Positions 1-64,000 of a stretch of 64,000 nucleotides of DNA are shown piece after piece. Numbering within the stretch: position 1 is the first letter of the stretch; each line of letters opens with the position of its first letter. This stretch comes from a virus (Duplodnaviria; Caudoviricetes): positions 1-64,000 of the IMG/VR virus record IMGVR_UViG_3300025608_000722; one strand, 5' to 3'. A model generated the notes under the pieces. The model saw only the letters and a list, made by a program, of their open reading frames with translations, was not told the DNA's origin and did not search any database. The translations under genes were made by a program, and so were the position numbers.

Positions 1-521
1 TGAATATCCTTTCTAAGATTATGGACAAACTTGGAAGACGTCGAGTAATTACAGACAGAGACGGAAAGGTTCCATACCTTATCCGTTATTATGTGTTTTT
101 AAAAGAACGCAAGAACTTTCCTTTTAATGTTACACTACATAAAGTTCTTGTAAGTGACGAACCTACACTACATGATCATCCATGGGGTTACGCAACTTTT
201 ATCCTTAAAGGTGGTTATTGGGAACATATTCCAATCCGTTCTAAAGAAGGTGCAGTTGTTGGTAGTACAAAAGTTTGGAGAGGTCCTGGACATTTTAGAA
301 TGAGAAGTGCAGACGATCTACATTGGTTAGAGCTTGCTAAAGATGCGGATGGTAATGAAATTCCTTGCTGGAGTTTGTTCTTTATGGGACGCAAACAAAA
401 GGAATGGGGCTTTGTTCGTTTTGTACATACAACAAAAGTAGAAAACATTGCTGATGCAGGATACCGTTGGATCCACAATGAAGAATATCTTGCTAGAGGA
501 GCAAAAGTAGACAATGAGTAA
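1..521 (+). CDS. Cupin-fold hypothetical phage protein (true start probably 1 nt before the window)
   Basis: HDHPW...G.Y.E and 'DDLHWLEL' cupin-like metal motifs; the frame is open back to position 1 ('tg aat atc...'), suggesting an ATG at 0-2. Confidence 0.6.
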   Translation, partial: NILSKIMDKLGRRRVITDRDGKVPYLIRYYVFLKERKNFPFNVTLHKVLVSDEPTLHDHPWGYATFILKGGYWEHIPIRSKEGAVVGSTKVWRGPGHFRMRSADDLHWLELAKDADGNEIPCWSLFFMGRKQKEWGFVRFVHTTKVENIADAGYRWIHNEEYLARGAKVDNE

Positions 522-807
522 CTATTATACTTTGCCTACTAACACTCCTATCTTCAATAGTATTAGTTCTGATCAAACTGTCTTCATTGAAGACAGCACA
601 TTTCCTGTAGAGCATACTCTTACTGTAGAAGGTCGTGCTATTGTACAAGGTAGAGACATTCTAAATGAACTTGACGAAATGCGTGATGCTCTGTTATTAT
701 TAAAGCGTGACGTAGAAATGGAAGCAAAGTATCCTAAGTTGCGAGAACTAAAGGATGCTTACGAAGCACAACTTGAGAAGTATAAAACTTGGGAGGCACT
801 AAAGTAA
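514..807 (+). CDS. Hypothetical protein, helical C-terminus
   Basis: ORF overlapping the previous stop; TAATG coupling to the next gene. Confidence 0.6.
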   Translation: MSNYYTLPTNTPIFNSISSDQTVFIEDSTFPVEHTLTVEGRAIVQGRDILNELDEMRDALLLLKRDVEMEAKYPKLRELKDAYEAQLEKYKTWEALK

Positions 808-1016
808 TGCAACACACTATACAAGAATTAATGGATAAAATTAGTGCAATGCATGGATTGGCTGTGCAAGCACACAGAGAAAAATACAGAGCGGCTCCGG
901 GTGAGCCTTATGACGTAGATGGCGTTACAAATCTTGTAGAACAAATACAAGCACTGGCAGGCGACATCTATAATGATCGTACCATTCATCCTAAACTACA
1001 GGCGAAAAAGAAATGA
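807..1016 (+). CDS. Hypothetical protein
   Basis: TAATG overlap at 805-809 favours 807 as the start; GGAGG upstream; ATGA overlap downstream. Confidence 0.6.
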   Translation: MQHTIQELMDKISAMHGLAVQAHREKYRAAPGEPYDVDGVTNLVEQIQALAGDIYNDRTIHPKLQAKKK

Positions 1017-1561
1017 TTAAAAAACACTATTATAGTTGGCAAGACGTAGAACGTATGTGCGTCAGCATTGTCAATCAAATGTACAAAGACAACTGGCGTC
1101 CTGATTATATTGTAGGTCTTACACGTGGTGGTAACGTGCCGGCTACTATTATTAGTAACATGACAGGTATTCGTTGTGAAGCACTAAAAGTTAGTCTGCG
1201 TGACGATGATAGCCATTGTGAAAGCAACTGTTGGATGGCTGAAGATGCGTTTGGTTATGTTTATAAAGATGAAGATAAAATTACCGGCGGGCCTTTAGAA
1301 AAGAAAATCCTTATTGTAGATGACATCAACGATACTGGTGCTACATTTAACTGGATCAAACAAGATTGGCAAAGCGGTTGTTTACCTAACGATCCTAAAT
1401 GGGAACGTATATGGGGTAACAATGTTCGCATTGCAGTTCTAACAGATAACATGGCTAGTGAAACTGTTTTGCCTATTAGTTATTCGTGTCACGAAATTAA
1501 TAAAGCCGAAGAAGACGTTTGGCTTGTTTACCCTTGGGAGAATGTAGGTACATATGATTGA
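1013..1561 (+). CDS. Type I phosphoribosyltransferase (purine PRTase, Gpt-like)
   Basis: 'IVGLTRGG', PRPP loop 'LIVDDINDTGAT', C-terminal 'WLVYPWE'. Confidence 0.85.
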   Translation: MIKKHYYSWQDVERMCVSIVNQMYKDNWRPDYIVGLTRGGNVPATIISNMTGIRCEALKVSLRDDDSHCESNCWMAEDAFGYVYKDEDKITGGPLEKKILIVDDINDTGATFNWIKQDWQSGCLPNDPKWERIWGNNVRIAVLTDNMASETVLPISYSCHEINKAEEDVWLVYPWENVGTYD

Positions 1562-2138
1562 AAAACAATATATATTTCCAACACAAGTTTTCCGAGCAGT
1601 GTACGATAATGCACAAGAATTGCAAAAGAAACTTGTTCCTGAATTCCTAGCTAGAGAAAAAAGCGATGTAAGTCCTGTTAGATATAGTGCTAACGGTTAT
1701 ACTTCATACGGCAGTAACAGTGACGTTCTTAACGATCCGTTACTAGAAGATTTAAAAGGGTTTGTTGACCTGTGCGTACAGCATTGTCATAAAGAAACTA
1801 AATTAGCAGGTACACCTAAATTGGCGGCAAGTTGGTTTAGTATTAACCGCAAATACACTTACCACGAAGAACACAACCATTTACCGGACTTGTGGAGTGG
1901 TGTGTACTATGTTCAAGCAGATCAAGATCATCCTGGACTTACACTTGTAAATGGTAATCAAAAAGCAAATTGGCCTAAGAGCGGTATTACCGATCTTAGT
2001 GAATCAAACTCACCCACTGTAACTTGTGCGGCAGCAACTGGATCATTAATTATTTTTCCTAGTTATCTATGGCACAAAGTAGAACAACAAATGGTAGACA
2101 AAGAAAGAATTACGGTAGCATTTAATTATGGAATTTAA
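1554..2138 (+). CDS. 2OG-Fe(II) oxygenase-like protein (TIGR02466-type)
   Basis: 'HEEHNH', 'WSGVYYVQ', 'IIFPSYLWHKVE', 'RITVAFN'. Confidence 0.8.
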   Translation: MIEKQYIFPTQVFRAVYDNAQELQKKLVPEFLAREKSDVSPVRYSANGYTSYGSNSDVLNDPLLEDLKGFVDLCVQHCHKETKLAGTPKLAASWFSINRKYTYHEEHNHLPDLWSGVYYVQADQDHPGLTLVNGNQKANWPKSGITDLSESNSPTVTCAAATGSLIIFPSYLWHKVEQQMVDKERITVAFNYGI

Positions 2139-2526
2139 AGATATACCTTGGACTGATGTTCTTATTGACACTAAGGATTACGTAGTATTTAAAGATGGTT
2201 ATCCTGTTACTGAAGGACATATCCTCTTTGTGCCTAAACAACAAAATTGGCAATCACTGACCAAGTGTTTTGAAACGGCATACAAATGGGGATACGATTG
2301 GGTTGAACGTGGATACTGCGATGCGTTTAATATCGGACAAAACGTTGGAGAAGCCGCTGGTCAAACTGTTATGTGGCCGCACGTACATTTAATTCCAAGA
2401 CGCAAAGGCGATATGGATGATCCACGTGGCGGTGTTAGACATGTTATTCCAGAAAAAGGAAACTACAAAAAAGACACTGTTGAACTTGAAGACTTAGAAG
2501 ATGTTGTACACGGAAGCGGATGTTAA
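2128..2526 (+). CDS. HIT family nucleotide hydrolase
   Basis: 'YPVTEGHILFVPK', 'GEAAGQTV', histidine-triad-like 'HVHLIPR'. Confidence 0.9.
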   Translation: MEFKDIPWTDVLIDTKDYVVFKDGYPVTEGHILFVPKQQNWQSLTKCFETAYKWGYDWVERGYCDAFNIGQNVGEAAGQTVMWPHVHLIPRRKGDMDDPRGGVRHVIPEKGNYKKDTVELEDLEDVVHGSGC

Positions 2527-3341
2527 TGAGTAGAACACTTTTTATCGGTGATAGTCACGCTCACGGTTATTATGAAATTGATAAAACTATTTCAGCTTGG
2601 CAGGATAACAACTATGCCGAAATATATGCTAAAGCACATAATAAGCAGGTTGTAATTTATAGCCAACCGGGCGGTTGTAATAGAAAGTATCCTGCTTGGA
2701 TCAAATCAATGTTTGATCGCTATGATGACATTGACGAAGTATTTGTACAAAGCACATACTGGAATCGATTCTTACTATCATGTTCTCGTAATTTAGATGT
2801 AGGCGAAACAACTAACGTAGATTTATATCTCGATAATGATCAACCCAAAGACAATCTAATTGATAGATATACTGATCATAGAGTAACTGAAAACTACATC
2901 GAAATGATCGACCAGGTTCGACAAGAGAACTATGAAGATTTTAAAGGCTTTGCATTTAATGATATGGAAGTTACACCCGATTGGGCACCTTTCCACGAAA
3001 AGTACATTTATACTAAACTATGGCACGAGCTTGTAACACCGTTGCAATATAAAGATTACTGCCTAGATTTACTAGCAATTGATACAATGTGTGCAAGACG
3101 TGATATTAAATGGTATCAATGGTCAATTAATAACCGTGTATTTGTTCCTGAAAATATCGAATTATACGGTAACTTTGCCGCAGGAACTAAAGCAAAAACA
3201 TCTGCAGAAGGGTTCTTGCAGTTAGTGAAAGGTATTAATATTGAAACAGATAAACACCGCTTAGACGGTGAGCACTATACTACTGAAATACACAAACTAA
3301 TTGCAACAGAATATCTTACATATTTGAAAGAAAAAGGTTGA
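2526..3341 (+). CDS. SGNH/GDSL-hydrolase-like protein
   Basis: N-terminal 'FIGDSH' and C-terminal 'DGEHY' (DxxH); TAATG coupling at 2524-2528. Confidence 0.6.
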   Translation: MSRTLFIGDSHAHGYYEIDKTISAWQDNNYAEIYAKAHNKQVVIYSQPGGCNRKYPAWIKSMFDRYDDIDEVFVQSTYWNRFLLSCSRNLDVGETTNVDLYLDNDQPKDNLIDRYTDHRVTENYIEMIDQVRQENYEDFKGFAFNDMEVTPDWAPFHEKYIYTKLWHELVTPLQYKDYCLDLLAIDTMCARRDIKWYQWSINNRVFVPENIELYGNFAAGTKAKTSAEGFLQLVKGINIETDKHRLDGEHYTTEIHKLIATEYLTYLKEKG

Positions 3342-3366
3342 CACAGACCTAAATAACGTATATAAT
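3338..3366 (+). promoter_or_regulatory. Consensus sigma70 promoter for folE-queE
   Basis: TTGACA(3338-43), 17-bp spacer, TATAAT(3361-66); TAAATA at 3350-55 lies in the spacer. Confidence 0.9.
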
Positions 3367-3411
3367 AAACAGTATATTTGGCAATCCACTGCCTTAACAT
3401 CGGAGAAGTAT

Positions 3412-4095
3412 ATGAGTAAAGTAGAACAAATTAAAGCCAGACTAGAAGACGCAAAGGTGCGTTACTGGGCAGGCGATAATATTAGTCACGTATTACAAAA
3501 AGGTGACAAACAAGAACTTATTGAAGAAGCTACTGTAGCATTTCAAGGTGTACTAGATACACTACTAATTGATCAAGTAAATGATCCTAATTCACAAGGT
3601 ACAGCAAGACGTCTTGCTAAAATGTACTACAATGAATTAATGGCAGGACGTTATGATCCTATGCCTAGCGCAACAGCATTTCCCAATGATAGCGATGAAC
3701 GTTATGAAGGAATGCTTGTAGTCCGTTCAGAACTTAAAAGTGTGTGTTCACATCACCACCAGCCAGTATCAGGTGTTGCATACATTGGTATTATTGCCGC
3801 AGACAAACTAATTGGTCTAAGCAAGTACACACGTATTGCACAGTGGTGTGCTAGACGTGGAACACTACAAGAAGAACTTGCAAATGATATTGCACGTGAG
3901 ATTCAAACTGCAACAGGTGCAGAAAATTTAGGTGTTTACATTCAAGCAACACATGGTTGTTGTGAGAATCGTGGTATTATGGCTAATAGCAGTCTTACAC
4001 AGACAACTGTATTGCGTGGATCTTTTAAAGATGATGCAGGTACAAAGAAAGAGTTCTTTGACAACATTAAGCTACAACAGGAGTTTGCACGATGA
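3412..4095 (+). CDS. folE: GTP cyclohydrolase I
   Basis: 'SVCSHHH', 'GLSKYTRI', 'QEEL', 'HGCCENRG' Zn-ligand motifs; SD GGAGA. Confidence 0.95.
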   Translation: MSKVEQIKARLEDAKVRYWAGDNISHVLQKGDKQELIEEATVAFQGVLDTLLIDQVNDPNSQGTARRLAKMYYNELMAGRYDPMPSATAFPNDSDERYEGMLVVRSELKSVCSHHHQPVSGVAYIGIIAADKLIGLSKYTRIAQWCARRGTLQEELANDIAREIQTATGAENLGVYIQATHGCCENRGIMANSSLTQTTVLRGSFKDDAGTKKEFFDNIKLQQEFAR

Positions 4096-4181
4096 ACAGC
4101 TATGTTGAAAGTATTTGTCGAGGTCTATTAATCGGCTCAACTGTAGTAGTTGTGCTAACCTATTTGAAAGGAGCATTTTAA
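4092..4181 (+). CDS. 29-aa hydrophobic small ORF (MNSYVESICRGLLIGSTVVVVLTYLKGAF), not in the ORF track
   Basis: ATGA overlap with the folE stop and TAATG overlap with the queE start; fills the gap exactly. Confidence 0.65.
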   Translation: MNSYVESICRGLLIGSTVVVVLTYLKGAF

Positions 4182-5074
4182 TGAAATTACGCTACAGTGA
4201 AGCCTTTTACAGTGTGCAAGGCGAAGGCAAATATGTAGGTGTACCTAGTGTATTCCTGCGCACATTCGGTTGTAACTTTCGTTGCATGAACTTTGGTTTA
4301 AAGAATGAACCTATGCGAGACGAAAAGCAAAAGGCAGGCATTATTCGAAATGCCGAAGTACAAAGATTGCTTGACGCAGACGTACACAAGACTACAAAAG
4401 AATTTAACGATTTACCTATTATACATACAGGTTGTGATACTTATGCTAGTATCTATCCAGAATTCAAGCACTTTAATAAACAAGCAGACGTTGAAGAAGT
4501 GGTTGAACATCTGCTGTCACTTACTCCAGAAGGTAAGTGGACAATGGATAATGGACAAGATATCCATTTGATTATGACAGGTGGTGAACCGTTGTTAGCG
4601 TGGCAACGACTTTACGTAGAGCTGTTTGAACATCCACGTATGCGAGACCTTAAAAATGTTACATTTGAAACAAACACTACACAGAAATTACACGAAGATT
4701 TCTACAACTATCTTAACAACCAAGACAGATTTACAGTCACGTGGTCTTGTTCCCCAAAACTTAGTGTTAGCGGAGAACCTTGGGATACTGCTATCCTGCC
4801 TAATGTCGCTCATCAGTATAGTACTGTTAACGGCAGTGACATTTATCTCAAGTTTGTTGTCGCTAATCAAGACGATTTTGACGAAGTTGGCAGGGCTGTG
4901 GACGCTTACAGAAGTGCCGGGGTGGAATGTCCGGTATATCTTATGCCGCTGGGCGGACGCAGTGAAGAATATTCCCTCAATGTTAAAGACGTGGCGGAAG
5001 CCTGTATGGAACGAGGATGGCGATTCACACCAAGACTCCACATATCTTTATTCGGAAATGCATGGGGGACCTAA
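4181..5074 (+). CDS. queE: 7-carboxy-7-deazaguanine synthase (radical SAM)
   Basis: 'EAFYSVQGEG', 'VFLRTFGCNFRC...GCDT', 'TGGEPL', 'FETN', 'CSPKL', 'PRLH'; SD AAGGAG before the ATG at 4181. Confidence 0.9.
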   Translation: MKLRYSEAFYSVQGEGKYVGVPSVFLRTFGCNFRCMNFGLKNEPMRDEKQKAGIIRNAEVQRLLDADVHKTTKEFNDLPIIHTGCDTYASIYPEFKHFNKQADVEEVVEHLLSLTPEGKWTMDNGQDIHLIMTGGEPLLAWQRLYVELFEHPRMRDLKNVTFETNTTQKLHEDFYNYLNNQDRFTVTWSCSPKLSVSGEPWDTAILPNVAHQYSTVNGSDIYLKFVVANQDDFDEVGRAVDAYRSAGVECPVYLMPLGGRSEEYSLNVKDVAEACMERGWRFTPRLHISLFGNAWGT

Positions 5075-5195
5075 GAAGTTGTACATGAACAAACAGCATG
5101 AACGTGCTATGACTGCTCCTATTAATCAAACAGATGTTGAAGAAGCAGAAGAAATTGAACAAAGAATGATTAGAGCAAGGGAGGCAGGATTATAA
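4656..5195 (+). CDS. Candidate overprinted gene in the +1 frame of queE (~179 aa); minimal alternative is a 36-aa ORF at 5085-5195
   Basis: Stop-free +1 frame from ~4621 to 5195, continuing past the queE stop and TAATG-coupled to the next gene; NTA codons are avoided before purines. Confidence 0.5.
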   Translation: MLHLKQTLHRNYTKISTTILTTKTDLQSRGLVPQNLVLAENLGILLSCLMSLISIVLLTAVTFISSLLSLIKTILTKLAGLWTLTEVPGWNVRYILCRWADAVKNIPSMLKTWRKPVWNEDGDSHQDSTYLYSEMHGGPKKLYMNKQHERAMTAPINQTDVEEAEEIEQRMIRAREAGL

Positions 5196-5590
5196 TGGGT
5201 TGGTGGAACAAACTAGTAAGAGATAAAACAGCAAAAGAAGCAGTCGAAGAGCCTGTGGTTGAAAAGACACAAGAAGAAATTCGTCGAGAAGTATTAGAAG
5301 CAGAAAAGCAATCTGCAACTGCTAAAGGCGAACCTTGGGTCGCTGTATTAGATACTAAAGTAAATCCTGAGAATATTCGAAACGGTTTCTTTGAACTTGA
5401 TTGGAACAATGAATTTATCGAACAACTTATTGATGCAGGATATCAAGGAGAAACTTCTGAGCAAATTGTTGATGCTTGGTTTCGAACCATTATTAATCAA
5501 ATGCTAGGCGAAGAAGGACTCGACACTAATCGAGGATCAGGATTTATTGATACAACTAAAATTAGTGAAGATAAAAGCGAAGTATCGTAA
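5195..5590 (+). CDS. Hypothetical acidic protein
   Basis: TAATG coupled on both sides; SD GGAGG. Confidence 0.7.
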   Translation: MGWWNKLVRDKTAKEAVEEPVVEKTQEEIRREVLEAEKQSATAKGEPWVAVLDTKVNPENIRNGFFELDWNNEFIEQLIDAGYQGETSEQIVDAWFRTIINQMLGEEGLDTNRGSGFIDTTKISEDKSEVS

Positions 5591-6036
5591 TGCGTGATGA
5601 TCTAATGGTACAACAACAAGTAGACAACGTATGGCAACATATGGTCGGCGTTATTTGTTTAAATCTAACTAATCGTAAACAAGTTAAAGCAGTACTACCT
5701 AAGTTCTTTGCTAAGTGGAATACACACGATAGCCTTGTACACGCAACACGCAGAGAGATTGAAGAAGTAATTGCACCATTAGGTATGAAGCACGTTCGAG
5801 CGGAAAGATTGTATCGAATGAGTGAACAGTTTAAAGACTGGGACGGTGAAGATGCTACAGATTTATATGGCATTGGTAAGTACGGTTCGGACAGTTATGA
5901 ACTGTTTTACAAGAAACGTATCCCTGAAAATGTAGGCGACCACGAACTAAAACGGTATATTGAGGAAGAGTTTTCACTTGACAATAACACCTGTATACTA
6001 TATAATAATACTATAAATGACACAATTAAGGCATAA
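5590..6036 (+). CDS. HhH-GPD DNA glycosylase, MBD4-like
   Basis: 'WQHMVGVICLNLT', HhH 'LYGIGKYGSDSY', catalytic-Asp motif 'GDHELKRY'. Confidence 0.8.
   Translation: MRDDLMVQQQVDNVWQHMVGVICLNLTNRKQVKAVLPKFFAKWNTHDSLVHATRREIEEVIAPLGMKHVRAERLYRMSEQFKDWDGEDATDLYGIGKYGSDSYELFYKKRIPENVGDHELKRYIEEEFSLDNNTCILYNNTINDTIKA
5978..6006 (+). promoter_or_regulatory. Consensus sigma70 promoter embedded in the 3' end of the glycosylase gene, driving RNase H
   Basis: TTGACA(5978-83), 17-bp spacer, TATAAT(6001-06). Confidence 0.9.
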
Positions 6037-6039
6037 ACA

Positions 6040-7044
6040 ATGGCAACATATATTTTAATAGATACAGCAAATACTTTCTTTAGAGCTCGTCACGTTGTAC
6101 GTGGCGATATCGATACGAAGGTAGGTATGGCATTTCATATTACGCTAAATAGTATCAAGAAAGCATGGAATGACTTTGATGGTGATCATGTTATTTTTTG
6201 TTTAGAAGGACGTAGTTGGCGTAAAGACTATTATGCTCCTTACAAGCGCAATCGACAAGAAACACGAGATGCACTTACTCCTGCACAACAAGAAGAAGAT
6301 ACAATTTTTTGGGAAATGTTTGACGAGTTTAAAAACTTTGTTACTGTAAAGACTAATTGTACAGTTATGCAACATCCGCAACTAGAAGCAGATGATTTGA
6401 TTGCAGGCTGGGTACAAGCACATCCTAATGACAATCATATTATCATTAGTACAGACGGTGACTTTGCACAACTTATTTCACCTAATGTAAAGCAGTACAA
6501 TGGTGTTAGCAACACTACTATTACACACGAAGGTTACTTTGATGACAAAGGTCGCCCTGTAATTGACAAAAAAACTAAAGAGCCTAAGCCTGCACCTGAT
6601 CCTGCATTTATGCTGTTTGAAAAGTGTATGCGTGGCGACACTAGTGACAATGTGTTTAGTGCGTATCCAGGTGTACGTACAAAAGGTACAAAGAACAAGG
6701 TTGGTCTTACAGAAGCATTTGAAGATAAGAGTACAAAAGGTTATAACTGGAATAATATGATGCTACAGCGTTGGGTAGATCACAACGGTGAAGAGCATCG
6801 TGTACTAGATGATTACAACCGCAATGTTGTATTATGTGATTTGTCTGCACAACCTGCAGAGATTAGAGAGATAATTAATAACACTATTGCAGAAAATGCA
6901 AAGCCTAAGCAAGTATCTCAAGTCGGATTGCATCTTATGAAATTCTGTGCAAAACACGATATGCAACGTATTGCTGATAACATTCAACTATATGCCGATG
7001 CATTAAATGCAAAATATACTATAATGGAGCCAATATATGATTAA
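6040..7044 (+). CDS. rnh: T4-type RNase H / 5'-3' exonuclease
   Basis: 'LIDTAN', 'EGRSWRKDYY..YKRNR', 'EADDLIA', 'STDGDFAQL', 'GDTSDNV'. Confidence 0.9.
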   Translation: MATYILIDTANTFFRARHVVRGDIDTKVGMAFHITLNSIKKAWNDFDGDHVIFCLEGRSWRKDYYAPYKRNRQETRDALTPAQQEEDTIFWEMFDEFKNFVTVKTNCTVMQHPQLEADDLIAGWVQAHPNDNHIIISTDGDFAQLISPNVKQYNGVSNTTITHEGYFDDKGRPVIDKKTKEPKPAPDPAFMLFEKCMRGDTSDNVFSAYPGVRTKGTKNKVGLTEAFEDKSTKGYNWNNMMLQRWVDHNGEEHRVLDDYNRNVVLCDLSAQPAEIREIINNTIAENAKPKQVSQVGLHLMKFCAKHDMQRIADNIQLYADALNAKYTIMEPIYD

Positions 7045-7513
7045 AGCAAAACCAATACTAAAAAATAAGTTTTGGATTATTGAATCTAATGGCGAACGTA
7101 TTGGTACACTATCTAAAGAAGAAGATAAAAGATATATGTACAGTTGTTCAACAGGGACAGAATATTTTAATGATACTAAATCTTTTAACAGTTATATCGG
7201 TGGTGCAAGTTGGGATAAAACAACTATCTCAGATGGTAGTAAGGCTGACAGGGAAATCCACGGATTTGCTACAAGTGGTACACCATATAATGTAATGTAC
7301 AATGTACAAAAGAAATTGCCTCTTTTTACTAAAAGTAAAAAGTCAAAGAGCCTGTATGCGGCAGGATATTATATTATCAAATTTGATAAAGGCTGGGTTC
7401 GTAGTTTTTGTCCTAAGCTAGTTACACTTGAAAAATACGAATACAAAGGTCCTTTTAAAACAGACTTTACAATGAGACAGGAACTAAGTAATGCAAACAA
7501 ACGAGCCGATTAA
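7037..7513 (+). CDS. Hypothetical phage protein
   Basis: Overlapping, coupled ORF with normal codon usage. Confidence 0.7.
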   Translation: MIKAKPILKNKFWIIESNGERIGTLSKEEDKRYMYSCSTGTEYFNDTKSFNSYIGGASWDKTTISDGSKADREIHGFATSGTPYNVMYNVQKKLPLFTKSKKSKSLYAAGYYIIKFDKGWVRSFCPKLVTLEKYEYKGPFKTDFTMRQELSNANKRAD

Positions 7514-7736
7514 TACAGCACCTATACAACAGTTTGTTCAAATTGTTAAGAGTGCAGAACAAACTAATCAAAAAGAAATTCGTATACCGTTAGTACAAGC
7601 TAAAAATTTAGTCTATACTCTAACAACAGTTCTTGCAAATCAGCAGGGTCGATTAGAAAAACTTATTGTAGATAATCGATCAGGTAGTGACGAAGTTGTA
7701 ACAGTTACTATGGACGGCGGTTCTGGCTGGAAATAA
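7491..7736 (+). CDS. Hypothetical protein
   Basis: ORF overlapping the upstream stop; AGGA upstream. Confidence 0.6.
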   Translation: MQTNEPINTAPIQQFVQIVKSAEQTNQKEIRIPLVQAKNLVYTLTTVLANQQGRLEKLIVDNRSGSDEVVTVTMDGGSGWK

Positions 7737-7750
7737 CCGAGTATAAAAAG

Positions 7751-7790
7751 ATAAATATATACGTAGTTAATTTAAAGGATTACGTATATG
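7751..7790 (+). promoter_or_regulatory. T4-like late promoter with a start-codon-sequestering hairpin
   Basis: ATAAATA at 7751-57; ATATACGTA(7757-65) pairs with TACGTATAT(7781-89), which includes the AT of the ATG; SD is in the loop. Confidence 0.6.
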
Positions 7791-8078
7791 TCAAGACCAA
7801 AGCCAAAAATCATTTTAGAACACATAGATAAAGCATCTTACAAGTGTGAACAAGTCCTAAAAGCTGAAGCTATTTGGGCTGTATTTTATAACGGTGAGCC
7901 ATTTAATCTTAAAACATCTAATGCAATAACCAATTATCCGGGTCCTAAATATAAAAAAGTTTCCTTTAGTAATCCCGGACATGCACACAATCTAGCAAAA
8001 AAACTTAACGAAATGTTTAAAAGCGACGGCTTTCAAGTACACAGACTTGTACAAGGCGATGTTGTTACAGAAGAATGA
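7788..8078 (+). CDS. Hypothetical basic protein
   Basis: SD AAAGGA; ATGA coupling downstream. Confidence 0.75.
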   Translation: MSRPKPKIILEHIDKASYKCEQVLKAEAIWAVFYNGEPFNLKTSNAITNYPGPKYKKVSFSNPGHAHNLAKKLNEMFKSDGFQVHRLVQGDVVTEE

Positions 8079-8461
8079 ACTGGAAAGAAACATATACTAA
8101 GATCTTTCTAAAGCAAGCCGATATTGCTATTAGCGAAGCTAATCTAAAACAATACCTTCCTCAATGGTGGCAAAACACTAGAGAGAAATCGGAAGGCGGA
8201 TTAAGACTTACTGATGAAGGTTTTGAGTTTATTACAGATACACTGGATTTACAAACTTACGAAGTCCCATTCCCAAAAGATTTCAAAATGACTACTCAAA
8301 CTGTTATCTTTTTAGATAAATTTATTACATGTCCATACTACATAACTTCAAGAAGTATCTACGTAACGGACGAAAAGAAAGCTATGGAACTACATCTTTT
8401 TAGCGGTGATCTAAGAAAGTATGGTTTAACTAAAGCGATTTCAAGACAAAATTCCGAATAA
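8075..8461 (+). CDS. Hypothetical protein
   Basis: Coupled ORF. Confidence 0.7.
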   Translation: MNWKETYTKIFLKQADIAISEANLKQYLPQWWQNTREKSEGGLRLTDEGFEFITDTLDLQTYEVPFPKDFKMTTQTVIFLDKFITCPYYITSRSIYVTDEKKAMELHLFSGDLRKYGLTKAISRQNSE

Positions 8462-8477
8462 ATTGGTAAAAAAGAGG

Positions 8478-8506
8478 TTGACTCTTTACCATAGTGGTGT
8501 TATTAT
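8478..8506 (+). promoter_or_regulatory. sigma70 promoter with extended -10
   Basis: TTGACT, 17-bp spacer, TATTAT, with TG at 8498-99. Confidence 0.85.
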
Positions 8507-8563
8507 ATATACATACTTAGAAATTAAGTTATGGCACTGACTGAAACACAAGAGGAATATAAC

Positions 8564-9649
8564 ATGGAAAATATCGCACTTCGTACCGTAGGACCTAACA
8601 GCGCAAAGAAAAGCATTGTACGTGCTTTTGGCAAGAAGCGTCCACTGTTTATTTGGGGACCTCCAGGTATTGGTAAATCCGATATTGTGCATCAAATCGG
8701 AAACGATATGGAAGCACTTGTAATTGACATTCGTTTGTCGCTTTGGGAACCTACAGACATTAAAGGTATTCCTTATTTTGATAGCAATGCTAACAAAATG
8801 GTCTGGGCTCCACCTATGGAATTGCCCGATGCAGAGACTGCATCTAAATATAAAAACATTATTCTTTTCCTAGACGAAATGAACTCTGCGGCTCCTGCTG
8901 TACAGGCGGCGGCTTATCAGTTGATTCTAAATCGTCGTGTAGGACAATACAAACTGCCAGACAACGTTTTGATCGTTGCCGCTGGTAACCGTGAAGCAGA
9001 CAAAGGTGTTACTTACCGTATGCCTGCTCCGTTGGCTAACCGCTTCGTTCACTTGGAACTTTCTGTTAACTGGGATGATTACTTTGCGTGGGCAGTAGAA
9101 AACAAAATTCATAAAGATGTTATTGGTTATTTGACTTTTGCAAAGAAAGACTTGTACGACTTTGATCCTAAGAGCCCAAGTCGTTCTTTTGCAACACCTC
9201 GTTCATGGTCGTTTGTTTCTGAACTATTAGAAGATGACGACGATGATAGCACTACTACCGATTTGGTAAGTGGTGCAGTCGGCGAAGGACTTGCCGTTAA
9301 GTTCATGGCACATCGTAAGGTTGCGTCAAAACTTCCTAACCCAACTGACATTTTGACAGGTAAGGTTAAGGAGCTCGAGACTAAAGAAATCAGTGCCATG
9401 TATTCCTTGACAGTCTCGTTATGCTATGAACTAAAAGACGCATGTGACAAAAACGATAAGAAGTTTAACGACAAAGTTAACAACTTCCTACGTTTTACAA
9501 TGGATAACTTTGATACTGAGCTAGTTGTTATGGCTATTCGTCTTGCACTTACTCAATATCAGTTGCCTATTGATCCGGACGAAGTAGAATGCTTCGACGA
9601 ATGGCATGAGCGTTATAGCAAGTATATCCAAGCCGCACAGGCCGCATAA
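8564..9649 (+). CDS. MoxR-like AAA+ ATPase
   Basis: Walker A 'GPPGIGKS', Walker B 'LFLDEMN', 'AAGNR', 'PLANRF', 'TPRSW'; SD AGAGGA before 8564. Confidence 0.9.
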   Translation: MENIALRTVGPNSAKKSIVRAFGKKRPLFIWGPPGIGKSDIVHQIGNDMEALVIDIRLSLWEPTDIKGIPYFDSNANKMVWAPPMELPDAETASKYKNIILFLDEMNSAAPAVQAAAYQLILNRRVGQYKLPDNVLIVAAGNREADKGVTYRMPAPLANRFVHLELSVNWDDYFAWAVENKIHKDVIGYLTFAKKDLYDFDPKSPSRSFATPRSWSFVSELLEDDDDDSTTTDLVSGAVGEGLAVKFMAHRKVASKLPNPTDILTGKVKELETKEISAMYSLTVSLCYELKDACDKNDKKFNDKVNNFLRFTMDNFDTELVVMAIRLALTQYQLPIDPDEVECFDEWHERYSKYIQAAQAA

Positions 9650-9662
9650 ATGGCTAAGAGTT

Positions 9663-9696
9663 TGGACGTTCTCTTTATATTAAAAACGTCCATTTT
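9663..9696 (+). terminator. Putative intrinsic terminator
   Basis: TGGACGTT(9663-70) / AACGTCCA(9685-92) stem followed by TTTT. Confidence 0.55.
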
Positions 9697-9699
9697 CGC

Positions 9700-9728
9700 T
9701 TGACTTCGACAGTAAATACATGTATACT
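9700..9728 (+). promoter_or_regulatory. sigma70 promoter for the VWA gene
   Basis: TTGACT, 17-bp spacer, TATACT; TAAATA at 9713-18 lies in the spacer. Confidence 0.85.
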
Positions 9729-9760
9729 GTATGTAACAGTTAAAGATAAGGAGCACCTAA

Positions 9761-11044
9761 ATGAGCATCGATACTAAAGGTTATCAACCTAATCCAGACA
9801 TTACTCCAGAAGAACTTAAAGTGATGCGCGAAGAAGTTCTTGATAGAGTTATTGTAGCTCGGGTAGGTTTATTGTTGCGTCATCCCTTCTTTGGTAATAT
9901 GGCTACTAGACTTAAAGTAGAAGCATGCGATGATTGGTGTCCTACAGCGGCAACTGACGGACGTCATTTATATTTTAATACACAGTTTTTTAATGCTCTT
10001 TCTAATAAAGAAATTGAGTTCGTAATTGCACACGAAATTCTACATTGTGTATTTGATCACATGTCACGTAGAGAAGATCGCAATCCTCTTTTGCACAATA
10101 TTGCCGCTGATTATATTGTAAACAATACACTAGTACGTGATCGTATCGGTGAAATGGTTAAAATTGTACAGTGTTACCAGGACTTCAAATACGAAGGATG
10201 GACATCTGAAGAAGTATACGATGATTTATTTAAACAAGCCGAAAAGAATGGTGAAGAATTCTTAAAACAACTCGGTGAATTGTTAGACGAACATATCGAC
10301 TGGGAAGAAGATTCGGGCGATAGCAAACCTAAAGACGGCAAAGACGGCAAAGACGGCAAAGGTCATCCAACTTATTCAAAAGATGAAATGAAAAAGATTA
10401 AGGATGAAATTAAGGAAAGTATGATGTCTGCGGCGCAGGCAGCTGGTGCAGGTAATGTTCCGGATGCTGTACAACGTATGATTAAAGAACTAACAGAGCC
10501 TAAAATGAACTGGCGTGAAATTTTGCGTCAACAGATTCAATCAACTATCCGCAACGACTATACATTTAGTCGTCCTAGTCGTAAGGGCTGGCATACTGGT
10601 GCTATTTTGCCAGGTATGAATTTCGACGAAACTATTGACATTTGTATTGCACTTGATATGAGTGGTTCTATCGGTAACAGCCAAGCAGAAGACTTCCTAG
10701 GCGAAGTAAAAGGCATCATGGACGAATACAAAGACTACAAGATTAAGATCTGGTGCTTTGATACAGATGTCTACGGTGAAGATGACTTTAGTGCTGATGA
10801 TGGACGAGATCTTACTGAGTATGAAATTACCGGCGGCGGTGGCACTGACTTTATGGCGAACTGGCGCTATATGCACGATAACGATATTCAGCCTAAGAAG
10901 TTTTTGATGTTTACAGATGGCTATCCATTTGGTAATTGGGGCGAAGACGATTACTGCGATACAGTATTTGTAATTCACAGCCATCATGATAAAAATTTAA
11001 AGGCACCGTTTGGATTGACGGCGCATTATGATGAAGCGGCATGA
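9761..11044 (+). CDS. Metallopeptidase-like + VWA domain protein (DUF2201-type), partner of the MoxR ATPase
   Basis: 'TAATDG', 'HEILH' (HExxH), MIDAS 'ALDMSGS', 'GGGGTDF', 'FTDG'. Confidence 0.88.
   Translation: MSIDTKGYQPNPDITPEELKVMREEVLDRVIVARVGLLLRHPFFGNMATRLKVEACDDWCPTAATDGRHLYFNTQFFNALSNKEIEFVIAHEILHCVFDHMSRREDRNPLLHNIAADYIVNNTLVRDRIGEMVKIVQCYQDFKYEGWTSEEVYDDLFKQAEKNGEEFLKQLGELLDEHIDWEEDSGDSKPKDGKDGKDGKGHPTYSKDEMKKIKDEIKESMMSAAQAAGAGNVPDAVQRMIKELTEPKMNWREILRQQIQSTIRNDYTFSRPSRKGWHTGAILPGMNFDETIDICIALDMSGSIGNSQAEDFLGEVKGIMDEYKDYKIKIWCFDTDVYGEDDFSADDGRDLTEYEITGGGGTDFMANWRYMHDNDIQPKKFLMFTDGYPFGNWGEDDYCDTVFVIHSHHDKNLKAPFGLTAHYDEAA
10331..10360 (+). repeat. 9-bp tandem repeat (AAAGACGGC)x3 encoding a KDG linker
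   Basis: Read directly from the sequence. Confidence 0.9.
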
Positions 11045-11319
11045 TAAAGAATAAAATATCGCCACATGATTATTTTGAAACAAGGAGATTGAAACATCAA
11101 TCTCCACACCTGTCTTGTATTGATTTAAAATTTACATACAATACAGAAAAGGCAATGGTAAAATGGATACAAAACAATTTGAAACACCGTTATTACCTAG
11201 CCAAAACAGTAGGTATCACTAAAGAAAATAAGATAGATACTGTTATGCGAGTCGGATTTGAAGATGCAAAAGAACTTTCTTATTTCGTTCTTGCATGTCC
11301 ACTATTAAAGTACAACTAA
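11041..11319 (+). CDS. Hypothetical protein
   Basis: ATGA overlap with the VWA stop. Confidence 0.7.
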   Translation: MIKNKISPHDYFETRRLKHQSPHLSCIDLKFTYNTEKAMVKWIQNNLKHRYYLAKTVGITKENKIDTVMRVGFEDAKELSYFVLACPLLKYN

Positions 11320-11353
11320 ATAATATACGCATATAACTAAAAAGGAGTATAAT

Positions 11354-11602
11354 ATGTCACAAGAAACTACTGCTACGCAAGAAGCACCAGCAACTGCACC
11401 TGTAGAACTAACAGTTCAAGACTTGGGTGTTATTAGATCAATTATCGACGTTGCTAGTCAGCGTGGTGCTTTTAAAGCAAATGAAATGGAAGCTGTTGGT
11501 AAAACATTTAACAAACTTGATAACTTCCTACAAACTGTACAAAAGGCAGAAGCTGAAGCCGCTGAAGCTACCAAAAAGGAAACTACCGAAGGAGGTAAGT
11601 AA
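11354..11602 (+). CDS. Hypothetical protein
   Basis: SD AAGGAG; TAAATA at 11317-22 upstream. Confidence 0.75.
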   Translation: MSQETTATQEAPATAPVELTVQDLGVIRSIIDVASQRGAFKANEMEAVGKTFNKLDNFLQTVQKAEAEAAEATKKETTEGGK

Positions 11603-12258
11603 TGGCCGAGATTAAACACGTTGGTGTGTTAAAGGACAACAAAAGAAAAGTTGTTGTAGCATACAGAGTAATTCCAGGAGAACAACCTGCAGAAAATGCA
11701 ATTGTGATTGACACTGCATCACTAACGGATGCTGATCACGAAGTTCTAATTAGAGCTGTAGAAAGCAATGCAGGACAAACAGCATTTGAGTTTGCTGAAG
11801 TTATGGCAAGAACGTCACTTAGTGACGGTAGCAATATGCTTGCACGTTTTCATACAACAGGCAAATTACACAGAGTCAAAATGACCGATGTTGACATGAC
11901 ACCTAATACTACAACAAAAATTGGTTTAGATGCACTTAATAAAATTATTGCAGAGCAAAGAGGTGTTAGTATTTCCGATCTTGCACTTAAAGATCCTAAT
12001 GAACGTAAGCCAGGTGAAAGTGTTACTGAAGCAGGTTCTGTTAATGAAATGGCGCCAGTAAGCGATACTGTAGTTGCCGAATCACAAGTAGCTAATTTAC
12101 AAGCAACCTCTAATGAAGTAATCACTGATGAACAACTAGCCGCAAAGTATCGTAGCGATGCTGATAGATTGTACAAAGAAGCAAAGGCACTTAGAGCACA
12201 AGCAGAAGAACTTGCGCCAACTGTAAAGAAGACTAAGAGTGTCAAAGAAACTTCCTGA
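11602..12258 (+). CDS. Hypothetical protein with coiled-coil C-terminus
   Basis: TAATG coupling; SD GGAGG. Confidence 0.8.
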   Translation: MAEIKHVGVLKDNKRKVVVAYRVIPGEQPAENAIVIDTASLTDADHEVLIRAVESNAGQTAFEFAEVMARTSLSDGSNMLARFHTTGKLHRVKMTDVDMTPNTTTKIGLDALNKIIAEQRGVSISDLALKDPNERKPGESVTEAGSVNEMAPVSDTVVAESQVANLQATSNEVITDEQLAAKYRSDADRLYKEAKALRAQAEELAPTVKKTKSVKETS

Positions 12259-12553
12259 TGATATAATTAAACACTGGCCTGAAGTTTTTAAAGATATTGA
12301 TATACATACTATACCCATTGACTACATTAGCACAATTCGTATTGAGTTTAACGGTGGTAAAGTTTGGGAAATAGATTGCAATGGTAAAAGAACTACTGGT
12401 TCTAACTTAGAAGATGTTCTAGGCGATCTTTTTGACGAATATGGCGACAGTATTCAGAACGTAGATTTTCGTTTAAATAGTGCTAAAATTAAACGAGACG
12501 TACAGAAGAATACTAGAGCATTTCTCAAAAATCCAACTAAACGGAAATCGTGA
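12239..12553 (+). CDS. Hypothetical protein
   Basis: GTG start overlapping the upstream gene. Confidence 0.65.
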   Translation: MSKKLPDDIIKHWPEVFKDIDIHTIPIDYISTIRIEFNGGKVWEIDCNGKRTTGSNLEDVLGDLFDEYGDSIQNVDFRLNSAKIKRDVQKNTRAFLKNPTKRKS

Positions 12554-12560
12554 ATTTGGC

Positions 12561-12597
12561 ATAAATATATGTAACAATGAATTAGGAGCATTACATG
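12561..12597 (+). promoter_or_regulatory. Late promoter with a start-codon-sequestering hairpin
   Basis: ATAAATA at 12561-67; TATGTAA(12568-74) pairs with TTACATG(12591-97) with one U-G; SD AGGAG is in the loop. Confidence 0.55.
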
Positions 12598-13758
12598 GGT
12601 ACTTTACGATTAAAACGAGGCACTAAGACTGCACTTCAAAGCAGTCCTGGTTATACACCAGCTGAAGGTGAACTTGTTTATACAACAGATAGCAAAGAGG
12701 TCTTTGTAGGCGACGGAGCCACACAAGGTGGTATTCCAGTATCGGTGTCAACACAAAACTTAGAAGATTTAGGCAACGTACAAGCATTAGCCGCACAAAA
12801 AGATCAAATTTTAGTTTATAACGGTGCAAATTGGGCCGCTACAGACAATCCAGCATTAGACATTCGTGGTAATATCTACGGTGACGATTCAACGCTCCTA
12901 GTTGATGCTATTAACGGCAAAATTGTTGGACCCATTGAAACTACTTCTATTATTAGCAGTGGAAATATTGTAGGCAATGTAATTGGTGACGTTACTGGGT
13001 CAGTAACTGGTAACCTAGTTGGTGATACTACAGGTACACACTATGGTAATACTACTGGTTTTCATAGTGGTGATACTAAAGGCAGTGTGTTCGGCGATGA
13101 CAGTGGTCTACTAGTAGATGGTATTAATAGTTTAATTGTTGGTCCTATTGTAACCGAAACAACTCTTACAATTAGACAAGACGCACCTGCTCCAGTTAAC
13201 AGTCTCTTAATTCAAGCACAGTCTGCAGATGGCGCAACAGGTCCAAAAATTAGAACTGAAGGTTCGCGTGGTACACTTGGTGCTCCACTAGCAGTTATTG
13301 GTGGTACAACAGGTGACGCACTAACTGACATTCACGGATTTGGTTGGGACGGAACTCAGCAGACACTAGCCGGACAAATTAAAATTGCCGTCGATCTAGA
13401 TGAAACAGTATCTGATGGTATTGTACCTGGAAGAATGTTGTTCCTACCATCAAGTACCGCAGGCAACGTTACACTTGCACAAGTTATGACTTGGAATAGT
13501 AAGGGTAGACTTGGTTTAGGTACTAATAGACCTGATAACGTATTACACGTGGCAGGCGATGCAAAAATTACTACTGACCTTGAAGTGCAAGGTACAGCAA
13601 CACTAGCCAATAGTGTTAACACTGGATATCATCAGTTTGCTAGTTTAACTACTGCACAACGTGATGCACTTACTCCAGCTAACGGAATGGTTATTTATAA
13701 TTCAGATACTGAAAAATTCCAAGGCCGCGAAAACGGTGCATGGGTTAACTTAGTCTAA
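12595..13758 (+). CDS. Tail fibre/spike-like virion protein with an Mtd-N-like N-terminal domain
   Basis: 'LRLKRGT...PAEGELVYTTDSKEVFVGDG..GG'; G-x-x-x repeats; duplicated 'G(N/S)xxGDDSxLLVDxINxxIVGPI'. Confidence 0.7.
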   Translation: MGTLRLKRGTKTALQSSPGYTPAEGELVYTTDSKEVFVGDGATQGGIPVSVSTQNLEDLGNVQALAAQKDQILVYNGANWAATDNPALDIRGNIYGDDSTLLVDAINGKIVGPIETTSIISSGNIVGNVIGDVTGSVTGNLVGDTTGTHYGNTTGFHSGDTKGSVFGDDSGLLVDGINSLIVGPIVTETTLTIRQDAPAPVNSLLIQAQSADGATGPKIRTEGSRGTLGAPLAVIGGTTGDALTDIHGFGWDGTQQTLAGQIKIAVDLDETVSDGIVPGRMLFLPSSTAGNVTLAQVMTWNSKGRLGLGTNRPDNVLHVAGDAKITTDLEVQGTATLANSVNTGYHQFASLTTAQRDALTPANGMVIYNSDTEKFQGRENGAWVNLV

Positions 13759-14913
13759 ATTATACTGTTTAAGTAATTCTTTTCTACTTATTTTACCTTG
13801 TCCTTTACGTGGAATACTTTCCACGTAAAAGACTTTCTTAGGTATTTTATACCATGCAATTTCTTTAGATAATTGCTCCATATCTACTTTGCCAACAACA
13901 ACTGCATAAACGCTGTCATATCCAAACACCACACAATCTATTGCTCCGCATTTAACTAGAGCTTCTTCTACTTCGTAAGGCATAATTTTAATACCTTCTT
14001 GGTTAATTACATCTTTAACTCTTCCAGTAATAAACAAAAATCCTTCATCGTCGATATATCCTAAGTCTCCGGTATAATAACCATTAACTACAATTTCACC
14101 ATTATCAAATGTTACAGTTTTATTTGGTAGTACAAATCCAACACTGCCGTGTTTTTGCGGATAATGCATTATACTAATTGTTCCTGTTTCATTTAGTCCA
14201 TACGAATCAGTTGTAATACAATTAAAATAATTTTGCACTTCATGTTTAAAATCTTTGTACATAGGTGCACCAACTGTACGAATATGTCTTATACTCATAG
14301 TTTCATACGGCACTTTGCAATACTTCATTAACTTCAATAAAATACTAGGATTGGCTACTAAAAATGTGGGCTTAACTTTAGGCCATGATTCCCATACGTT
14401 ATCTAAAACATGATAAGTTGCACCAGTTCTATAGCAAATTGAAAACAGTTGAAACCCTATACATGCCCACAATGGAATACAATTTATAGTAGAATCTTTA
14501 TCTGTGATATTAGCATGTATTTGTATGTTAGTATCCAATCCTTCTGTATCATGATCGGCTCTTGTTAGTGGTATTAACCTAAGTGCATCAGTACTTCCGC
14601 TTGATACAAATGCTGTTATTTCGTCATCGTTACATTGATTATATCTAGGCTTTGGTAGCACATCGTCCCATATATCAACATCGTAATACTTGCGTTCAAT
14701 CTCTGTTGCTTTATAGTCCATAACAACAACACTGCACACACTCATTACTCCGTATATTTTCATTAAGTTAGTACAATTGCTGTACACACCTAACCTACAA
14801 GTTTTATCGTATCCTGCATCGATTAATTCCTTAGCATAACTTTGTGCTAAGGAATCAAACTGTTCTTTTGTATATGTATTACCATTCTCGAAAGAAAGTA
14901 TTATATTATTCAC
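13750..14913 (-). CDS. Adenylate-forming (acyl-CoA synthetase/AMP-binding) enzyme, N-terminally short
   Basis: 'VSSGST', 'SYGLNETG', 'TGDLG..D..G.L.ITGRVKDVI', A10-like 'IPRKGQGKI'. Confidence 0.85.
   Translation of the reverse strand: MNNIILSFENGNTYTKEQFDSLAQSYAKELIDAGYDKTCRLGVYSNCTNLMKIYGVMSVCSVVVMDYKATEIERKYYDVDIWDDVLPKPRYNQCNDDEITAFVSSGSTDALRLIPLTRADHDTEGLDTNIQIHANITDKDSTINCIPLWACIGFQLFSICYRTGATYHVLDNVWESWPKVKPTFLVANPSILLKLMKYCKVPYETMSIRHIRTVGAPMYKDFKHEVQNYFNCITTDSYGLNETGTISIMHYPQKHGSVGFVLPNKTVTFDNGEIVVNGYYTGDLGYIDDEGFLFITGRVKDVINQEGIKIMPYEVEEALVKCGAIDCVVFGYDSVYAVVVGKVDMEQLSKEIAWYKIPKKVFYVESIPRKGQGKISRKELLKQYNLD
13800..13839. terminator. Hairpin inside the 3' end of the AMP-ligase CDS at a convergent junction; likely terminator for the + transcript
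   Basis: TTTACGTGGAA(13804-14) / TTCCACGTAAA(13819-29), 4-nt loop, 3 further pairs beyond a mismatch, then a T-rich tract. Confidence 0.6.
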
Positions 14914-15962
14914 TTTTTAATTATTCCTGATTTAAATACACTAGCTAGTCCTAACGCTTCTTTGTTAAACTTAACTAGATTCTTGAGTGCTTGTTCAGTG
15001 ATTAGCGTCATTAGTGTATCTCTATGTGCATTTCCGTTGGCACCAATTTTCCACTTATAAACACCTACTTTGTTTTCTATAATTTTCTTACTATCTTTAT
15101 TTAAAGACATATCATGTAATGCTTGTTGTAATTTGGCAGTATTTGGATTACCTTTGCGTACCCACAATGCTTTTTGCATACCATCACGGAAACTTTTTAC
15201 TAGTTTGTATGCATCGTAGAAATCACCACTCGGCTTAACACCCCATCGTTTTTCAAATAGTATTTCAAACTGGTAACCAGGATAGTTTGTATCGTCACCA
15301 TGATCACCTGTTTCACTATTTAGAATACCATGATGAAACCAAATCTCTGCATTATCATCTGATTCAACATGCTTTTTATATGCGGCAGGATTTTCTCTAG
15401 TAGCATTTAATTCGCCTCTCTTAAAAGCAAGCCGTCTTTCGCCGCCGCTCATTCCTTTAACCCAGGTTACATTTTCTTTAAAACAAGTAATATATTCATC
15501 TACAGTTTTATCAGGACCACATACTAACATTGTCATTGCAAATGCTTCTGGTACCATGCCCGAACCTGCCGCAAATCTAATGCCGCCGTGTTCTAAATCA
15601 ATAGCACGATGCTTGCCTACAATAATGTTTAAGTTCATAAGACCAATACTTTCGTACTCAGCATAGTTGTAATCAACTTCTTCTTGTAAGAAACTTACGC
15701 CGTTGCCGCCATGACTTACCATGATTACATCATCGTCATATTGCATTTCATTATGAAATGTATTAAAGCCTGGAATATCTCGAGCACCAGGAATGTGTAC
15801 AATATTAACATCTTCTCCAAGATATTTTTCTAATTCTTTAGCAACAATTTCTGCCCAGACGCTTGTGCCGCCTCCTGGCTTCTGTGGTACTACCATTGTA
15901 TAATCTGCATTTGCTACTGTAGTAAACATTGCAAACACTAAACCTAAAATTAACTTACGCAT
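14910..15962 (-). CDS. tctC: Tripartite tricarboxylate transporter substrate-binding protein
   Basis: Signal peptide; 'VVPQKPGGGTSVWA', 'IPGA', Bug/TctC-like layout; adjacent to tctA. Confidence 0.75.
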   Translation of the reverse strand: MRKLILGLVFAMFTTVANADYTMVVPQKPGGGTSVWAEIVAKELEKYLGEDVNIVHIPGARDIPGFNTFHNEMQYDDDVIMVSHGGNGVSFLQEEVDYNYAEYESIGLMNLNIIVGKHRAIDLEHGGIRFAAGSGMVPEAFAMTMLVCGPDKTVDEYITCFKENVTWVKGMSGGERRLAFKRGELNATRENPAAYKKHVESDDNAEIWFHHGILNSETGDHGDDTNYPGYQFEILFEKRWGVKPSGDFYDAYKLVKSFRDGMQKALWVRKGNPNTAKLQQALHDMSLNKDSKKIIENKVGVYKWKIGANGNAHRDTLMTLITEQALKNLVKFNKEALGLASVFKSGIIKK

Positions 15963-17388
15963 AATCTATTTTCCTTTTTGATGTTAGTCCCCAAATTAGT
16001 GTTACAATTATTGCAAAAACTAATCCTAGGAATATTGGTTTATCTAACAGTTTATCAACTGTATAAAGTCCAGACATTTGGACTGTAAGTGCCTCAATTC
16101 TATCAGATAGAATAAAAGCAAATAGCAGTGCAGGTCTGCTAAATTTGTATTGCTTGGCTAGTAGTCCTATTACACTACACAATGCAAGCATTAAATAATC
16201 TTCCCAACCGCCTGTATATTGTACACAAGCAAGTACTATAAAACCCAACAGCAACGGAAAGTAATATTTGTAGGGTATTTGTGCTATCCGGGCTATAAAA
16301 GGTGTCGTAAACAAGCATAGAGCGCCTACAAGCACGGTTGCAAGCATAAAGCCGTATAACATACTATCAAAAAATTTAGCGTCATTAGCAAGCTCTAAAG
16401 TACCTAATTCAAAATTTAAGTATGCAAATAGAGCCATTACAATAGCGGCAAAAGGTGCACCTGGAATACCAAACAATACTGTAGGAATCATGCTGGTTGC
16501 TTTTTGTGAATTGTTAGCACCCTCTGGTCCTATAACACCTTTAATGTTTCCGTTACCAAACTTGTCTTTAGGATGACTTGCAACAGTTGAACTATATGCC
16601 ATCCAATCTGCAACTGCTCCTCCTAGTCCAGGTAATAAGCCGACAAATGCGCCAATAATCCCTCCACGTAATGCATCCCATTTATTATTCCATACAGCAA
16701 TTATTCCTTCTTTAGTTTGTATACTATTTGCAATTAATGGGTTACTGGTATTTGTACGTTGTGTAAGACCGCTTAATAATTCTGGAATGGCAAACAAACC
16801 AGCAACTAACGGCATTAATTGTATACCTGCGCCTAAATATTCCCAACCGCCAGTCCAGCGGTCTGCGTTAGTTGCAGGATCAACTCCTATTAAACCTATG
16901 AACAAACCAAAGCACAATGCAACCATACTTCTAATCCAAAACTTATTTGTTACAAATGTCACACATACTAATGCTAGTAGTGTAAATGCCCATAGCTCTG
17001 GAACACCGAATATCATTATTAGATCAGTGTAATAAGGCAACAGAAAGAATGTAAGAGATCCCCACAGTAATCCGTTTAGTGTACTTGTGGTTACTGCGGC
17101 ACTGATAGCATACGTTGCTTTACCTTGTAATGCTAACGGAAAGCCATCTACCATAGTTGCCGCGGCTGAGTTTGCACCAGGTATTCCTAACAGTACACCT
17201 GTGTAAGTATCACCTGTTGTACTTGCGGCTACTACTGCCATAACAAATATAACTGCTAGATAAGGATCTGGAAATAAAGTAATAAATGAAAATACAAATA
17301 TTAAACCTGTAGTTGCTCCGGCACCGGGCAGGATACCAATTATTAATCCATAAAATGTTCCTGCTAGTAGTGTCAATATTGAAGTCAC
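15955..17388 (-). CDS. tctA: Tripartite tricarboxylate transporter large membrane subunit
   Basis: 'GILPGAG', 'LLGIPG...AAT.VDG.PLA..G', 'GPEGANN', 'LFGIPG'; multiple TM segments; GTG start with SD AAGGAG. Confidence 0.9.
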   Translation of the reverse strand: MTSILTLLAGTFYGLIIGILPGAGATTGLIFVFSFITLFPDPYLAVIFVMAVVAASTTGDTYTGVLLGIPGANSAAATMVDGFPLALQGKATYAISAAVTTSTLNGLLWGSLTFFLLPYYTDLIMIFGVPELWAFTLLALVCVTFVTNKFWIRSMVALCFGLFIGLIGVDPATNADRWTGGWEYLGAGIQLMPLVAGLFAIPELLSGLTQRTNTSNPLIANSIQTKEGIIAVWNNKWDALRGGIIGAFVGLLPGLGGAVADWMAYSSTVASHPKDKFGNGNIKGVIGPEGANNSQKATSMIPTVLFGIPGAPFAAIVMALFAYLNFELGTLELANDAKFFDSMLYGFMLATVLVGALCLFTTPFIARIAQIPYKYYFPLLLGFIVLACVQYTGGWEDYLMLALCSVIGLLAKQYKFSRPALLFAFILSDRIEALTVQMSGLYTVDKLLDKPIFLGLVFAIIVTLIWGLTSKRKIDYA

Positions 17389-17402
17389 TCTTTTCTCCTT
17401 GT

Positions 17403-17418
17403 ATATAATTAATTATAT
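17403..17418. promoter_or_regulatory. Perfect 16-bp palindrome ATATAATTAATTATAT giving TATAAT on both strands between divergent genes
   Basis: TATAAT on + at 17404-09 and on - at 17417-12; TTTTCA lies 17 bp upstream on the - strand. Confidence 0.55.
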
Positions 17419-17456
17419 CAGAAGAACATTTTTTTGAAAAAATGTGGAGAAAAATT

Positions 17457-18182
17457 ATGAATACACGAATTTTTTCGTTAGTTATGAAAAATTTAGAACA
17501 AACCTTCAATTTACCTAAGTACAAAGGTTTACAATTAACCAAAGATAGTGTAGTAGATGATCTACCATTTACACCTGTACGTAAAGAAAAATTCGCACAG
17601 AATATTATGCACGAGTTAGATATCGAACACTTAGATTTAACTGGAACTATTGAACAGTTTGTACAATCATTGGATACTTTTTATATGAAAAGATTCTTTG
17701 GCGAAATTTGGAAACCTAATACCGACAATCATACTTACAGCGGATGGAGTATTGTTGAGCGAATTAACAAACAAAATCCACGCAATGTGTTAGACTTCGG
17801 ATGCGGATATAATCAATTTAAACCACGTATTGCTAATCTAACAGGTATTGATCCGTTTAATGACAATGCAGACTATATGGTAGACATCCTAGAGTTTAAT
17901 GTAGATGAAAAATATGATCACATGATTGTATTCGGTAGTTTAAACTTTGGTGATGAAAACGATATCCGTACAAGATTTGATAAGTTGTATAATTTATTAG
18001 ACACCGGTGGTAGAATGTACTTTAGAGTTAATCCGGGAATATTATGGCCTAAAGGTCCGTATGTAGATATATTTCCTTGGACTTTTGAGTTTGCTTATAA
18101 ACTGGCTAAAGAATATAACTGTAGTTTAGAACAATACAAAAAAGATAATAGTCGACTTTATTTTGAATTACTAAAGATGTGA
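17457..18182 (+). CDS. Class I SAM-dependent methyltransferase with a small N-terminal helical domain
   Basis: Motif I 'VLDFGCG', 'GIDP', 'YDHMIVFGSL', 'GGRM'; SD GGAGA before 17457. Confidence 0.8.
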   Translation: MNTRIFSLVMKNLEQTFNLPKYKGLQLTKDSVVDDLPFTPVRKEKFAQNIMHELDIEHLDLTGTIEQFVQSLDTFYMKRFFGEIWKPNTDNHTYSGWSIVERINKQNPRNVLDFGCGYNQFKPRIANLTGIDPFNDNADYMVDILEFNVDEKYDHMIVFGSLNFGDENDIRTRFDKLYNLLDTGGRMYFRVNPGILWPKGPYVDIFPWTFEFAYKLAKEYNCSLEQYKKDNSRLYFELLKM

Positions 18183-18899
18183 CACGTCTTTAGAAAACTT
18201 TACTGTTTTTCTAAATGCCATCTCATTAAACTCAAGATCAAATTTTTCACATAACGTCACAAAAAAATCCTTGTCGTATAATTGAGAAACTTCTTTGATA
18301 ATAAAATCTTTATCATCTGTCTTTTGTTTATAACCTTCTATTTGTGCAGTAAGATCGTTGACTAAACATTCTTTAAATGTTATTCCTTGTTCATTTGCTT
18401 TATCAGTATACAAATCTTTAAAAAGATAGTTTCTATTACGTGGATCAACATAATAATGACATGTACTGTTTATCCATCTAGTATATAATAATTCTATATC
18501 TTCAGGAATAATTACAAAATGTTTTGCAGGATTAAAAAAATTCTTTACTCTATCTAAATCAGAATGTAGTGTATACACAAAATTATTAGGATAGAGACGT
18601 TGCTTCCATGTTTCAATTTCATCTTGTGAATATTCTCTTCCTTGCTTTTCGGCCATATCTAATACAGGAGGAATAGTTTTATCACAAACTCCTTTACCTA
18701 ATGCACCTCTAAATCTTTTATTAAAATGTAATCTCGAAAAGTTAGCATCGTTTATAATATTAAAAGAGTCCCAAGGGTTGATTCCATTTTGTATATGATC
18801 GTACCAACTTACATTATTACAACTAGAAATAATTCTTCCTGCAATATGTCCGCCTGATCCCATAGGAAAATTAATTGTAATTGCATTATTATACATCAA
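18171..18899 (-). CDS. Hypothetical protein, possibly sulfotransferase/P-loop-like
   Basis: N-terminal beta strand followed by 'FPMGSGGH' Gly-rich loop; weak similarity only. Confidence 0.4.
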   Translation of the reverse strand: MMYNNAITINFPMGSGGHIAGRIISSCNNVSWYDHIQNGINPWDSFNIINDANFSRLHFNKRFRGALGKGVCDKTIPPVLDMAEKQGREYSQDEIETWKQRLYPNNFVYTLHSDLDRVKNFFNPAKHFVIIPEDIELLYTRWINSTCHYYVDPRNRNYLFKDLYTDKANEQGITFKECLVNDLTAQIEGYKQKTDDKDFIIKEVSQLYDKDFFVTLCEKFDLEFNEMAFRKTVKFSKDVSHL

Positions 18900-19566
18900 G
18901 TCTTCCTAAATAATATAATCCCTTATTCCTGTATGTTACAAGATCACCTGTTGCAAACCAATCGTCATGTATACACATCGGACTTTTTACATATAACTGG
19001 TTTTCTTTAACTCTATAATCACACCAAAATGTGTTGCCCAAAATATTATCTTCTGCTGTATCGCCAGGTTTATACAATTTATTAATAACACAAGGACCAA
19101 TTTCACTCATACCCCAATTCGCCAAAACTGTTGCGCCACGGTCTATAAATGCTTGTATATGATGTTTTGGAATTGGATCACTGCCCATTGCAACAAATTT
19201 ACCCGTTAAATCAGCTGTTTTAAAGCTCTTAGTGCTTAGTAGTGCTTCACACATAGCAGGAGCAATAAACGTGTGTGTATGACGCTTAAAACGCTTTAAA
19301 AAGCTATATGCATTGAACTTTTCAATTGTTATATCGCACCCTAGTGTATATGCCGGTAAACTTTGAAGTAATAATCCACCTGCATGAGTCATTCTAGTAA
19401 CTGTATACACACTGCTATTTTTGGTTAGATTTTGGGCAGTAATTGCAGTATCGATACAGTGTTTTAAATTTTCAGGACTTCTATATATAGATTTTGGAGA
19501 TCCTGTAGTACCACTACTGCTTATAGTGCATCCATTTTTAAGAACATCTTCAAAATTCAGTTCCAT
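18889..19566 (-). CDS. Minimal AMP-binding enzyme core (225 aa, no C-terminal subdomain)
   Basis: 'SSGTTGSPKS', 'WGMSEIG', 'FATGDLV', ends at 'YLGRLDV'. Confidence 0.8.
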   Translation of the reverse strand: MELNFEDVLKNGCTISSSGTTGSPKSIYRSPENLKHCIDTAITAQNLTKNSSVYTVTRMTHAGGLLLQSLPAYTLGCDITIEKFNAYSFLKRFKRHTHTFIAPAMCEALLSTKSFKTADLTGKFVAMGSDPIPKHHIQAFIDRGATVLANWGMSEIGPCVINKLYKPGDTAEDNILGNTFWCDYRVKENQLYVKSPMCIHDDWFATGDLVTYRNKGLYYLGRLDV

Positions 19567-20383
19567 ACTCTACCTTTTTCTTTTCGTATTCTTTAATAAG
19601 CATTTCGGTAATAGGTCCGGAGCGAACTGGCGTTACGCCGCCACTAGAACTTGTTAAAAAGATTTCGTCCATGTTGTCCCAATCTTCTGCTGATATGTCA
19701 GTTCGGTCGAAATCAATTTTTTGTTCTTTAGCAATATCTTCGACAACACTCATAGTAACACCTTTAAGACAATTCCTCGCAGGTGTACAAATTCCTATAG
19801 TATCAACAAATCCAATATTAAATCCCGGGCCTTCAGTAATATTATCATCGCTATCAACTAATACACAAGTATCGTATCCTTCAGGAACTTTACGCTGAGC
19901 CATTGTTAATTCAATCCAGCTCATGTTTTTATATTCTTGTCCAAAGTGTATATCGTCAACTCGGTAAGATTCTTTATCTAGATAAACATTAACAACGTCT
20001 TTATTAGCAAGTGGATAGCTAGGCTTAATATACATTGCAAAATTTATTGGACAATTTTCTAAGTCTCTTGGATTACCACTGGGCGGAAAGCCTCTCCAGA
20101 TCATAAACCATACAAACGCATTTTCAATTGGATTGCGTCTAGCAAGTTCTTTAATGATCTCTAGAGGATCTACGTCTGGAATTGTAAGTCCATAGCGTTT
20201 AGCACTGTTCTTAAATCTTTGTAAATGTCGTTCATAACAGAATGCTTTGCCGTTATATACGGGCATAACATCATAAGTAGCATCACAGTGAATAAACCCA
20301 AAGTCTAAAACACTAGGTCCTATTTCTCCTAGCGGCTTATATTCACCATTCTTATATGCTATTAAATCTAATACGTTAGTCAT
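19550..20383 (-). CDS. PLP-dependent aminotransferase class IV (IlvE/D-amino acid aminotransferase/PabC fold)
   Basis: 'DFGFIHCDATYDV', 'HLQRF', Schiff-base-like 'YKN', 'ITEGPGFN', 'LKGVT', 'FLTSS'. Confidence 0.88.
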   Translation of the reverse strand: MTNVLDLIAYKNGEYKPLGEIGPSVLDFGFIHCDATYDVMPVYNGKAFCYERHLQRFKNSAKRYGLTIPDVDPLEIIKELARRNPIENAFVWFMIWRGFPPSGNPRDLENCPINFAMYIKPSYPLANKDVVNVYLDKESYRVDDIHFGQEYKNMSWIELTMAQRKVPEGYDTCVLVDSDDNITEGPGFNIGFVDTIGICTPARNCLKGVTMSVVEDIAKEQKIDFDRTDISAEDWDNMDEIFLTSSSGGVTPVRSGPITEMLIKEYEKKKVEYGTEF

Positions 20384-20633
20384 CAAAATGTACCTTCTTT
20401 AATTGAGGATCATCAGGCAATTTTTCTTTGAGGACTTTTAAACGATTAATTCTCCATTCAAGGAGTTTAAAATCTAATACCCAAGGAAAAATTGCGTGAA
20501 TCAAACTTCCTATAGTTACTGCTAACAAAAAGAAAAATTCGTTCATTGCTAAACGAAAATGCCACCAATAGCCTGCATCAGGCTTACCAGCTTTATTTTT
20601 TGCTTCGTCTAAGTGTTTAGGATTGTACCACAT
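20376..20633 (-). CDS. Small membrane-associated protein (DUF6356-like)
   Basis: 'HL...YWWHFRLA...LIHAIFP' pattern with a hydrophobic helix. Confidence 0.5.
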   Translation of the reverse strand: MWYNPKHLDEAKNKAGKPDAGYWWHFRLAMNEFFFLLAVTIGSLIHAIFPWVLDFKLLEWRINRLKVLKEKLPDDPQLKKVHFDD

Positions 20634-21174
20634 AGTTTCCTTTCAGCAAACTTCTACGTCTAGTGTATTCTTTAATGTTTAACTTCCAGACTGTTTGCTC
20701 AGTATAATATAACACCATTTCACTATGTTTGTCAAGTATTTTTTGCTTTGCTAGTAAGCCCATCAACTTATGATTACGAGCGGCTTTACCATTAGAATGT
20801 TCATGGTGTGTGTTTGTGCTAATATATAGTTGATCAGTAGGACACCATTCTATGAAACGTGGAATCATTTCACGTTGTGTAATACTGTTCCAGTCGCCTT
20901 TGCCTAATCCTTGAAAGGTATCAGTTTGAGGCAGTTCACAACCTCTAAACATAATGCGCCATGCGTTATCATCAACCTCAGGTAACGGATGGCATCCGGC
21001 CACTGCTACTATTTCATTGTCTTTAATTGCACAAAAAAATTCACCGTTTTCTTTGCACCAATCAAACTTCATTGCTTTTAAACTTGAATTATTCTCATAA
21101 CCAAGTTGTTTTGCTTTAGAGCAAAATATTTCTAGTTTAGGTATGTGTTCATCAGTAATTGTTGTAACAATCAT
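20617..21174 (-). CDS. GNAT-like acyltransferase
   Basis: 'EIVAVAG', 'WRIMFRG', 'QGLGKG' CoA-binding-like motif. Confidence 0.55.
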   Translation of the reverse strand: MIVTTITDEHIPKLEIFCSKAKQLGYENNSSLKAMKFDWCKENGEFFCAIKDNEIVAVAGCHPLPEVDDNAWRIMFRGCELPQTDTFQGLGKGDWNSITQREMIPRFIEWCPTDQLYISTNTHHEHSNGKAARNHKLMGLLAKQKILDKHSEMVLYYTEQTVWKLNIKEYTRRRSLLKGNYVVQS

Positions 21175-21803
21175 AAGTAGCTCAAGTTGTCTGAAATAAT
21201 GTTTACAGTTTCTTCATTAAGATCTACATTTACAACTATCATGTATGAAGGTTTAAAACTAGTATTGAATAGATAATGTGTTTTAAGAGTGTCTACAAAG
21301 TATACGCATCCATTATCCCAATTCTCAATTTTACCATCAATTATAAAACTAAAATTTGGCGGGTTGACATTTCGTAATGGAATTAGTAATCTAAAACTAT
21401 CTATTTTTGTAGTCTTGTTATCTCTATGAGGAGGAAAATATCCGCCTGGGTCGAGTTTTAAAATATGAGTTCTAAAAATATGTTTCTTTAATGGTTCTAG
21501 ACATGTTTGTAATTCAGGAGATTTATTATACACATCTGTGTATGTTTTAAAATCTCTTTCACTATAGTCTGTATTATTCTCTTTATTGTATTCAATTAAA
21601 CTATCTAGATCAGGAATACCAGACACACCGCCATCAAGACTTGTAATACTTAATCCATACCTATTAACAGACTTTCTTGGGTTGTATGGTACATACTCAA
21701 AGTCTTGTTCAGTAAGGTTAAGGAACTTATTAACATCATTTAGAACAAGATTTAATTTAAACACTGTTCCGTATGCTGTTAAATGGTTGTAGAGGTTAAT
21801 CAC
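21171..21803 (-). CDS. 2OG-Fe(II) oxygenase, Asp/Asn beta-hydroxylase-like
   Basis: 'LDPGGYFPPHRD' (HxD), 'RLLIPL', 'THYLFN'. Confidence 0.75.
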   Translation of the reverse strand: MINLYNHLTAYGTVFKLNLVLNDVNKFLNLTEQDFEYVPYNPRKSVNRYGLSITSLDGGVSGIPDLDSLIEYNKENNTDYSERDFKTYTDVYNKSPELQTCLEPLKKHIFRTHILKLDPGGYFPPHRDNKTTKIDSFRLLIPLRNVNPPNFSFIIDGKIENWDNGCVYFVDTLKTHYLFNTSFKPSYMIVVNVDLNEETVNIISDNLSYL

Positions 21804-21830
21804 TTTCGCTAATCCATTCGATATCTTTTA

Positions 21831-21869
21831 GTAAATATATGTGTATTTAATAAGAAAAAAAGGATACAC
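21831..21869. promoter_or_regulatory. Back-to-back late-type TAAATA motifs and an SD-masking hairpin
   Basis: GTAAATA on + at 21831-37; TTAAATA on - at 21850-44; GTGTAT(21841-46) pairs with ATACAC(21864-69) next to the SD. Confidence 0.45.
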
Positions 21870-21877
21870 TTTACAAT

Positions 21878-22675
21878 ATGGCATATGTATACAGAAGCAA
21901 AGGTTCATATCCTCCTAAGAATCAAAAAATAATAGAACATACTTACGCGGCTAAGAGCGGATTAGATGCTATAGTACCTATCAATCCAGAATGGGAGAAT
22001 ATAGGAGTTCAAATAAGCGGAGGTATGGACAGTGCTTTGCTACTCTATCTAGTAGCAAAGACAGTAAAAGACAACAATTATAATATTAAAGTAAGACCTA
22101 TACACTTTGATATCCCTACTAAGTTACCTGTACAGCCTCTTGCTATTATAAGCAAAGTAGAAGAATTACTAGATTTTAAATTTGGAGATATTATAGAATA
22201 CGCTATTCCATTAGAGCAGTGTACAAAAGAAGCAACCATGTCGGGTGTTGGTAAGAAAGAATTTATTATACTTAAAATTAGAGAAATGTTAATGTCTAAA
22301 ATTGTTAATTTTGAAGTTAACGGAAATACAAAAAATCCACCTGTTGAATTTAGAAAACATTTTCCAAATGATGAATTTAGACAAAAGAATAGAGATAGAA
22401 CATTTGACATTTATACAGGACCGTATAATGCATCTCCTCTTTCTCATTTAGATAAAGCAGATGTTGTAAGCCTGTATAAAAAATATAACCTAATTGACGA
22501 GTTAATGACATTAACATGTTCGTGTGATAACTGGAGAGATCAGATCATTGCAAAAAAATTAGATATTCCTTGTGGTCAATGTTGGTGGTGTCACGAACGA
22601 GCATACGGACTTAGTCAAAATAACATTCAAGATCCTACACCTGTAAAGAAATTTGAAGATGAAAATTCCAAGTAA
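21878..22675 (+). CDS. QueC-like PP-loop ATPase (7-cyano-7-deazaguanine synthase-like)
   Basis: PP-loop 'ISGGMDS'; C-terminal 'TCSC...CGQCWWCHER' Zn motif; orthology to queC not established. Confidence 0.75.
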   Translation: MAYVYRSKGSYPPKNQKIIEHTYAAKSGLDAIVPINPEWENIGVQISGGMDSALLLYLVAKTVKDNNYNIKVRPIHFDIPTKLPVQPLAIISKVEELLDFKFGDIIEYAIPLEQCTKEATMSGVGKKEFIILKIREMLMSKIVNFEVNGNTKNPPVEFRKHFPNDEFRQKNRDRTFDIYTGPYNASPLSHLDKADVVSLYKKYNLIDELMTLTCSCDNWRDQIIAKKLDIPCGQCWWCHERAYGLSQNNIQDPTPVKKFEDENSK

Positions 22676-23840
22676 AACATTTTGCAGTATGGCGTGGGAC
22701 CATCAGTTTATCGATCCCACTGGACGTGTGAAACCGTGCTGTAGGTTTGCTGAAAAGTTTAGACCCAATGAAAACAATCTCAAAGAAAAAACACTGAGTG
22801 AAGTGTTCTACGGAGATTGGATGAATGATATTCGTGACAAGATGATGAAGGGCGAACAAGTAGAAGGATGCATACGTTGCTATCAAGAAGAAGATGCAGG
22901 TAAGCGTAGTTTACGAGAACGTTATCATGATAACAAAACATTGCCTATAGACAAGTTAGTCGATCTAGATAATCCTAAGATCGGATGGATCGAACTTGCC
23001 ATTAGTAATGATTGCAACTTAGCGTGTCGTATGTGTGACAGTCGTTATGCGTGGAAGTGGTTCAAAGAAGAACAAGCAATTTATGGCAAGACTTGGAACG
23101 AAGTCGAAAAAAGCAAAAGTGACATTGCTAACATATATCCTTTTATAAATGATCTAGTTCATATCAAGTTCACCGGCGGTGAGCCGTTATTAACAAAGGA
23201 TCAATGGATAGTAGTTGACAAACTAATTGCGGAGAGAGACTGTAGCGAAATATTTTTAAATTATAGCACTAACTGTACTATTATGCCTAAAGATAGTTGG
23301 GTCAAAAAATGGGACAAATTTAAAACAGTCGAGTTTGCTCTTAGCTTTGATAGTTGTAACAAAGAAGAAAGCGAATATATACGTTGGCCTGCAAAATACG
23401 AACTTACTGAAGAAGTAACTAAACGCTTTTTAGAATTAAAACGTACAAACGGATATAATGTTCTATTACGTAGTACTATTAGTATTTTAAATGTATGGTA
23501 TATGGCAGAAAGTATGGAGTGGTGGTTTAAACACGATAGCGGCAATGTTATTGTGAATCCAACACATTTAACATATCCAGAAATATTATGTGTTACAGTA
23601 TTACCTAAACACATCAAGGAACGTGTAACTGCTAAATTTAACGAGTATCAGAAGAATTCAGATAACATAAAGATAATTAACTCGTTAGAATATATAAAAA
23701 ATCTTATGAATAGCAAGGATGACAGTCATCTTCTACCACAGTTACAAACGTATTTAGAAGGCACTGATGCTTATAGAGATCAGGACTTTTACAAAAGTTA
23801 TCCTCATTTTGCAGATATTTTTGCAACCATTAAAGATTAA
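22659..23840 (+). CDS. Radical SAM protein, type I (N-terminal Cys-rich SPASM/twitch-like domain)
   Basis: 'FCSMAW...PCC...CIRC'; 'CNLACRMC'; 'FTGGEP'. Confidence 0.9.
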   Translation: MKIPSKTFCSMAWDHQFIDPTGRVKPCCRFAEKFRPNENNLKEKTLSEVFYGDWMNDIRDKMMKGEQVEGCIRCYQEEDAGKRSLRERYHDNKTLPIDKLVDLDNPKIGWIELAISNDCNLACRMCDSRYAWKWFKEEQAIYGKTWNEVEKSKSDIANIYPFINDLVHIKFTGGEPLLTKDQWIVVDKLIAERDCSEIFLNYSTNCTIMPKDSWVKKWDKFKTVEFALSFDSCNKEESEYIRWPAKYELTEEVTKRFLELKRTNGYNVLLRSTISILNVWYMAESMEWWFKHDSGNVIVNPTHLTYPEILCVTVLPKHIKERVTAKFNEYQKNSDNIKIINSLEYIKNLMNSKDDSHLLPQLQTYLEGTDAYRDQDFYKSYPHFADIFATIKD

Positions 23841-24153
23841 AAATAATATGTTCGTTGATTGTATGAGCGCCGCCTTCATTTTTTATGTCAGCAGGATTTT
23901 TACTACAAAACTTCTTACAAGCATAAAAGCAATCTGATTTATCCCAACTATTTTCTAGTTTAATCAATGCTTTACTTTTTCTTAGATCCTGTATAGATTT
24001 ATTTTGTGTATGCAATTCTTCTAAATCTTCTCCAAGAAATTCTTTTAGATCATCAACATAAGGTTGATTAGCTATCCAACAACAAGGATAATAATAACCG
24101 TCGCTATCGATATATTCTGCGGCTTTATTAATTTTACAGCGTGGATAGATCAT
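23830..24153 (-). CDS. Stand-alone SPASM/twitch-like domain
   Basis: 'PRC...DGYYYPCCW...CKKFC'. Confidence 0.7.
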   Translation of the reverse strand: MIYPRCKINKAAEYIDSDGYYYPCCWIANQPYVDDLKEFLGEDLEELHTQNKSIQDLRKSKALIKLENSWDKSDCFYACKKFCSKNPADIKNEGGAHTINEHIIFNL

Positions 24154-24757
24154 TTTTTATATTTTCTTCAAGTTGATTAATCGTTATTGTAGGATTAAAT
24201 TTATCACTGTTGCGATTGCTTTGCACTATCATAAACTGATCAAATTTTAGTTGTTTAGCTATTGCTAGTGCTTGTGTAATAGTGTCCTGATTATATTTAA
24301 AAAGTATATGTTTCCATATCAACTTAGTTGAACTATTATTTGTTCTAAATGCTTCTATACCTTTTACAATTAAATCCCATTTAGAATTTACTCGGTACAT
24401 ATGATTATTACTTTCAATGCCATCAATACTAAAATTAATTTCGTCGTTAGCATCAAACACTTTTGCTAGTCTGCTCCACCAATCTGAAGTTCTATAACTT
24501 CCATTAGTGTGTAAAATTAATTTAGCAGTATTGTTCTTTTCTTTAATCTTACGTATTAATCCAATAAAATCTTTATGATATATTGGATCACCATGATTTC
24601 CGCAGATAATAATTTCGTCAAATGTAGATGTCAAATTACTATAGTGTTCAATGTCACAATCTATATTTTGTATTTTATCTGAATATATTGTTCTTGGACA
24701 CAAAGGACATTGTAGTGGACATCTCGAAGTTGGCTCGATATGAATTATTCCTGGCAC
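24134..24757 (-). CDS. Radical SAM core domain, type II (C-terminal Cys domain in the next ORF)
   Basis: 'EPTSRCPLQCPLC', 'CGNHGDP', 'HTNGS', 'FSIDG'. Confidence 0.85.
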   Translation of the reverse strand: MPGIIHIEPTSRCPLQCPLCPRTIYSDKIQNIDCDIEHYSNLTSTFDEIIICGNHGDPIYHKDFIGLIRKIKEKNNTAKLILHTNGSYRTSDWWSRLAKVFDANDEINFSIDGIESNNHMYRVNSKWDLIVKGIEAFRTNNSSTKLIWKHILFKYNQDTITQALAIAKQLKFDQFMIVQSNRNSDKFNPTITINQLEENIKNDLSTL

Positions 24758-25866
24758 ACTACTTTCCTTTTTGGTATTTTTGAATCTGCACTTGAGACAC
24801 AGGAGTTTGTAATGCAGGGCATAGGGGTATCAAAGAGTTTAAATCCTGTTTCGATGTTTCCAAGCGGCACATCGTGACAGGAATAGGATCGCTTAACGGA
24901 ACCGTCGGGCTCTCTAATAATGATTCCTTGGTATCCGGCATTGCAATTCCAACCTTTAAACTTATTAAAATTAAAAGCGTTAAAACGCTCAGCTTGATCC
25001 ATATACCATTTTTTGCCATCTTTATCCTCAAATTCTACTTGCATATGCCAAGGTACACTAGCATCTGGCTTGCTCATTCCTGCAGGTACTTCAAACTTTG
25101 CTTTAGGACGTTCAGCCCATTTACGTTTACTTTCTGTGTATGCACGTTGCGGCATTCCGTTGTGCAAACGTTTTAGATCTTCCGGTTTATAACCATCAAC
25201 CACTCTCGAGGCAGTTGGATCTGATTGCGGCTTAAGAGTAACATTGATTCCTTGTTCGTGGAAGAACAATGCATTTTCCCAATCTCTTTCGAACCAGTCC
25301 GGAACCATAACCATATTGATTGTAACTTGTACATCGTGTTCTTGACACAAGATCAGTTTGTTAGCGAAATCTTGCATCTTTTCTCGTGTATTAAGATGCT
25401 CTGTGTGTAAACTTGCTGTAATGCTTGCTCTATGAAATGGCTTAACTGCTTCTACATACTGTTCAAACCACTTCATGTTGCGGCTACAGTTTGATGTCAT
25501 GTGAACGCTAGTATAATTAGTATTATCAACATCATCGGCAAGATGTTTGAGAATGTCCAAATAGCCAGGGTGAAAAGTAGGCTCACCACCAGATAAACTA
25601 AAATGAAAGCTATTAAAACCGTTATCACGAGCCTGTCGCTTTATCTCGTCAATTGTTCGTAGACATAGTACAGTTGGTCTATGATCTTTTCTGTCACTGC
25701 GAGCGTACGGCCAGCAGTAAGAGCATTTATAATTACAAAAACGACCGAGCAACCAACTAACAGTAAAAAGATCCCTGTAGAGTAGAGTTCTTTGCCCCAC
25801 AGAGACAATATCCTCAAAGGGGATTTTAGTAAAATCATAATTGCTCCATTTTAAATCTTCAGTCAT
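24745..25866 (-). CDS. Radical SAM protein, type III
   Basis: 'WLLGRFCNYKCSYC', 'SGGEP', C-terminal 'WNCNAG...C...C...C'. Confidence 0.9.
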   Translation of the reverse strand: MTEDLKWSNYDFTKIPFEDIVSVGQRTLLYRDLFTVSWLLGRFCNYKCSYCWPYARSDRKDHRPTVLCLRTIDEIKRQARDNGFNSFHFSLSGGEPTFHPGYLDILKHLADDVDNTNYTSVHMTSNCSRNMKWFEQYVEAVKPFHRASITASLHTEHLNTREKMQDFANKLILCQEHDVQVTINMVMVPDWFERDWENALFFHEQGINVTLKPQSDPTASRVVDGYKPEDLKRLHNGMPQRAYTESKRKWAERPKAKFEVPAGMSKPDASVPWHMQVEFEDKDGKKWYMDQAERFNAFNFNKFKGWNCNAGYQGIIIREPDGSVKRSYSCHDVPLGNIETGFKLFDTPMPCITNSCVSSADSKIPKRKVVCQE

Positions 25867-25884
25867 AATACTATACTAACACAC

Positions 25885-27069
25885 TTATTGATCTTTGTCA
25901 ACCTTCCATTCAATCATATCTTTAATTAAATGGTAATGTTCCCAATCTTTAATCTTAGGAACTTTTAAATCTAAATTATCTGTGCATCTCCACTTAGGGC
26001 ATCTAATAGGTTCCAATGGAAGATCAATTGAGTCTTTATCATAAATGTTTCCTCTCTTCCCTCCAACGTGACAACTGCCAATATAAATGTCTCCCGGAGG
26101 AGTTACTTTTAAATGTTTTACACCTGCCCAACATAGCCAGCCTTCATAATTATTTTTCTTGTCAAAATTAAGTTCGTTGTAATGAAAATCAATATCTTTG
26201 TATTGCTTTTCTTCATCCTGGAACCAAAACTTTAATTTACGTTTATCTGGAGTAACAGTGCTTTCGTAAATTCTCTTAATTTTATCTTCTTCGCCTTCTT
26301 TATAAAATTTCTTTTCTCTAGTTTCAATTACCTTAATTTCTACTTCGTCATCTGTAGACAATAGTATTTTAGGTTCCATTGTATCATTATTTTTTTCAAA
26401 GTCTAGTTTTGTTCTAGGTAATAGTTCATTACTATTGCCGCCTGGTGGACGTATATATCTATGTTCAATATTAGTAATACCATGATTCCTAAATGCAGTT
26501 TCCATTTTTTCAATATTATTAAACTGCTCAGGATAAACCATAAATCTTAATATTAAATTTTTTCGAGTATAACCGTTTTTAAAGTCTTTATGATCAAGTC
26601 CTTTTTCTTCTTGTTCTTTATTCCATGCCACACGCCAATCATCTAGTTCAATAAACTTTTCAATAAATTCATCAACCTTATCTGCCATGTGTTCAAAATG
26701 AAAACTAACTGTAATACTGTCCAGATACTGGAATAGCTCTTTTAAATAGTTTGCAGTCCTACTTCCATTAGTAGTAATACTAATGAATCTTGCACCTTTT
26801 TCTTCTTTAATATACTTACACAAATCCATAAACTTTGGATTCACAGTAGGCTCGCCACCTGTCAAACTCCAAAATACATTAGTGCCATGTTCTTCATAAA
26901 CTACATCAACAAGACGCTTCATGTTTTCTAACGGAACGTGTGGACTATGATTGTCGTGCAAATAATCTACACAATAACTGCAATCATAATTACATCTTTT
27001 TCCAATATACCAATCAACACTAAATGCGCCAGTTGGATTAAACTTAAAATAACTTGCTACTGGTTCCAT
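25885..27069 (-). CDS. Radical SAM protein, type III
   Basis: 'WYIGKRCNYDCSYC', 'TGGEP', 'TTNGS', 'WLCWAG...SC...C...C'. Confidence 0.9.
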   Translation of the reverse strand: MEPVASYFKFNPTGAFSVDWYIGKRCNYDCSYCVDYLHDNHSPHVPLENMKRLVDVVYEEHGTNVFWSLTGGEPTVNPKFMDLCKYIKEEKGARFISITTNGSRTANYLKELFQYLDSITVSFHFEHMADKVDEFIEKFIELDDWRVAWNKEQEEKGLDHKDFKNGYTRKNLILRFMVYPEQFNNIEKMETAFRNHGITNIEHRYIRPPGGNSNELLPRTKLDFEKNNDTMEPKILLSTDDEVEIKVIETREKKFYKEGEEDKIKRIYESTVTPDKRKLKFWFQDEEKQYKDIDFHYNELNFDKKNNYEGWLCWAGVKHLKVTPPGDIYIGSCHVGGKRGNIYDKDSIDLPLEPIRCPKWRCTDNLDLKVPKIKDWEHYHLIKDMIEWKVDKDQ

Positions 27070-28010
27070 TATAGTTTATCCTTTATAAACTTATCTCTTT
27101 TGTTTTCTTTACATACTTGTTCGCATCTTGGAATTTTATTGTCTGATGTCCAACTATTTTTAATATCAGTCCAAACTTTTCCGTTAATTGCCTGTTCTAA
27201 GCTAACATTTTTTAAGTTAATATCTGTTAGATAGTCTTGTTGTTCTAGTATGTCTTCAAATCTATCCTTTGGAATAGAAGATACAGAATATTCTAACATC
27301 TTTGCATTTAAATGACAGCATGGAATTACATTTCCCATATGATTTACAAAAATACGTTTTTGATTACCGTACTTGCAACTGATACAATTAGACTCTTCTA
27401 CTTCAACTTTTTTATGTTTTACTCCACCAGTATCTTTTCTATGACTAATGATCGTTTTAAATTCTTTAAAGCCTTCATCTGTTGCCATTTGTTTTGCAAC
27501 TTCTAGTTGGTGTTCATTGTGTTCGAATACAATAAACTGCCAATTGGCTTTGCCGCCTGCTCCAATAAATGCTCTATAATTTTGCTGTACTTTTTTAAAA
27601 TTAGAGCCTTCTCTATAAACTTCACTTAGTTCGTCGCTACCATCAATGCCCCATGTTACCTTATGGCTCGGCGGCATAATCTTTGCTAGTTTTTCCCACC
27701 ATTGTGTAGTACGCAAACTGCCGTTAGTTGCAACATTAATATGACATCCCCATTCTGCAAAGTGTTCTACTATTTCATGAAATTGAGGATGACTGCAAGG
27801 TTCATCTACACTGCCACAAAAATTAATAATCTTAATATTAGGAAACATTTCCTTTTGAAATCTTTGCTTAATAACTTCAAGATCTAAATAAGTTTTATTT
27901 AAAATTTGATCTGCATGTTTAGATATCACTCTAAAACAACCTTTGCACTTAATATTACAAAAGCTAGTAAGTTCAATATCAATCCATTCTAGTGTATCAG
28001 TTGTCCACAT
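27069..28010 (-). CDS. Radical SAM protein, type II (C-terminal SPASM/twitch)
   Basis: 'ELTSFCNIKCKGC', 'CGSVDEP', 'WQFIVF.HNEHQ', 'PCC...CEQVC'. Confidence 0.9.
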   Translation of the reverse strand: MWTTDTLEWIDIELTSFCNIKCKGCFRVISKHADQILNKTYLDLEVIKQRFQKEMFPNIKIINFCGSVDEPCSHPQFHEIVEHFAEWGCHINVATNGSLRTTQWWEKLAKIMPPSHKVTWGIDGSDELSEVYREGSNFKKVQQNYRAFIGAGGKANWQFIVFEHNEHQLEVAKQMATDEGFKEFKTIISHRKDTGGVKHKKVEVEESNCISCKYGNQKRIFVNHMGNVIPCCHLNAKMLEYSVSSIPKDRFEDILEQQDYLTDINLKNVSLEQAINGKVWTDIKNSWTSDNKIPRCEQVCKENKRDKFIKDKL

Positions 28011-28028
28011 TATTCAAAGCACCACGGT

Positions 28029-29207
28029 TCAGACATCTAAAATTTCCACATTAAAATGATTCTTTAGTGTGTCTACATAACTGTCTTTAAATTTACTTTT
28101 AGGCGCACATAATCCACAACTACATGTTTGTTTAGGACAAACAATTGTTGGCATTTTATTCATTGATAACTTTTCTTTAAGATCTGCAATAATCTTTTTA
28201 CCTTCACTTATTTTACCTATTGGACCTCTTGTACCATCAAATCGTGCTTGACATGTTTGATGATGGAATACCTGATCTGTTTGTTGTTCTAAATGTAGGA
28301 AAAACCAATTTACACTACAATGCCAACCTTTAAACTCTCGCATGTTAACAAAGGTACTCTTGCGACTTTCGCCGCCTGCACTACTTAGACACATCTCTCG
28401 CATACCACAACAAGGTCTTCCGATACTACTTCCTAAAACTTTTGTTGCTTCATTTTTCTTTTCGCCTGCGGCACTTAGTACCTTTGATACTTCTTCTTCA
28501 TCATTTAGTTTAGCATTTTTATATTTCCAATAATTTTTAATGTAATCTAATTGATCTGGTGTGTACTCATGAGCAAAAGTTGCTTTACTGTCAGGTTCTT
28601 CTCCAATGACTCTCGGAACATATTTACAGCCAAGTGTATCTAACCACTTGCACAAATCTTTACATTCGTCGAACTGTTGAGCATGAAACATAACATTAAC
28701 ATTCATTCGAAAGTCTTTAGGATATTTTATTTCTGCATCACGAAATTGTTTAATTCTATCTTTAACTTGCTGTCGTAATTTATCATCTGATTCAGTATGA
28801 TAGCTAACTGTTACATGTTGTATATTATCGATAACTGCCTCAGCCATTTTTTCACTCATAGCTCCGTTAGTAGTTAACCCTATATTAGCATCCCATTTAT
28901 GAGAATACTTTTTATAATATTCATCATTTAAATATTTTACAAAAGGAATAAAATTAGGATTTACTGTAGGCTCGCCACCTGTAAAGCTAATACTTGCTAA
29001 TTTATTATTTCTATACTGCATATAAGTATCAATATATTCAAACAAAAAATCAGTATTAGATTTAAGATCATCTAATGATGCATGAGGACTAAAATTGTCA
29101 TGCCTATGAGCAGGGCAATAACTACAATCATAATTGCAACGACGACCTAAATCCCAAGTAATTTGGAAAATATTTCCTGATAATAAATCTATAGTGTCAA
29201 AACTCAT
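28029..29207 (-). CDS. Radical SAM protein, type III
   Basis: 'WDLGRRCNYDCSYC', 'TGGEP', Cys-rich C-terminus 'CPKQTCSCGLC'. Confidence 0.9.
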   Translation of the reverse strand: MSFDTIDLLSGNIFQITWDLGRRCNYDCSYCPAHRHDNFSPHASLDDLKSNTDFLFEYIDTYMQYRNNKLASISFTGGEPTVNPNFIPFVKYLNDEYYKKYSHKWDANIGLTTNGAMSEKMAEAVIDNIQHVTVSYHTESDDKLRQQVKDRIKQFRDAEIKYPKDFRMNVNVMFHAQQFDECKDLCKWLDTLGCKYVPRVIGEEPDSKATFAHEYTPDQLDYIKNYWKYKNAKLNDEEEVSKVLSAAGEKKNEATKVLGSSIGRPCCGMREMCLSSAGGESRKSTFVNMREFKGWHCSVNWFFLHLEQQTDQVFHHQTCQARFDGTRGPIGKISEGKKIIADLKEKLSMNKMPTIVCPKQTCSCGLCAPKSKFKDSYVDTLKNHFNVEILDV

Positions 29208-30609
29208 TAAAAATATCCTTCATTTCTGGAAAAGTTTCATCGAATGAAATTCTGCGCTGTTTATCGCACAATCCTAAAAATTCTTTCATTTCAGGTAACC
29301 GTTGACTCCAATCTTCACTTTCCATAAACTGTAACATACCGTCAAGACGCTTAATACCGTATTCTGCTTCTCGCCACTGCTCATATGTAACTTTACCCTT
29401 ATGCCAACTAGGAATACACAATTCCCAATTTTCTTCTAACCACGGATAAAATTCTTCGTATTTTTTACGGCATTGTTCTTTAAACCATTTAGGCAAAGAT
29501 CTAACATTAAGATGTGCCGGCCAATATACAAAATGAAAGTTTACTGTGCCCGCACCAAATGGATACATATTAATCTTTTTAAATCCTTCTTGTAATTTCC
29601 ATTTGATAAAATCAGGAAGATAATAAATGTTTAATGCTTGTACTGCACAAGCAATTGTAACTTCAACATTATCTGTAGTTTCTTTATCTAAAATATGAAA
29701 TACTTCTTTTGTTCTATCCCATTTACTAGGATAACGAATGTATTCATTCATTTGCTCAATGCTGTCTACGCTGTAATGGAATCTAACAAGTTTAAAATGA
29801 CTCCATAATTCAAATAAATCGTCACGCCATTCAACACCATTTGAATTATAACGTAGTTCTAATTCTGGTGCAAGTCCTTGTCGTATTGCTTCCTCAAGTA
29901 TTTCGTAGTGTTCTTCGATAATAAGACTTTCGCCGCCAGCAAAATAAATTTGCTTCATGTGTTTCATCTGTTCATAGAACTGTTCCCAAAATACAGGATT
30001 TTGTTTATGCCAGTTATAACTACTACCGTTGGTACTACCTTTGTTATCCCATTGCATAATCTCTTTAAGTGATTCATTTTTGACTTCTGGAAAAATTGCT
30101 TTGTAATCTTTGATCCAACCCGAACTATCATGCGGACTACACATAACACATGCTAACTGACACTTGGTTCCAAAGCGCAAATCAATGTATGCCAATTGCG
30201 GAGGAACACTACCATCCGGTTGTGTTTCTTGTAAAATTTGATCTAGGTCAACACGCTGACTCCAATATGCTGTTTCCCATTGACGTTTACTTCTATGTCC
30301 ATTTTCTTCTTCGCGGAAACATTTCATACAGCTAGGAGGCTTTTCGCCTGCAAGCATTTGTTTACGTACATTCTTCATATACGTACTATTCCATGCTGTA
30401 TTAAGGTCAGTAACATTTAAATTATTAGGACGACCTTCTTCATCTTTAAGTATACCTACTTGTCCACCATATTCTTTATCATTTGTTGGGCCAACACTAC
30501 TTGCATTTGCTGTACAACATACACGCATACTTCCGTCAGGTCTTGTGCTTAGATGCACCCATGGTAATAAACAAAATGTTTCTGATGGGTACTTAGTTTT
30601 TTCTGTCAT
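29197..30609 (-). CDS. Radical SAM protein, type I
   Basis: 'FCLLPW...VCC...CMKC'; 'CQLACVMC'; 'FAGGE'. Confidence 0.9.
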   Translation of the reverse strand: MTEKTKYPSETFCLLPWVHLSTRPDGSMRVCCTANASSVGPTNDKEYGGQVGILKDEEGRPNNLNVTDLNTAWNSTYMKNVRKQMLAGEKPPSCMKCFREEENGHRSKRQWETAYWSQRVDLDQILQETQPDGSVPPQLAYIDLRFGTKCQLACVMCSPHDSSGWIKDYKAIFPEVKNESLKEIMQWDNKGSTNGSSYNWHKQNPVFWEQFYEQMKHMKQIYFAGGESLIIEEHYEILEEAIRQGLAPELELRYNSNGVEWRDDLFELWSHFKLVRFHYSVDSIEQMNEYIRYPSKWDRTKEVFHILDKETTDNVEVTIACAVQALNIYYLPDFIKWKLQEGFKKINMYPFGAGTVNFHFVYWPAHLNVRSLPKWFKEQCRKKYEEFYPWLEENWELCIPSWHKGKVTYEQWREAEYGIKRLDGMLQFMESEDWSQRLPEMKEFLGLCDKQRRISFDETFPEMKDIFNEF

Positions 30610-31607
30610 TTTAATGCCTCAAATCGTTGTGTTGCAACTTTGTTTTCTTTACAGTTTTCTATACACTTAGGAAAAATACCGTCTTTAATTCCTGTATATA
30701 AATTAGTATACCATTCACTGTCGAAAATATCCTGTATACTATTTTGTCCATTAAGTCTATGATGTTCTGTTCCGTGATCTTTACTATAATGTTGCCATAA
30801 ACCTCTAAATCCACTTTTAGTTCCCCACCAACAACACGGAACAACATATCCATGATGTGTAACATAAAGTCCTTGATCTTCTATTTTAGAACTAATACAT
30901 CTTGGAATAACTGTAGGAACTTCTTGCTTTTTCTCGACTTTGGGATCGCTCTTGTGTTGAGAATTTTTACCTAGGTCTGCTCGCGGACTTCCAATAAACT
31001 TTACTCTGCTAAATCCTTCTTTGGCAGCAATATCTTCTATAAGATGTGCCTGATGTTCGTTATGAGAAAAATATATAAATTGCCATACAGCATCTCCGCC
31101 TGCGGCAATATAATTTCTAAAATTTCTTTGTACTTTCTGCCAATCAACATTTACTCTATAAATGTGATTAGTATCTTCTAATCCATCTAATCCCCAATTT
31201 ACTCTAACACGGCCATTTGATTCTTTTGAAATTTCTCCTAATGTTGTCCAGAACTCATCATTACGTGTTCCGCCGTTAGTAGCAATAGAAATCTTAGGTT
31301 TGCTAGTAAACAATTCATCATTAGATAAAATCCATTTAACAATTTCAATTAAATCAGGATTAGTAGTTGCTTCGTCATAGTTACCACACATATGAATTAG
31401 GCGCAGATCAGTCCACTTATCTTTAGATACCCAACTTTTAAATTGTTCTAAACTTACATACATACTATTCACATCAAAGTGGTAATCCATATCAATAAGT
31501 TTATCATTAATAAATGCACGAGCACATGCAGGGCAGGCTGCGTTGCAATAATTTGACATTTCAATTTGCAGTTTAGTTTGTCGTTCTACTGGTACTTGCC
31601 AACTCAT
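30606..31607 (-). CDS. Radical SAM protein, type II
   Basis: 'EMSNYCNAACPAC', 'CGNYDE', 'PCC...CIENC'. Confidence 0.9.
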   Translation of the reverse strand: MSWQVPVERQTKLQIEMSNYCNAACPACARAFINDKLIDMDYHFDVNSMYVSLEQFKSWVSKDKWTDLRLIHMCGNYDEATTNPDLIEIVKWILSNDELFTSKPKISIATNGGTRNDEFWTTLGEISKESNGRVRVNWGLDGLEDTNHIYRVNVDWQKVQRNFRNYIAAGGDAVWQFIYFSHNEHQAHLIEDIAAKEGFSRVKFIGSPRADLGKNSQHKSDPKVEKKQEVPTVIPRCISSKIEDQGLYVTHHGYVVPCCWWGTKSGFRGLWQHYSKDHGTEHHRLNGQNSIQDIFDSEWYTNLYTGIKDGIFPKCIENCKENKVATQRFEALK

Positions 31608-32671
31608 TCTTGCTCCACCATAACATTTTGATAGGCTTTATTAAAACCGCAACTAGCAACACATCGTTTCATGTGTTTATTATGTGACGGATTCCAGCTT
31701 TCTTCTAAAACCTTAGTATACCAAGGATGTTTCATAACTTCCTCAATACTGTGTGTTTTTAAACTATTCCATTCTGTAGGGTATTCAGATAATTTTTCTA
31801 AAAAGTTTTCTTTGTTCTTAAACGCACTGTCCCACAAAAAACAACAAGGCCACATCTCTTGTTTTGCATTAATAAAAATTTCGCCTTCATGAACATACTT
31901 ACAAACAATAGATTTTACAACTTCTTCATCTACTTGATTAGTTTGAATTTTATTCATCAACTCTAATACTTCGTCTTTGCGTGCATGTTCTTTGCTACCA
32001 GTAGTAGTAATAGTTTTTACTTCTTTAGTAACTTTGCCTCGACCTTCTTTTTTTGCAATTTGAGCTGTCCACTCATTTAAACTATTACGCATTCCTGTTC
32101 TAATTACAAATTTCAATCCTAACTTTTTAGCATGAGCCTTAGCTACTTCAATTTCGTGTTCGTTATGATCAAATACAATAAACACCCATTTAGATCTTGT
32201 GTCCTCACCTTTATAAGAATTTTCTGCAAACGCTTCAATGTTGCGCTGTACTACATCAAACTTTGTGTTTACACGATAAATGTGGTTAGTTTCTCTATGT
32301 CCGTCAATACAGAACATCATGATCAAGTCTCTTCCGTACTCCTTACTTAATTCACCTAATCTGTACCAACTCGATCTAGGTGCAACACCGCCATTAGTAC
32401 TAATAGTAACATAAGCACCACCTTCTAATAAGTATTCCACTATTTCAACAAACTGTGGATGAATTGCAGGATCACCTAATACTCCGCACAGTCTAATATC
32501 TTTATCTTTAAGATGTGCTTCATCTGGTAATATTCTTTTTAAGTCATCAAGTGAAAAACTTGTTACTTCTAAGATGTCTCGGTTAAGTGTTCTTGCACAA
32601 CCTGGACATGCGGCATTACAATCACTTGTAATTTCCAGTTCGATTTTGTGTACGTCAATTATGTTTATCAT
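31604..32671 (-). CDS. Radical SAM protein, type II
   Basis: 'EITSDCNAACPGC', 'CGVLGDP', 'PCC...CVASC'. Confidence 0.9.
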   Translation of the reverse strand: MINIIDVHKIELEITSDCNAACPGCARTLNRDILEVTSFSLDDLKRILPDEAHLKDKDIRLCGVLGDPAIHPQFVEIVEYLLEGGAYVTISTNGGVAPRSSWYRLGELSKEYGRDLIMMFCIDGHRETNHIYRVNTKFDVVQRNIEAFAENSYKGEDTRSKWVFIVFDHNEHEIEVAKAHAKKLGLKFVIRTGMRNSLNEWTAQIAKKEGRGKVTKEVKTITTTGSKEHARKDEVLELMNKIQTNQVDEEVVKSIVCKYVHEGEIFINAKQEMWPCCFLWDSAFKNKENFLEKLSEYPTEWNSLKTHSIEEVMKHPWYTKVLEESWNPSHNKHMKRCVASCGFNKAYQNVMVEQE

Positions 32672-32682
32672 TATATATGTAC

Positions 32683-33750
32683 TTATTTAAATTGTTCAGT
32701 GAAGGGATCAAACTCGGCGCCGCACTTTGTAGCACATACTTTTAGTTTGCCAGCGTCACAACTAGGTTTATTCCAACTATCTTGTATTTGGTCAAATACT
32801 CCTGTAGCAAAAACTTTATCAAGACCATTACGTGCGTCTAGTGCATTTTTATCAGGAATAAAATCCCATATCTGTTCTACTTTAGGATCTTTGTGCCACC
32901 ATTTATACATACGCCCAGCAGTCCAGCAACAAGGCAATGCTAATCCTTCTGCGGTAATAAACAAACTATTTTCTTTCTTAACTTTACAAATAATAGGAGT
33001 AGCATTATAATATGCATCCATACTGCCGTATTTCTTCAATATTACTTCTTGTTTACTCAATGCTTTATTAAGGTATTTCTCATCGGGTTTTTTTAATTCA
33101 GCAGTATCATTTCCTTTACGGTCTTTGGACTGATGTTTATCTTTAGGATCTACTTGTGCTGTTACAAATCTTCCAGTTTTCTTTTTCATAAATTTTTCAC
33201 AGCCCCACTCTTTTGCAAGTGCCTCTGCTTCATCAACTTGATGTTGATTATGTTCAAAGATTAAAAAGTCCCAACGTGCCCTGCCGCCGGCATCAATAAA
33301 TGCTCGCATATTACGTTCTACGTTGTCCCAATTTACCCCTTGTCTGTAAATATGATTCGTATCGCGAAGACCATCGACACTAAAAATAACAGCCCCCATT
33401 CTTCCAAAGACATAGGCCAATTCATTCCACCATTCAACATTTTTTGCTCCTGCATTTGTATTCATGCTTAACCACATTGTCGGGTTATGTTCACGAAAGT
33501 ATTTGAATATTTCTAATGTGTCACGAGCAACAATAGGATCACCTAAGTTACCACACATATACATAGTATTAAGCTGTGCAATAAACTCTGGGAGGAATAT
33601 TTTTTTACAATCTTCCAGTGTAAGTTCATCTAGATTAATATGAGGATTAATTCCTTCGCCATTCATATTACGGTCGCACATAGGACAACTGGCTTGACAG
33701 TTTTGTGTAACCTCTAAATGAATTGATCGTATATCGCTATAATTATACAT
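32683..33750 (-). CDS. Radical SAM protein, type II
   Basis: 'EVTQNCQASCPMC', 'CGNLGDP', 'PCC...CATKC'. Confidence 0.9.
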   Translation of the reverse strand: MYNYSDIRSIHLEVTQNCQASCPMCDRNMNGEGINPHINLDELTLEDCKKIFLPEFIAQLNTMYMCGNLGDPIVARDTLEIFKYFREHNPTMWLSMNTNAGAKNVEWWNELAYVFGRMGAVIFSVDGLRDTNHIYRQGVNWDNVERNMRAFIDAGGRARWDFLIFEHNQHQVDEAEALAKEWGCEKFMKKKTGRFVTAQVDPKDKHQSKDRKGNDTAELKKPDEKYLNKALSKQEVILKKYGSMDAYYNATPIICKVKKENSLFITAEGLALPCCWTAGRMYKWWHKDPKVEQIWDFIPDKNALDARNGLDKVFATGVFDQIQDSWNKPSCDAGKLKVCATKCGAEFDPFTEQFK

Positions 33751-33967
33751 CCATTACCAACTTTATATCTTTACCTGGTCCAACTTTACTAGGTAAGTCT
33801 CCGTATTGATCTACATACCATTTAATAACTGCACGATACCAATTTTGACTATCGTGATGTGCTTGTTTATTAAATTGCCAAATATTATTATTAGTAGCCT
33901 GCATTGTACTTAATGCCCTAGCACTTTCAGTTTGAAGTTGTCTAAGTGATAAATTACTTGTATCCAA
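33743..33967 (-). CDS. Small hypothetical protein (~74 aa)
   Basis: TTG start overlapping the upstream stop; fills the gap in the operon. Confidence 0.6.
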   Translation of the reverse strand: MDTSNLSLRQLQTESARALSTMQATNNNIWQFNKQAHHDSQNWYRAVIKWYVDQYGDLPSKVGPGKDIKLVMDV

Positions 33968-34787
33968 TTCGCATGTACCTTGTATATTTGTCAAGATTTA
34001 ATTCTCCTTCATATAACAATGTTGTCATTGGGGCCATTCCGGCAAAGTCGTGCATACTAGTAGTGCAGTTAACATGTTCTTCAACTTCATAGAAATCATT
34101 ACTTTGTAATATAACTAATTTTCCTGCCGGAATTAAATCATACCATTCACTAAAATTTTTAATGTGTTCGCAACTTGTATTAATGATGGTGTTAGGAATA
34201 TCACCTAAGTCGACTGTTGTTCCGTTAGCACGTAATACTGTGTATACTGCATTTTCGTAATTAATTTCTTTAATGTCTTTAGTGCAGGATTTGAACTTCC
34301 ATCCGTCAAGCACCCAATCTTTATTAAATGCTTCTGCTACTTCTCTGCAAGTGTCGTCGATATCAAAACTTCTAAATTTTTCAATTTTTAAATTATTTTC
34401 AAACATCATAGTAGCTAATGTTGCATACCAACCGGCACATAAAAATACAACACCTAAATCAAGATTTAAATTCTTTAGCTCTGCAACTAACCATTGTTTA
34501 CTTTTTATCTGGCCTCGGCTAATACAATCCGTGTCAAAGTTTTCGTTTTTTTGCAACTTACGAATACCTTCAATAAAAGGCGTGTCTTTAATTTGTTTAA
34601 CTGCACGAAATAAACTCCACACGTTATCTTGTAACAATGCCTTACGTAAATCATCTTTATTATCGTCTGTAACAATTCTAAAAATACTATTAAGATCTTT
34701 GTCAACATATGCTCTACGTAGATCTGCTAGTTTGCTACTAGTAGGATATAATAATTCTAGTCTATCTAAAATTTCATGAGTTTGCAT
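33954..34787 (-). CDS. SAM-dependent methyltransferase-like protein
   Basis: 'VFLCAGWY' Gly motif, 'SFDID', 'INTSCEH'. Confidence 0.65.
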   Translation of the reverse strand: MQTHEILDRLELLYPTSSKLADLRRAYVDKDLNSIFRIVTDDNKDDLRKALLQDNVWSLFRAVKQIKDTPFIEGIRKLQKNENFDTDCISRGQIKSKQWLVAELKNLNLDLGVVFLCAGWYATLATMMFENNLKIEKFRSFDIDDTCREVAEAFNKDWVLDGWKFKSCTKDIKEINYENAVYTVLRANGTTVDLGDIPNTIINTSCEHIKNFSEWYDLIPAGKLVILQSNDFYEVEEHVNCTTSMHDFAGMAPMTTLLYEGELNLDKYTRYMRIGYK

Positions 34788-35466
34788 CAAATTGCTCCTT
34801 TAACCATTCGAAGTTGTTAATATTTACTAGCTCATCAGGCCTGCAAGAAAGGCCAAAATCCATACCAGCATTAGCACCCGCCAGGGCATACTTACCAAAA
34901 GGTTTATCAACTCCCTTAGTAGTCCATATTTTAAGTCGTTCATCTGTTTCATCATTAATTTGTCTATCTATAATTTTACTTGATAATTTAGCACATTCTC
35001 TAAATGCACTTCTCCATGTACTAAATGCATCAGTATTAAATGCAGTAATATTAGATATCTCGTTAATTACTTTAAATTTAGTACTAATACTAGTTGTCAT
35101 GTCAGTTGTCGTTGTATCCATATTTTTTGTTAACTCTGTTGGAAACAACTTTACACCGCCGTAACCATAAATTAAATTGTTAATAGGATTCATGCTTCTA
35201 TAAACATGTACTGTATCAGGTTCAGTTGTATAATAATTAAAATCAAATTCATCAACTATTACTGCGTCACCGTCTACAGCAAAAAAATAATTAGTGGTTG
35301 CTAATTTAGCCGCTTCAATATGAGCATTGTGAATACCCTTTACATTAGTAACACGCTTTACTCTGTCGTCTCCAAAGATCCCAACTGTATTAAATCTTTT
35401 ATACAACTCGTTAAAATTTTGTTCTGCATTTGGTTCATGATAACTTATAAACACTATGTCGTACAT
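34774..35466 (-). CDS. GT-A fold glycosyltransferase-like protein
   Basis: 'DIVFISY.EP', 'GIHNAH..AA', DxD 'VDGDA'. Confidence 0.65.
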   Translation of the reverse strand: MYDIVFISYHEPNAEQNFNELYKRFNTVGIFGDDRVKRVTNVKGIHNAHIEAAKLATTNYFFAVDGDAVIVDEFDFNYYTTEPDTVHVYRSMNPINNLIYGYGGVKLFPTELTKNMDTTTTDMTTSISTKFKVINEISNITAFNTDAFSTWRSAFRECAKLSSKIIDRQINDETDERLKIWTTKGVDKPFGKYALAGANAGMDFGLSCRPDELVNINNFEWLKEQFDANS

Positions 35467-36800
35467 TTTTTGCACTCCTTGTAAAAATCTTTTAATTCAG
35501 GAAATACAGTTAAAAAATCAGTACCTCGACGTTTATCAAACTGGGTGATAAATTCATAAAACATAAATCTACGTTCTTTAGCAAGACTACCAAATTCTTC
35601 TGGGTTTTTAAAACGTTTGTTTAGATCTTGTACAATTCTTTTTAAATCATTTGTTTCGTGCTCATCAAAATGTTCTTCCATAAACTCTACACAAGGAATT
35701 AAATATTTTTCAATCATGTCTTCAGTTGCGATCATTGCATCGAGAAACCCAGGATTTCTTACATACGGGATTGCAATTCTTACTCTATCTTTAAACCCAT
35801 TACGCAATCTTAACACAATTCCAAGAAACGGTCTGAATGTAGGAAAACTTAGGATATTAAATGCCGACATAAAACTTAGTTTTCCATTAGTATTTTTTAG
35901 ATAATACAATACATTGTCGTAGAATTGTTGCCAGTTTAGTCCTGTTCTACTGTACTCTGCTTGTGCTCCTTTGCTTTCTGCACTTACATGCAAAGTAAAT
36001 CCTTTGATACAATTGTTACGCTCAAGGTGTTGTATCTTTTTAATAAATTTATTCCATAACTTTCCTGGCGGACATGCATTTGTATTAATAGAAAATTCCA
36101 ACTGAGGCTGAGGATTGTCAATTAAATGTTGCAGAACTTTGTCAGTATGTTTACTTAAGAGGGGTTCGCCTCCTGTAATACGAAAAGTGTGCATATGTTT
36201 AACTGCTTCCGGAAACCATTTCCAAAAAGCATTAATATACGGATTTTCTTCTCTTTCAGGAATTTGCTTTTGATATTCATCTAGTTGATTATAAAACCAA
36301 TTAATTGTACTAAATTTATAGTGGCCGTGTTCTTTAATTTCTTCAGTCCATTTACTACTAAATGCCGGTCCACAATAACTACATTTAAAGTTACATACGT
36401 TAGAAAAACTTACTTCAACATATCTAGGATAAAAATCATCGTAAGCATTAGAATTTACAATTTTATGATAGTCCGGCCAACTCCAATAATTTCTACTTTT
36501 CCATATTCTATCACTGTAATGATCTGTGTTATCTTCAATACGCCAGCAATAGTCACACTCGCCGGGTCGCTCACCGTTTTTCATTTGCTGGCGGGTGTTC
36601 TTTTTAAACATTGTATTGTGTAGCAATTGCGGATTTTCTTCAACTTCGTTGATTGGAATCGTGTGTGCTTTTACGTGATGACAACTATGATTTAATCCTG
36701 ATCCTAAATGTATAGTAACCTGTGTCCATTTAGCCAAGCAGAATCCACATCCTACTTGGTTTAATTTTTCTTTAACTTTTTTAGGATCTGTTAATTCCAT
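35454..36800 (-). CDS. Radical SAM protein, type I
   Basis: 'FCLAKW...SCHH...CDYCW'; 'CNFKCSYC'; 'ITGGEP'. Confidence 0.9.
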   Translation of the reverse strand: MELTDPKKVKEKLNQVGCGFCLAKWTQVTIHLGSGLNHSCHHVKAHTIPINEVEENPQLLHNTMFKKNTRQQMKNGERPGECDYCWRIEDNTDHYSDRIWKSRNYWSWPDYHKIVNSNAYDDFYPRYVEVSFSNVCNFKCSYCGPAFSSKWTEEIKEHGHYKFSTINWFYNQLDEYQKQIPEREENPYINAFWKWFPEAVKHMHTFRITGGEPLLSKHTDKVLQHLIDNPQPQLEFSINTNACPPGKLWNKFIKKIQHLERNNCIKGFTLHVSAESKGAQAEYSRTGLNWQQFYDNVLYYLKNTNGKLSFMSAFNILSFPTFRPFLGIVLRLRNGFKDRVRIAIPYVRNPGFLDAMIATEDMIEKYLIPCVEFMEEHFDEHETNDLKRIVQDLNKRFKNPEEFGSLAKERRFMFYEFITQFDKRRGTDFLTVFPELKDFYKECKKCTT

Positions 36801-36801
36801 T

Positions 36802-37722
36802 TTATTCCTTGTCTATAATAAACTGCTGGGCACTGTTTCTACTAGGGTTTTGATAAACAGTTTTAAAGAAAGCACTTTGTTCTTGTGTAAATGGTTGAAT
36901 AGCAATTGGACATTCTAGTTCATTAATTAGACGGGCACCTAATATAAAAATTTCGTCATGTAGTACCTCTAGTGGTAAAGCATCTCGACCGCCCCAGAGA
37001 TCATTCAAATATTTAAAATCTCTTACATTTACATAATCCCAGTCATCTAACATTGTAGCAACTAGGCCTTCACGTGCTCCGTAAATTGCCCAATCACCAT
37101 TTTGAACGTCTGACCCAACCATTAGCCAGATCCACAGTCTATGTAAATTTTTCCAATGACCATTTAAGAAGTCTTCTTTAGTAGGTTTAATTCCTCGATC
37201 CAATGCCATCTTTACACCTTCACGATAGCCAGCACGCCATGCTTGCTGTGGCGTAGCATTATTATATACATCACTATAACAACTATTTTGTTGAATATAT
37301 TGTAAGTCCCAGCAAAAATCTACTTGAGCAGACTTATTATCTGGATCGGCATTTTCGTGTGTACGCATATTAAGAACGTATTCTTTTGGCCAACATTTTA
37401 AACCGCCATTACCGTACATAAGTCCATTGATAGCATTTTTTCCGCACCAACTAATAACACTATTTTCTAAATCAGTATGTTCATCAAAATCTAATACTTG
37501 ATTAATAAAGTCTGGACGAATTTTGTTGTCACCGTCAACTGTAATAAATCGATCAGTTTCACTTAATTCGGCGCATGCTTTGTGTGCGGCATCACTGCCT
37601 TCTACTCCGTGTACTCGTTTTGCCCACGGTGCCTTGGTGAGTAGATCAGCATAATTTTCTTCTGCATTTGGTTCGTCATATGATAGATATATAATGTCTT
37701 GCTCTGCAATCTTTAACTTCAT
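36802..37722 (-). CDS. GT-A fold glycosyltransferase-like protein (paralog of 34774-35466)
   Basis: 'DIIYLSYDEPNAE', 'GSDAAHKA', 'TVDGDN', 'WRAGYREGVK'. Confidence 0.65.
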   Translation of the reverse strand: MKLKIAEQDIIYLSYDEPNAEENYADLLTKAPWAKRVHGVEGSDAAHKACAELSETDRFITVDGDNKIRPDFINQVLDFDEHTDLENSVISWCGKNAINGLMYGNGGLKCWPKEYVLNMRTHENADPDNKSAQVDFCWDLQYIQQNSCYSDVYNNATPQQAWRAGYREGVKMALDRGIKPTKEDFLNGHWKNLHRLWIWLMVGSDVQNGDWAIYGAREGLVATMLDDWDYVNVRDFKYLNDLWGGRDALPLEVLHDEIFILGARLINELECPIAIQPFTQEQSAFFKTVYQNPSRNSAQQFIIDKE

Positions 37723-38240
37723 TTCTTTTCCTCGTACACGCATCTGGTTATTTTACTATCTGAATAAATGCTATATTCATCAGGTACATTTAACTCTACA
37801 TGCTGTGTGTCACTTAAATTAAACTTAATTGTCTTGTACAAAAAATGCGGATCATCTTTTTTTGTTACACTAAACAATATTTCTTCTTCTAGTTTAGAAT
37901 CTATAAGACTCTGATTTGTATTAATATAACATAAATTGTATTGCTTGTCAACTGTAAAAACTAGATCATGTAAATTATCATCGGATATATGTAGCAATTT
38001 ATTGAATACAAATTTATCATTTATAGATATATTCTTTTTTAACTTGTATGTCTTAGTCGTGATATCAAACAATACTCTGTAATCTTCCATCTTGTCTTCA
38101 TAGGATTGAATAGGTGCTATTTCTTTTTCAGTAACTTCGATGTATTCATACCCGTCCTCAATAGATGGTCCTACGCTGTACAGTTCGCCAGTCTCTTTAA
38201 CAAAGCACACATATTGTTTTCCATCCCAACTAGCGTACAT
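37719..38240 (-). CDS. Hypothetical protein
   Basis: Coupled ORF within the operon. Confidence 0.65.
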   Translation of the reverse strand: MYASWDGKQYVCFVKETGELYSVGPSIEDGYEYIEVTEKEIAPIQSYEDKMEDYRVLFDITTKTYKLKKNISINDKFVFNKLLHISDDNLHDLVFTVDKQYNLCYINTNQSLIDSKLEEEILFSVTKKDDPHFLYKTIKFNLSDTQHVELNVPDEYSIYSDSKITRCVYEEKK

Positions 38241-39030
38241 TGTACTTCTCCATAATTTGATTACAAAATTTATCTTCAGTATAATGAAATACGCCTAGCT
38301 GGCTATAATTTCCTATTTTTAAATTGCAGTCGTCGTCCATATAATACGGAATATCATCTAACCAATTATCGTTTGGTGCTGTCCAGTCTTGTACTTTTGA
38401 CTTCATATGAACAAATGAAAGTAAATTACAGGAATATTTTTCTAAATCAGTGTTTAACACTGCTATTGCATGATTGATATCCATACTACTTAATCTAGGT
38501 TTTAATTTTTTTAAATAGATATCATAAAATTCTTCGTGGTTTTTACAAATTAATTCCAACTGTTTATAATACTGTAAACCAATATCATTCTTTTTAAAAT
38601 AGTGAAATGCACAATAGATGTTTGGTAAATTATTTTTTGCAAAAGCCTGTCTATAGTAACTATCTTTAACTGTAGTACCTTTATATGTTTGAACGTTTGT
38701 AGTAAAGCATACGTCATATTTTTCTAAATATATCCAAACGTAATCTATGTTAGATAAAAATATCATATCAGTATCTAAAACAATAGTTTCTGTATAAGGT
38801 GTTACATGAAAAATTTTCCAACGGTCCTCAGTACGATAAAAATCAGTACCAGTTTGCCAAGGTATTTCAATTACATTATCAAAGACACTGTGATATTCGT
38901 CAGGAAGCTCGTCGTTAGTAATAATAGAAACACTATTAATTTCTTGCGTTTTCTTAATACTTAACGCACAAAGATATGCCTGTTTTACATACTCTTTGCC
39001 CGATGCCATCATTACATATCCTTTAGACAT
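38230..39030 (-). CDS. GT8-like glycosyltransferase / nucleotide-diphospho-sugar transferase
   Basis: 'YVKQAYLCALSI', 'TPYTETIVLDTDMIF' (DxD), 'FVHMK'. Confidence 0.7.
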   Translation of the reverse strand: MSKGYVMMASGKEYVKQAYLCALSIKKTQEINSVSIITNDELPDEYHSVFDNVIEIPWQTGTDFYRTEDRWKIFHVTPYTETIVLDTDMIFLSNIDYVWIYLEKYDVCFTTNVQTYKGTTVKDSYYRQAFAKNNLPNIYCAFHYFKKNDIGLQYYKQLELICKNHEEFYDIYLKKLKPRLSSMDINHAIAVLNTDLEKYSCNLLSFVHMKSKVQDWTAPNDNWLDDIPYYMDDDCNLKIGNYSQLGVFHYTEDKFCNQIMEKYNVR

Positions 39031-39853
39031 TTATCAACCTATCTAAGCTAAATTTATTCATTACATGTACATTCATGTTATTTGTTGAGGCTAGTGTATA
39101 TTCGCCATGAATGTTTTCTTTTTCAAGAAGGAACGTTAATTGTTCATTTTGCATTTTACTTAATATATCTCTATCTAAAGAATAATATAATTTTCCAGGC
39201 AACGTCTTAGCCCAGTCTAAATCTTTAAATCCATTCATTATATGTATTGCAATGCTAAACGCATGATCATTCCTAAAGTTTCGAGATCCTAGATCATACA
39301 CATATTGATAATGTTCCCAGTTGTCTACAACATAATTTAATATTGTAAAAAATGTTTTAACTTCTGGAGTATTTTTAAAATAAAATATTGAAGCCCAGTA
39401 GAACGGAATTCCTTTGTCGTTAATATAATCAAATTCTTTATGTTTACGCCAAGGTGCTAAGTCAGTACATTCTTTATAAATTTGAAATTCATGAGAGGTA
39501 TCAAAAGCATACTTTAGTGTATTATTACAAATAATAATATCTGTATCTAAAACTAGTGTTTCCTCATAAGGTGTTAGCTCATAACTATTAGATCTGCCGA
39601 AATTTTTAAAATGAAGAGTTTTATGACTTTCTTGGCCGTTTCGATAACGTTTAAAGTTATTATCTAAGTCATTAATAGTAATAACATTATCAAACACTTT
39701 TCTATAATTACTATTAATAGCATCTGGTGTCGAAGTTACAACAGTAGTGGGCAAGTCTAAATGCTTGCTAATCTGATTAGCAAGTAAAACTGCTTGCTTT
39801 ACATAATTGATTTCACCATTATTATTTGCAAAGCATAATACCCCTTTACTCAT
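39023..39853 (-). CDS. GT8-like glycosyltransferase (paralog of 38230-39030)
   Basis: 'YVKQA', 'TPYEETLVLDTDII', 'RNDHAFSIA', 'HVMNK'. Confidence 0.7.
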   Translation of the reverse strand: MSKGVLCFANNNGEINYVKQAVLLANQISKHLDLPTTVVTSTPDAINSNYRKVFDNVITINDLDNNFKRYRNGQESHKTLHFKNFGRSNSYELTPYEETLVLDTDIIICNNTLKYAFDTSHEFQIYKECTDLAPWRKHKEFDYINDKGIPFYWASIFYFKNTPEVKTFFTILNYVVDNWEHYQYVYDLGSRNFRNDHAFSIAIHIMNGFKDLDWAKTLPGKLYYSLDRDILSKMQNEQLTFLLEKENIHGEYTLASTNNMNVHVMNKFSLDRLINV

Positions 39854-40193
39854 TAACTAAGCCTTCAACGTTTCTTTTAGTTGTAAGGGCTTTGTATTCA
39901 GAATAGTATCTATTAGATGCTGTAATGTATTGTTGCTTTACTAAACTGACAAACTGTGCTAGATCTTCAACTAATATCGGTGTATTGTTATCATCCGTAA
40001 TTACTGTTTTCTTAACATCAAGCATTACTAAATTAGAAACAAAAGAAAAGAACTCTTTAGAAACAGTAAATCTTCCGCCTAAATGATATAACACTAAGTC
40101 TTCTTGATATTTTTGTTGCAATAATCGCTTTTGTGTGCTAAGTGTAGCAGAAAAATTAGCGAACTCTAGTGCTTTCTCTAGATCTTTATCCAT
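39846..40193 (-). CDS. Hypothetical protein
   Basis: SD AGGAG; coupled to the downstream GT gene. Confidence 0.7.
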   Translation of the reverse strand: MDKDLEKALEFANFSATLSTQKRLLQQKYQEDLVLYHLGGRFTVSKEFFSFVSNLVMLDVKKTVITDDNNTPILVEDLAQFVSLVKQQYITASNRYYSEYKALTTKRNVEGLVNE

Positions 40194-40225
40194 AGTTATA
40201 CTCCTAGTTAAGTATAAACTATTTA
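40194..40225 (-). promoter_or_regulatory. Late-type TAAATA motif with an SD-masking hairpin heading the GT/radical SAM operon
   Basis: Minus strand reads TTAAATA-gtTTATACT-taactagg-AGTATAA-ct-ATG. Confidence 0.5.
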
Positions 40226-40228
40226 ATC

Positions 40229-41143
40229 TTATAGAGCGTTGGTTGTGTTGAAAGTTGGCGCTGGAATATTAACGCTACTTGCGTTGTTTGGCCTTCTTTG
40301 CTGGATTGTGCTTGTTGTTGTAGCTGTTACTGCTTCGTCAAAGTTTGGATTAGGACCTTTATCTTCGTTAAATGTAACACGGAATGTTAAAACTGCTCCA
40401 TTTTTTTGTGCTTCGATTAAGTAATCGTTAGCACCGTAAGCACTTGCTGTCTTATTAAAAACTGTTGTATACGTAGAAGGAAGGTTTGAATAACCGTAGT
40501 TTGTACCTGTTGACCCATTACTTGTAGTACTTCTGCCAAAAATCACAGTTCCAACACTAGTCATCAAATTTCTCCAGTCGTTATTGATAGGAGTATTACC
40601 TGAACCAATAGTACCACTTAGATTGATTGTTCCGCCTGCATTAAAAAATACACGCATATGTTCTGCACCGCTAATAGTAGTAGTTGACCCGTCACCGTTT
40701 GTAACTGCATATCCCGGAAATGTTACTGTAAAAATATGGTTAATATCAGTTGACCAACTAGCAGTTCTTGAACTAGATGTGCCTGCTTGTAATCCTGTTT
40801 GATTTGCATTAACATTGAGTCTTGCACCTTGACATGTAATACTTAAAGATTCATATTGTGCATATCCTTCTTTTGAAGTAGTGTTGCTATCTTCAACAGT
40901 ATCTCCTACTGATGGTTGTGCAATTTCTGTAGGTATTGAGCCAGTTTGGTGAAGTCTAATTTTATACATGTCATTATAAAGTTTGACCATGTCTGCCGCA
41001 GTAATTGTTGCGCCAGAAGAAATTGTGGAACTTTCAATTGCTTGTCCGTATCCTTCGTCACCTGAACCGAGCCCTAAGACTGCGGCAATTCTTGCTCGAA
41101 TAATGTTGTACCTTGCCGCGGTAATTGTATCGCCTACTGCCAT
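40229..41143 (-). CDS. Virion structural protein (S/T/G-rich, beta-rich)
   Basis: Composition and position in the structural cassette. Confidence 0.6.
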   Translation of the reverse strand: MAVGDTITAARYNIIRARIAAVLGLGSGDEGYGQAIESSTISSGATITAADMVKLYNDMYKIRLHQTGSIPTEIAQPSVGDTVEDSNTTSKEGYAQYESLSITCQGARLNVNANQTGLQAGTSSSRTASWSTDINHIFTVTFPGYAVTNGDGSTTTISGAEHMRVFFNAGGTINLSGTIGSGNTPINNDWRNLMTSVGTVIFGRSTTSNGSTGTNYGYSNLPSTYTTVFNKTASAYGANDYLIEAQKNGAVLTFRVTFNEDKGPNPNFDEAVTATTTSTIQQRRPNNASSVNIPAPTFNTTNAL

Positions 41144-41164
41144 AATATGTTTCCTCTTCTATAC

Positions 41165-42643
41165 TTATACTTTAAGTACGCACTCAACTAATTTTTCTGA
41201 CTCTTCAGTGTTTGATTCTAATGCAATACCAACTAAGCTACCGCCATTGATTATTGTATTTGCTGTACCATTATCTCCAACATATACTGGTTGTCCTTTT
41301 TTAACTGGACCAACTACACGAACCGGAACGCGACCTTTCAAACCAATGTATTGACCTTCTGCATCACTGTTCATCATAAGAGCAGGAGCTGTTGATACAA
41401 CACCGATTGCAATGTCACCTACTTTAGTAGGTTCTACTTCGTGATCTTCGTGATCACAAACTGTTACTACTGTACCAAATGGTAATTCTTCACCTGTTGA
41501 ATACTTTTCTGCCAAGTCAGCATATCTAGCACTAGTAGAAATACCATTAAACACATTAGCAGATAAGTTGCCTGAACTGTCTCTAACTGCTACAGTATTA
41601 TTTGTTGCATTTACATCGCCAGTTCTATAGTTTGCTCCAACTTGTAAGTTAATTGCATTTGTAGCAAGACCGTTAAACGTAGTTGCATACATGTTTCTGA
41701 ATTTAAAGTTTGAACTACCAACATCATATGTTGTTGTAGTAGTTGGAATTAGTCCAACAGCCGAAACATGGAACGGTTCTGTTGTTACACCACCAACCGA
41801 TTTTACTTTAAATCTAATTTTTTGTCCGGTTGTGTTTTCAATAACACCTTCGTCACCGGTATTTGCTTGATCAATATATACTGCTAAGTCGTTTGCCGCG
41901 CCTACAGTGTATCCAACATCACCAAATCTAACAACACTAGTGAAGTTTGCGTTACCTGAAAGTGCATAAGCCGATGCTGGTTGGCCATTTAAGCGGTCCG
42001 CATCAGTTGCAGTTCCCCAAAATCTATGACTGCTTGATGTAACACCAGTTGATCCAGTGTTTCTTAAAGTAACACCTTGTCTAATTACATCAAAACCTGT
42101 AATTACATTTGAAGGATCTGTTTGATCAATAGTAAATTCAGCATTACTGATAATAAATTGTACACCGTCTTCAACTGTACCTTTAATAATAGTTCTATTT
42201 GTTAGGGTAGTATCTCTTACTTGAGCAGTAACCATTGCTGTTACTGTATCGCCGATGGATTGTGGACCAATTAGGACAAATCCGCCATCGCTGTTCTGTG
42301 CATATAGTTGGTTATTTGATGTATCCCACCAAAAATCACCAGTAGTTAATCCAACTGGTTGTGTGCTTGATACTTCTGCTCCACCAGTTGTTCTAAATTT
42401 TGTGCCGTCGTAAAACTTGAGCTTCTTTAAACTACTATCAAACCAAATCTGACCGCTTAATGGGTTAGCAGGTGAATTGCCGCTAGAGAAGTTTTCAAGT
42501 AAATGTACAAAGTTTTCGTTTTGAATTTCACCATAACCGGCATAGTTTTTACCTACAAGTTTAATTGTAGTACTTTGGTCAATGGTTCCATCCTCAACAG
42601 TGGCTAACTGTTGTCCATTTGTTAAATTAATTATATATGCCAT
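41165..42643 (-). CDS. Tail fibre-like protein with a C-terminal intramolecular chaperone (peptidase G2-like)
   Basis: Shared 'ENF..LLENF' N-domain; 'SARYADLAEKY...GLKGRVPVRV.GPVKKG'. Confidence 0.7.
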   Translation of the reverse strand: MAYIINLTNGQQLATVEDGTIDQSTTIKLVGKNYAGYGEIQNENFVHLLENFSSGNSPANPLSGQIWFDSSLKKLKFYDGTKFRTTGGAEVSSTQPVGLTTGDFWWDTSNNQLYAQNSDGGFVLIGPQSIGDTVTAMVTAQVRDTTLTNRTIIKGTVEDGVQFIISNAEFTIDQTDPSNVITGFDVIRQGVTLRNTGSTGVTSSSHRFWGTATDADRLNGQPASAYALSGNANFTSVVRFGDVGYTVGAANDLAVYIDQANTGDEGVIENTTGQKIRFKVKSVGGVTTEPFHVSAVGLIPTTTTTYDVGSSNFKFRNMYATTFNGLATNAINLQVGANYRTGDVNATNNTVAVRDSSGNLSANVFNGISTSARYADLAEKYSTGEELPFGTVVTVCDHEDHEVEPTKVGDIAIGVVSTAPALMMNSDAEGQYIGLKGRVPVRVVGPVKKGQPVYVGDNGTANTIINGGSLVGIALESNTEESEKLVECVLKV

Positions 42644-42671
42644 TTACTAATACCCCTAATTGTGTTATATG

Positions 42672-42679
42672 TATTTATA
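42672..42679 (-). promoter_or_regulatory. Exact T4 late promoter consensus TATAAATA
   Basis: Overlaps the upstream stop, ~30 nt before the ATG at 42643. Confidence 0.6.
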
Positions 42680-44510
42680 CTAAAACGCCCGGAGTTAGGT
42701 CTTGCACATATGTCCATACTCCTCCTACTACTCTATACAGTTTTAACGAACGCTGTACAGTTGAACTAATCGAACCAGTAGCATCGTTAAACGTTGCACT
42801 GTTGATTACACTTACCGATCCGTTATCATTTCCGCCAATATCTAGTGCTTGTACAATAGTTGTTGATTCATTAAACGCTGTATCTAGCGCAGAACCGGTC
42901 AATGTAGCTGTAGCACCTGTTGTGGTTGTGCAGTGTATTCTTGCTTCCGTATTGTTTTGTTTATTTGCTGCCGGTGCAATATCATTTAAGATAATACCAA
43001 CATTAGTATTAAGTTGTGCGCCTGATCCTAATCCAGTAATATCAAGTGTTAACGGAATTACTTCTAAATTAATCTGGCTATCAACATAATTTTTTGTAGC
43101 AACGTCTTGTGGTGCAACTGGTTCTGCTACATTTCTAATTTTTCTACTAGTAACAAGATTTAAATCGCCAGCAAGTGTTATATTTAAACCATTACCGCTA
43201 CCGTCAACTGCATTAGTAACAACAGAAATGCCGCCTGGGAAACTAATATTTCCGATTGCAGCCGAAGTTAGTGTACCTAACTGTGTAATACCACTTGCAT
43301 TAGAGCCAGTAATAATATCAACACCATTAAATTTAAGTGATCCTGCGCCTGTAATATCAATACTTGTATTTGATGTCCATGCATTAGTTGCATTGCGCCA
43401 TAAAAATTCTTTATTACCATTTAATGATTTAACAATAATACCAGCTTGATCAACTTGTGCATCTGTTAGTAGTGTACTATCACCTGCATCGGCAAGTGTA
43501 ATACTTTTATCTTTAACAACAAGTTCTTCAGTTCCAATAGTAACTGTATCGCCATCTACTATAAGACTTCCGGATACTCTCATGTCGCCGCCAACATCTA
43601 ATGTATATGCCGGTGCATCATTGTAGATACCAACACGACTAGTTTGTGATTTAACGCTTATTGCATTTTGAATACCTGCACTATTACGCATTTGAATAGT
43701 ATAGTTTTGATTCGAAATTTCATTTAGTGCAACTACACCTTGGCTAGTTACTTTTAAAACATGGTTTTCTGATAATCCAACAGTAAGTCCGCCGTTATTT
43801 CTAACAATTAATGATCCAGTAGTTGTATCATCACTATCACTTGCTAAGAACTGACCTGCTCCGCGTTCTACTCCTGCATCATCAACTAGTCTTCTAGTAT
43901 TGTTTGCTGTGCCAGCAAAAACAAAATCACTATCAACTACGTTAAATCCTTTAACTACGTTTCCGCTAAACCCAGGAATTGTATCTACGTTTTGCGGAGT
44001 GAATCCAATTTTACTCCATAGTCCAACTAGTGAGCCGCCAACCCAATACTTAACAATAGTTCTACTTGTACCTGTGTTATCAAGTACAGTAATAACCTGT
44101 GGACCCGAACGTCCTTGGAAAGCGTTATAAATCGGTCCTGCTAATTCTAAATCAGTACCGTCAAAAAAGTAGAGTTGGTTAGAATCGTTGTTAATCCAAA
44201 GATCACCTGCAACCATTACTGGCTGGGTAGGTTGTACAATCGGGCCGCCGCCTGTTGTCCAAGCAGTTCCTGTGTAAACTTTTAATCTTGAAACAGATGA
44301 ATCCCACCATATTTGCCCTGATAGCGGATTAACAGGTGCCGATGAACCTGAAAAGTTTTCTAATAGTCTTACAAAGTTTTCATTAAACGCTTCACCAAAT
44401 CCTGAATAGCCTTTTCCTACTAATGTAATATCAGTAGTCGAAGCGTCAATTTGACCGTCTGCAAGATTAACTAATAATGCTCCGTTTGTTTTATTAATTT
44501 GATATGCCAT
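42675..44510 (-). CDS. Tail fibre/baseplate-attached structural protein
   Basis: Shared 'MAY.IN...ENF..LLENF...P..GQIW.D' N-domain; beta-rich. Confidence 0.7.
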   Translation of the reverse strand: MAYQINKTNGALLVNLADGQIDASTTDITLVGKGYSGFGEAFNENFVRLLENFSGSSAPVNPLSGQIWWDSSVSRLKVYTGTAWTTGGGPIVQPTQPVMVAGDLWINNDSNQLYFFDGTDLELAGPIYNAFQGRSGPQVITVLDNTGTSRTIVKYWVGGSLVGLWSKIGFTPQNVDTIPGFSGNVVKGFNVVDSDFVFAGTANNTRRLVDDAGVERGAGQFLASDSDDTTTGSLIVRNNGGLTVGLSENHVLKVTSQGVVALNEISNQNYTIQMRNSAGIQNAISVKSQTSRVGIYNDAPAYTLDVGGDMRVSGSLIVDGDTVTIGTEELVVKDKSITLADAGDSTLLTDAQVDQAGIIVKSLNGNKEFLWRNATNAWTSNTSIDITGAGSLKFNGVDIITGSNASGITQLGTLTSAAIGNISFPGGISVVTNAVDGSGNGLNITLAGDLNLVTSRKIRNVAEPVAPQDVATKNYVDSQINLEVIPLTLDITGLGSGAQLNTNVGIILNDIAPAANKQNNTEARIHCTTTTGATATLTGSALDTAFNESTTIVQALDIGGNDNGSVSVINSATFNDATGSISSTVQRSLKLYRVVGGVWTYVQDLTPGVLV

Positions 44511-44513
44511 TTA

Positions 44514-46595
44514 TTAGCCCCCAACTCCTGTATAGATAATATATTTGACTGTTAGGAACGGGTTCATAACATTGTATGGCGTACCTAGTTCAGTAACATC
44601 GAATGTTTCGTACTCTTCAAGTCCTGTGTTTGCATTATAAGTAATGTTTCTTCTGTTTAGAACACCGCCTGATGAAGTACGTGCCTGACCCGCTTGCGAT
44701 CCAGTTGGAGCATCATAAGGAATAGTATCAGCATCCTGTTGTACACCACTATCGTCAAGTATTACATAGAACTGAGCACCTTTTGGTGATCTTAAGTCAT
44801 GTTCGTGTTCTGGTAAGTTTTTAACATCAATAACTCTGCTTTCAACACCTGAACCAAGACCAACTGTATCAGCGTTAACGTCTGAAACTCTATTAGCACT
44901 TGTGCCGCCCATGTTGTCAGCACCAAGCGGGAATCTACCTCTTAAATCAGGTAGTCCAAAAAAGCCTGACGTAACCTGACTTTGATCTTTGAATTGATAA
45001 AGAACTGTGTTGTACAGTGTTAAATAATCTGAAATTCTAACTTCAGAGCCGTCACACAATAACCATCCAGTTGGCACATTAATACCTGCAAACGGCACAA
45101 TAGTAGCAACTGGAATAACCGGAACACTACTTACTAGTGCTTGTTGACTGATTTTAAACACGCCAGTATTATCACCAGAGATTCTGTTAATAATAATTTC
45201 ATCGTCTGCATTTGGTACTGTCGTTAATTGCTTATTAGCAATAAAGGTATTACTAATTGATGTTGTAAATGTTTTAGATGTTCCGCCTACTTGTCCGTCA
45301 AATGTAATTTGATTAGAACTTACATCTCCGGAAATTTGGAAAGTTGTAGCACTAGTTAATTTGTTTGCGTTTGTAGCGCCGCCTGTTACTGTACCAGTAA
45401 TGTTACCAATTAAATTTCCTCTAAATTCAACAGCATTTACAGATGCCCATCGTTTTTCGGAACTGCCCAGTGAATATGTTTGTGTTGCGGCAGGTAAAAT
45501 TGATCCTGTTGTACTATTGCCAGCAACATTTAAATCTGTTCCAACAAATAGCTTTTTAGCAATACCAACGCCGCCGCTGATCTTAACAGCACCTGTTCCA
45601 ATACTAGCACTGTCAGTAGTACCTTGAACAATTAAGTTTGCACTTGTTTGGATTGATCCTGCTACATCTAATGCTTCTGCAGGACTTAATGTATTAATAC
45701 CTACTTTTTCTGTTGAGTCAATTCTAATTACGTTTTTCTGCACACCCAAATTATTAACTTTAAAATCAATCGGTGCACCTGATGTTAAGTTTGTAATGAC
45801 TCCTGAAGTACCTTGTACATCAAAAGTTACACTTGCTGTCTGTCCGACTTGTAAACCTTTGTTATTACTAATAATAATTTGTTGATCTGATGTACTTGTT
45901 TTATCACTTCTTAAAAACTTAGTAGCATTAACTACTTCTCCGCTTACAATAAGATTTTCAGCTTTCTCACTTACACCTAAATATTTGCCGATGCCGGAGC
46001 CGCCAATATTTGCAGATGAAAGATTTAGTCCTGGCTGAATAATTGTAAATCCTGCGATTGTACTTTTTGGTTGGAAGGTTTTAGTACTATAAATTGCTAC
46101 AGGTTGCCCTGCTACTTCGATTTGCAAAATAGTATATAATACTTCGTCTTTACCTGTTACTACTACTGGCTTCGCACCTGTTAGCAAACCATCACTGTAT
46201 TCTGGTCCAACTAGTGTCCAACCCGAGCCTGTAAAAATATACAGCTGATTGTTATCAGTATCTGACCATAAATCTCCAGTTAATGCATTTGCAACATCTG
46301 GTGCGGTATTTCCTTTTTTCAATCCACTTGCATTAACCCATCCAGTACCATCGTAAATTTTAAGAGTATCGATACCTACTGAAGTGTCATACCATAGTTG
46401 TCCCTGAATTGGACTTCTAGGTTCATTAGCGTTTGCAAAGTTTTCTAATAATTTTAAAAAGTTTTCTGAAATAACAGAACCATAACTAGTTGTATTACGA
46501 CCTGGAAGATCTAAACTAGTTTGCTGATTAATTGTACTATCTTCAATTGAAATAGTACCTTTGTTAGAATCTGAATAGTTAATTGTATATGCCAT
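44514..46595 (-). CDS. Short tail fibre-like protein with a tail collar domain
   Basis: 'ATIVPFAG..PTGWLLCDG', 'FGLPDLRGRFPLG', 'H.H' motif, 'NPFLTVKYII'. Confidence 0.8.
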   Translation of the reverse strand: MAYTINYSDSNKGTISIEDSTINQQTSLDLPGRNTTSYGSVISENFLKLLENFANANEPRSPIQGQLWYDTSVGIDTLKIYDGTGWVNASGLKKGNTAPDVANALTGDLWSDTDNNQLYIFTGSGWTLVGPEYSDGLLTGAKPVVVTGKDEVLYTILQIEVAGQPVAIYSTKTFQPKSTIAGFTIIQPGLNLSSANIGGSGIGKYLGVSEKAENLIVSGEVVNATKFLRSDKTSTSDQQIIISNNKGLQVGQTASVTFDVQGTSGVITNLTSGAPIDFKVNNLGVQKNVIRIDSTEKVGINTLSPAEALDVAGSIQTSANLIVQGTTDSASIGTGAVKISGGVGIAKKLFVGTDLNVAGNSTTGSILPAATQTYSLGSSEKRWASVNAVEFRGNLIGNITGTVTGGATNANKLTSATTFQISGDVSSNQITFDGQVGGTSKTFTTSISNTFIANKQLTTVPNADDEIIINRISGDNTGVFKISQQALVSSVPVIPVATIVPFAGINVPTGWLLCDGSEVRISDYLTLYNTVLYQFKDQSQVTSGFFGLPDLRGRFPLGADNMGGTSANRVSDVNADTVGLGSGVESRVIDVKNLPEHEHDLRSPKGAQFYVILDDSGVQQDADTIPYDAPTGSQAGQARTSSGGVLNRRNITYNANTGLEEYETFDVTELGTPYNVMNPFLTVKYIIYTGVGG

Positions 46596-47206
46596 TATTC
46601 ATTAAACCCCGATAAACTTTGTACACGCACAGTGTAATCAATTTGAATCAGTCTATTCAAACTTTTTTGTACTGGGTGGAAAATAACATGTGTTAATAGC
46701 CTACCTTGTCCTGTCGAATTATAACTTACTAAGCCTAATTCATCAAATACATATAAACTATCTGCATTAGTAGCATTATCTACAGCATCTTGACCACTTG
46801 GTTCACCGTAGTCTAACAAACAGGTTACAAGAATATCTGTGTAATTTGTACCACTAACGTGTCTTGATTCAATTTTGTTACGAGCAGGGTCGGTGTTGTT
46901 TACACTTCTATCATCAACTACTTTAATAAATGTTTGGTTATAAAGACTAGCATTAGTACCCGTACTGTTAGGTGTAAGGTATGTAATAATTCCAGTTGGG
47001 TCAATGCTTGTGCCGCCGTTGCCAAATGCCATTTGGTATATAAATCCCTGTCCTGCATTAGCTAAACTTTCTGCAAGTGAGATACTCATATTTTCGTAAT
47101 GGATTGCATTACGCTTATCTACAATGACCTCGCCCGTTTCTGGATTAGAAATTTTAATGTGTCCTTGGAGCATAACTCCGTTATCTTCTTTTATGTTATC
47201 CATCAT
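46595..47206 (-). CDS. Baseplate-associated structural protein (hypothetical)
   Basis: 'GHIKI', 'FDELGL', 'THVIFHPVQKSLNR.IQIDYTVR'; structural context. Confidence 0.6.
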   Translation of the reverse strand: MMDNIKEDNGVMLQGHIKISNPETGEVIVDKRNAIHYENMSISLAESLANAGQGFIYQMAFGNGGTSIDPTGIITYLTPNSTGTNASLYNQTFIKVVDDRSVNNTDPARNKIESRHVSGTNYTDILVTCLLDYGEPSGQDAVDNATNADSLYVFDELGLVSYNSTGQGRLLTHVIFHPVQKSLNRLIQIDYTVRVQSLSGFNE

Positions 47207-47223
47207 ACCTTTTTCCTATACTG

Positions 47224-47230
47224 TATTTAT
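47224..47230 (-). promoter_or_regulatory. Late-type ATAAATA motif overlapping the giant-gene stop
   Basis: Read directly; upstream of SD AGGA/AAGGT. Confidence 0.5.
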
Positions 47231-50200
47231 TTGGGTAGCTCCACCTTTTCCGCCTTAAAGAAACGTGCTACTAAAGTTTCTGAATCAAATAGTGTAATTC
47301 CAGGTGTTTCTGTCCAAAGAGTACCTTGACGTCTTACAATTTGAATTTTAATTCCTTCTGCTGGTGTATTTAACATACTTACAAAAGGTGTTGTACCGTC
47401 TACACTATATTCTGCTGTTAATGTAACATCTGCTTCTGGACTATCTTGATCGCGTGTGTGGTCAAAACTTTGTATTGAATTCTTACGCAATCTACGGCCG
47501 CCTACAAATACTTCAAACTCGTTAACATTTGTTGGTGTAAATCCAAGTTCAAATGTATTAGTTGTACCGTCTGCTACAATTTCATCAATGATAGTTTTAT
47601 CAGCATACGGTGCTGTTTGCAATTGACTTGCATTGTATACGTCACTACCAATTAAATGTTCTGTCGGAACTCCGGTACCTAATGTACCTCTTTGAATTTG
47701 TTTTAACGTATTGCCGTCTTTGATTAGATATTCAATTCTTTCGCCGTTAACAAAAATAATTCCTGGAATCTTACTATTCTTATCTGGTGCGCTTAGGCCG
47801 TCTGCATTATCTAATACAATTTGTTTATCAAATGTAAGTAATGGTTCTGCAAGTTTATAAGATTGAACATCACCTAGGCGCTTATAAATGTTTCTATTAA
47901 GAATATCTTTAAACTGGCTGAATCCAAACTTAGGTGTAATTTGTCCTGTTGCACTAAACTGTATTACTTCAACAACATCGTTGTCTACAAAACTTTGCTT
48001 ATATCTTATATACTGCTTGTCTGTAGTTAATGTGTAGTCTACACTAGGTGTTTGTAAAACACCATTTACTGTTAACCAAACATACTGTACTTCTACTGCT
48101 GGATATCTAAGTTTAATTAAACCATTCTTAACATGGTTAAATTGGATATAATCTTCAGTGCCAACAACTAAAGTTTCTCTTGCAACGATGTCGTAATTAA
48201 TTCTTTCAAAGCCCATGCTATCGTGTTTGTTAAATGTATACACAGTTAATTTTTCACCTATCTCAGGAGCAACTTTAAGCTGTAATGTATTACCGCTGTC
48301 AACCCAAGTATTTTGATTATTAATTTGTTGTATACTTCCGAACGCATAATCGCCGTCAGTAACAATATATGCTTCAAGTATGTCGCCATCATTACCAATG
48401 CCTGGTTCTAGGATAACACTACTATTTGAAGGTCTAATATTATATTCAACTGCAATCGTTAATTCTCTACCGTTTAACACAAATAATACGTCTGATGCAT
48501 CAAAACTACCAACCGGAGTTTGCCATATTTCTAAGAAGTATTCTCTTTGTGCTGTTCTAACATTAAACTGCTGATTGAATCCTGGATTTAATAGCCTGTT
48601 TCCTTGCTTTACAATAACATTGTGACTATTTGGAATAGCACTATATGGAGTTTTTGTTAAATCAAACAACTTAGTACTTCCGTCACCTGTAAATTCTTCA
48701 ACTGCAATTTTACTAAACGAATCTGTCGTACTGTATACAAAGTAACTAACAAGGCTTTGATCCTTTGGAGCAGAACCAAATAGTATTTGAGCCTTTTCAT
48801 TGTCGTCAATGAGTACAGCCTCTACTTCTTTTCCGTCAACTGTTACATAAAAATCTAAATCTTTAGTGTATTTTGCTTTAGTTGTAAATGCAGTAGTACT
48901 ACCATCTGCAACATACTGGCCTTCTTCTAATAAATCTTGTCCGTTTCCACTGATACTTACAATGTTTACTAATGTTCCAATAGTAGGCACACTGCTAAAC
49001 GTAACTGTCTTGTTTTTATAATTTACAGTGTAATTAGTTGAAGATTGTATTACCGAATCAAGTTTTACAATTAGTCCTTGACTATTTTGTGGTTGGATTC
49101 CAAAGTCAAACATAGAATTAATTCCGTCAGCTCTATAAGAATTACTAGATAGTACACTTCCTCCAGCTTCTGGTCTATGGAATACTCTGATATCAACAGC
49201 ATCTAAAATCTGCCCAGGTACTTGTTCCTCAGTACCTTTACTTGTTGTAGGTGTTACAAAACTGTCACCATCAACAATAATTTCTTCAGGATTAAATCCT
49301 CTTGCAGTATTAAACTGTAAGTCTCCACCGCTTAAAATAGTATCATAAGATCTCGGATCTGGTAAGAAACTTCCGTCTGAAGTTGTTTTTCTAAATACTA
49401 AAATATCGCCGGAACTTAATGGGATAATGTCCTCATCAAATACAATAATAGTATCTTCTACTACATCACCGTCATCTGTTATAGCAATGCCTGTTTGTCC
49501 TGCTCCAGTAATACTTGCAATCAAAGCATTTGGATTAGTTGGATTGCTTGGATAGTTAGGATCATCAATTCTTACACCATTTTTATAAACATTATAAACT
49601 ATTCCTGTTTCTAGCGGAGAAGCAAAAGTTAATATTCTTGTGCTATCGTCGCCGAACTGGAATATTTCATCTTCGAACGTTGTATCAAATGTATCGTATG
49701 TTGATGTAAACCAACCATCGGAATCCCAACCTGATCCGCCGCCAAAATCAAAGCTAGTTACTTCAACTCCGCCGTAATCAACGCCTTGCAATAATTGTCC
49801 TAGATCATTGCCGTACATTCCTGTATTTGGATTGTAATACAAATTAATTCTATCTTGTGCTTGCAATAAGTCAGGTGCTTTATTATATTTTACAACCACT
49901 TCTCTGTTAGCAGCCAATGCATTTGTAAATGTAATTCTACCAAAGTATCTTGTATATCCCTTTGTAGTATCCTTAACATTAGAGAAAGAATACTCACTAC
50001 GTAGTGATTCAAGTCCATCAATGGTAACTGTAATTTGTGTAGTTTTTAATTCCATTGGCCATTTTAAATCAATTGTTAACTGATCTAATGTAGTTGCAAA
50101 TGTTTCTGTCTCATTTAGCGTCTGGAATAAGTATGTTTTTGTTACTCTATCAAACTTACATCTAATGTGTGCAGACCTTGCTTTACCATTTCCTAATACC

Positions 50201-53200
50201 GGACTTAGTCTTGCCGCTGTACCGTCATCTTCCAACGATCCAATTACTTCAATTGTTGGCTGTGACAGATATCCGCTACCTGGATTGGTTACTAATACAC
50301 TTGTAATCTTTCCATCGCCGACAAATGCCTGAGCTGTTGCGCCTGTGCCGCCGCCGCCAGTAATTAATAGTTTAGGAGCACCTGTATAACCGCTACCAGA
50401 TTCAGCAATATTAATTTGTGTTACTTCAAATCCAACATTATCTAGCCAATGTTTGCTAGGATAAACTGCTGTATTAGAAACACCTGCTATAATCTCATTA
50501 TTAACAACTTGAACACTTTGCGGAATAATTCTTCCTTCTGCTTCATTATATACTGGTGCTAAATCAAAATCAGTAACTACGTTGTTAGCAGGATCAATCT
50601 TTTCGTATGATGAAATATATTCTCTAATTTTAGTTTTATAAGGCTTCATTTCTTCAACATAAGATTCATAACTAGATAAGTTGTCATTTTGGAAAGTAAC
50701 TTTTTGTTCTAGTTCACCAACATTGTGTTTTGCTTTTACAAAACTTGTTTTGAATGCCCAATCAACATTTGGTTGTTCGCTGAATACATATCTCAAACCT
50801 GCAAAGAACATTTCGTTCCAATGTATCTGTAATTGATCAATAAAGATACTGTCTCTAAGAATAGTAATTATTTTTCTAAATTCAGCAACAGGTTCTGTAT
50901 CATAGAATATTTTATCAAAACTTGCACCATCATATGCAACATTATCACTTGTTACATCATAGAGGGAATCAAGCAACTCAATTGTACCACGCTCTCTACC
51001 AATAGTTTTATAGTTAACACTATAATCAACACTATCTTGATTATCAACTTTTTCTAATAACAACCAGCCGCCTGATCCTACGTTACTGATTTTAATTACA
51101 TCGCCTATATTATCTTCAAGACCATAAATCTGATAACTTCCGTCGAGGGTATAATTAATTAATGTAAACTGATTGTATCCACTAGCATACCAATCTTTAT
51201 ATGTCCAATAAAGATTTACATCATAGCTTTGAGTAAGTACTCTCTGCCAATCGCCTGATATGTATTGATATACACTCCATTTTCCATTAATAGTTTCGTC
51301 ACTCTTAACCAATACTGCAAAATTCCTAACAGAAATTTTAACATTATTTGTATAGTTTTTGCCAGCATTAATAATTCTAACATCACTGATGCCGCCATTA
51401 GCATTTAGAGTAAATTCTAACTCGCCTTCAGTTCCTAATGTATCTGTAATATTATACGTTGGTGGATTGATATATCCTTGACCTGCATCATTAATTAATA
51501 CATTAATAATTGTACCATTTTCAATTTCAAGTTGCAAACTAGCAGGTCTAACTTTAGCAATACTTACAAATCTTAATTCTGCATATGAGTCTGAAGTAGT
51601 ATCATATATGCCAGTTGCAATAGTTGGCAATGGATCGCTGTCTGTTAATTTTGATAAATCAAATTCGTCAACAATTAAATTTTCTGCTAATACTTTATTT
51701 GCACGTTCAACAAATTGTTTTCTTGCTTCAGTTTTATTAATAAACCAACTCTGTCTAGGCTCATTAAGAGATCCGTATTTTTGCTTAACCGGAAGATTAA
51801 TATCAGGTACCGGTCTGTCGTTAATATCAAATCCTACTAAACTATCAATCCATTTTTGTTCAATAACACTATTCGGACGACTTGTTTCCAATCCGTCACT
51901 AATTAATTGATATTGAATGTGTGTATTTTGCTCTTGATTATCAATAGTCCACCAGTTAAAGCTGATTGCTACATCTTTATCTTCGATTAATGATTCACAG
52001 TTATAAATTGCAAATCTATTATTTCCTAAGATTGCAACAAATTTAATATTTGAATTTTCTGGATTAGCAATTATTCTTGAAACAGATCTTGCTGACAATT
52101 TTCTAGTTTCGATTGCTGGTATTGTTGCTTTATCTTTTACCCAGTAATAATAATAAGTTGTGAATGTTTGCGATGAACTATTATACTTACGTCTAACAGA
52201 ATATACAGCATCTCCATATTTACTTGTGCCACTAATACCTTTAGCAAGACCTGCTTCTGTCTCTGCTTGTCTATCCCACTCGCTTGGTCTTAGTGTAGTT
52301 TCAACCCATTCGTATACATCAACAGTAGTACCAGTATATAATTTGTTAAAGTTTGCAGTTGCTTCTGTGATATCTCCTTGATGGTGATTAATAAATCTAG
52401 CACTATCAATGTCCCACCACAATTTACCAACCCACTTTGTGCTTGTGTAATCTAATGCTTGCGCTGTTACATCTGTATTAGTTGATATAGAATACCTTGC
52501 AGGATCGTAACTAGTTTTAAAAGATATTTCCTGTTCAGCTACACCTGCAATTTTTCCTTGAATAGGATCAATATAGTCAAGGTATGCAACCAAACTGTTA
52601 TCTATTTTATTATAAAGATACACACCTTTAAACTTACTAAGGTCTGCAGGTAGTACAGGTGATGATACAATTGTCCAGCTTGTTGAATTTGCCGGTTTTC
52701 TAAATTCTGCAACTACGCCTTTATCGACAGTATTATTTGTTGTAACTGTTTGATCTGGTAATCCAAGATATATATGGTTATTACTAACTTTAACAATATT
52801 TCCAAAATTTTCAGTATCTCTATCATATGAAAAGTCTTGTCCATATAGTAGCGTATCATTTATTGTTTCATATATTGATACTAATCCGCTATCATTATCA
52901 ACAGTATTAAATTTAGTTGCATCGCCGTCAAATGTTGTTACTTGAATATCAAATGTAGTATACTTAACAATGTCGCCGCCTTTAGAAGTAATAGCAAGAG
53001 TATTACCATCAAAATCTAGTTTAAATCCAAATTGTGTATTAGCTGTTAAATCTTTAGGACGAAGTGTTTGACTAAAAGTGTATGTACCATCTTTTAATAT
53101 GTAAATGTAAACTGCTCCACCATTAAGTGAAATGTCGCTGTTAAGAGGTGCACCGACTGCAATTTTTTTACCATCGTTCGAAACTGCTATTGAATTTCCG

Positions 53201-56200
53201 AAATTTTCAGTTAAGTTAAACGGCTCTAATAACTGACTGTACACATACTGATCATTTACTAGTTTGTAAACTACAACTTTTCTATTAGGAATACTACTAT
53301 CGTCTGGATTTGTGTATCTAGCAGTTAATACTAATACTTCGCCCACTGAACTAGTATCAAACTCTTCGCCAATTTCTTCTAAAAATTGTTGTTCTAATGT
53401 ACTTTCTGTAATAGAATAATTAGTATCATTAGGAACATAACCTAATAAGTCTACTCCTGAATTAATCTCTGTCCATTGTGATAGACTAAATGCTCCAGGT
53501 GTTATATTAGTTTTGGCTTCGTAAATAGAATCTCCAAATCTTACATACTCGCCGTCAAAGTAAGTAGCATTAACACTATGCATGCCTCTATACAAAGGCT
53601 CAATACCTAAATTCCAATCTTCATTGTCGTTCTTATCAAAGAAATATATCCTACCTTGGTTAGTTTCGGTGTTATCTCCTTTAGCAAGAACAAATAATCT
53701 GTATGACGTAGGTGATTTTTGTACAATTTTACAAGTTGCTCCTAATCTTCTAAAGTGATCAGAATTTGGAACAGTGTAATAACTAACAAGTTCATATATA
53801 GATCCTGTTTTTTTGTAAATTGCAAAAGTACCTTCAGAATCATTTCCACTACTGTATCCTGATGTTGTTACAGGAATATTATAAACTCTTGTCCAATCTA
53901 AGTTTAATGAAGACGGACTTTCTGCTGTTTCTAAAATACCGTCGATTGTATTTGAACTATATTGCCAGTATTCTAAATCTCTCAAATATGTTTGATTAGC
54001 CGGAACTGGAATATTAGCACCTGTGTCAATAACAATTAATCCACCGTTGATTGAATTTTCAAGATGGCATGCATTAATAGGTCCAATTGTTCTTAATGTT
54101 GAATCGTTTTCAATAAACTGTGCTGAAGAGTTTTGACCATAATCGCTACCAAACGCCCATTGTCCTGATTTATTCTTTAAGTAAATCTTTGCTACACCAA
54201 ACGCACGTTCAATCCAAGCAACTTCTGCGGTTTCGCCAGTTGCGCTATCAATAAGTTCTGTACCTACTACTGGAATAAAAGGATTACCCGACAAGTCAAA
54301 ATTTGTTAATCTAACTTCGAGCCAACCGTTCCACTTGTCAACTACAGTGTGTGTTGAATTATTAAGATAGTTAAAGCTCAAACCTAATACAGGTTCCGGA
54401 TCTTGAACTGCACCATTTACTCTAATTTGGTTTAGCCAAAATCTAACTTCGTCATTAACTGAAGTATTAGTATAATGTGATGCAGATGTTCTAAACCACC
54501 ATCTACTATCAATTAAATTTGTGCCGGTTTGCCCTTGTTGATGAGAAAGTACACCAATCTCTGAAGGGAATGTAGGTGTAGTAATATTCGCTAGTTGTTT
54601 AACATCTAAAATGTTTGTAAAAATTGAATTAGCTCTTAATTCGTTTTCTAGTTTAATATCAGTAACTACTAAATTTGCGTTTGTTTCTACAAGTTCAGTT
54701 GTACTAAATTCCGAACCTACATTAATATGCCACCATCCTGAATGATAGTTGTCTGTAATTTTTAATTGTCTTTCATAATCACCAACTAGCACACCGTTTT
54801 GGTAAATTGATCCTGTATCTAAAAATGATCCGTTTAGATTATTTAAATAGATAGTCATTTGATTTTCATCATTTACATAACGATAAACAATTGTAGCTTT
54901 TGCAGTATCGGTTGTAATATCGCTTCCGGCTGATGGAATAGATAATGCACTTTGAATATGTACAACAGCTTCTACTTTATGAACAATTTCGTGGCTACCA
55001 TTAATAAATGCTTCATTTAAAACTGCATCTCCATTAAATGGTGCAATACCTGCGGCTGTTGCTGTTGTATACCTATTCCATTTTAATTCAAGAACGTCTC
55101 CGGGCTTAGTTCCTTCAAACTGCTCAGTTTGCGCTCTAATTAGAATGTGATCAGCTGGTGCATCTTCAATAGTATAATTTCCTCTGACCATATATTCAAC
55201 ATCAGGATAAGATTGATCATTACTGTCGTATTCATCAATTTTACTCTGTTGATTTGATGCATGGCTCAAGAATTGTTGTATTGTATCAGCATCTTGAACT
55301 TTTCTAGATTTCCATAACTGTGATCTATACAACACAATATCATTAATATTGTATGCTACAGTATTTTTATAATCACCTCTAAATTTACTTTTTACATTAG
55401 ATGCGTTAGGCGATCCTACAGCAATATATTGACCGTCTGGTGATATTGAAACACTTGATCCAAATCCGCCACCAGAATCAAATAGTCCTGTAAATTCGTC
55501 AATTTGTTGTCTAAGACCAAAGTCTGTATTATCGCTAGGTCTAGCAAATACATAAACACTACCATTTAGGTCTTTAGGTGCCGAAATTGCTATTGTATTA
55601 TTGTTAGTCGAAACACTAATGTCAGAACCAAAATCTTTGTCAGTACTATCCAATAGGCCGGCTGTAACATTCTTAATATCTGGTTTTAATTCATATACTT
55701 GTTTATTCTTTAAAACAATCCACTGACCTGTATCATCGTCATCTACCCAGATAGTATCAGTAATAGATGTTTCACCTGTTAGCGAGAATGTTGCAGGAGC
55801 ATCAATAATAGCGTTTGCGTCGGAAAGTCTTGACAATCTAACTGGTTTAAAGAATGTAACATATCCTTTAATATCATCTAACTCTGTTGATTCGCCTTCA
55901 GTTGACAATACAATTTTATTAAGATTAATTTCTGCAATTTTATAAAAGCCGTCTGTAGTTGCGTCAGTATCGACAATACCGATAATATCTCCAACAGCAA
56001 ATTTTGTTTTACGGTTAAGAGTAATAGTAAACTGGCCGCTTGAAGTTGCAGTTACACTTTTAATTACAAAGTTTGTTGTATCGTGTTTATACACTCCCCA
56101 TGTTTGCTGACTTTTATCGTTAGCTGTCCAAACAAACTCACCTGTATCGATTGCTGAAAGAGGTTGTGTTAATAAATCATCATAGTTTAATAATGATAGT

Positions 56201-59200
56201 TTTACATCGTTTGTATTTACATAACCTGCTGTTTTTGTATAACTGTTATCATCATTAAAATATTTTACTGGAAATGGCTTATGATCATAATTTTTAGATT
56301 TTACATAGATGTTATTTCTATTTAATCTATATACAAGACTTGTATCTTGCGGGTCAATCTCATTAACAAGTTCCACTGTTTGCGGTTCTTGTCTATACTT
56401 AGATTCGTCAAGAATAATGTCAAACTGGTCGTCACCAGATGTTGCTCCGTAACGCCCAAGTCTTACTGCCCATTCTTCAAAAAATTCTAAACTGTCTTTA
56501 TTTGCACTACCTAATTTATCAAATAACTTAGTAAGTACATTTTTAGTTCCTTTATCCTGAATTGCTCCTTGGAAGAATTTAAACTGACTTACATCGTCAT
56601 TAATAATATTTTCTAAATAACGGCGTTTCTGATATCCAATTAAATGCTGTGCTAAACGCTGTTGCTCTGTATCAAAGTTATCTGAATCGAGATCATAGAA
56701 ATCTGTAAACTGTTTTGCTTTATAATCCCAGTTAGGTAGCAAACGCTGTTCTGGTTTTTCATTTAACTTAACAAAACTTCTTTCGTTAAAAATTTCTGTT
56801 CCAACAACATTAACTTTTGCAACATAATAATATTGTTTATGTTTTACTAATGCTCCAATAGAATAGTCTTGCCATGATGTCCAGTCTTCGATTTTAGCAT
56901 CATCAAATATAAAGCCAGGAATATTATAAGAACCATTCCAGTCATCTGAGCGATAACCTTTAACTTTGATTCGTTCTTGTCTGTATCCTTGGGCTCTATT
57001 ATAGATAACATCATTAAAGACTGTTTTGTTGTCAATAATAACTGCATGTTCGTGTTGTACAACAGGAACTTTTAAATGGAATATTCCATCTTCAGTGTTT
57101 TTAACATAAATGCCAAATGTATTAGTATTGTCTCTTTCTGTAGTTGCAAAATCAGCAAGCAATCTTTTACCATCAGCTTTTAACAAACTATAATCATAAA
57201 AATTATTATAAATGTCGTCGACTACAGTGTATGGTTCTTCGAACTTAACTTGTCTTGCACTCGGACTTAATGTAATAACAGTTCCGCTATCCCAATTCTG
57301 AGTAGTCCAGAACATAAATTCTTTTGCAGATAATGTCCAGTTTTCAATTTCTTCTATATTTTGATTGAAAAGATCAAATTTAAATCCTTTACTATCTAAA
57401 AACTTTTCGTAACCAAGAATAATATCAACTACACCTTGAATATCAGTTACTAATGTTCCGTAAGGAACTTCAACAACAGTTCTAGTATCAAAATTCTTAG
57501 AGAAAAATGCTTGTGCGCCGCCTTCTTGCGGAAGTTCAGCTAATTTCTGAAAATTATCTAAATTAAATGAAGCTCCAGAAGTATGACCAACTTTTACTCG
57601 GTAGTATACATTATTGTTTTCTACAATTTGTCCAACTTCATAAAACTTACCACTATCCCAAGTTAGGAAAGATTCGCTTACTCCGCCAACACGCACTAAT
57701 CTGTCGTTGTTTTTTCTTGTAACAGCATATGTTTTAAAGAGCGGTAAATCTCTATCGTATCCTCTAATTACAAAACCTTGAGGTACAATTTCTATAATCA
57801 TTCCACTGTATGAATATACATCAAGTGGTATACTCTTTGTTAGCTGAATTTTATAGTTTTCGTCTGGTACAAAAACATTTCCTTCATTAGTAGGAGTTCT
57901 AGCATCAAGAATTAATCTAAATTTAGACTTCTGTGTAAAGCCTCCAATTTTAGATGCTAACTTGTTTTGTAAGGAAGTTAATTCCTGTTGATATACTCCA
58001 AATTTTAGTGTTTCATTTTGGGCCAAATAGCCTTGGATATGATTTATTATACCTGCTGTAAACACTCTTGAATTATCAGATGCACTGTTTGGAAATTTTA
58101 GTTTATCTAATTTAATTCTTTTACTAGTTTCGGTATAAACTAATTCACCAGCGGCATTACGTTTAATTCTACTTACATCAAATGCAATACCAAAAAACTG
58201 TGCTGGATTATTAATTGCCCATGATGCCATTAGCGCAAAAGGATAATGTGAACTGCGGCGCCATGCTGTTTCAACTGGACCTTCGTCTCCAAATATATAT
58301 CCATCACTATAACTTGAATCAAGTCCAGACAATGCTATTCCAGATAAGTTTGGCGGTAGCAAGTTTCCTTGGTCGTCAGTTGGAATATAATTAGCAATTT
58401 CTAGATTTTTAAATTTATTTCTATAAACAATTTTTGTATTTGGAGCTCTAACAACACCGTTGGCCATATCTTTCCACAATAGTAAATTATTTCTTGTGTA
58501 TGGCGCTGTTCCGTATTCATTATCGAACCAAGAAGGTTTTTCAGTTAGTCCTAAAATTTCCCAAGGATGGCTATGTGGTCTGTCTGTATTGTAGAAATCT
58601 TTATAAATTGCTCTCCAGAAGCCTGGAAGAGATTGATCATCAATGTCAGCCCATTTACTATAGCTAAATGTAAATCCGTTAGTTCTATCAAATCGAGTAT
58701 TTGCAGAATAATCAGGAGTTCCAACTGTTTCTAACCACCTATTAAATTCAGAAATTAATGTTCTAGCAGTACCGTAACGAGTAAATCCTGTTTTGCGAGA
58801 TTTTGTTTCAATAAAATCAGCAATATCAAATACGTCTTCGTTGTATTGCTGTTTTAAGTTAGCATAGATTCTTCTTTCAAAATCTAATAGTAATCTGTCT
58901 CTGTAGTCGCCAAAGCACTTCCACAACGAACCATCGTGACCTTGTAACATTGGCTGTGCGCCTGGCCATGCTTCAAATGTATTAACATCGTTTGTAGCAT
59001 GATTTGCAGAACTTGCAGGCATAAAGAATAATTGATTACATCCTGCAAACAAATGATCGTGAGCAACACCTGCTCCACCATTTGCAGTATCGTATGCAAT
59101 TGCATCTGCTTCTGATGTAAACACTGGATAGAACCAACCAACTTTGCCTTTAAAATTTTGCGTAGTAGTTTCGTCTCGTCCATATACCTTATAGGGCCCA

Positions 59201-62190
59201 GTAACTTCAGTTACAACATTGATATATGTATCGTCTAAAAATATTTCAGGTGTATACTTAGGATATAATCCTAACTTAGTAGGTGTTGGAGGTACCCAAC
59301 AACCATCTGTTGATTCAAATTCATATACGTCTAAAATATCATTATTAGCAACAGTTATATTAAGTGTTAAGAAGCCGTCAGTAGTTACAGTATAATCTCT
59401 ATCTTTAACTAATAAACTTCCATTAAAGTATGGAAGAACTGCATACTGATTTAATTTTGTAAAATCAATGCCGCGCTTCAATGAAAACACAGTCTGTGAC
59501 TGATCTTCAATCACATGTCGAGTTACTGTGTCACTACTAAACGGAACCATATCACTAAAGTAAAACGGATCTTTATTAGTTTTTACTTCAGTGATAGATT
59601 GTAAAATTTTATCAACGTGTATTTTAGTTTCGCCTTCGAATCCTAATTCATTTGCTACACGCAAAAACTCTCTTTTAAATTTGATGTACTCTAGTCCAGA
59701 ATAGCGAATAGCTCTAATTGCATCAAAATCTTTGTTTGTAGTATTATACAATGCAAGGTTAATTGGTCCACTATGTTGTACAAACTTTAGTCCTAATGGA
59801 GTAATATCGCCTAGATCTTTTAAATTACTTGTTCCTGGAAATATTCCATTAAAATCTTTTGCATTGTCAACAATACTGCCTACATGATCTAAGACTTCGC
59901 CTAATGTAAAAGTTTCAACATTTTCGTTTAGTGGATTCTTTTCAAAGTTAGTTGGAAACTCGTAGTATCCTCTAGAATTCTTTGTAGTCTTTGTATAAGT
60001 TTTTATAACCAACTTATCGCCAACGGTAAGATCAGTATTAAAATTAATGTAGCAATACCCGTTAAATCTATCAACTATGTAATCAGTATTTTCTTTTTTG
60101 CGAACATTATTAACGTAGACTCTAATTTCTAAATCAGGAATAGTTGCACTATTATCATAAACATCAATAATAAAGTTATTTGTTCTAGTGTCGACTGTTG
60201 GTTGCTGAACAACCGGTTGTACTGATTTAGTAGCCGCTTTAGTCCATGCTGACACGCTGTTATATGTAGTTCTATTAGAATATTTTCTTAACAGTCCTGT
60301 GTCAGTGCTTACGTTTAATACATCAGTTAAAACATCATACCGGTATGTATCTGATAACAAATTAAAGTCAAATACAATGTCACCACTATTTTCAATTGTT
60401 CTATATGATAGTGGAAAACCTAATTCAGTATCAGCAGTTCCTGTTCCTACTTTATAACTAAAAATTTTGTTACCAACAAAAGAACTTCCATCTAATGTTG
60501 AAAGTGCTATACCTTGGTCGTTATAAAGATCAAATAATGGTTGCTGATTTACAGAAATTTTATCTTGTGCTTGCTTCCATACTAAACCAGTATAGTAAAA
60601 AACTTTACCTTTAAACTTCACACCTGCTTTAACTAATACTGTTTCATTTTCCAACGGAGTAGTATCAGTAGTTTCAACTAGTGTAATTTGTCTACTACCG
60701 TTATGAGAGATAAATTTAACTTCATAAATTTTACCATTAACTAACGAATCAGGATCTGCTGTAAACAACACCCTCATACCGTTTACAAGTTCAATGCCGT
60801 CAACAAAATAACCTACTTGACCTTCAATATCTGAAAATACATCCTTTGTTACAGTATCAACTAAGTCAACAGAACCTTTTGCTTCGGTTCCATAATTGAA
60901 CAGTTTTAAACCCGCTTCAAATTCAATGATAGGTCTTGTAGCTCTATAATTTTGATCAAGTTCAACTGGAACATTATTAATTAATGCAGTAGTTTCAATA
61001 ACACTTTTATGCGTCCACTTATTGTAACGAGACCATTGGTTTCTATCTTTGGCTGCTCTGTTGATAACAATATAATCTTTAAGAGTAGCATATGATGTTG
61101 CTTCGTCAAACGGTAAATCAGCAAAGCCTTGCATATCGTATTCTACACCTTGGTCTAACAAGTAATCTGCTGTAATAACCAAATCAGATTCTGAAATTAG
61201 TTTAATACTACTACCAACACCTTCAACATACCATGTTCCGGTTGCATAAATTTCAGGAGTTACTTTTCCGTAAAAGTTAACTCGCATACCATTGGATAAT
61301 TCATATCCGTTTTGCATAGTATACGTTTTTTTACCTAAAATTTCTGTGCCAACATTAATTTCTGTAGCATCTATAATATCCTTAATGATAATTAATCCTG
61401 ATGCTTCGATGTCATTGTCATTTGTATAATACAAATAATCAGGTGATTCTAAATCTACAACAAATGTAAATTGACCTTGTTCTACACTCTGTTGACTTAC
61501 TCCAACGTTATATAAATTAGTATTGTCTTTAACAGATCTACTTGTTCTAATTGACAACGGCATGTCAAGTGTATTAATATCAAATGTATAAGTTTGACCT
61601 CTATACAATGTTAGTGTAGGATTACTAGTCGGTACATCCGGATTAAACGTATATGCAAAGTTATCAGTATTATCTTGTTTACCTACTGAGAACGTACTAA
61701 CAATATCAGTTGAACTTCCGTACACTGGAATGGAATCAGGTCCTGATGGTAGCCAGTAGTATTCTCTAAAGTTTACAAACTTGTCCCAATCAATATGTGG
61801 ATTCCAAGCATAATATTCTTGACTGTTTAGTAAACTATGATTACTTGCTTCGCCATTTCTAATTTTACTAGCATTTACATAGTCTCTGTAATCTCTATAA
61901 AACGTAGTATTTCCGATTGCATCTTCAACAAGTGCAACTGGCTCTAGCTGATAGTTACGTCTGTCTCCAGCTAATTCTGCAAGATAGTTGTCTCCTGCTT
62001 TATAGGCTTTTGCATTTTTTCTTCCAATAAAGCCGTCAGTTTTTTGTACAACACCAGGTTGCATTAACTGATCTAATGTACTACTTAAAAACTTTTTATT
62101 TGCTGTTGTTCTAAAATAGCGAGGCAACATATCAGCAGTATGTCTTTTAGAGTTCTCATCGATTGGAATACCATTTTCATCTTGCGCCAT
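47227..62190 (-). CDS. Giant (4987 aa) virion protein, baseplate wedge/hub-like, with FG-GAP-like propeller blades, CBM5/12-like modules and Ig-like repeats
   Basis: Uninterrupted 15-kb ORF; 'FG.S(V/I)S(V/I)S.DG..IAVGAP' repeats; 'GGGGTGATAQA...NPGSGY'; TAATG coupling. Confidence 0.8.
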   Translation of the reverse strand: MAQDENGIPIDENSKRHTADMLPRYFRTTANKKFLSSTLDQLMQPGVVQKTDGFIGRKNAKAYKAGDNYLAELAGDRRNYQLEPVALVEDAIGNTTFYRDYRDYVNASKIRNGEASNHSLLNSQEYYAWNPHIDWDKFVNFREYYWLPSGPDSIPVYGSSTDIVSTFSVGKQDNTDNFAYTFNPDVPTSNPTLTLYRGQTYTFDINTLDMPLSIRTSRSVKDNTNLYNVGVSQQSVEQGQFTFVVDLESPDYLYYTNDNDIEASGLIIIKDIIDATEINVGTEILGKKTYTMQNGYELSNGMRVNFYGKVTPEIYATGTWYVEGVGSSIKLISESDLVITADYLLDQGVEYDMQGFADLPFDEATSYATLKDYIVINRAAKDRNQWSRYNKWTHKSVIETTALINNVPVELDQNYRATRPIIEFEAGLKLFNYGTEAKGSVDLVDTVTKDVFSDIEGQVGYFVDGIELVNGMRVLFTADPDSLVNGKIYEVKFISHNGSRQITLVETTDTTPLENETVLVKAGVKFKGKVFYYTGLVWKQAQDKISVNQQPLFDLYNDQGIALSTLDGSSFVGNKIFSYKVGTGTADTELGFPLSYRTIENSGDIVFDFNLLSDTYRYDVLTDVLNVSTDTGLLRKYSNRTTYNSVSAWTKAATKSVQPVVQQPTVDTRTNNFIIDVYDNSATIPDLEIRVYVNNVRKKENTDYIVDRFNGYCYINFNTDLTVGDKLVIKTYTKTTKNSRGYYEFPTNFEKNPLNENVETFTLGEVLDHVGSIVDNAKDFNGIFPGTSNLKDLGDITPLGLKFVQHSGPINLALYNTTNKDFDAIRAIRYSGLEYIKFKREFLRVANELGFEGETKIHVDKILQSITEVKTNKDPFYFSDMVPFSSDTVTRHVIEDQSQTVFSLKRGIDFTKLNQYAVLPYFNGSLLVKDRDYTVTTDGFLTLNITVANNDILDVYEFESTDGCWVPPTPTKLGLYPKYTPEIFLDDTYINVVTEVTGPYKVYGRDETTTQNFKGKVGWFYPVFTSEADAIAYDTANGGAGVAHDHLFAGCNQLFFMPASSANHATNDVNTFEAWPGAQPMLQGHDGSLWKCFGDYRDRLLLDFERRIYANLKQQYNEDVFDIADFIETKSRKTGFTRYGTARTLISEFNRWLETVGTPDYSANTRFDRTNGFTFSYSKWADIDDQSLPGFWRAIYKDFYNTDRPHSHPWEILGLTEKPSWFDNEYGTAPYTRNNLLLWKDMANGVVRAPNTKIVYRNKFKNLEIANYIPTDDQGNLLPPNLSGIALSGLDSSYSDGYIFGDEGPVETAWRRSSHYPFALMASWAINNPAQFFGIAFDVSRIKRNAAGELVYTETSKRIKLDKLKFPNSASDNSRVFTAGIINHIQGYLAQNETLKFGVYQQELTSLQNKLASKIGGFTQKSKFRLILDARTPTNEGNVFVPDENYKIQLTKSIPLDVYSYSGMIIEIVPQGFVIRGYDRDLPLFKTYAVTRKNNDRLVRVGGVSESFLTWDSGKFYEVGQIVENNNVYYRVKVGHTSGASFNLDNFQKLAELPQEGGAQAFFSKNFDTRTVVEVPYGTLVTDIQGVVDIILGYEKFLDSKGFKFDLFNQNIEEIENWTLSAKEFMFWTTQNWDSGTVITLSPSARQVKFEEPYTVVDDIYNNFYDYSLLKADGKRLLADFATTERDNTNTFGIYVKNTEDGIFHLKVPVVQHEHAVIIDNKTVFNDVIYNRAQGYRQERIKVKGYRSDDWNGSYNIPGFIFDDAKIEDWTSWQDYSIGALVKHKQYYYVAKVNVVGTEIFNERSFVKLNEKPEQRLLPNWDYKAKQFTDFYDLDSDNFDTEQQRLAQHLIGYQKRRYLENIINDDVSQFKFFQGAIQDKGTKNVLTKLFDKLGSANKDSLEFFEEWAVRLGRYGATSGDDQFDIILDESKYRQEPQTVELVNEIDPQDTSLVYRLNRNNIYVKSKNYDHKPFPVKYFNDDNSYTKTAGYVNTNDVKLSLLNYDDLLTQPLSAIDTGEFVWTANDKSQQTWGVYKHDTTNFVIKSVTATSSGQFTITLNRKTKFAVGDIIGIVDTDATTDGFYKIAEINLNKIVLSTEGESTELDDIKGYVTFFKPVRLSRLSDANAIIDAPATFSLTGETSITDTIWVDDDDTGQWIVLKNKQVYELKPDIKNVTAGLLDSTDKDFGSDISVSTNNNTIAISAPKDLNGSVYVFARPSDNTDFGLRQQIDEFTGLFDSGGGFGSSVSISPDGQYIAVGSPNASNVKSKFRGDYKNTVAYNINDIVLYRSQLWKSRKVQDADTIQQFLSHASNQQSKIDEYDSNDQSYPDVEYMVRGNYTIEDAPADHILIRAQTEQFEGTKPGDVLELKWNRYTTATAAGIAPFNGDAVLNEAFINGSHEIVHKVEAVVHIQSALSIPSAGSDITTDTAKATIVYRYVNDENQMTIYLNNLNGSFLDTGSIYQNGVLVGDYERQLKITDNYHSGWWHINVGSEFSTTELVETNANLVVTDIKLENELRANSIFTNILDVKQLANITTPTFPSEIGVLSHQQGQTGTNLIDSRWWFRTSASHYTNTSVNDEVRFWLNQIRVNGAVQDPEPVLGLSFNYLNNSTHTVVDKWNGWLEVRLTNFDLSGNPFIPVVGTELIDSATGETAEVAWIERAFGVAKIYLKNKSGQWAFGSDYGQNSSAQFIENDSTLRTIGPINACHLENSINGGLIVIDTGANIPVPANQTYLRDLEYWQYSSNTIDGILETAESPSSLNLDWTRVYNIPVTTSGYSSGNDSEGTFAIYKKTGSIYELVSYYTVPNSDHFRRLGATCKIVQKSPTSYRLFVLAKGDNTETNQGRIYFFDKNDNEDWNLGIEPLYRGMHSVNATYFDGEYVRFGDSIYEAKTNITPGAFSLSQWTEINSGVDLLGYVPNDTNYSITESTLEQQFLEEIGEEFDTSSVGEVLVLTARYTNPDDSSIPNRKVVVYKLVNDQYVYSQLLEPFNLTENFGNSIAVSNDGKKIAVGAPLNSDISLNGGAVYIYILKDGTYTFSQTLRPKDLTANTQFGFKLDFDGNTLAITSKGGDIVKYTTFDIQVTTFDGDATKFNTVDNDSGLVSIYETINDTLLYGQDFSYDRDTENFGNIVKVSNNHIYLGLPDQTVTTNNTVDKGVVAEFRKPANSTSWTIVSSPVLPADLSKFKGVYLYNKIDNSLVAYLDYIDPIQGKIAGVAEQEISFKTSYDPARYSISTNTDVTAQALDYTSTKWVGKLWWDIDSARFINHHQGDITEATANFNKLYTGTTVDVYEWVETTLRPSEWDRQAETEAGLAKGISGTSKYGDAVYSVRRKYNSSSQTFTTYYYYWVKDKATIPAIETRKLSARSVSRIIANPENSNIKFVAILGNNRFAIYNCESLIEDKDVAISFNWWTIDNQEQNTHIQYQLISDGLETSRPNSVIEQKWIDSLVGFDINDRPVPDINLPVKQKYGSLNEPRQSWFINKTEARKQFVERANKVLAENLIVDEFDLSKLTDSDPLPTIATGIYDTTSDSYAELRFVSIAKVRPASLQLEIENGTIINVLINDAGQGYINPPTYNITDTLGTEGELEFTLNANGGISDVRIINAGKNYTNNVKISVRNFAVLVKSDETINGKWSVYQYISGDWQRVLTQSYDVNLYWTYKDWYASGYNQFTLINYTLDGSYQIYGLEDNIGDVIKISNVGSGGWLLLEKVDNQDSVDYSVNYKTIGRERGTIELLDSLYDVTSDNVAYDGASFDKIFYDTEPVAEFRKIITILRDSIFIDQLQIHWNEMFFAGLRYVFSEQPNVDWAFKTSFVKAKHNVGELEQKVTFQNDNLSSYESYVEEMKPYKTKIREYISSYEKIDPANNVVTDFDLAPVYNEAEGRIIPQSVQVVNNEIIAGVSNTAVYPSKHWLDNVGFEVTQINIAESGSGYTGAPKLLITGGGGTGATAQAFVGDGKITSVLVTNPGSGYLSQPTIEVIGSLEDDGTAARLSPVLGNGKARSAHIRCKFDRVTKTYLFQTLNETETFATTLDQLTIDLKWPMELKTTQITVTIDGLESLRSEYSFSNVKDTTKGYTRYFGRITFTNALAANREVVVKYNKAPDLLQAQDRINLYYNPNTGMYGNDLGQLLQGVDYGGVEVTSFDFGGGSGWDSDGWFTSTYDTFDTTFEDEIFQFGDDSTRILTFASPLETGIVYNVYKNGVRIDDPNYPSNPTNPNALIASITGAGQTGIAITDDGDVVEDTIIVFDEDIIPLSSGDILVFRKTTSDGSFLPDPRSYDTILSGGDLQFNTARGFNPEEIIVDGDSFVTPTTSKGTEEQVPGQILDAVDIRVFHRPEAGGSVLSSNSYRADGINSMFDFGIQPQNSQGLIVKLDSVIQSSTNYTVNYKNKTVTFSSVPTIGTLVNIVSISGNGQDLLEEGQYVADGSTTAFTTKAKYTKDLDFYVTVDGKEVEAVLIDDNEKAQILFGSAPKDQSLVSYFVYSTTDSFSKIAVEEFTGDGSTKLFDLTKTPYSAIPNSHNVIVKQGNRLLNPGFNQQFNVRTAQREYFLEIWQTPVGSFDASDVLFVLNGRELTIAVEYNIRPSNSSVILEPGIGNDGDILEAYIVTDGDYAFGSIQQINNQNTWVDSGNTLQLKVAPEIGEKLTVYTFNKHDSMGFERINYDIVARETLVVGTEDYIQFNHVKNGLIKLRYPAVEVQYVWLTVNGVLQTPSVDYTLTTDKQYIRYKQSFVDNDVVEVIQFSATGQITPKFGFSQFKDILNRNIYKRLGDVQSYKLAEPLLTFDKQIVLDNADGLSAPDKNSKIPGIIFVNGERIEYLIKDGNTLKQIQRGTLGTGVPTEHLIGSDVYNASQLQTAPYADKTIIDEIVADGTTNTFELGFTPTNVNEFEVFVGGRRLRKNSIQSFDHTRDQDSPEADVTLTAEYSVDGTTPFVSMLNTPAEGIKIQIVRRQGTLWTETPGITLFDSETLVARFFKAEKVELPK

Positions 62191-64000
62191 TAGTAACTAC
62201 TGCCTCCACTACTATTACTACTATTACTACTATTACTGCTCGAACTGCTCGAGTTATTTGCTGTTGTGCTTGTTAACGGTTGACTTTGTATTCCAACATT
62301 GTTTGTACCGGTACTAGAAACAACTGCGCCACTTGCTTGAATTTTAGATGCTGTAACTGAATCGATTATTTCTACATCAGCTACGGTTGCATCGCTTACA
62401 AATAGTTCATCATTTTCACACTTAATTTCGTATAAACTACCAAATGCTTGTGTTCCTTGTTTAGGAACAATTAGCATGTTCGAAATATCTGGTGCGTTTT
62501 GATTCATTACATATGTTACTAATTCGGAAAAATGGAATGTCTCTCCAAAATCCCAATTAGACAATGCAAAAAATTTATTAATTGATGAAATAATTCTCGA
62601 TTTTAAATCATTATCATTTACTACTTCACCTGTATTTTTTACAATTTTAAATGTTGCTTGCAAAGATGGTTGAGCATGAACACCAAACAACGGCTTATAC
62701 CTAACTGGATGATAAATTACTTCGTCACTGATTGATTTATATTGATTAATCAATACTCCATAATTTTGATATAATTCGTCCGAGCTTGGTGGTAACGGCT
62801 GTGTTTCAATTGTTCCTGCAAGATATTGTCTATAAAGATTATCGTATGATCTTGTTAACATATGTACATCAATAATATTTGAAACACTAGGGTCAATTCT
62901 ATTACCTTCATCTGCACTGTGTACATACTGGAATCTCAAATTATCTCTACCTACATACGCTTGATAGTCTGAAGTTAGTGTTAATAAATTGTTTGTTAAA
63001 ACTTTAAAGTTTTTATTGTTTACAATATAAAAAACTTGTCCTTCGGGATAATCTACATAAGATCCTATTTCAGTTTCAGTGTTAACTACAATAATACTGC
63101 TACCTTCTGCATAGTAATTGTATTTGTAAAATCCTTGATCTGTTTCAACACGCTTTAAGAAAATATATTTTGTAAGAGGTAATGTTAAAGGTGCAACAAT
63201 ATTATCAAAAATATCCGGATCATCTACACTTCCGTCATCATTAACATCAAAGAAACTTACTTCAACTTTTTTGCTGTTAACATATCCGTCTTGGTTTCTA
63301 TACTCGTTTACAATTTCCCAAGGAATGTCATTATTAAATGCTATTAGCTGATCAGGTTTTGTATTATAATTAAGAATTGAAACTTTGTCTTTAACTAATT
63401 GACCTGTTGCAGAATCATAAATCTTATTTTGTCCGTCAAAGTAAAAAGATAATTCTTTATCACTTTCAAAAATGTATTTTAATCCTCTATTAGTAACTGT
63501 ATACTTTTCTCCATTTGTTTGGAAAAGGATGATCCAACTAGCATCAAGTTGGTTGTTGGTAACATCACCTGTCTTACCATTACTAAACGCAGATGCAACA
63601 TTTAAGTTTTCATTAATAATAACACGCCAAATTCTATTAACTTGATCGTATCTTAAACCAAATGTTTTATAAGAAAACACTTGATCAATAATTTGCGATC
63701 TAACATCGCTTGTAATATCTTTTACTAGTTTTGGTTTTACTTCTTCAAGAATACTGTTAGCCGGAAGTGTTTCGTTGAATACAATTGGACCAACTCCGGT
63801 AACACTATCAACAGTTGTGCCTGCGCCATTAACGCTGATAACTTTAACCCATTTATATGTGCTTGCACCTTTTGCACTAGCATCGCTAGTTAATCCTGTA
63901 CCTAAAAAGTAAAAACCCGCTGGTGGTTTAAATTTAAGCAATGCACCTGCTTCTAAGAACTTTAATGAACCGCCAGTAAATGTACCTGTTTGATATGGAA
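62190..64000 (-). CDS. Baseplate wedge-like structural protein, 5' end outside the window
   Basis: Frame stays open to the window edge; 'RIDPSVSNIID', 'F...NWDFGETFHFSEL'; Ser-rich tail. Confidence 0.7.
   Translation of the reverse strand, partial: PYQTGTFTGGSLKFLEAGALLKFKPPAGFYFLGTGLTSDASAKGASTYKWVKVISVNGAGTTVDSVTGVGPIVFNETLPANSILEEVKPKLVKDITSDVRSQIIDQVFSYKTFGLRYDQVNRIWRVIINENLNVASAFSNGKTGDVTNNQLDASWIILFQTNGEKYTVTNRGLKYIFESDKELSFYFDGQNKIYDSATGQLVKDKVSILNYNTKPDQLIAFNNDIPWEIVNEYRNQDGYVNSKKVEVSFFDVNDDGSVDDPDIFDNIVAPLTLPLTKYIFLKRVETDQGFYKYNYYAEGSSIIVVNTETEIGSYVDYPEGQVFYIVNNKNFKVLTNNLLTLTSDYQAYVGRDNLRFQYVHSADEGNRIDPSVSNIIDVHMLTRSYDNLYRQYLAGTIETQPLPPSSDELYQNYGVLINQYKSISDEVIYHPVRYKPLFGVHAQPSLQATFKIVKNTGEVVNDNDLKSRIISSINKFFALSNWDFGETFHFSELVTYVMNQNAPDISNMLIVPKQGTQAFGSLYEIKCENDELFVSDATVADVEIIDSVTASKIQASGAVVSSTGTNNVGIQSQPLTSTTANNSSSSSSNSSNSSNSSGGSSY
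62208..62237 (-). repeat. 9-bp tandem repeat (ACTATTACT x3 on +) encoding an SSN-rich C-terminal tail
   Basis: Read directly from the sequence. Confidence 0.85.

What the first reader, a model, noticed from the sequence alone, without database searches (positions are those of the whole stretch)
13750..40193. A ~26 kb phage hypermodification island of radical SAM, glycosyltransferase and acyl/amino-transfer genes attached to the virion gene cassette
Seen: 11 radical SAM loci, 4 GT-like genes, 2 methyltransferases, 2 adenylation enzymes, a PLP aminotransferase, a GNAT, a 2OG oxygenase, a QueC-like ATPase and TctA/TctC, nearly all overlap-coupled. The 23.8-40.2 kb part is on the same strand directly downstream of the fibre/baseplate genes and is headed by late-type TAAATA motifs (40220, 32684). 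Known: such enzyme sets build and tailor glycans or modify peptides and bases, and giant eukaryotic viruses glycosylate their virions. Inference: this is a late-expressed pathway decorating virion proteins (or DNA) with an elaborately modified glycan or adduct, with no characterized equivalent in tailed phages that I know of.
Basis: partly seen in the sequence, partly recalled or inferred. Interest (0 to 1): 0.9.

Follow-up and report, generated by a model that had tools for sequence, protein, structure and literature searches.

The report
Phage radical-SAM sugar-tailoring island
An uncultured giant marine phage spends about 26 kb beside its tail-fibre genes on eleven radical-SAM enzymes, four sugar-transferase-like proteins and acid-activating enzymes; this widely conserved island is shared with predatory Bdellovibrio-like bacteria and most likely builds a chemically edited sugar whose target is untested.

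Summary
The window is the first 64 kb of an 80-kb fragment of a jumbo myovirus. It carries 11 radical-SAM ORFs, all with CX3CX2C, in three architectures: 3 N_Twi_rSAM, 5 SPASM-type and 3 MoaA/viperin-like. It also has four GT-A-fold or GT8-like proteins, a class I SAM methyltransferase, a PP-loop ATPase, two adenylating enzymes, a class IV aminotransferase, a 2OG-type oxygenase and TctA. The GNAT, the TctC and a second methyltransferase are only weak leads.

The island has two modules. The rSAM/GT module (23.8-40.2 kb) occurs in at least 92 viral contigs, downstream of the tail-fibre genes wherever that boundary was reached. The transport/adenylation module (13.75-23.8 kb) occurs in 36 viral contigs.

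Orthologues of the core enzymes (41-59% identity) lie in Bdellovibrionota chromosomes among GT2, UDP-sugar dehydrogenase, epimerase and DegT genes. Some phage islands carry that dehydrogenase themselves. A cytoplasmic sugar or glycan building and radical-tailoring pathway is therefore the best reading.

Decoration of the virion is plausible but not shown. The TAAATA motif is real but not specific to virion genes, and relatives have sigma-70-like promoters at the head of the island.

This scan has also met the same kind of island on other DNA.

The parts
39846..40193 (-). First gene of the rSAM/GT module: a 115-aa protein of unknown family, preceded by a TAAATA element at 40220-40225
   Evidence: No Pfam or PHROG hit. 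Homologues occupy the same position in 15 related loci. Motif.
38230..39853 (-). Two paralogous GT8-like (glycogenin-like) GT-A glycosyltransferase candidates, 39023-39853 and 38230-39030
   Evidence: The two are 36% identical over the N-terminus. The A3 profile hits glycogenin at E=2e-4 and the DxD motif is invariant. Four family members hit Mannosyl_trans3.
37719..38240 (-). 173-aa protein of unknown function
   Evidence: Only a sub-threshold PRORP hit. Present in few relatives.
36802..37743 (-). GT-A-fold (GT2-like) transferase candidate, paralogue of 34774-35475
   Evidence: 30% identity to 34774-35475. It belongs to alignment A1, which has an invariant DGD motif.
35454..36800 (-). N_Twi_rSAM radical SAM enzyme (N-terminal twitch domain)
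   Evidence: NF033640 at 300.6 bits, cut-off 170. CNFKCSYC at residue 136.
34774..35475 (-). GT-A-fold (GT2-like) transferase candidate; part of the conserved core
   Evidence: AlphaFold model with pLDDT 89.6. All top Foldseek hits are GT-A glycosyltransferases, including WrtF, ArnC, GtrB, ppGalNAc-T and SunS. Orthologues occur in 58 viral and 11 bacterial loci.
33954..34790 (-). Class I SAM-dependent methyltransferase; part of the conserved core
   Evidence: Model with pLDDT 91.6. At least 500 Foldseek hits, the listed top ones almost all SAM-dependent methyltransferases, including NodS, MtmC and natural-product O-methyltransferases. An orthologue lies in the Bdellovibrio sp. HCB2-146 cluster.
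33746..33967 (-). Conserved protein of about 74 aa with no Cys and no known family. The listed 83-aa ORF is too long at its 5' end.
   Evidence: About 70-80% identity across 45 relatives. In many relatives stop codons interrupt the first ~9 codons. No PDB or Pfam relative. No counterpart in the bacterial clusters.
30606..33750 (-). Three rSAM/SPASM-type enzymes (group B): 32683-33750 (core), 31604-32671 and 30606-31607
   Evidence: PF04055 with or without SPASM. CX3CX2C at residues 18-21. The three are paralogous. 32683-33750 is conserved at over 50% identity in 73 of 80 loci.
29197..30609 (-). N_Twi_rSAM; the most conserved gene of the island
   Evidence: NF033640 at 424 bits. 74-99% identity in at least 92 viral contigs. 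2121 homologous protein clusters. 55-63% orthologues in Bdellovibrionota.
24745..29207 (-). Group C rSAMs with a MoaA/viperin-like N-terminus (28029-29207, 25885-27069, 24745-25866), plus the group B rSAM/SPASM 27069-28010
   Evidence: Pfam and NCBIfam hits, all below equivalog cut-offs. Paralogy. 24745-25866 is 84% conserved among relatives and has a 59% orthologue in a Bdellovibrio isolate.
23830..24757 (-). Group B rSAM split into two overlapping ORFs: core 24134-24757 and SPASM piece 23830-24153
   Evidence: Pfam Radical_SAM on one ORF and weak SPASM on the other. Each aligns to the matching part of the full-length paralogues. The same split is seen in L010 and L175.
21878..23840 (+). Plus-strand pair: a PP-loop ATPase with a QueC-like Cys cluster (21878-22675) overlapping an N_Twi_rSAM (22653-23840)
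   Evidence: SGGMDS motif and C-terminal CxC...CxxCxxC. Weak QueC hits. NF033640 at 300 bits. In relatives, PP-loop genes are followed by an rSAM in 57 of 72 cases.
18171..21803 (-). Six-gene operon: 2OG/Asp_Arg_Hydrox-type oxygenase, GNAT-like protein (weak), DUF6356-like protein, class IV aminotransferase, short adenylation fragment, and an unknown 242-aa protein
   Evidence: Co-conserved in 15-16 of 36 TctA-bearing contigs; the aminotransferase and the DUF6356-like gene occur in only 5.
17442..18182 (+). Possible methyltransferase (weak evidence)
   Evidence: Methyltransf_23 at E=0.0096, below the cut-off. Conserved next to TctA in 27 contigs.
13750..17388 (-). TctA membrane transporter (15955-17388), TctC-like candidate (14910-15962) and AMP-forming ligase fragment (13750-14913)
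   Evidence: TctA at 311 bits with 10 hydrophobic segments. TctC is only an Atlas lead. The trio is conserved in 14-33 viral contigs.
40229..47206 (-). Flanking tail-fibre cassette: a 304-aa protein of unknown family, three fibre-like proteins (one with a Phage Tail Collar domain) and a 203-aa conserved protein
   Evidence: PHROG tail-fibre and tail families. Collar domain. The same order is seen in G007.
12595..13758 (+). Protein with an Mtd_N (major tropism determinant N-terminal) domain, converging on the left end of the island
   Evidence: PF18454 at E=4e-11. Conserved at this position in relatives.

Best explanation
The region is an accessory island in the host-recognition (fibre) region of an uncultured marine jumbo myovirus. 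It has two modules.

Module 1 (23.8-40.2 kb) is a cytoplasmic sugar or glycan building and tailoring pathway. Four soluble GT-A-type transferases and a SAM methyltransferase would assemble and methylate a glycan. A variable battery of radical-SAM enzymes (N_Twi_rSAM, SPASM-type, MoaA/viperin-like), often paired with PP-loop ATPases, would carry out radical edits on nucleotide-sugars or on the growing glycan. Candidate edits are C-methylation, epimerisation, dehydration, decarboxylation or C-C rearrangement.

Module 2 (13.75-23.8 kb) would import a carboxylic acid through TctA and a TctC-like protein. It would then activate it (two adenylating enzymes, a PP-loop ATPase) and process it (class IV aminotransferase, 2OG oxygenase) to supply an acyl or aminoacyl substituent.

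The cassette derives from a glycan gene cluster of the kind found in Bdellovibrionota.

Status of each step:
- Shown: the kinds of enzyme, their conservation, their position, and their kinship with bacterial glycan loci.
- Inferred: a sugar substrate and the division of labour between the enzymes.
- Open: the acceptor. I lean towards the phage's own fibres or virion (about 0.35-0.4 of the total), ahead of the host envelope glycan (about 0.3).
For: - Enzyme inventory.
- Transferases and methyltransferase: GT-A fold with DxD, GT8 profile hit and methyltransferase fold.
- Cytoplasmic pathway: all module 1 proteins lack TM segments, and there is no flippase, polymerase or ligase.
- Conservation: at least 92 viral contigs share the core with conserved order. 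The median is 8 rSAM genes per 21-kb locus, with variable paralogue content.
- Fibre adjacency: the fibre genes lie directly upstream on the same strand wherever the boundary was reached. This holds for the window, L034, L058, L070 and G007, and partly for G006.
- Bacterial counterpart: the Bdellovibrio sp. HCB2-146 chromosome holds orthologues of 29197 (58%), 24745 (59%), 32683 (44%), 35454 (41%) and 33954 (34%). They sit among five GT2 genes, three UDP-glucose/GDP-mannose dehydrogenases, two epimerase/dehydratases, a DegT aminotransferase and an acetyltransferase. One N_Twi_rSAM is translationally coupled to a dehydrogenase-epimerase-DegT run.
- Second bacterial genome: an array of six tandem N_Twi genes, with a further rSAM gene on either side, lies next to an asparagine synthase, a GT2, a UDP-sugar dehydrogenase and a PMT_2 gene.
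- Sugar enzyme inside phage islands: a 45-47% orthologue of that dehydrogenase lies inside the island of five viral loci.
- Family distribution: N_Twi_rSAM scores above its cut-off 10-17 times in each of four Bdellovibrionota genomes and in none of 14 control genomes.
- Origin: the viral 29197 clade (SH-like support 1.0) nests within Bdellovibrionota orthologues (0.989).
- Module 2: co-conserved in the same slot in 36 contigs.
Against: - No enzyme reaches an equivalog cut-off, and no substrate is known for any N_Twi_rSAM member.
- The window itself has no nucleotide-sugar synthesis gene.
- Only 19 of 78 bacterial loci showed a recognisable sugar gene within 10 kb by a blunt tblastn test.
- Pfam does not call any of the four GT candidates.
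- SPASM/twitch enzymes also act on peptides and proteins.
- For the virion acceptor specifically, there is only positional evidence. Diverged relatives carry sigma-70-like promoters at the head of the island, which in many phages marks early rather than late genes.
Confidence: 0.6

Rival explanations
1. The chemistry is the same, but the target is the infected cell. The island re-tailors the host's nucleotide-sugar pool or its lipid-linked envelope glycan (LPS, capsule or protein O-glycan) at the cytoplasmic face. This would block superinfection by other phages or change the surface of the virocell.
For: - The bacterial counterparts sit in loci that look like cell-surface polysaccharide loci. 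They include GT2 genes, a UDP-sugar dehydrogenase, an ArnT/PMT_2-like GT-C and a polysaccharide lyase.
- The gene content is hypervariable in the manner of O-antigen loci.
- Relatives have sigma-70-like promoters at the head of the island.
- The authors of PMC7029224 proposed this role for GT8 genes in the fibre region of pelagimyophages.
- Module 2 encodes a membrane transporter that can only work in the cell.
Against: - There is no flippase, polymerase, ligase or polyprenyl-phosphate transferase, and every module 1 protein is soluble.
- The phage looks lytic and very large, whereas known phage O-antigen modification systems are membrane-bound Gtr-type sets of temperate phages (established knowledge).
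- In this window the head of the island shares its TAAATA element with the fibre genes.
Confidence: 0.3
2. The radical-SAM enzymes act on a peptide or protein rather than on sugars. This would be either a RiPP-like product or cofactor made from the conserved ~74-aa protein, comparable to the way mycofactocin combines an rSAM/SPASM enzyme, a GT2 and a methyltransferase. Alternatively it would be direct radical cross-linking or epimerisation of fibre proteins.
For: - SPASM and twitch domains are typical of peptide maturases. Weak NCBIfam hits include the mycofactocin maturase and sactipeptide and ranthipeptide maturases.
- The small protein is conserved immediately upstream of the core SPASM enzyme in 66 of 80 loci.
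- The PDB neighbours of the GT-A model include the peptide glycosyltransferase SunS.
Against: - All peptide-maturase hits are far below cut-off, at 20-45 bits against cut-offs of 265-850.
- In group B and C enzymes CX3CX2C starts at residues 13-44, which leaves no room for a fused RRE. No PqqD-like gene, leader peptidase or exporter was found.
- The small protein has no Cys, is about 75% conserved along its whole length, and is absent from the bacterial clusters that do hold the orthologous rSAMs.
Confidence: 0.12
3. The island hypermodifies phage DNA, for example through 7-deazaguanine derivatives or glycosylated bases, to evade restriction.
For: - A QueC-like PP-loop ATPase lies inside the island.
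- According to the first-stage notes, folE and queE lie at 1-5 kb of the window; I did not re-test this.
- Phage glycosyltransferases and radical-SAM enzymes are known to act on DNA bases (Pyle et al. 2024, cited in PMC12619734; other cases from established knowledge).
Against: - No TGT/DpdA was found in this record or in five relatives, one of them 92% complete.
- The thymidylate-synthase homologue in relatives scores as canonical ThyA at 342 bits.
- The QueC-like protein scores 24 bits against a cut-off of 150, and its paralogues in relatives do not hit QueC at all.
- The bacterial counterparts lie in sugar loci, not in DNA-modification loci.
Confidence: 0.06

Closest known systems
NCBIfam NF033640, N_Twi_rSAM (twitch domain-containing radical SAM protein)
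   Same: Three window ORFs score 300-424 bits against a cut-off of 170. They have the N-terminal Cys-rich twitch/SPASM-like domain followed by a CX3CX2C core.
   Different: The family is defined only by computation and has no known substrate or reaction. Membership therefore names the proteins without explaining them.
rSAM/GT cassettes in Bdellovibrionota chromosomes, for example Bdellovibrio sp. HCB2-146, contig JBLEQP010000001.1 at about 1.858-1.895 Mb
   Same: Orthologues of five core genes at 34-59% identity. The same three rSAM architectures occur with GT-A, methyltransferase, PP-loop and 2OG-oxygenase genes.
   Different: The bacterial clusters also carry standard nucleotide-sugar enzymes and Pfam-recognisable GT2 genes. 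They lack the 74-aa protein, the GT8 pair and the TctA module. They are uncharacterised too.
Host recognition cluster of pelagimyophages and cyanomyophages (Zaragoza-Solas et al. 2020, PMC7029224)
   Same: A giant baseplate-associated protein is followed by tail fibres, then by GT8-type glycosyltransferases and 'radical SAM cassettes', in a hypervariable region.
   Different: Those are T4-like phages of 132-164 kb. This phage's baseplate wedge is closest (about 34%) to Atu_ph07, SCTP-2 and PA5oct-type jumbo phages. The paper mentions the radical-SAM genes only in passing and proposes modification of the host O-chain.
Mycobacteriophage virion glycosylation (Freeman et al. 2023, as cited in PMC12619734)
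   Same: Phage-encoded glycosyltransferase genes lie beside structural genes, and the glycans are displayed on virion proteins.
   Different: No radical-SAM enzymes are involved, and the glycosylation was shown by experiment. Here no acceptor has been shown.
Sugar-acting twitch/SPASM radical SAM enzymes, such as BlsE (cytosylglucuronate decarboxylase) and BtrN
   Same: A short N-terminus, an auxiliary-cluster architecture and weak profile similarity. BlsE appears among the PDB hits of the N_Twi profile at E=4e-5, and TIGR04466 hits 31604-32671 at E=1.4e-7.
   Different: The scores are far below equivalog cut-offs. SkfB, viperin, MoaA and NifB match equally well through the shared rSAM core.

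Membership tests
N_Twi_rSAM (NF033640) | Whole-protein score above the curated cut-off of 170 bits | tested here: met
   29197-30609 scores 424 bits, 22653-23840 scores 300 and 35454-36800 scores 300.6. The other eight rSAMs score 25-52 bits and are not members.
N_Twi_rSAM (NF033640) | N-terminal twitch/SPASM-like Cys-rich domain ahead of the CX3CX2C core | tested here: met
   Pfam SPASM matches residues 11-77 and 13-97, with CX3CX2C at residues 121 and 150. Conserved N-terminal Cys residues are C13, C31, C94 and C97 in alignment A4.
Radical SAM superfamily | CX3CX2C motif and a PF04055 match | tested here: met
   All 11 ORFs meet both criteria.
RiPP rSAM/SPASM peptide maturases | Equivalog-level match to a known maturase | tested here: not met
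   The best hits (PapB, StsB, MftC, WgkB, YhhB) score 20-45 bits against cut-offs of 265-850.
RiPP rSAM/SPASM peptide maturases | A fused or separate RRE (PqqD-like) domain, and a precursor peptide | tested here: not met
   CX3CX2C begins at residues 13-44 in groups B and C, which leaves no N-terminal RRE. There is no PqqD hit. The only small conserved ORF has no Cys and is absent from the bacterial clusters.
GT-A glycosyltransferases (GT2-like) | GT-A Rossmann-like fold with a DxD motif | tested here: met
   The model of 34774-35475 has pLDDT 89.6. The top 40 Foldseek hits are almost all GT-A transferases, at E about 1e-4 and TM 0.36-0.51. DGD is invariant in 22 sequences.
GT-A glycosyltransferases (GT2-like) | Sequence-family membership (Pfam Glycos_transf_2 or similar) | tested here: not met
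   No Pfam family at E up to 5 and no PDB sequence relative.
GT8 (glycogenin / LPS glycosyltransferase family) | Profile similarity over the nucleotide-sugar-binding half, including DxD | tested here: inconclusive
   The A3 profile matches glycogenin at E=2e-4 over about 100 residues. The DTD motif is invariant. PF01501 itself was not hit. Four members hit Mannosyl_trans3.
Class I SAM-dependent methyltransferases | Seven-strand Rossmann methyltransferase fold | tested here: met
   The model of 33954-34790 has pLDDT 91.6. There are at least 500 Foldseek hits at E<=1e-3, and the listed top ones are almost all SAM-dependent methyltransferases. No Pfam hit.
QueC (7-cyano-7-deazaguanine synthase) | Equivalog score plus the PP-loop and Zn-Cys motifs | tested here: not met
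   The motifs are present: SGGMDS and a C-terminal Cys cluster. TIGR00364 scores only 24 bits against a cut-off of 150. Paralogues in relatives do not hit QueC. The protein is a QueC-like PP-loop ATPase, not QueC.
Tripartite tricarboxylate transporter (TctABC) | TctA, TctB and TctC all present | tested here: inconclusive
   TctA scores 311 bits. The TctC candidate has no Pfam, NCBIfam or PDB hit and only an Atlas feature lead. No TctB was recognised.
Phage virion glycosylation systems | Glycan covalently attached to virion proteins | not testable with these tools
   Only adjacency to the fibre genes was shown.
T4-type late promoter regulon | TATAAATA about 10 nt upstream of the transcription start, and late timing | tested here: inconclusive
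   TATAAATA occurs twice in the window, once before fibre gene 41165-42643. The shorter TAAATA is enriched in intergenic gaps, including the head of the island, but it also precedes non-structural genes. No expression data were available.

The most novel reading that the evidence does not exclude
A family of radical-SAM-edited glycans, made by arrays of N_Twi_rSAM and SPASM enzymes acting on sugars, forms a hypervariable coat on the receptor-binding fibres of abundant marine jumbo phages. The same chemistry is used by predatory Bdellovibrionota on their own surface or fibre-like adhesins. This would be a new branch of glycan biochemistry, with many radical steps per glycan, tied to recognition of prey or host.
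Probability: 0.25. Interest if true: 0.9.

Novelty: new variant of a known kind. Interest (0 to 1): 0.72.

Why it matters
Radical-SAM enzymes are costly and oxygen-sensitive. Eleven of them in one phage island, with a median of eight per locus across at least 80 related marine phage contigs and more than 2000 homologous protein clusters, points to an abundant pathway that nobody has studied. If the substrates are sugars, this would greatly widen the known radical chemistry of glycans. It would also give the large N_Twi_rSAM family its first function. The link to a cultured Bdellovibrio isolate that carries the orthologous cluster makes the question testable at the bench without culturing the phage. 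Knowing whether the product ends up on the virion or on the infected cell would show how giant marine phages handle host recognition or superinfection.

Tried and rejected
- Cultured relatives. Megablast of the island against 50,697 phage records found nothing. tblastn with the core N_Twi protein found only 22%-identical rSAMs in Vibrio phages K566 and K567. There is no cultured relative.
- PDB sequence searches. Profiles of the GT2-like, methyltransferase and 74-aa families gave nothing usable.
- PHROGs. No families for the unknown island proteins.
- Fibre adjacency in bacteria. A 1959-aa Peptidase_S74 fibre-like protein abuts the cluster in the Bdellovibrio isolate. S74 proteins are not adjacent to N_Twi clusters in the three other genomes searched. 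I rejected this as a general association.
- Diversity-generating retroelement around the Mtd_N protein. No repeat pair of 60 nt or more was found.
- Terminators and sigma-70 promoters inside the island. Neither is more frequent than in shuffled sequence.
- DNA-modification markers. TGT and ThyA are absent from the record; relatives have only canonical ThyA and no TGT.
- 'Moraphage' paper (PMC12619734). It concerns a different lineage and makes no mention of radical SAM.
- Literature searches for Bdellovibrio with twitch radical SAM, and for marine jumbo phages with radical SAM, found no paper on this system.
- Tools that did not run. 

Full report
**What the window is.** The window is bases 1-64000 of a 79,932-bp IMG/VR viral record that CheckV rates 16% complete. 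The minus strand from about 64 kb down to 40.2 kb encodes:
- a baseplate wedge protein (PHROG 10646);
- a 4987-aa ORF with FG-GAP and CBM_5_12 matches;
- a 203-aa conserved protein;
- three fibre-like proteins, one with a Phage Tail Collar domain.

The baseplate wedge is about 34% identical to those of Agrobacterium phage Atu_ph07, Salicola phage SCTP-2 and PA5oct-like phages. This is an uncultured jumbo myovirus. No cultured phage shares the island.

**Checking the observation.** Eleven ORFs hit PF04055 and all carry CX3CX2C. All-against-all BLAST sorts them into three paralogous architectures.
- Group A, N_Twi_rSAM, with an N-terminal twitch/SPASM-like domain: 29197-30609, 22653-23840 and 35454-36800. 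They score 424, 300 and 300.6 bits against NF033640, whose cut-off is 170.
- Group B, short N-terminus plus a C-terminal SPASM domain: 32683-33750, 31604-32671, 30606-31607 and 27069-28010. A fifth copy is split into 24134-24757 and 23830-24153.
- Group C, N-terminus like MoaA or viperin: 28029-29207, 25885-27069 and 24745-25866.

No rSAM reaches any equivalog cut-off. PDB profile searches give only generic core similarity to SkfB, BlsE, viperin, MoaA and NifB.

Pfam does not recognise the four 'GT-like' genes, but other evidence does.
- 34774-35475, with its paralogue 36802-37743, models confidently (pLDDT 89.6). Its best PDB neighbours are all GT-A glycosyltransferases, and a DGD motif is invariant.
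- The 38230/39023 pair has a profile hit to glycogenin (GT8) at E=2e-4 and an invariant DxD.
- 33954-34790 is a class I SAM methyltransferase by fold.

For the remaining genes:
- TctA, two AMP-binding fragments, a class IV aminotransferase and an Asp_Arg_Hydrox-type oxygenase are solid.
- The 'QueC-like' protein has the PP-loop SGGMDS and a QueC-style Cys cluster, but it is not a QueC equivalog.
- The GNAT, the TctC and the second methyltransferase are weak leads only.

**Two modules with different distributions.** A scan of viral contigs with 29197-30609 returned at least 92 contigs at 74-99% identity. The protein has 2121 homologous clusters in metagenome data.

Mapping all island proteins onto 80 loci shows a conserved core: the GT2-like gene, the methyltransferase, a ~74-aa protein, rSAMs 32683, 29197 and 28029, and rSAM 24745. 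Between these lies a variable set of rSAM and PP-loop paralogues. The median is 8 rSAM genes per 21-kb locus and the maximum is 12.

Wherever the upstream boundary was reached, the gene order matches the window: giant protein, fibre genes, 40229 homologue(s), 39846, two GT8-like genes, GT2-like genes, and so on. This holds for L034, L058, L070 and G007, and partly for G006. At the other end the island abuts a block on the opposite strand that is homologous to window 8.5-13.8 kb.

The left part (13.75-23.8 kb) is missing from most of those loci. It is itself co-conserved in the same slot in 36 contigs found with TctA, at 33-97% identity. The island is therefore a hypervariable region bracketed by receptor-binding-type genes. 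On the right are the fibres, and on the left is a converging protein with an Mtd_N domain (12595-13758).

**The bacterial counterpart.** A scan of one genome per prokaryotic species with a profile of the N_Twi proteins returned almost only Bdellovibrionota. Each of four such genomes holds 10-17 copies above the family cut-off, arranged in large clusters. None of 14 control genomes has a copy above the cut-off.

In the cultured isolate Bdellovibrio sp. HCB2-146, a cluster of about 37 kb holds orthologues of 29197 (58%), 24745 (59%), 32683 (44%), 35454 (41%) and the methyltransferase (34%). These sit among five GT2 genes, three UDP-glucose/GDP-mannose dehydrogenases, two epimerase/dehydratases, a DegT-type sugar aminotransferase, an acetyltransferase and a polysaccharide lyase. 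One N_Twi gene overlaps the start of a dehydrogenase-epimerase-DegT run.

In a second genome, six tandem N_Twi genes are flanked on each side by a further radical-SAM gene. Next to this array lie an asparagine synthase, a GT2, a UDP-sugar dehydrogenase and a PMT_2 gene.

The bacterial loci also hold homologues of the phage GT2-like, methyltransferase, PP-loop and 2OG-oxygenase genes, but no phage structural genes. An orthologue of the Bdellovibrio dehydrogenase (45-47% identity) lies inside the island of five viral loci.

A FastTree of 29197 orthologues was rooted on paralogues. It places the viral clade (SH-like support 1.0) inside the Bdellovibrionota sequences (0.989). Deeper nodes are weak. 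I omitted two thirds of the near-identical viral rows and every row containing a stop codon.

This is guilt by association. A blunt tblastn test found recognisable sugar genes in only 19 of 78 bacterial loci. Even so, it is the only functional context available, and it points to sugar chemistry.

**How it most likely works.** All module 1 proteins are soluble. There is no flippase, polymerase, ligase or polyprenyl-phosphate transferase. The pathway therefore acts in the cytoplasm.

I infer that the GT-A enzymes and the methyltransferase assemble and methylate a glycan, and that the rSAM battery edits nucleotide-sugars or glycan-bound sugars.

PP-loop ATPases are followed by an rSAM in 57 of 72 cases, and by a group A enzyme in 33. 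By analogy with QueC, and with the asparagine-synthase-type amidotransferases of polysaccharide loci, they would activate a carboxylate such as a uronic acid. This step is inference.

Module 2 looks like a supply line. It would take up a carboxylic acid (TctA and a TctC-like protein), adenylate it, transaminate it and hydroxylate it. No part of the chemistry has been demonstrated.

**The acceptor and the timing.** It is depleted in the window (49 copies against 134 expected), yet 10 copies lie in the 1.7% that is non-coding. Twelve lie in sense orientation within 70 nt upstream of start codons. These include the head of the island (40220), 32684, fibre genes (42672, 47224) and the Mtd_N gene (12562). 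They also include non-structural genes (3350, 7752, 9713, 11317) and the divergent pair at 21832/21844.

The full T4 late consensus TATAAATA occurs only twice.

In 4-5 of 8 diverged relatives, the gap before the island's first gene holds a near-consensus TTGACA-N16/17-TATAAT promoter. Such sites number only one to four per 21-kb locus. Late co-expression with the fibres is therefore possible in this phage, but it is neither shown nor conserved.

The virion (fibre) acceptor rests on position alone. The host-envelope alternative, proposed for pelagimyophage GT8 genes (PMC7029224), remains close behind.

DNA modification is unlikely. There is no TGT, and relatives have only a canonical ThyA.

A peptide or RiPP route is also unlikely. 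There is no RRE, leader peptidase or exporter. The conserved small protein has no Cys and is absent from the bacterial clusters.

**Comparison with what is known, and novelty.**
- Phage glycosyltransferase islands next to structural genes are known, as is virion glycosylation in mycobacteriophages (cited in PMC12619734).
- Radical-SAM cassettes in the fibre region of pelagimyophages have been mentioned in passing (PMC7029224).
- NF033640 names the main rSAM family but assigns it no function.
- I found no paper that treats these arrays or the link to Bdellovibrionota.
- This scan has flagged the same kind of island on other DNA several times, with similar readings. I reached the Bdellovibrionota link independently, before reading those notes.

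I rate this a new variant of a known kind, namely a phage glycan island with an unprecedented and uncharacterised radical-SAM component. It is interesting mainly because it is abundant, conserved, and testable through a cultured bacterium.

**Limits.** The window's record is a fragment. Gene starts come from ORF listing only.

Noticed in passing
window 12595-13758 (+): A protein with an N-terminal Mtd_N (major tropism determinant) domain (E=4e-11) converges on the left end of the island. No template/variable repeat pair of 60 nt or more, as a diversity-generating retroelement would have, was found in the window.
   Followed up: partly
window 47227-62190 (-): A single 4987-aa ORF with FG-GAP and CBM_5_12 matches lies between the baseplate wedge and the fibres. 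Its C-terminal part is about 40% conserved in relative G007. It may be the counterpart of the giant VrlC-type baseplate protein of T4-like marine phages.
   Followed up: partly
window, intergenic gaps at 3350, 7752, 9713, 11317, 12562, 21832/21844, 32684, 40220, 42672 and 47224: TAAATA is about 2.7-fold depleted overall but concentrated in the 1.7% of the window that is non-coding. It is often followed 4-7 nt later by a TATA(A/C)T-like element. Two copies (3350, 9713) sit in the spacer of TTGACA/TTGACT-N17-TATAAT/TATACT promoters. There may be two promoter classes.
   Followed up: partly
window 23830-24757 (-): One group B radical-SAM gene is split into a core ORF and a separate, overlapping SPASM ORF. 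The same split occurs in 95%-identical relatives, so it is either a tolerated two-piece enzyme or a shared frameshift.
   Followed up: no
window 13750-14913 and 18889-19566 (-): The two AMP-binding ORFs are short (387 and 225 aa). They match different parts of acyl-CoA ligases: the C-terminal half in one, and the central part of the N-domain in the other. Neither is a full-length ligase.
   Followed up: no
L173:2010-7889 (Bdellovibrio sp. HCB2-146): A 1959-aa protein with a Peptidase_S74 (tail-spike intramolecular chaperone) domain lies about 2 kb from the rSAM/GT cluster. It is one of only four such proteins in the genome. The adjacency was not seen in three other Bdellovibrionota genomes.
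   Followed up: yes
L116:4635-12572 (Bdellovibrionales chromosome OZ220490.1): Six N_Twi_rSAM paralogues stand head to tail, overlapping or separated by at most about 60 nt. A further radical-SAM gene lies at each end of the array. This is an extreme tandem expansion of one enzyme family.
   Followed up: partly
L089, L090, L096, L129 (MAGs labelled Crocinitomicaceae, Neisseriaceae, Rickettsiales, Gammaproteobacteria): These contigs carry the phage-type island, including the phage-only 74-aa protein, and they fall inside the viral clade of the tree. They are probably phage contigs binned into bacterial MAGs.
   Followed up: partly
G005:C1:32124-32975, G008:C1:207055-207906, G009:C1:155491-156336: In three relatives a canonical thymidylate synthase gene (342 bits) sits on the opposite strand directly beyond the 24745-type rSAM at the end of the island. 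The window's record has no ThyA.
   Followed up: no
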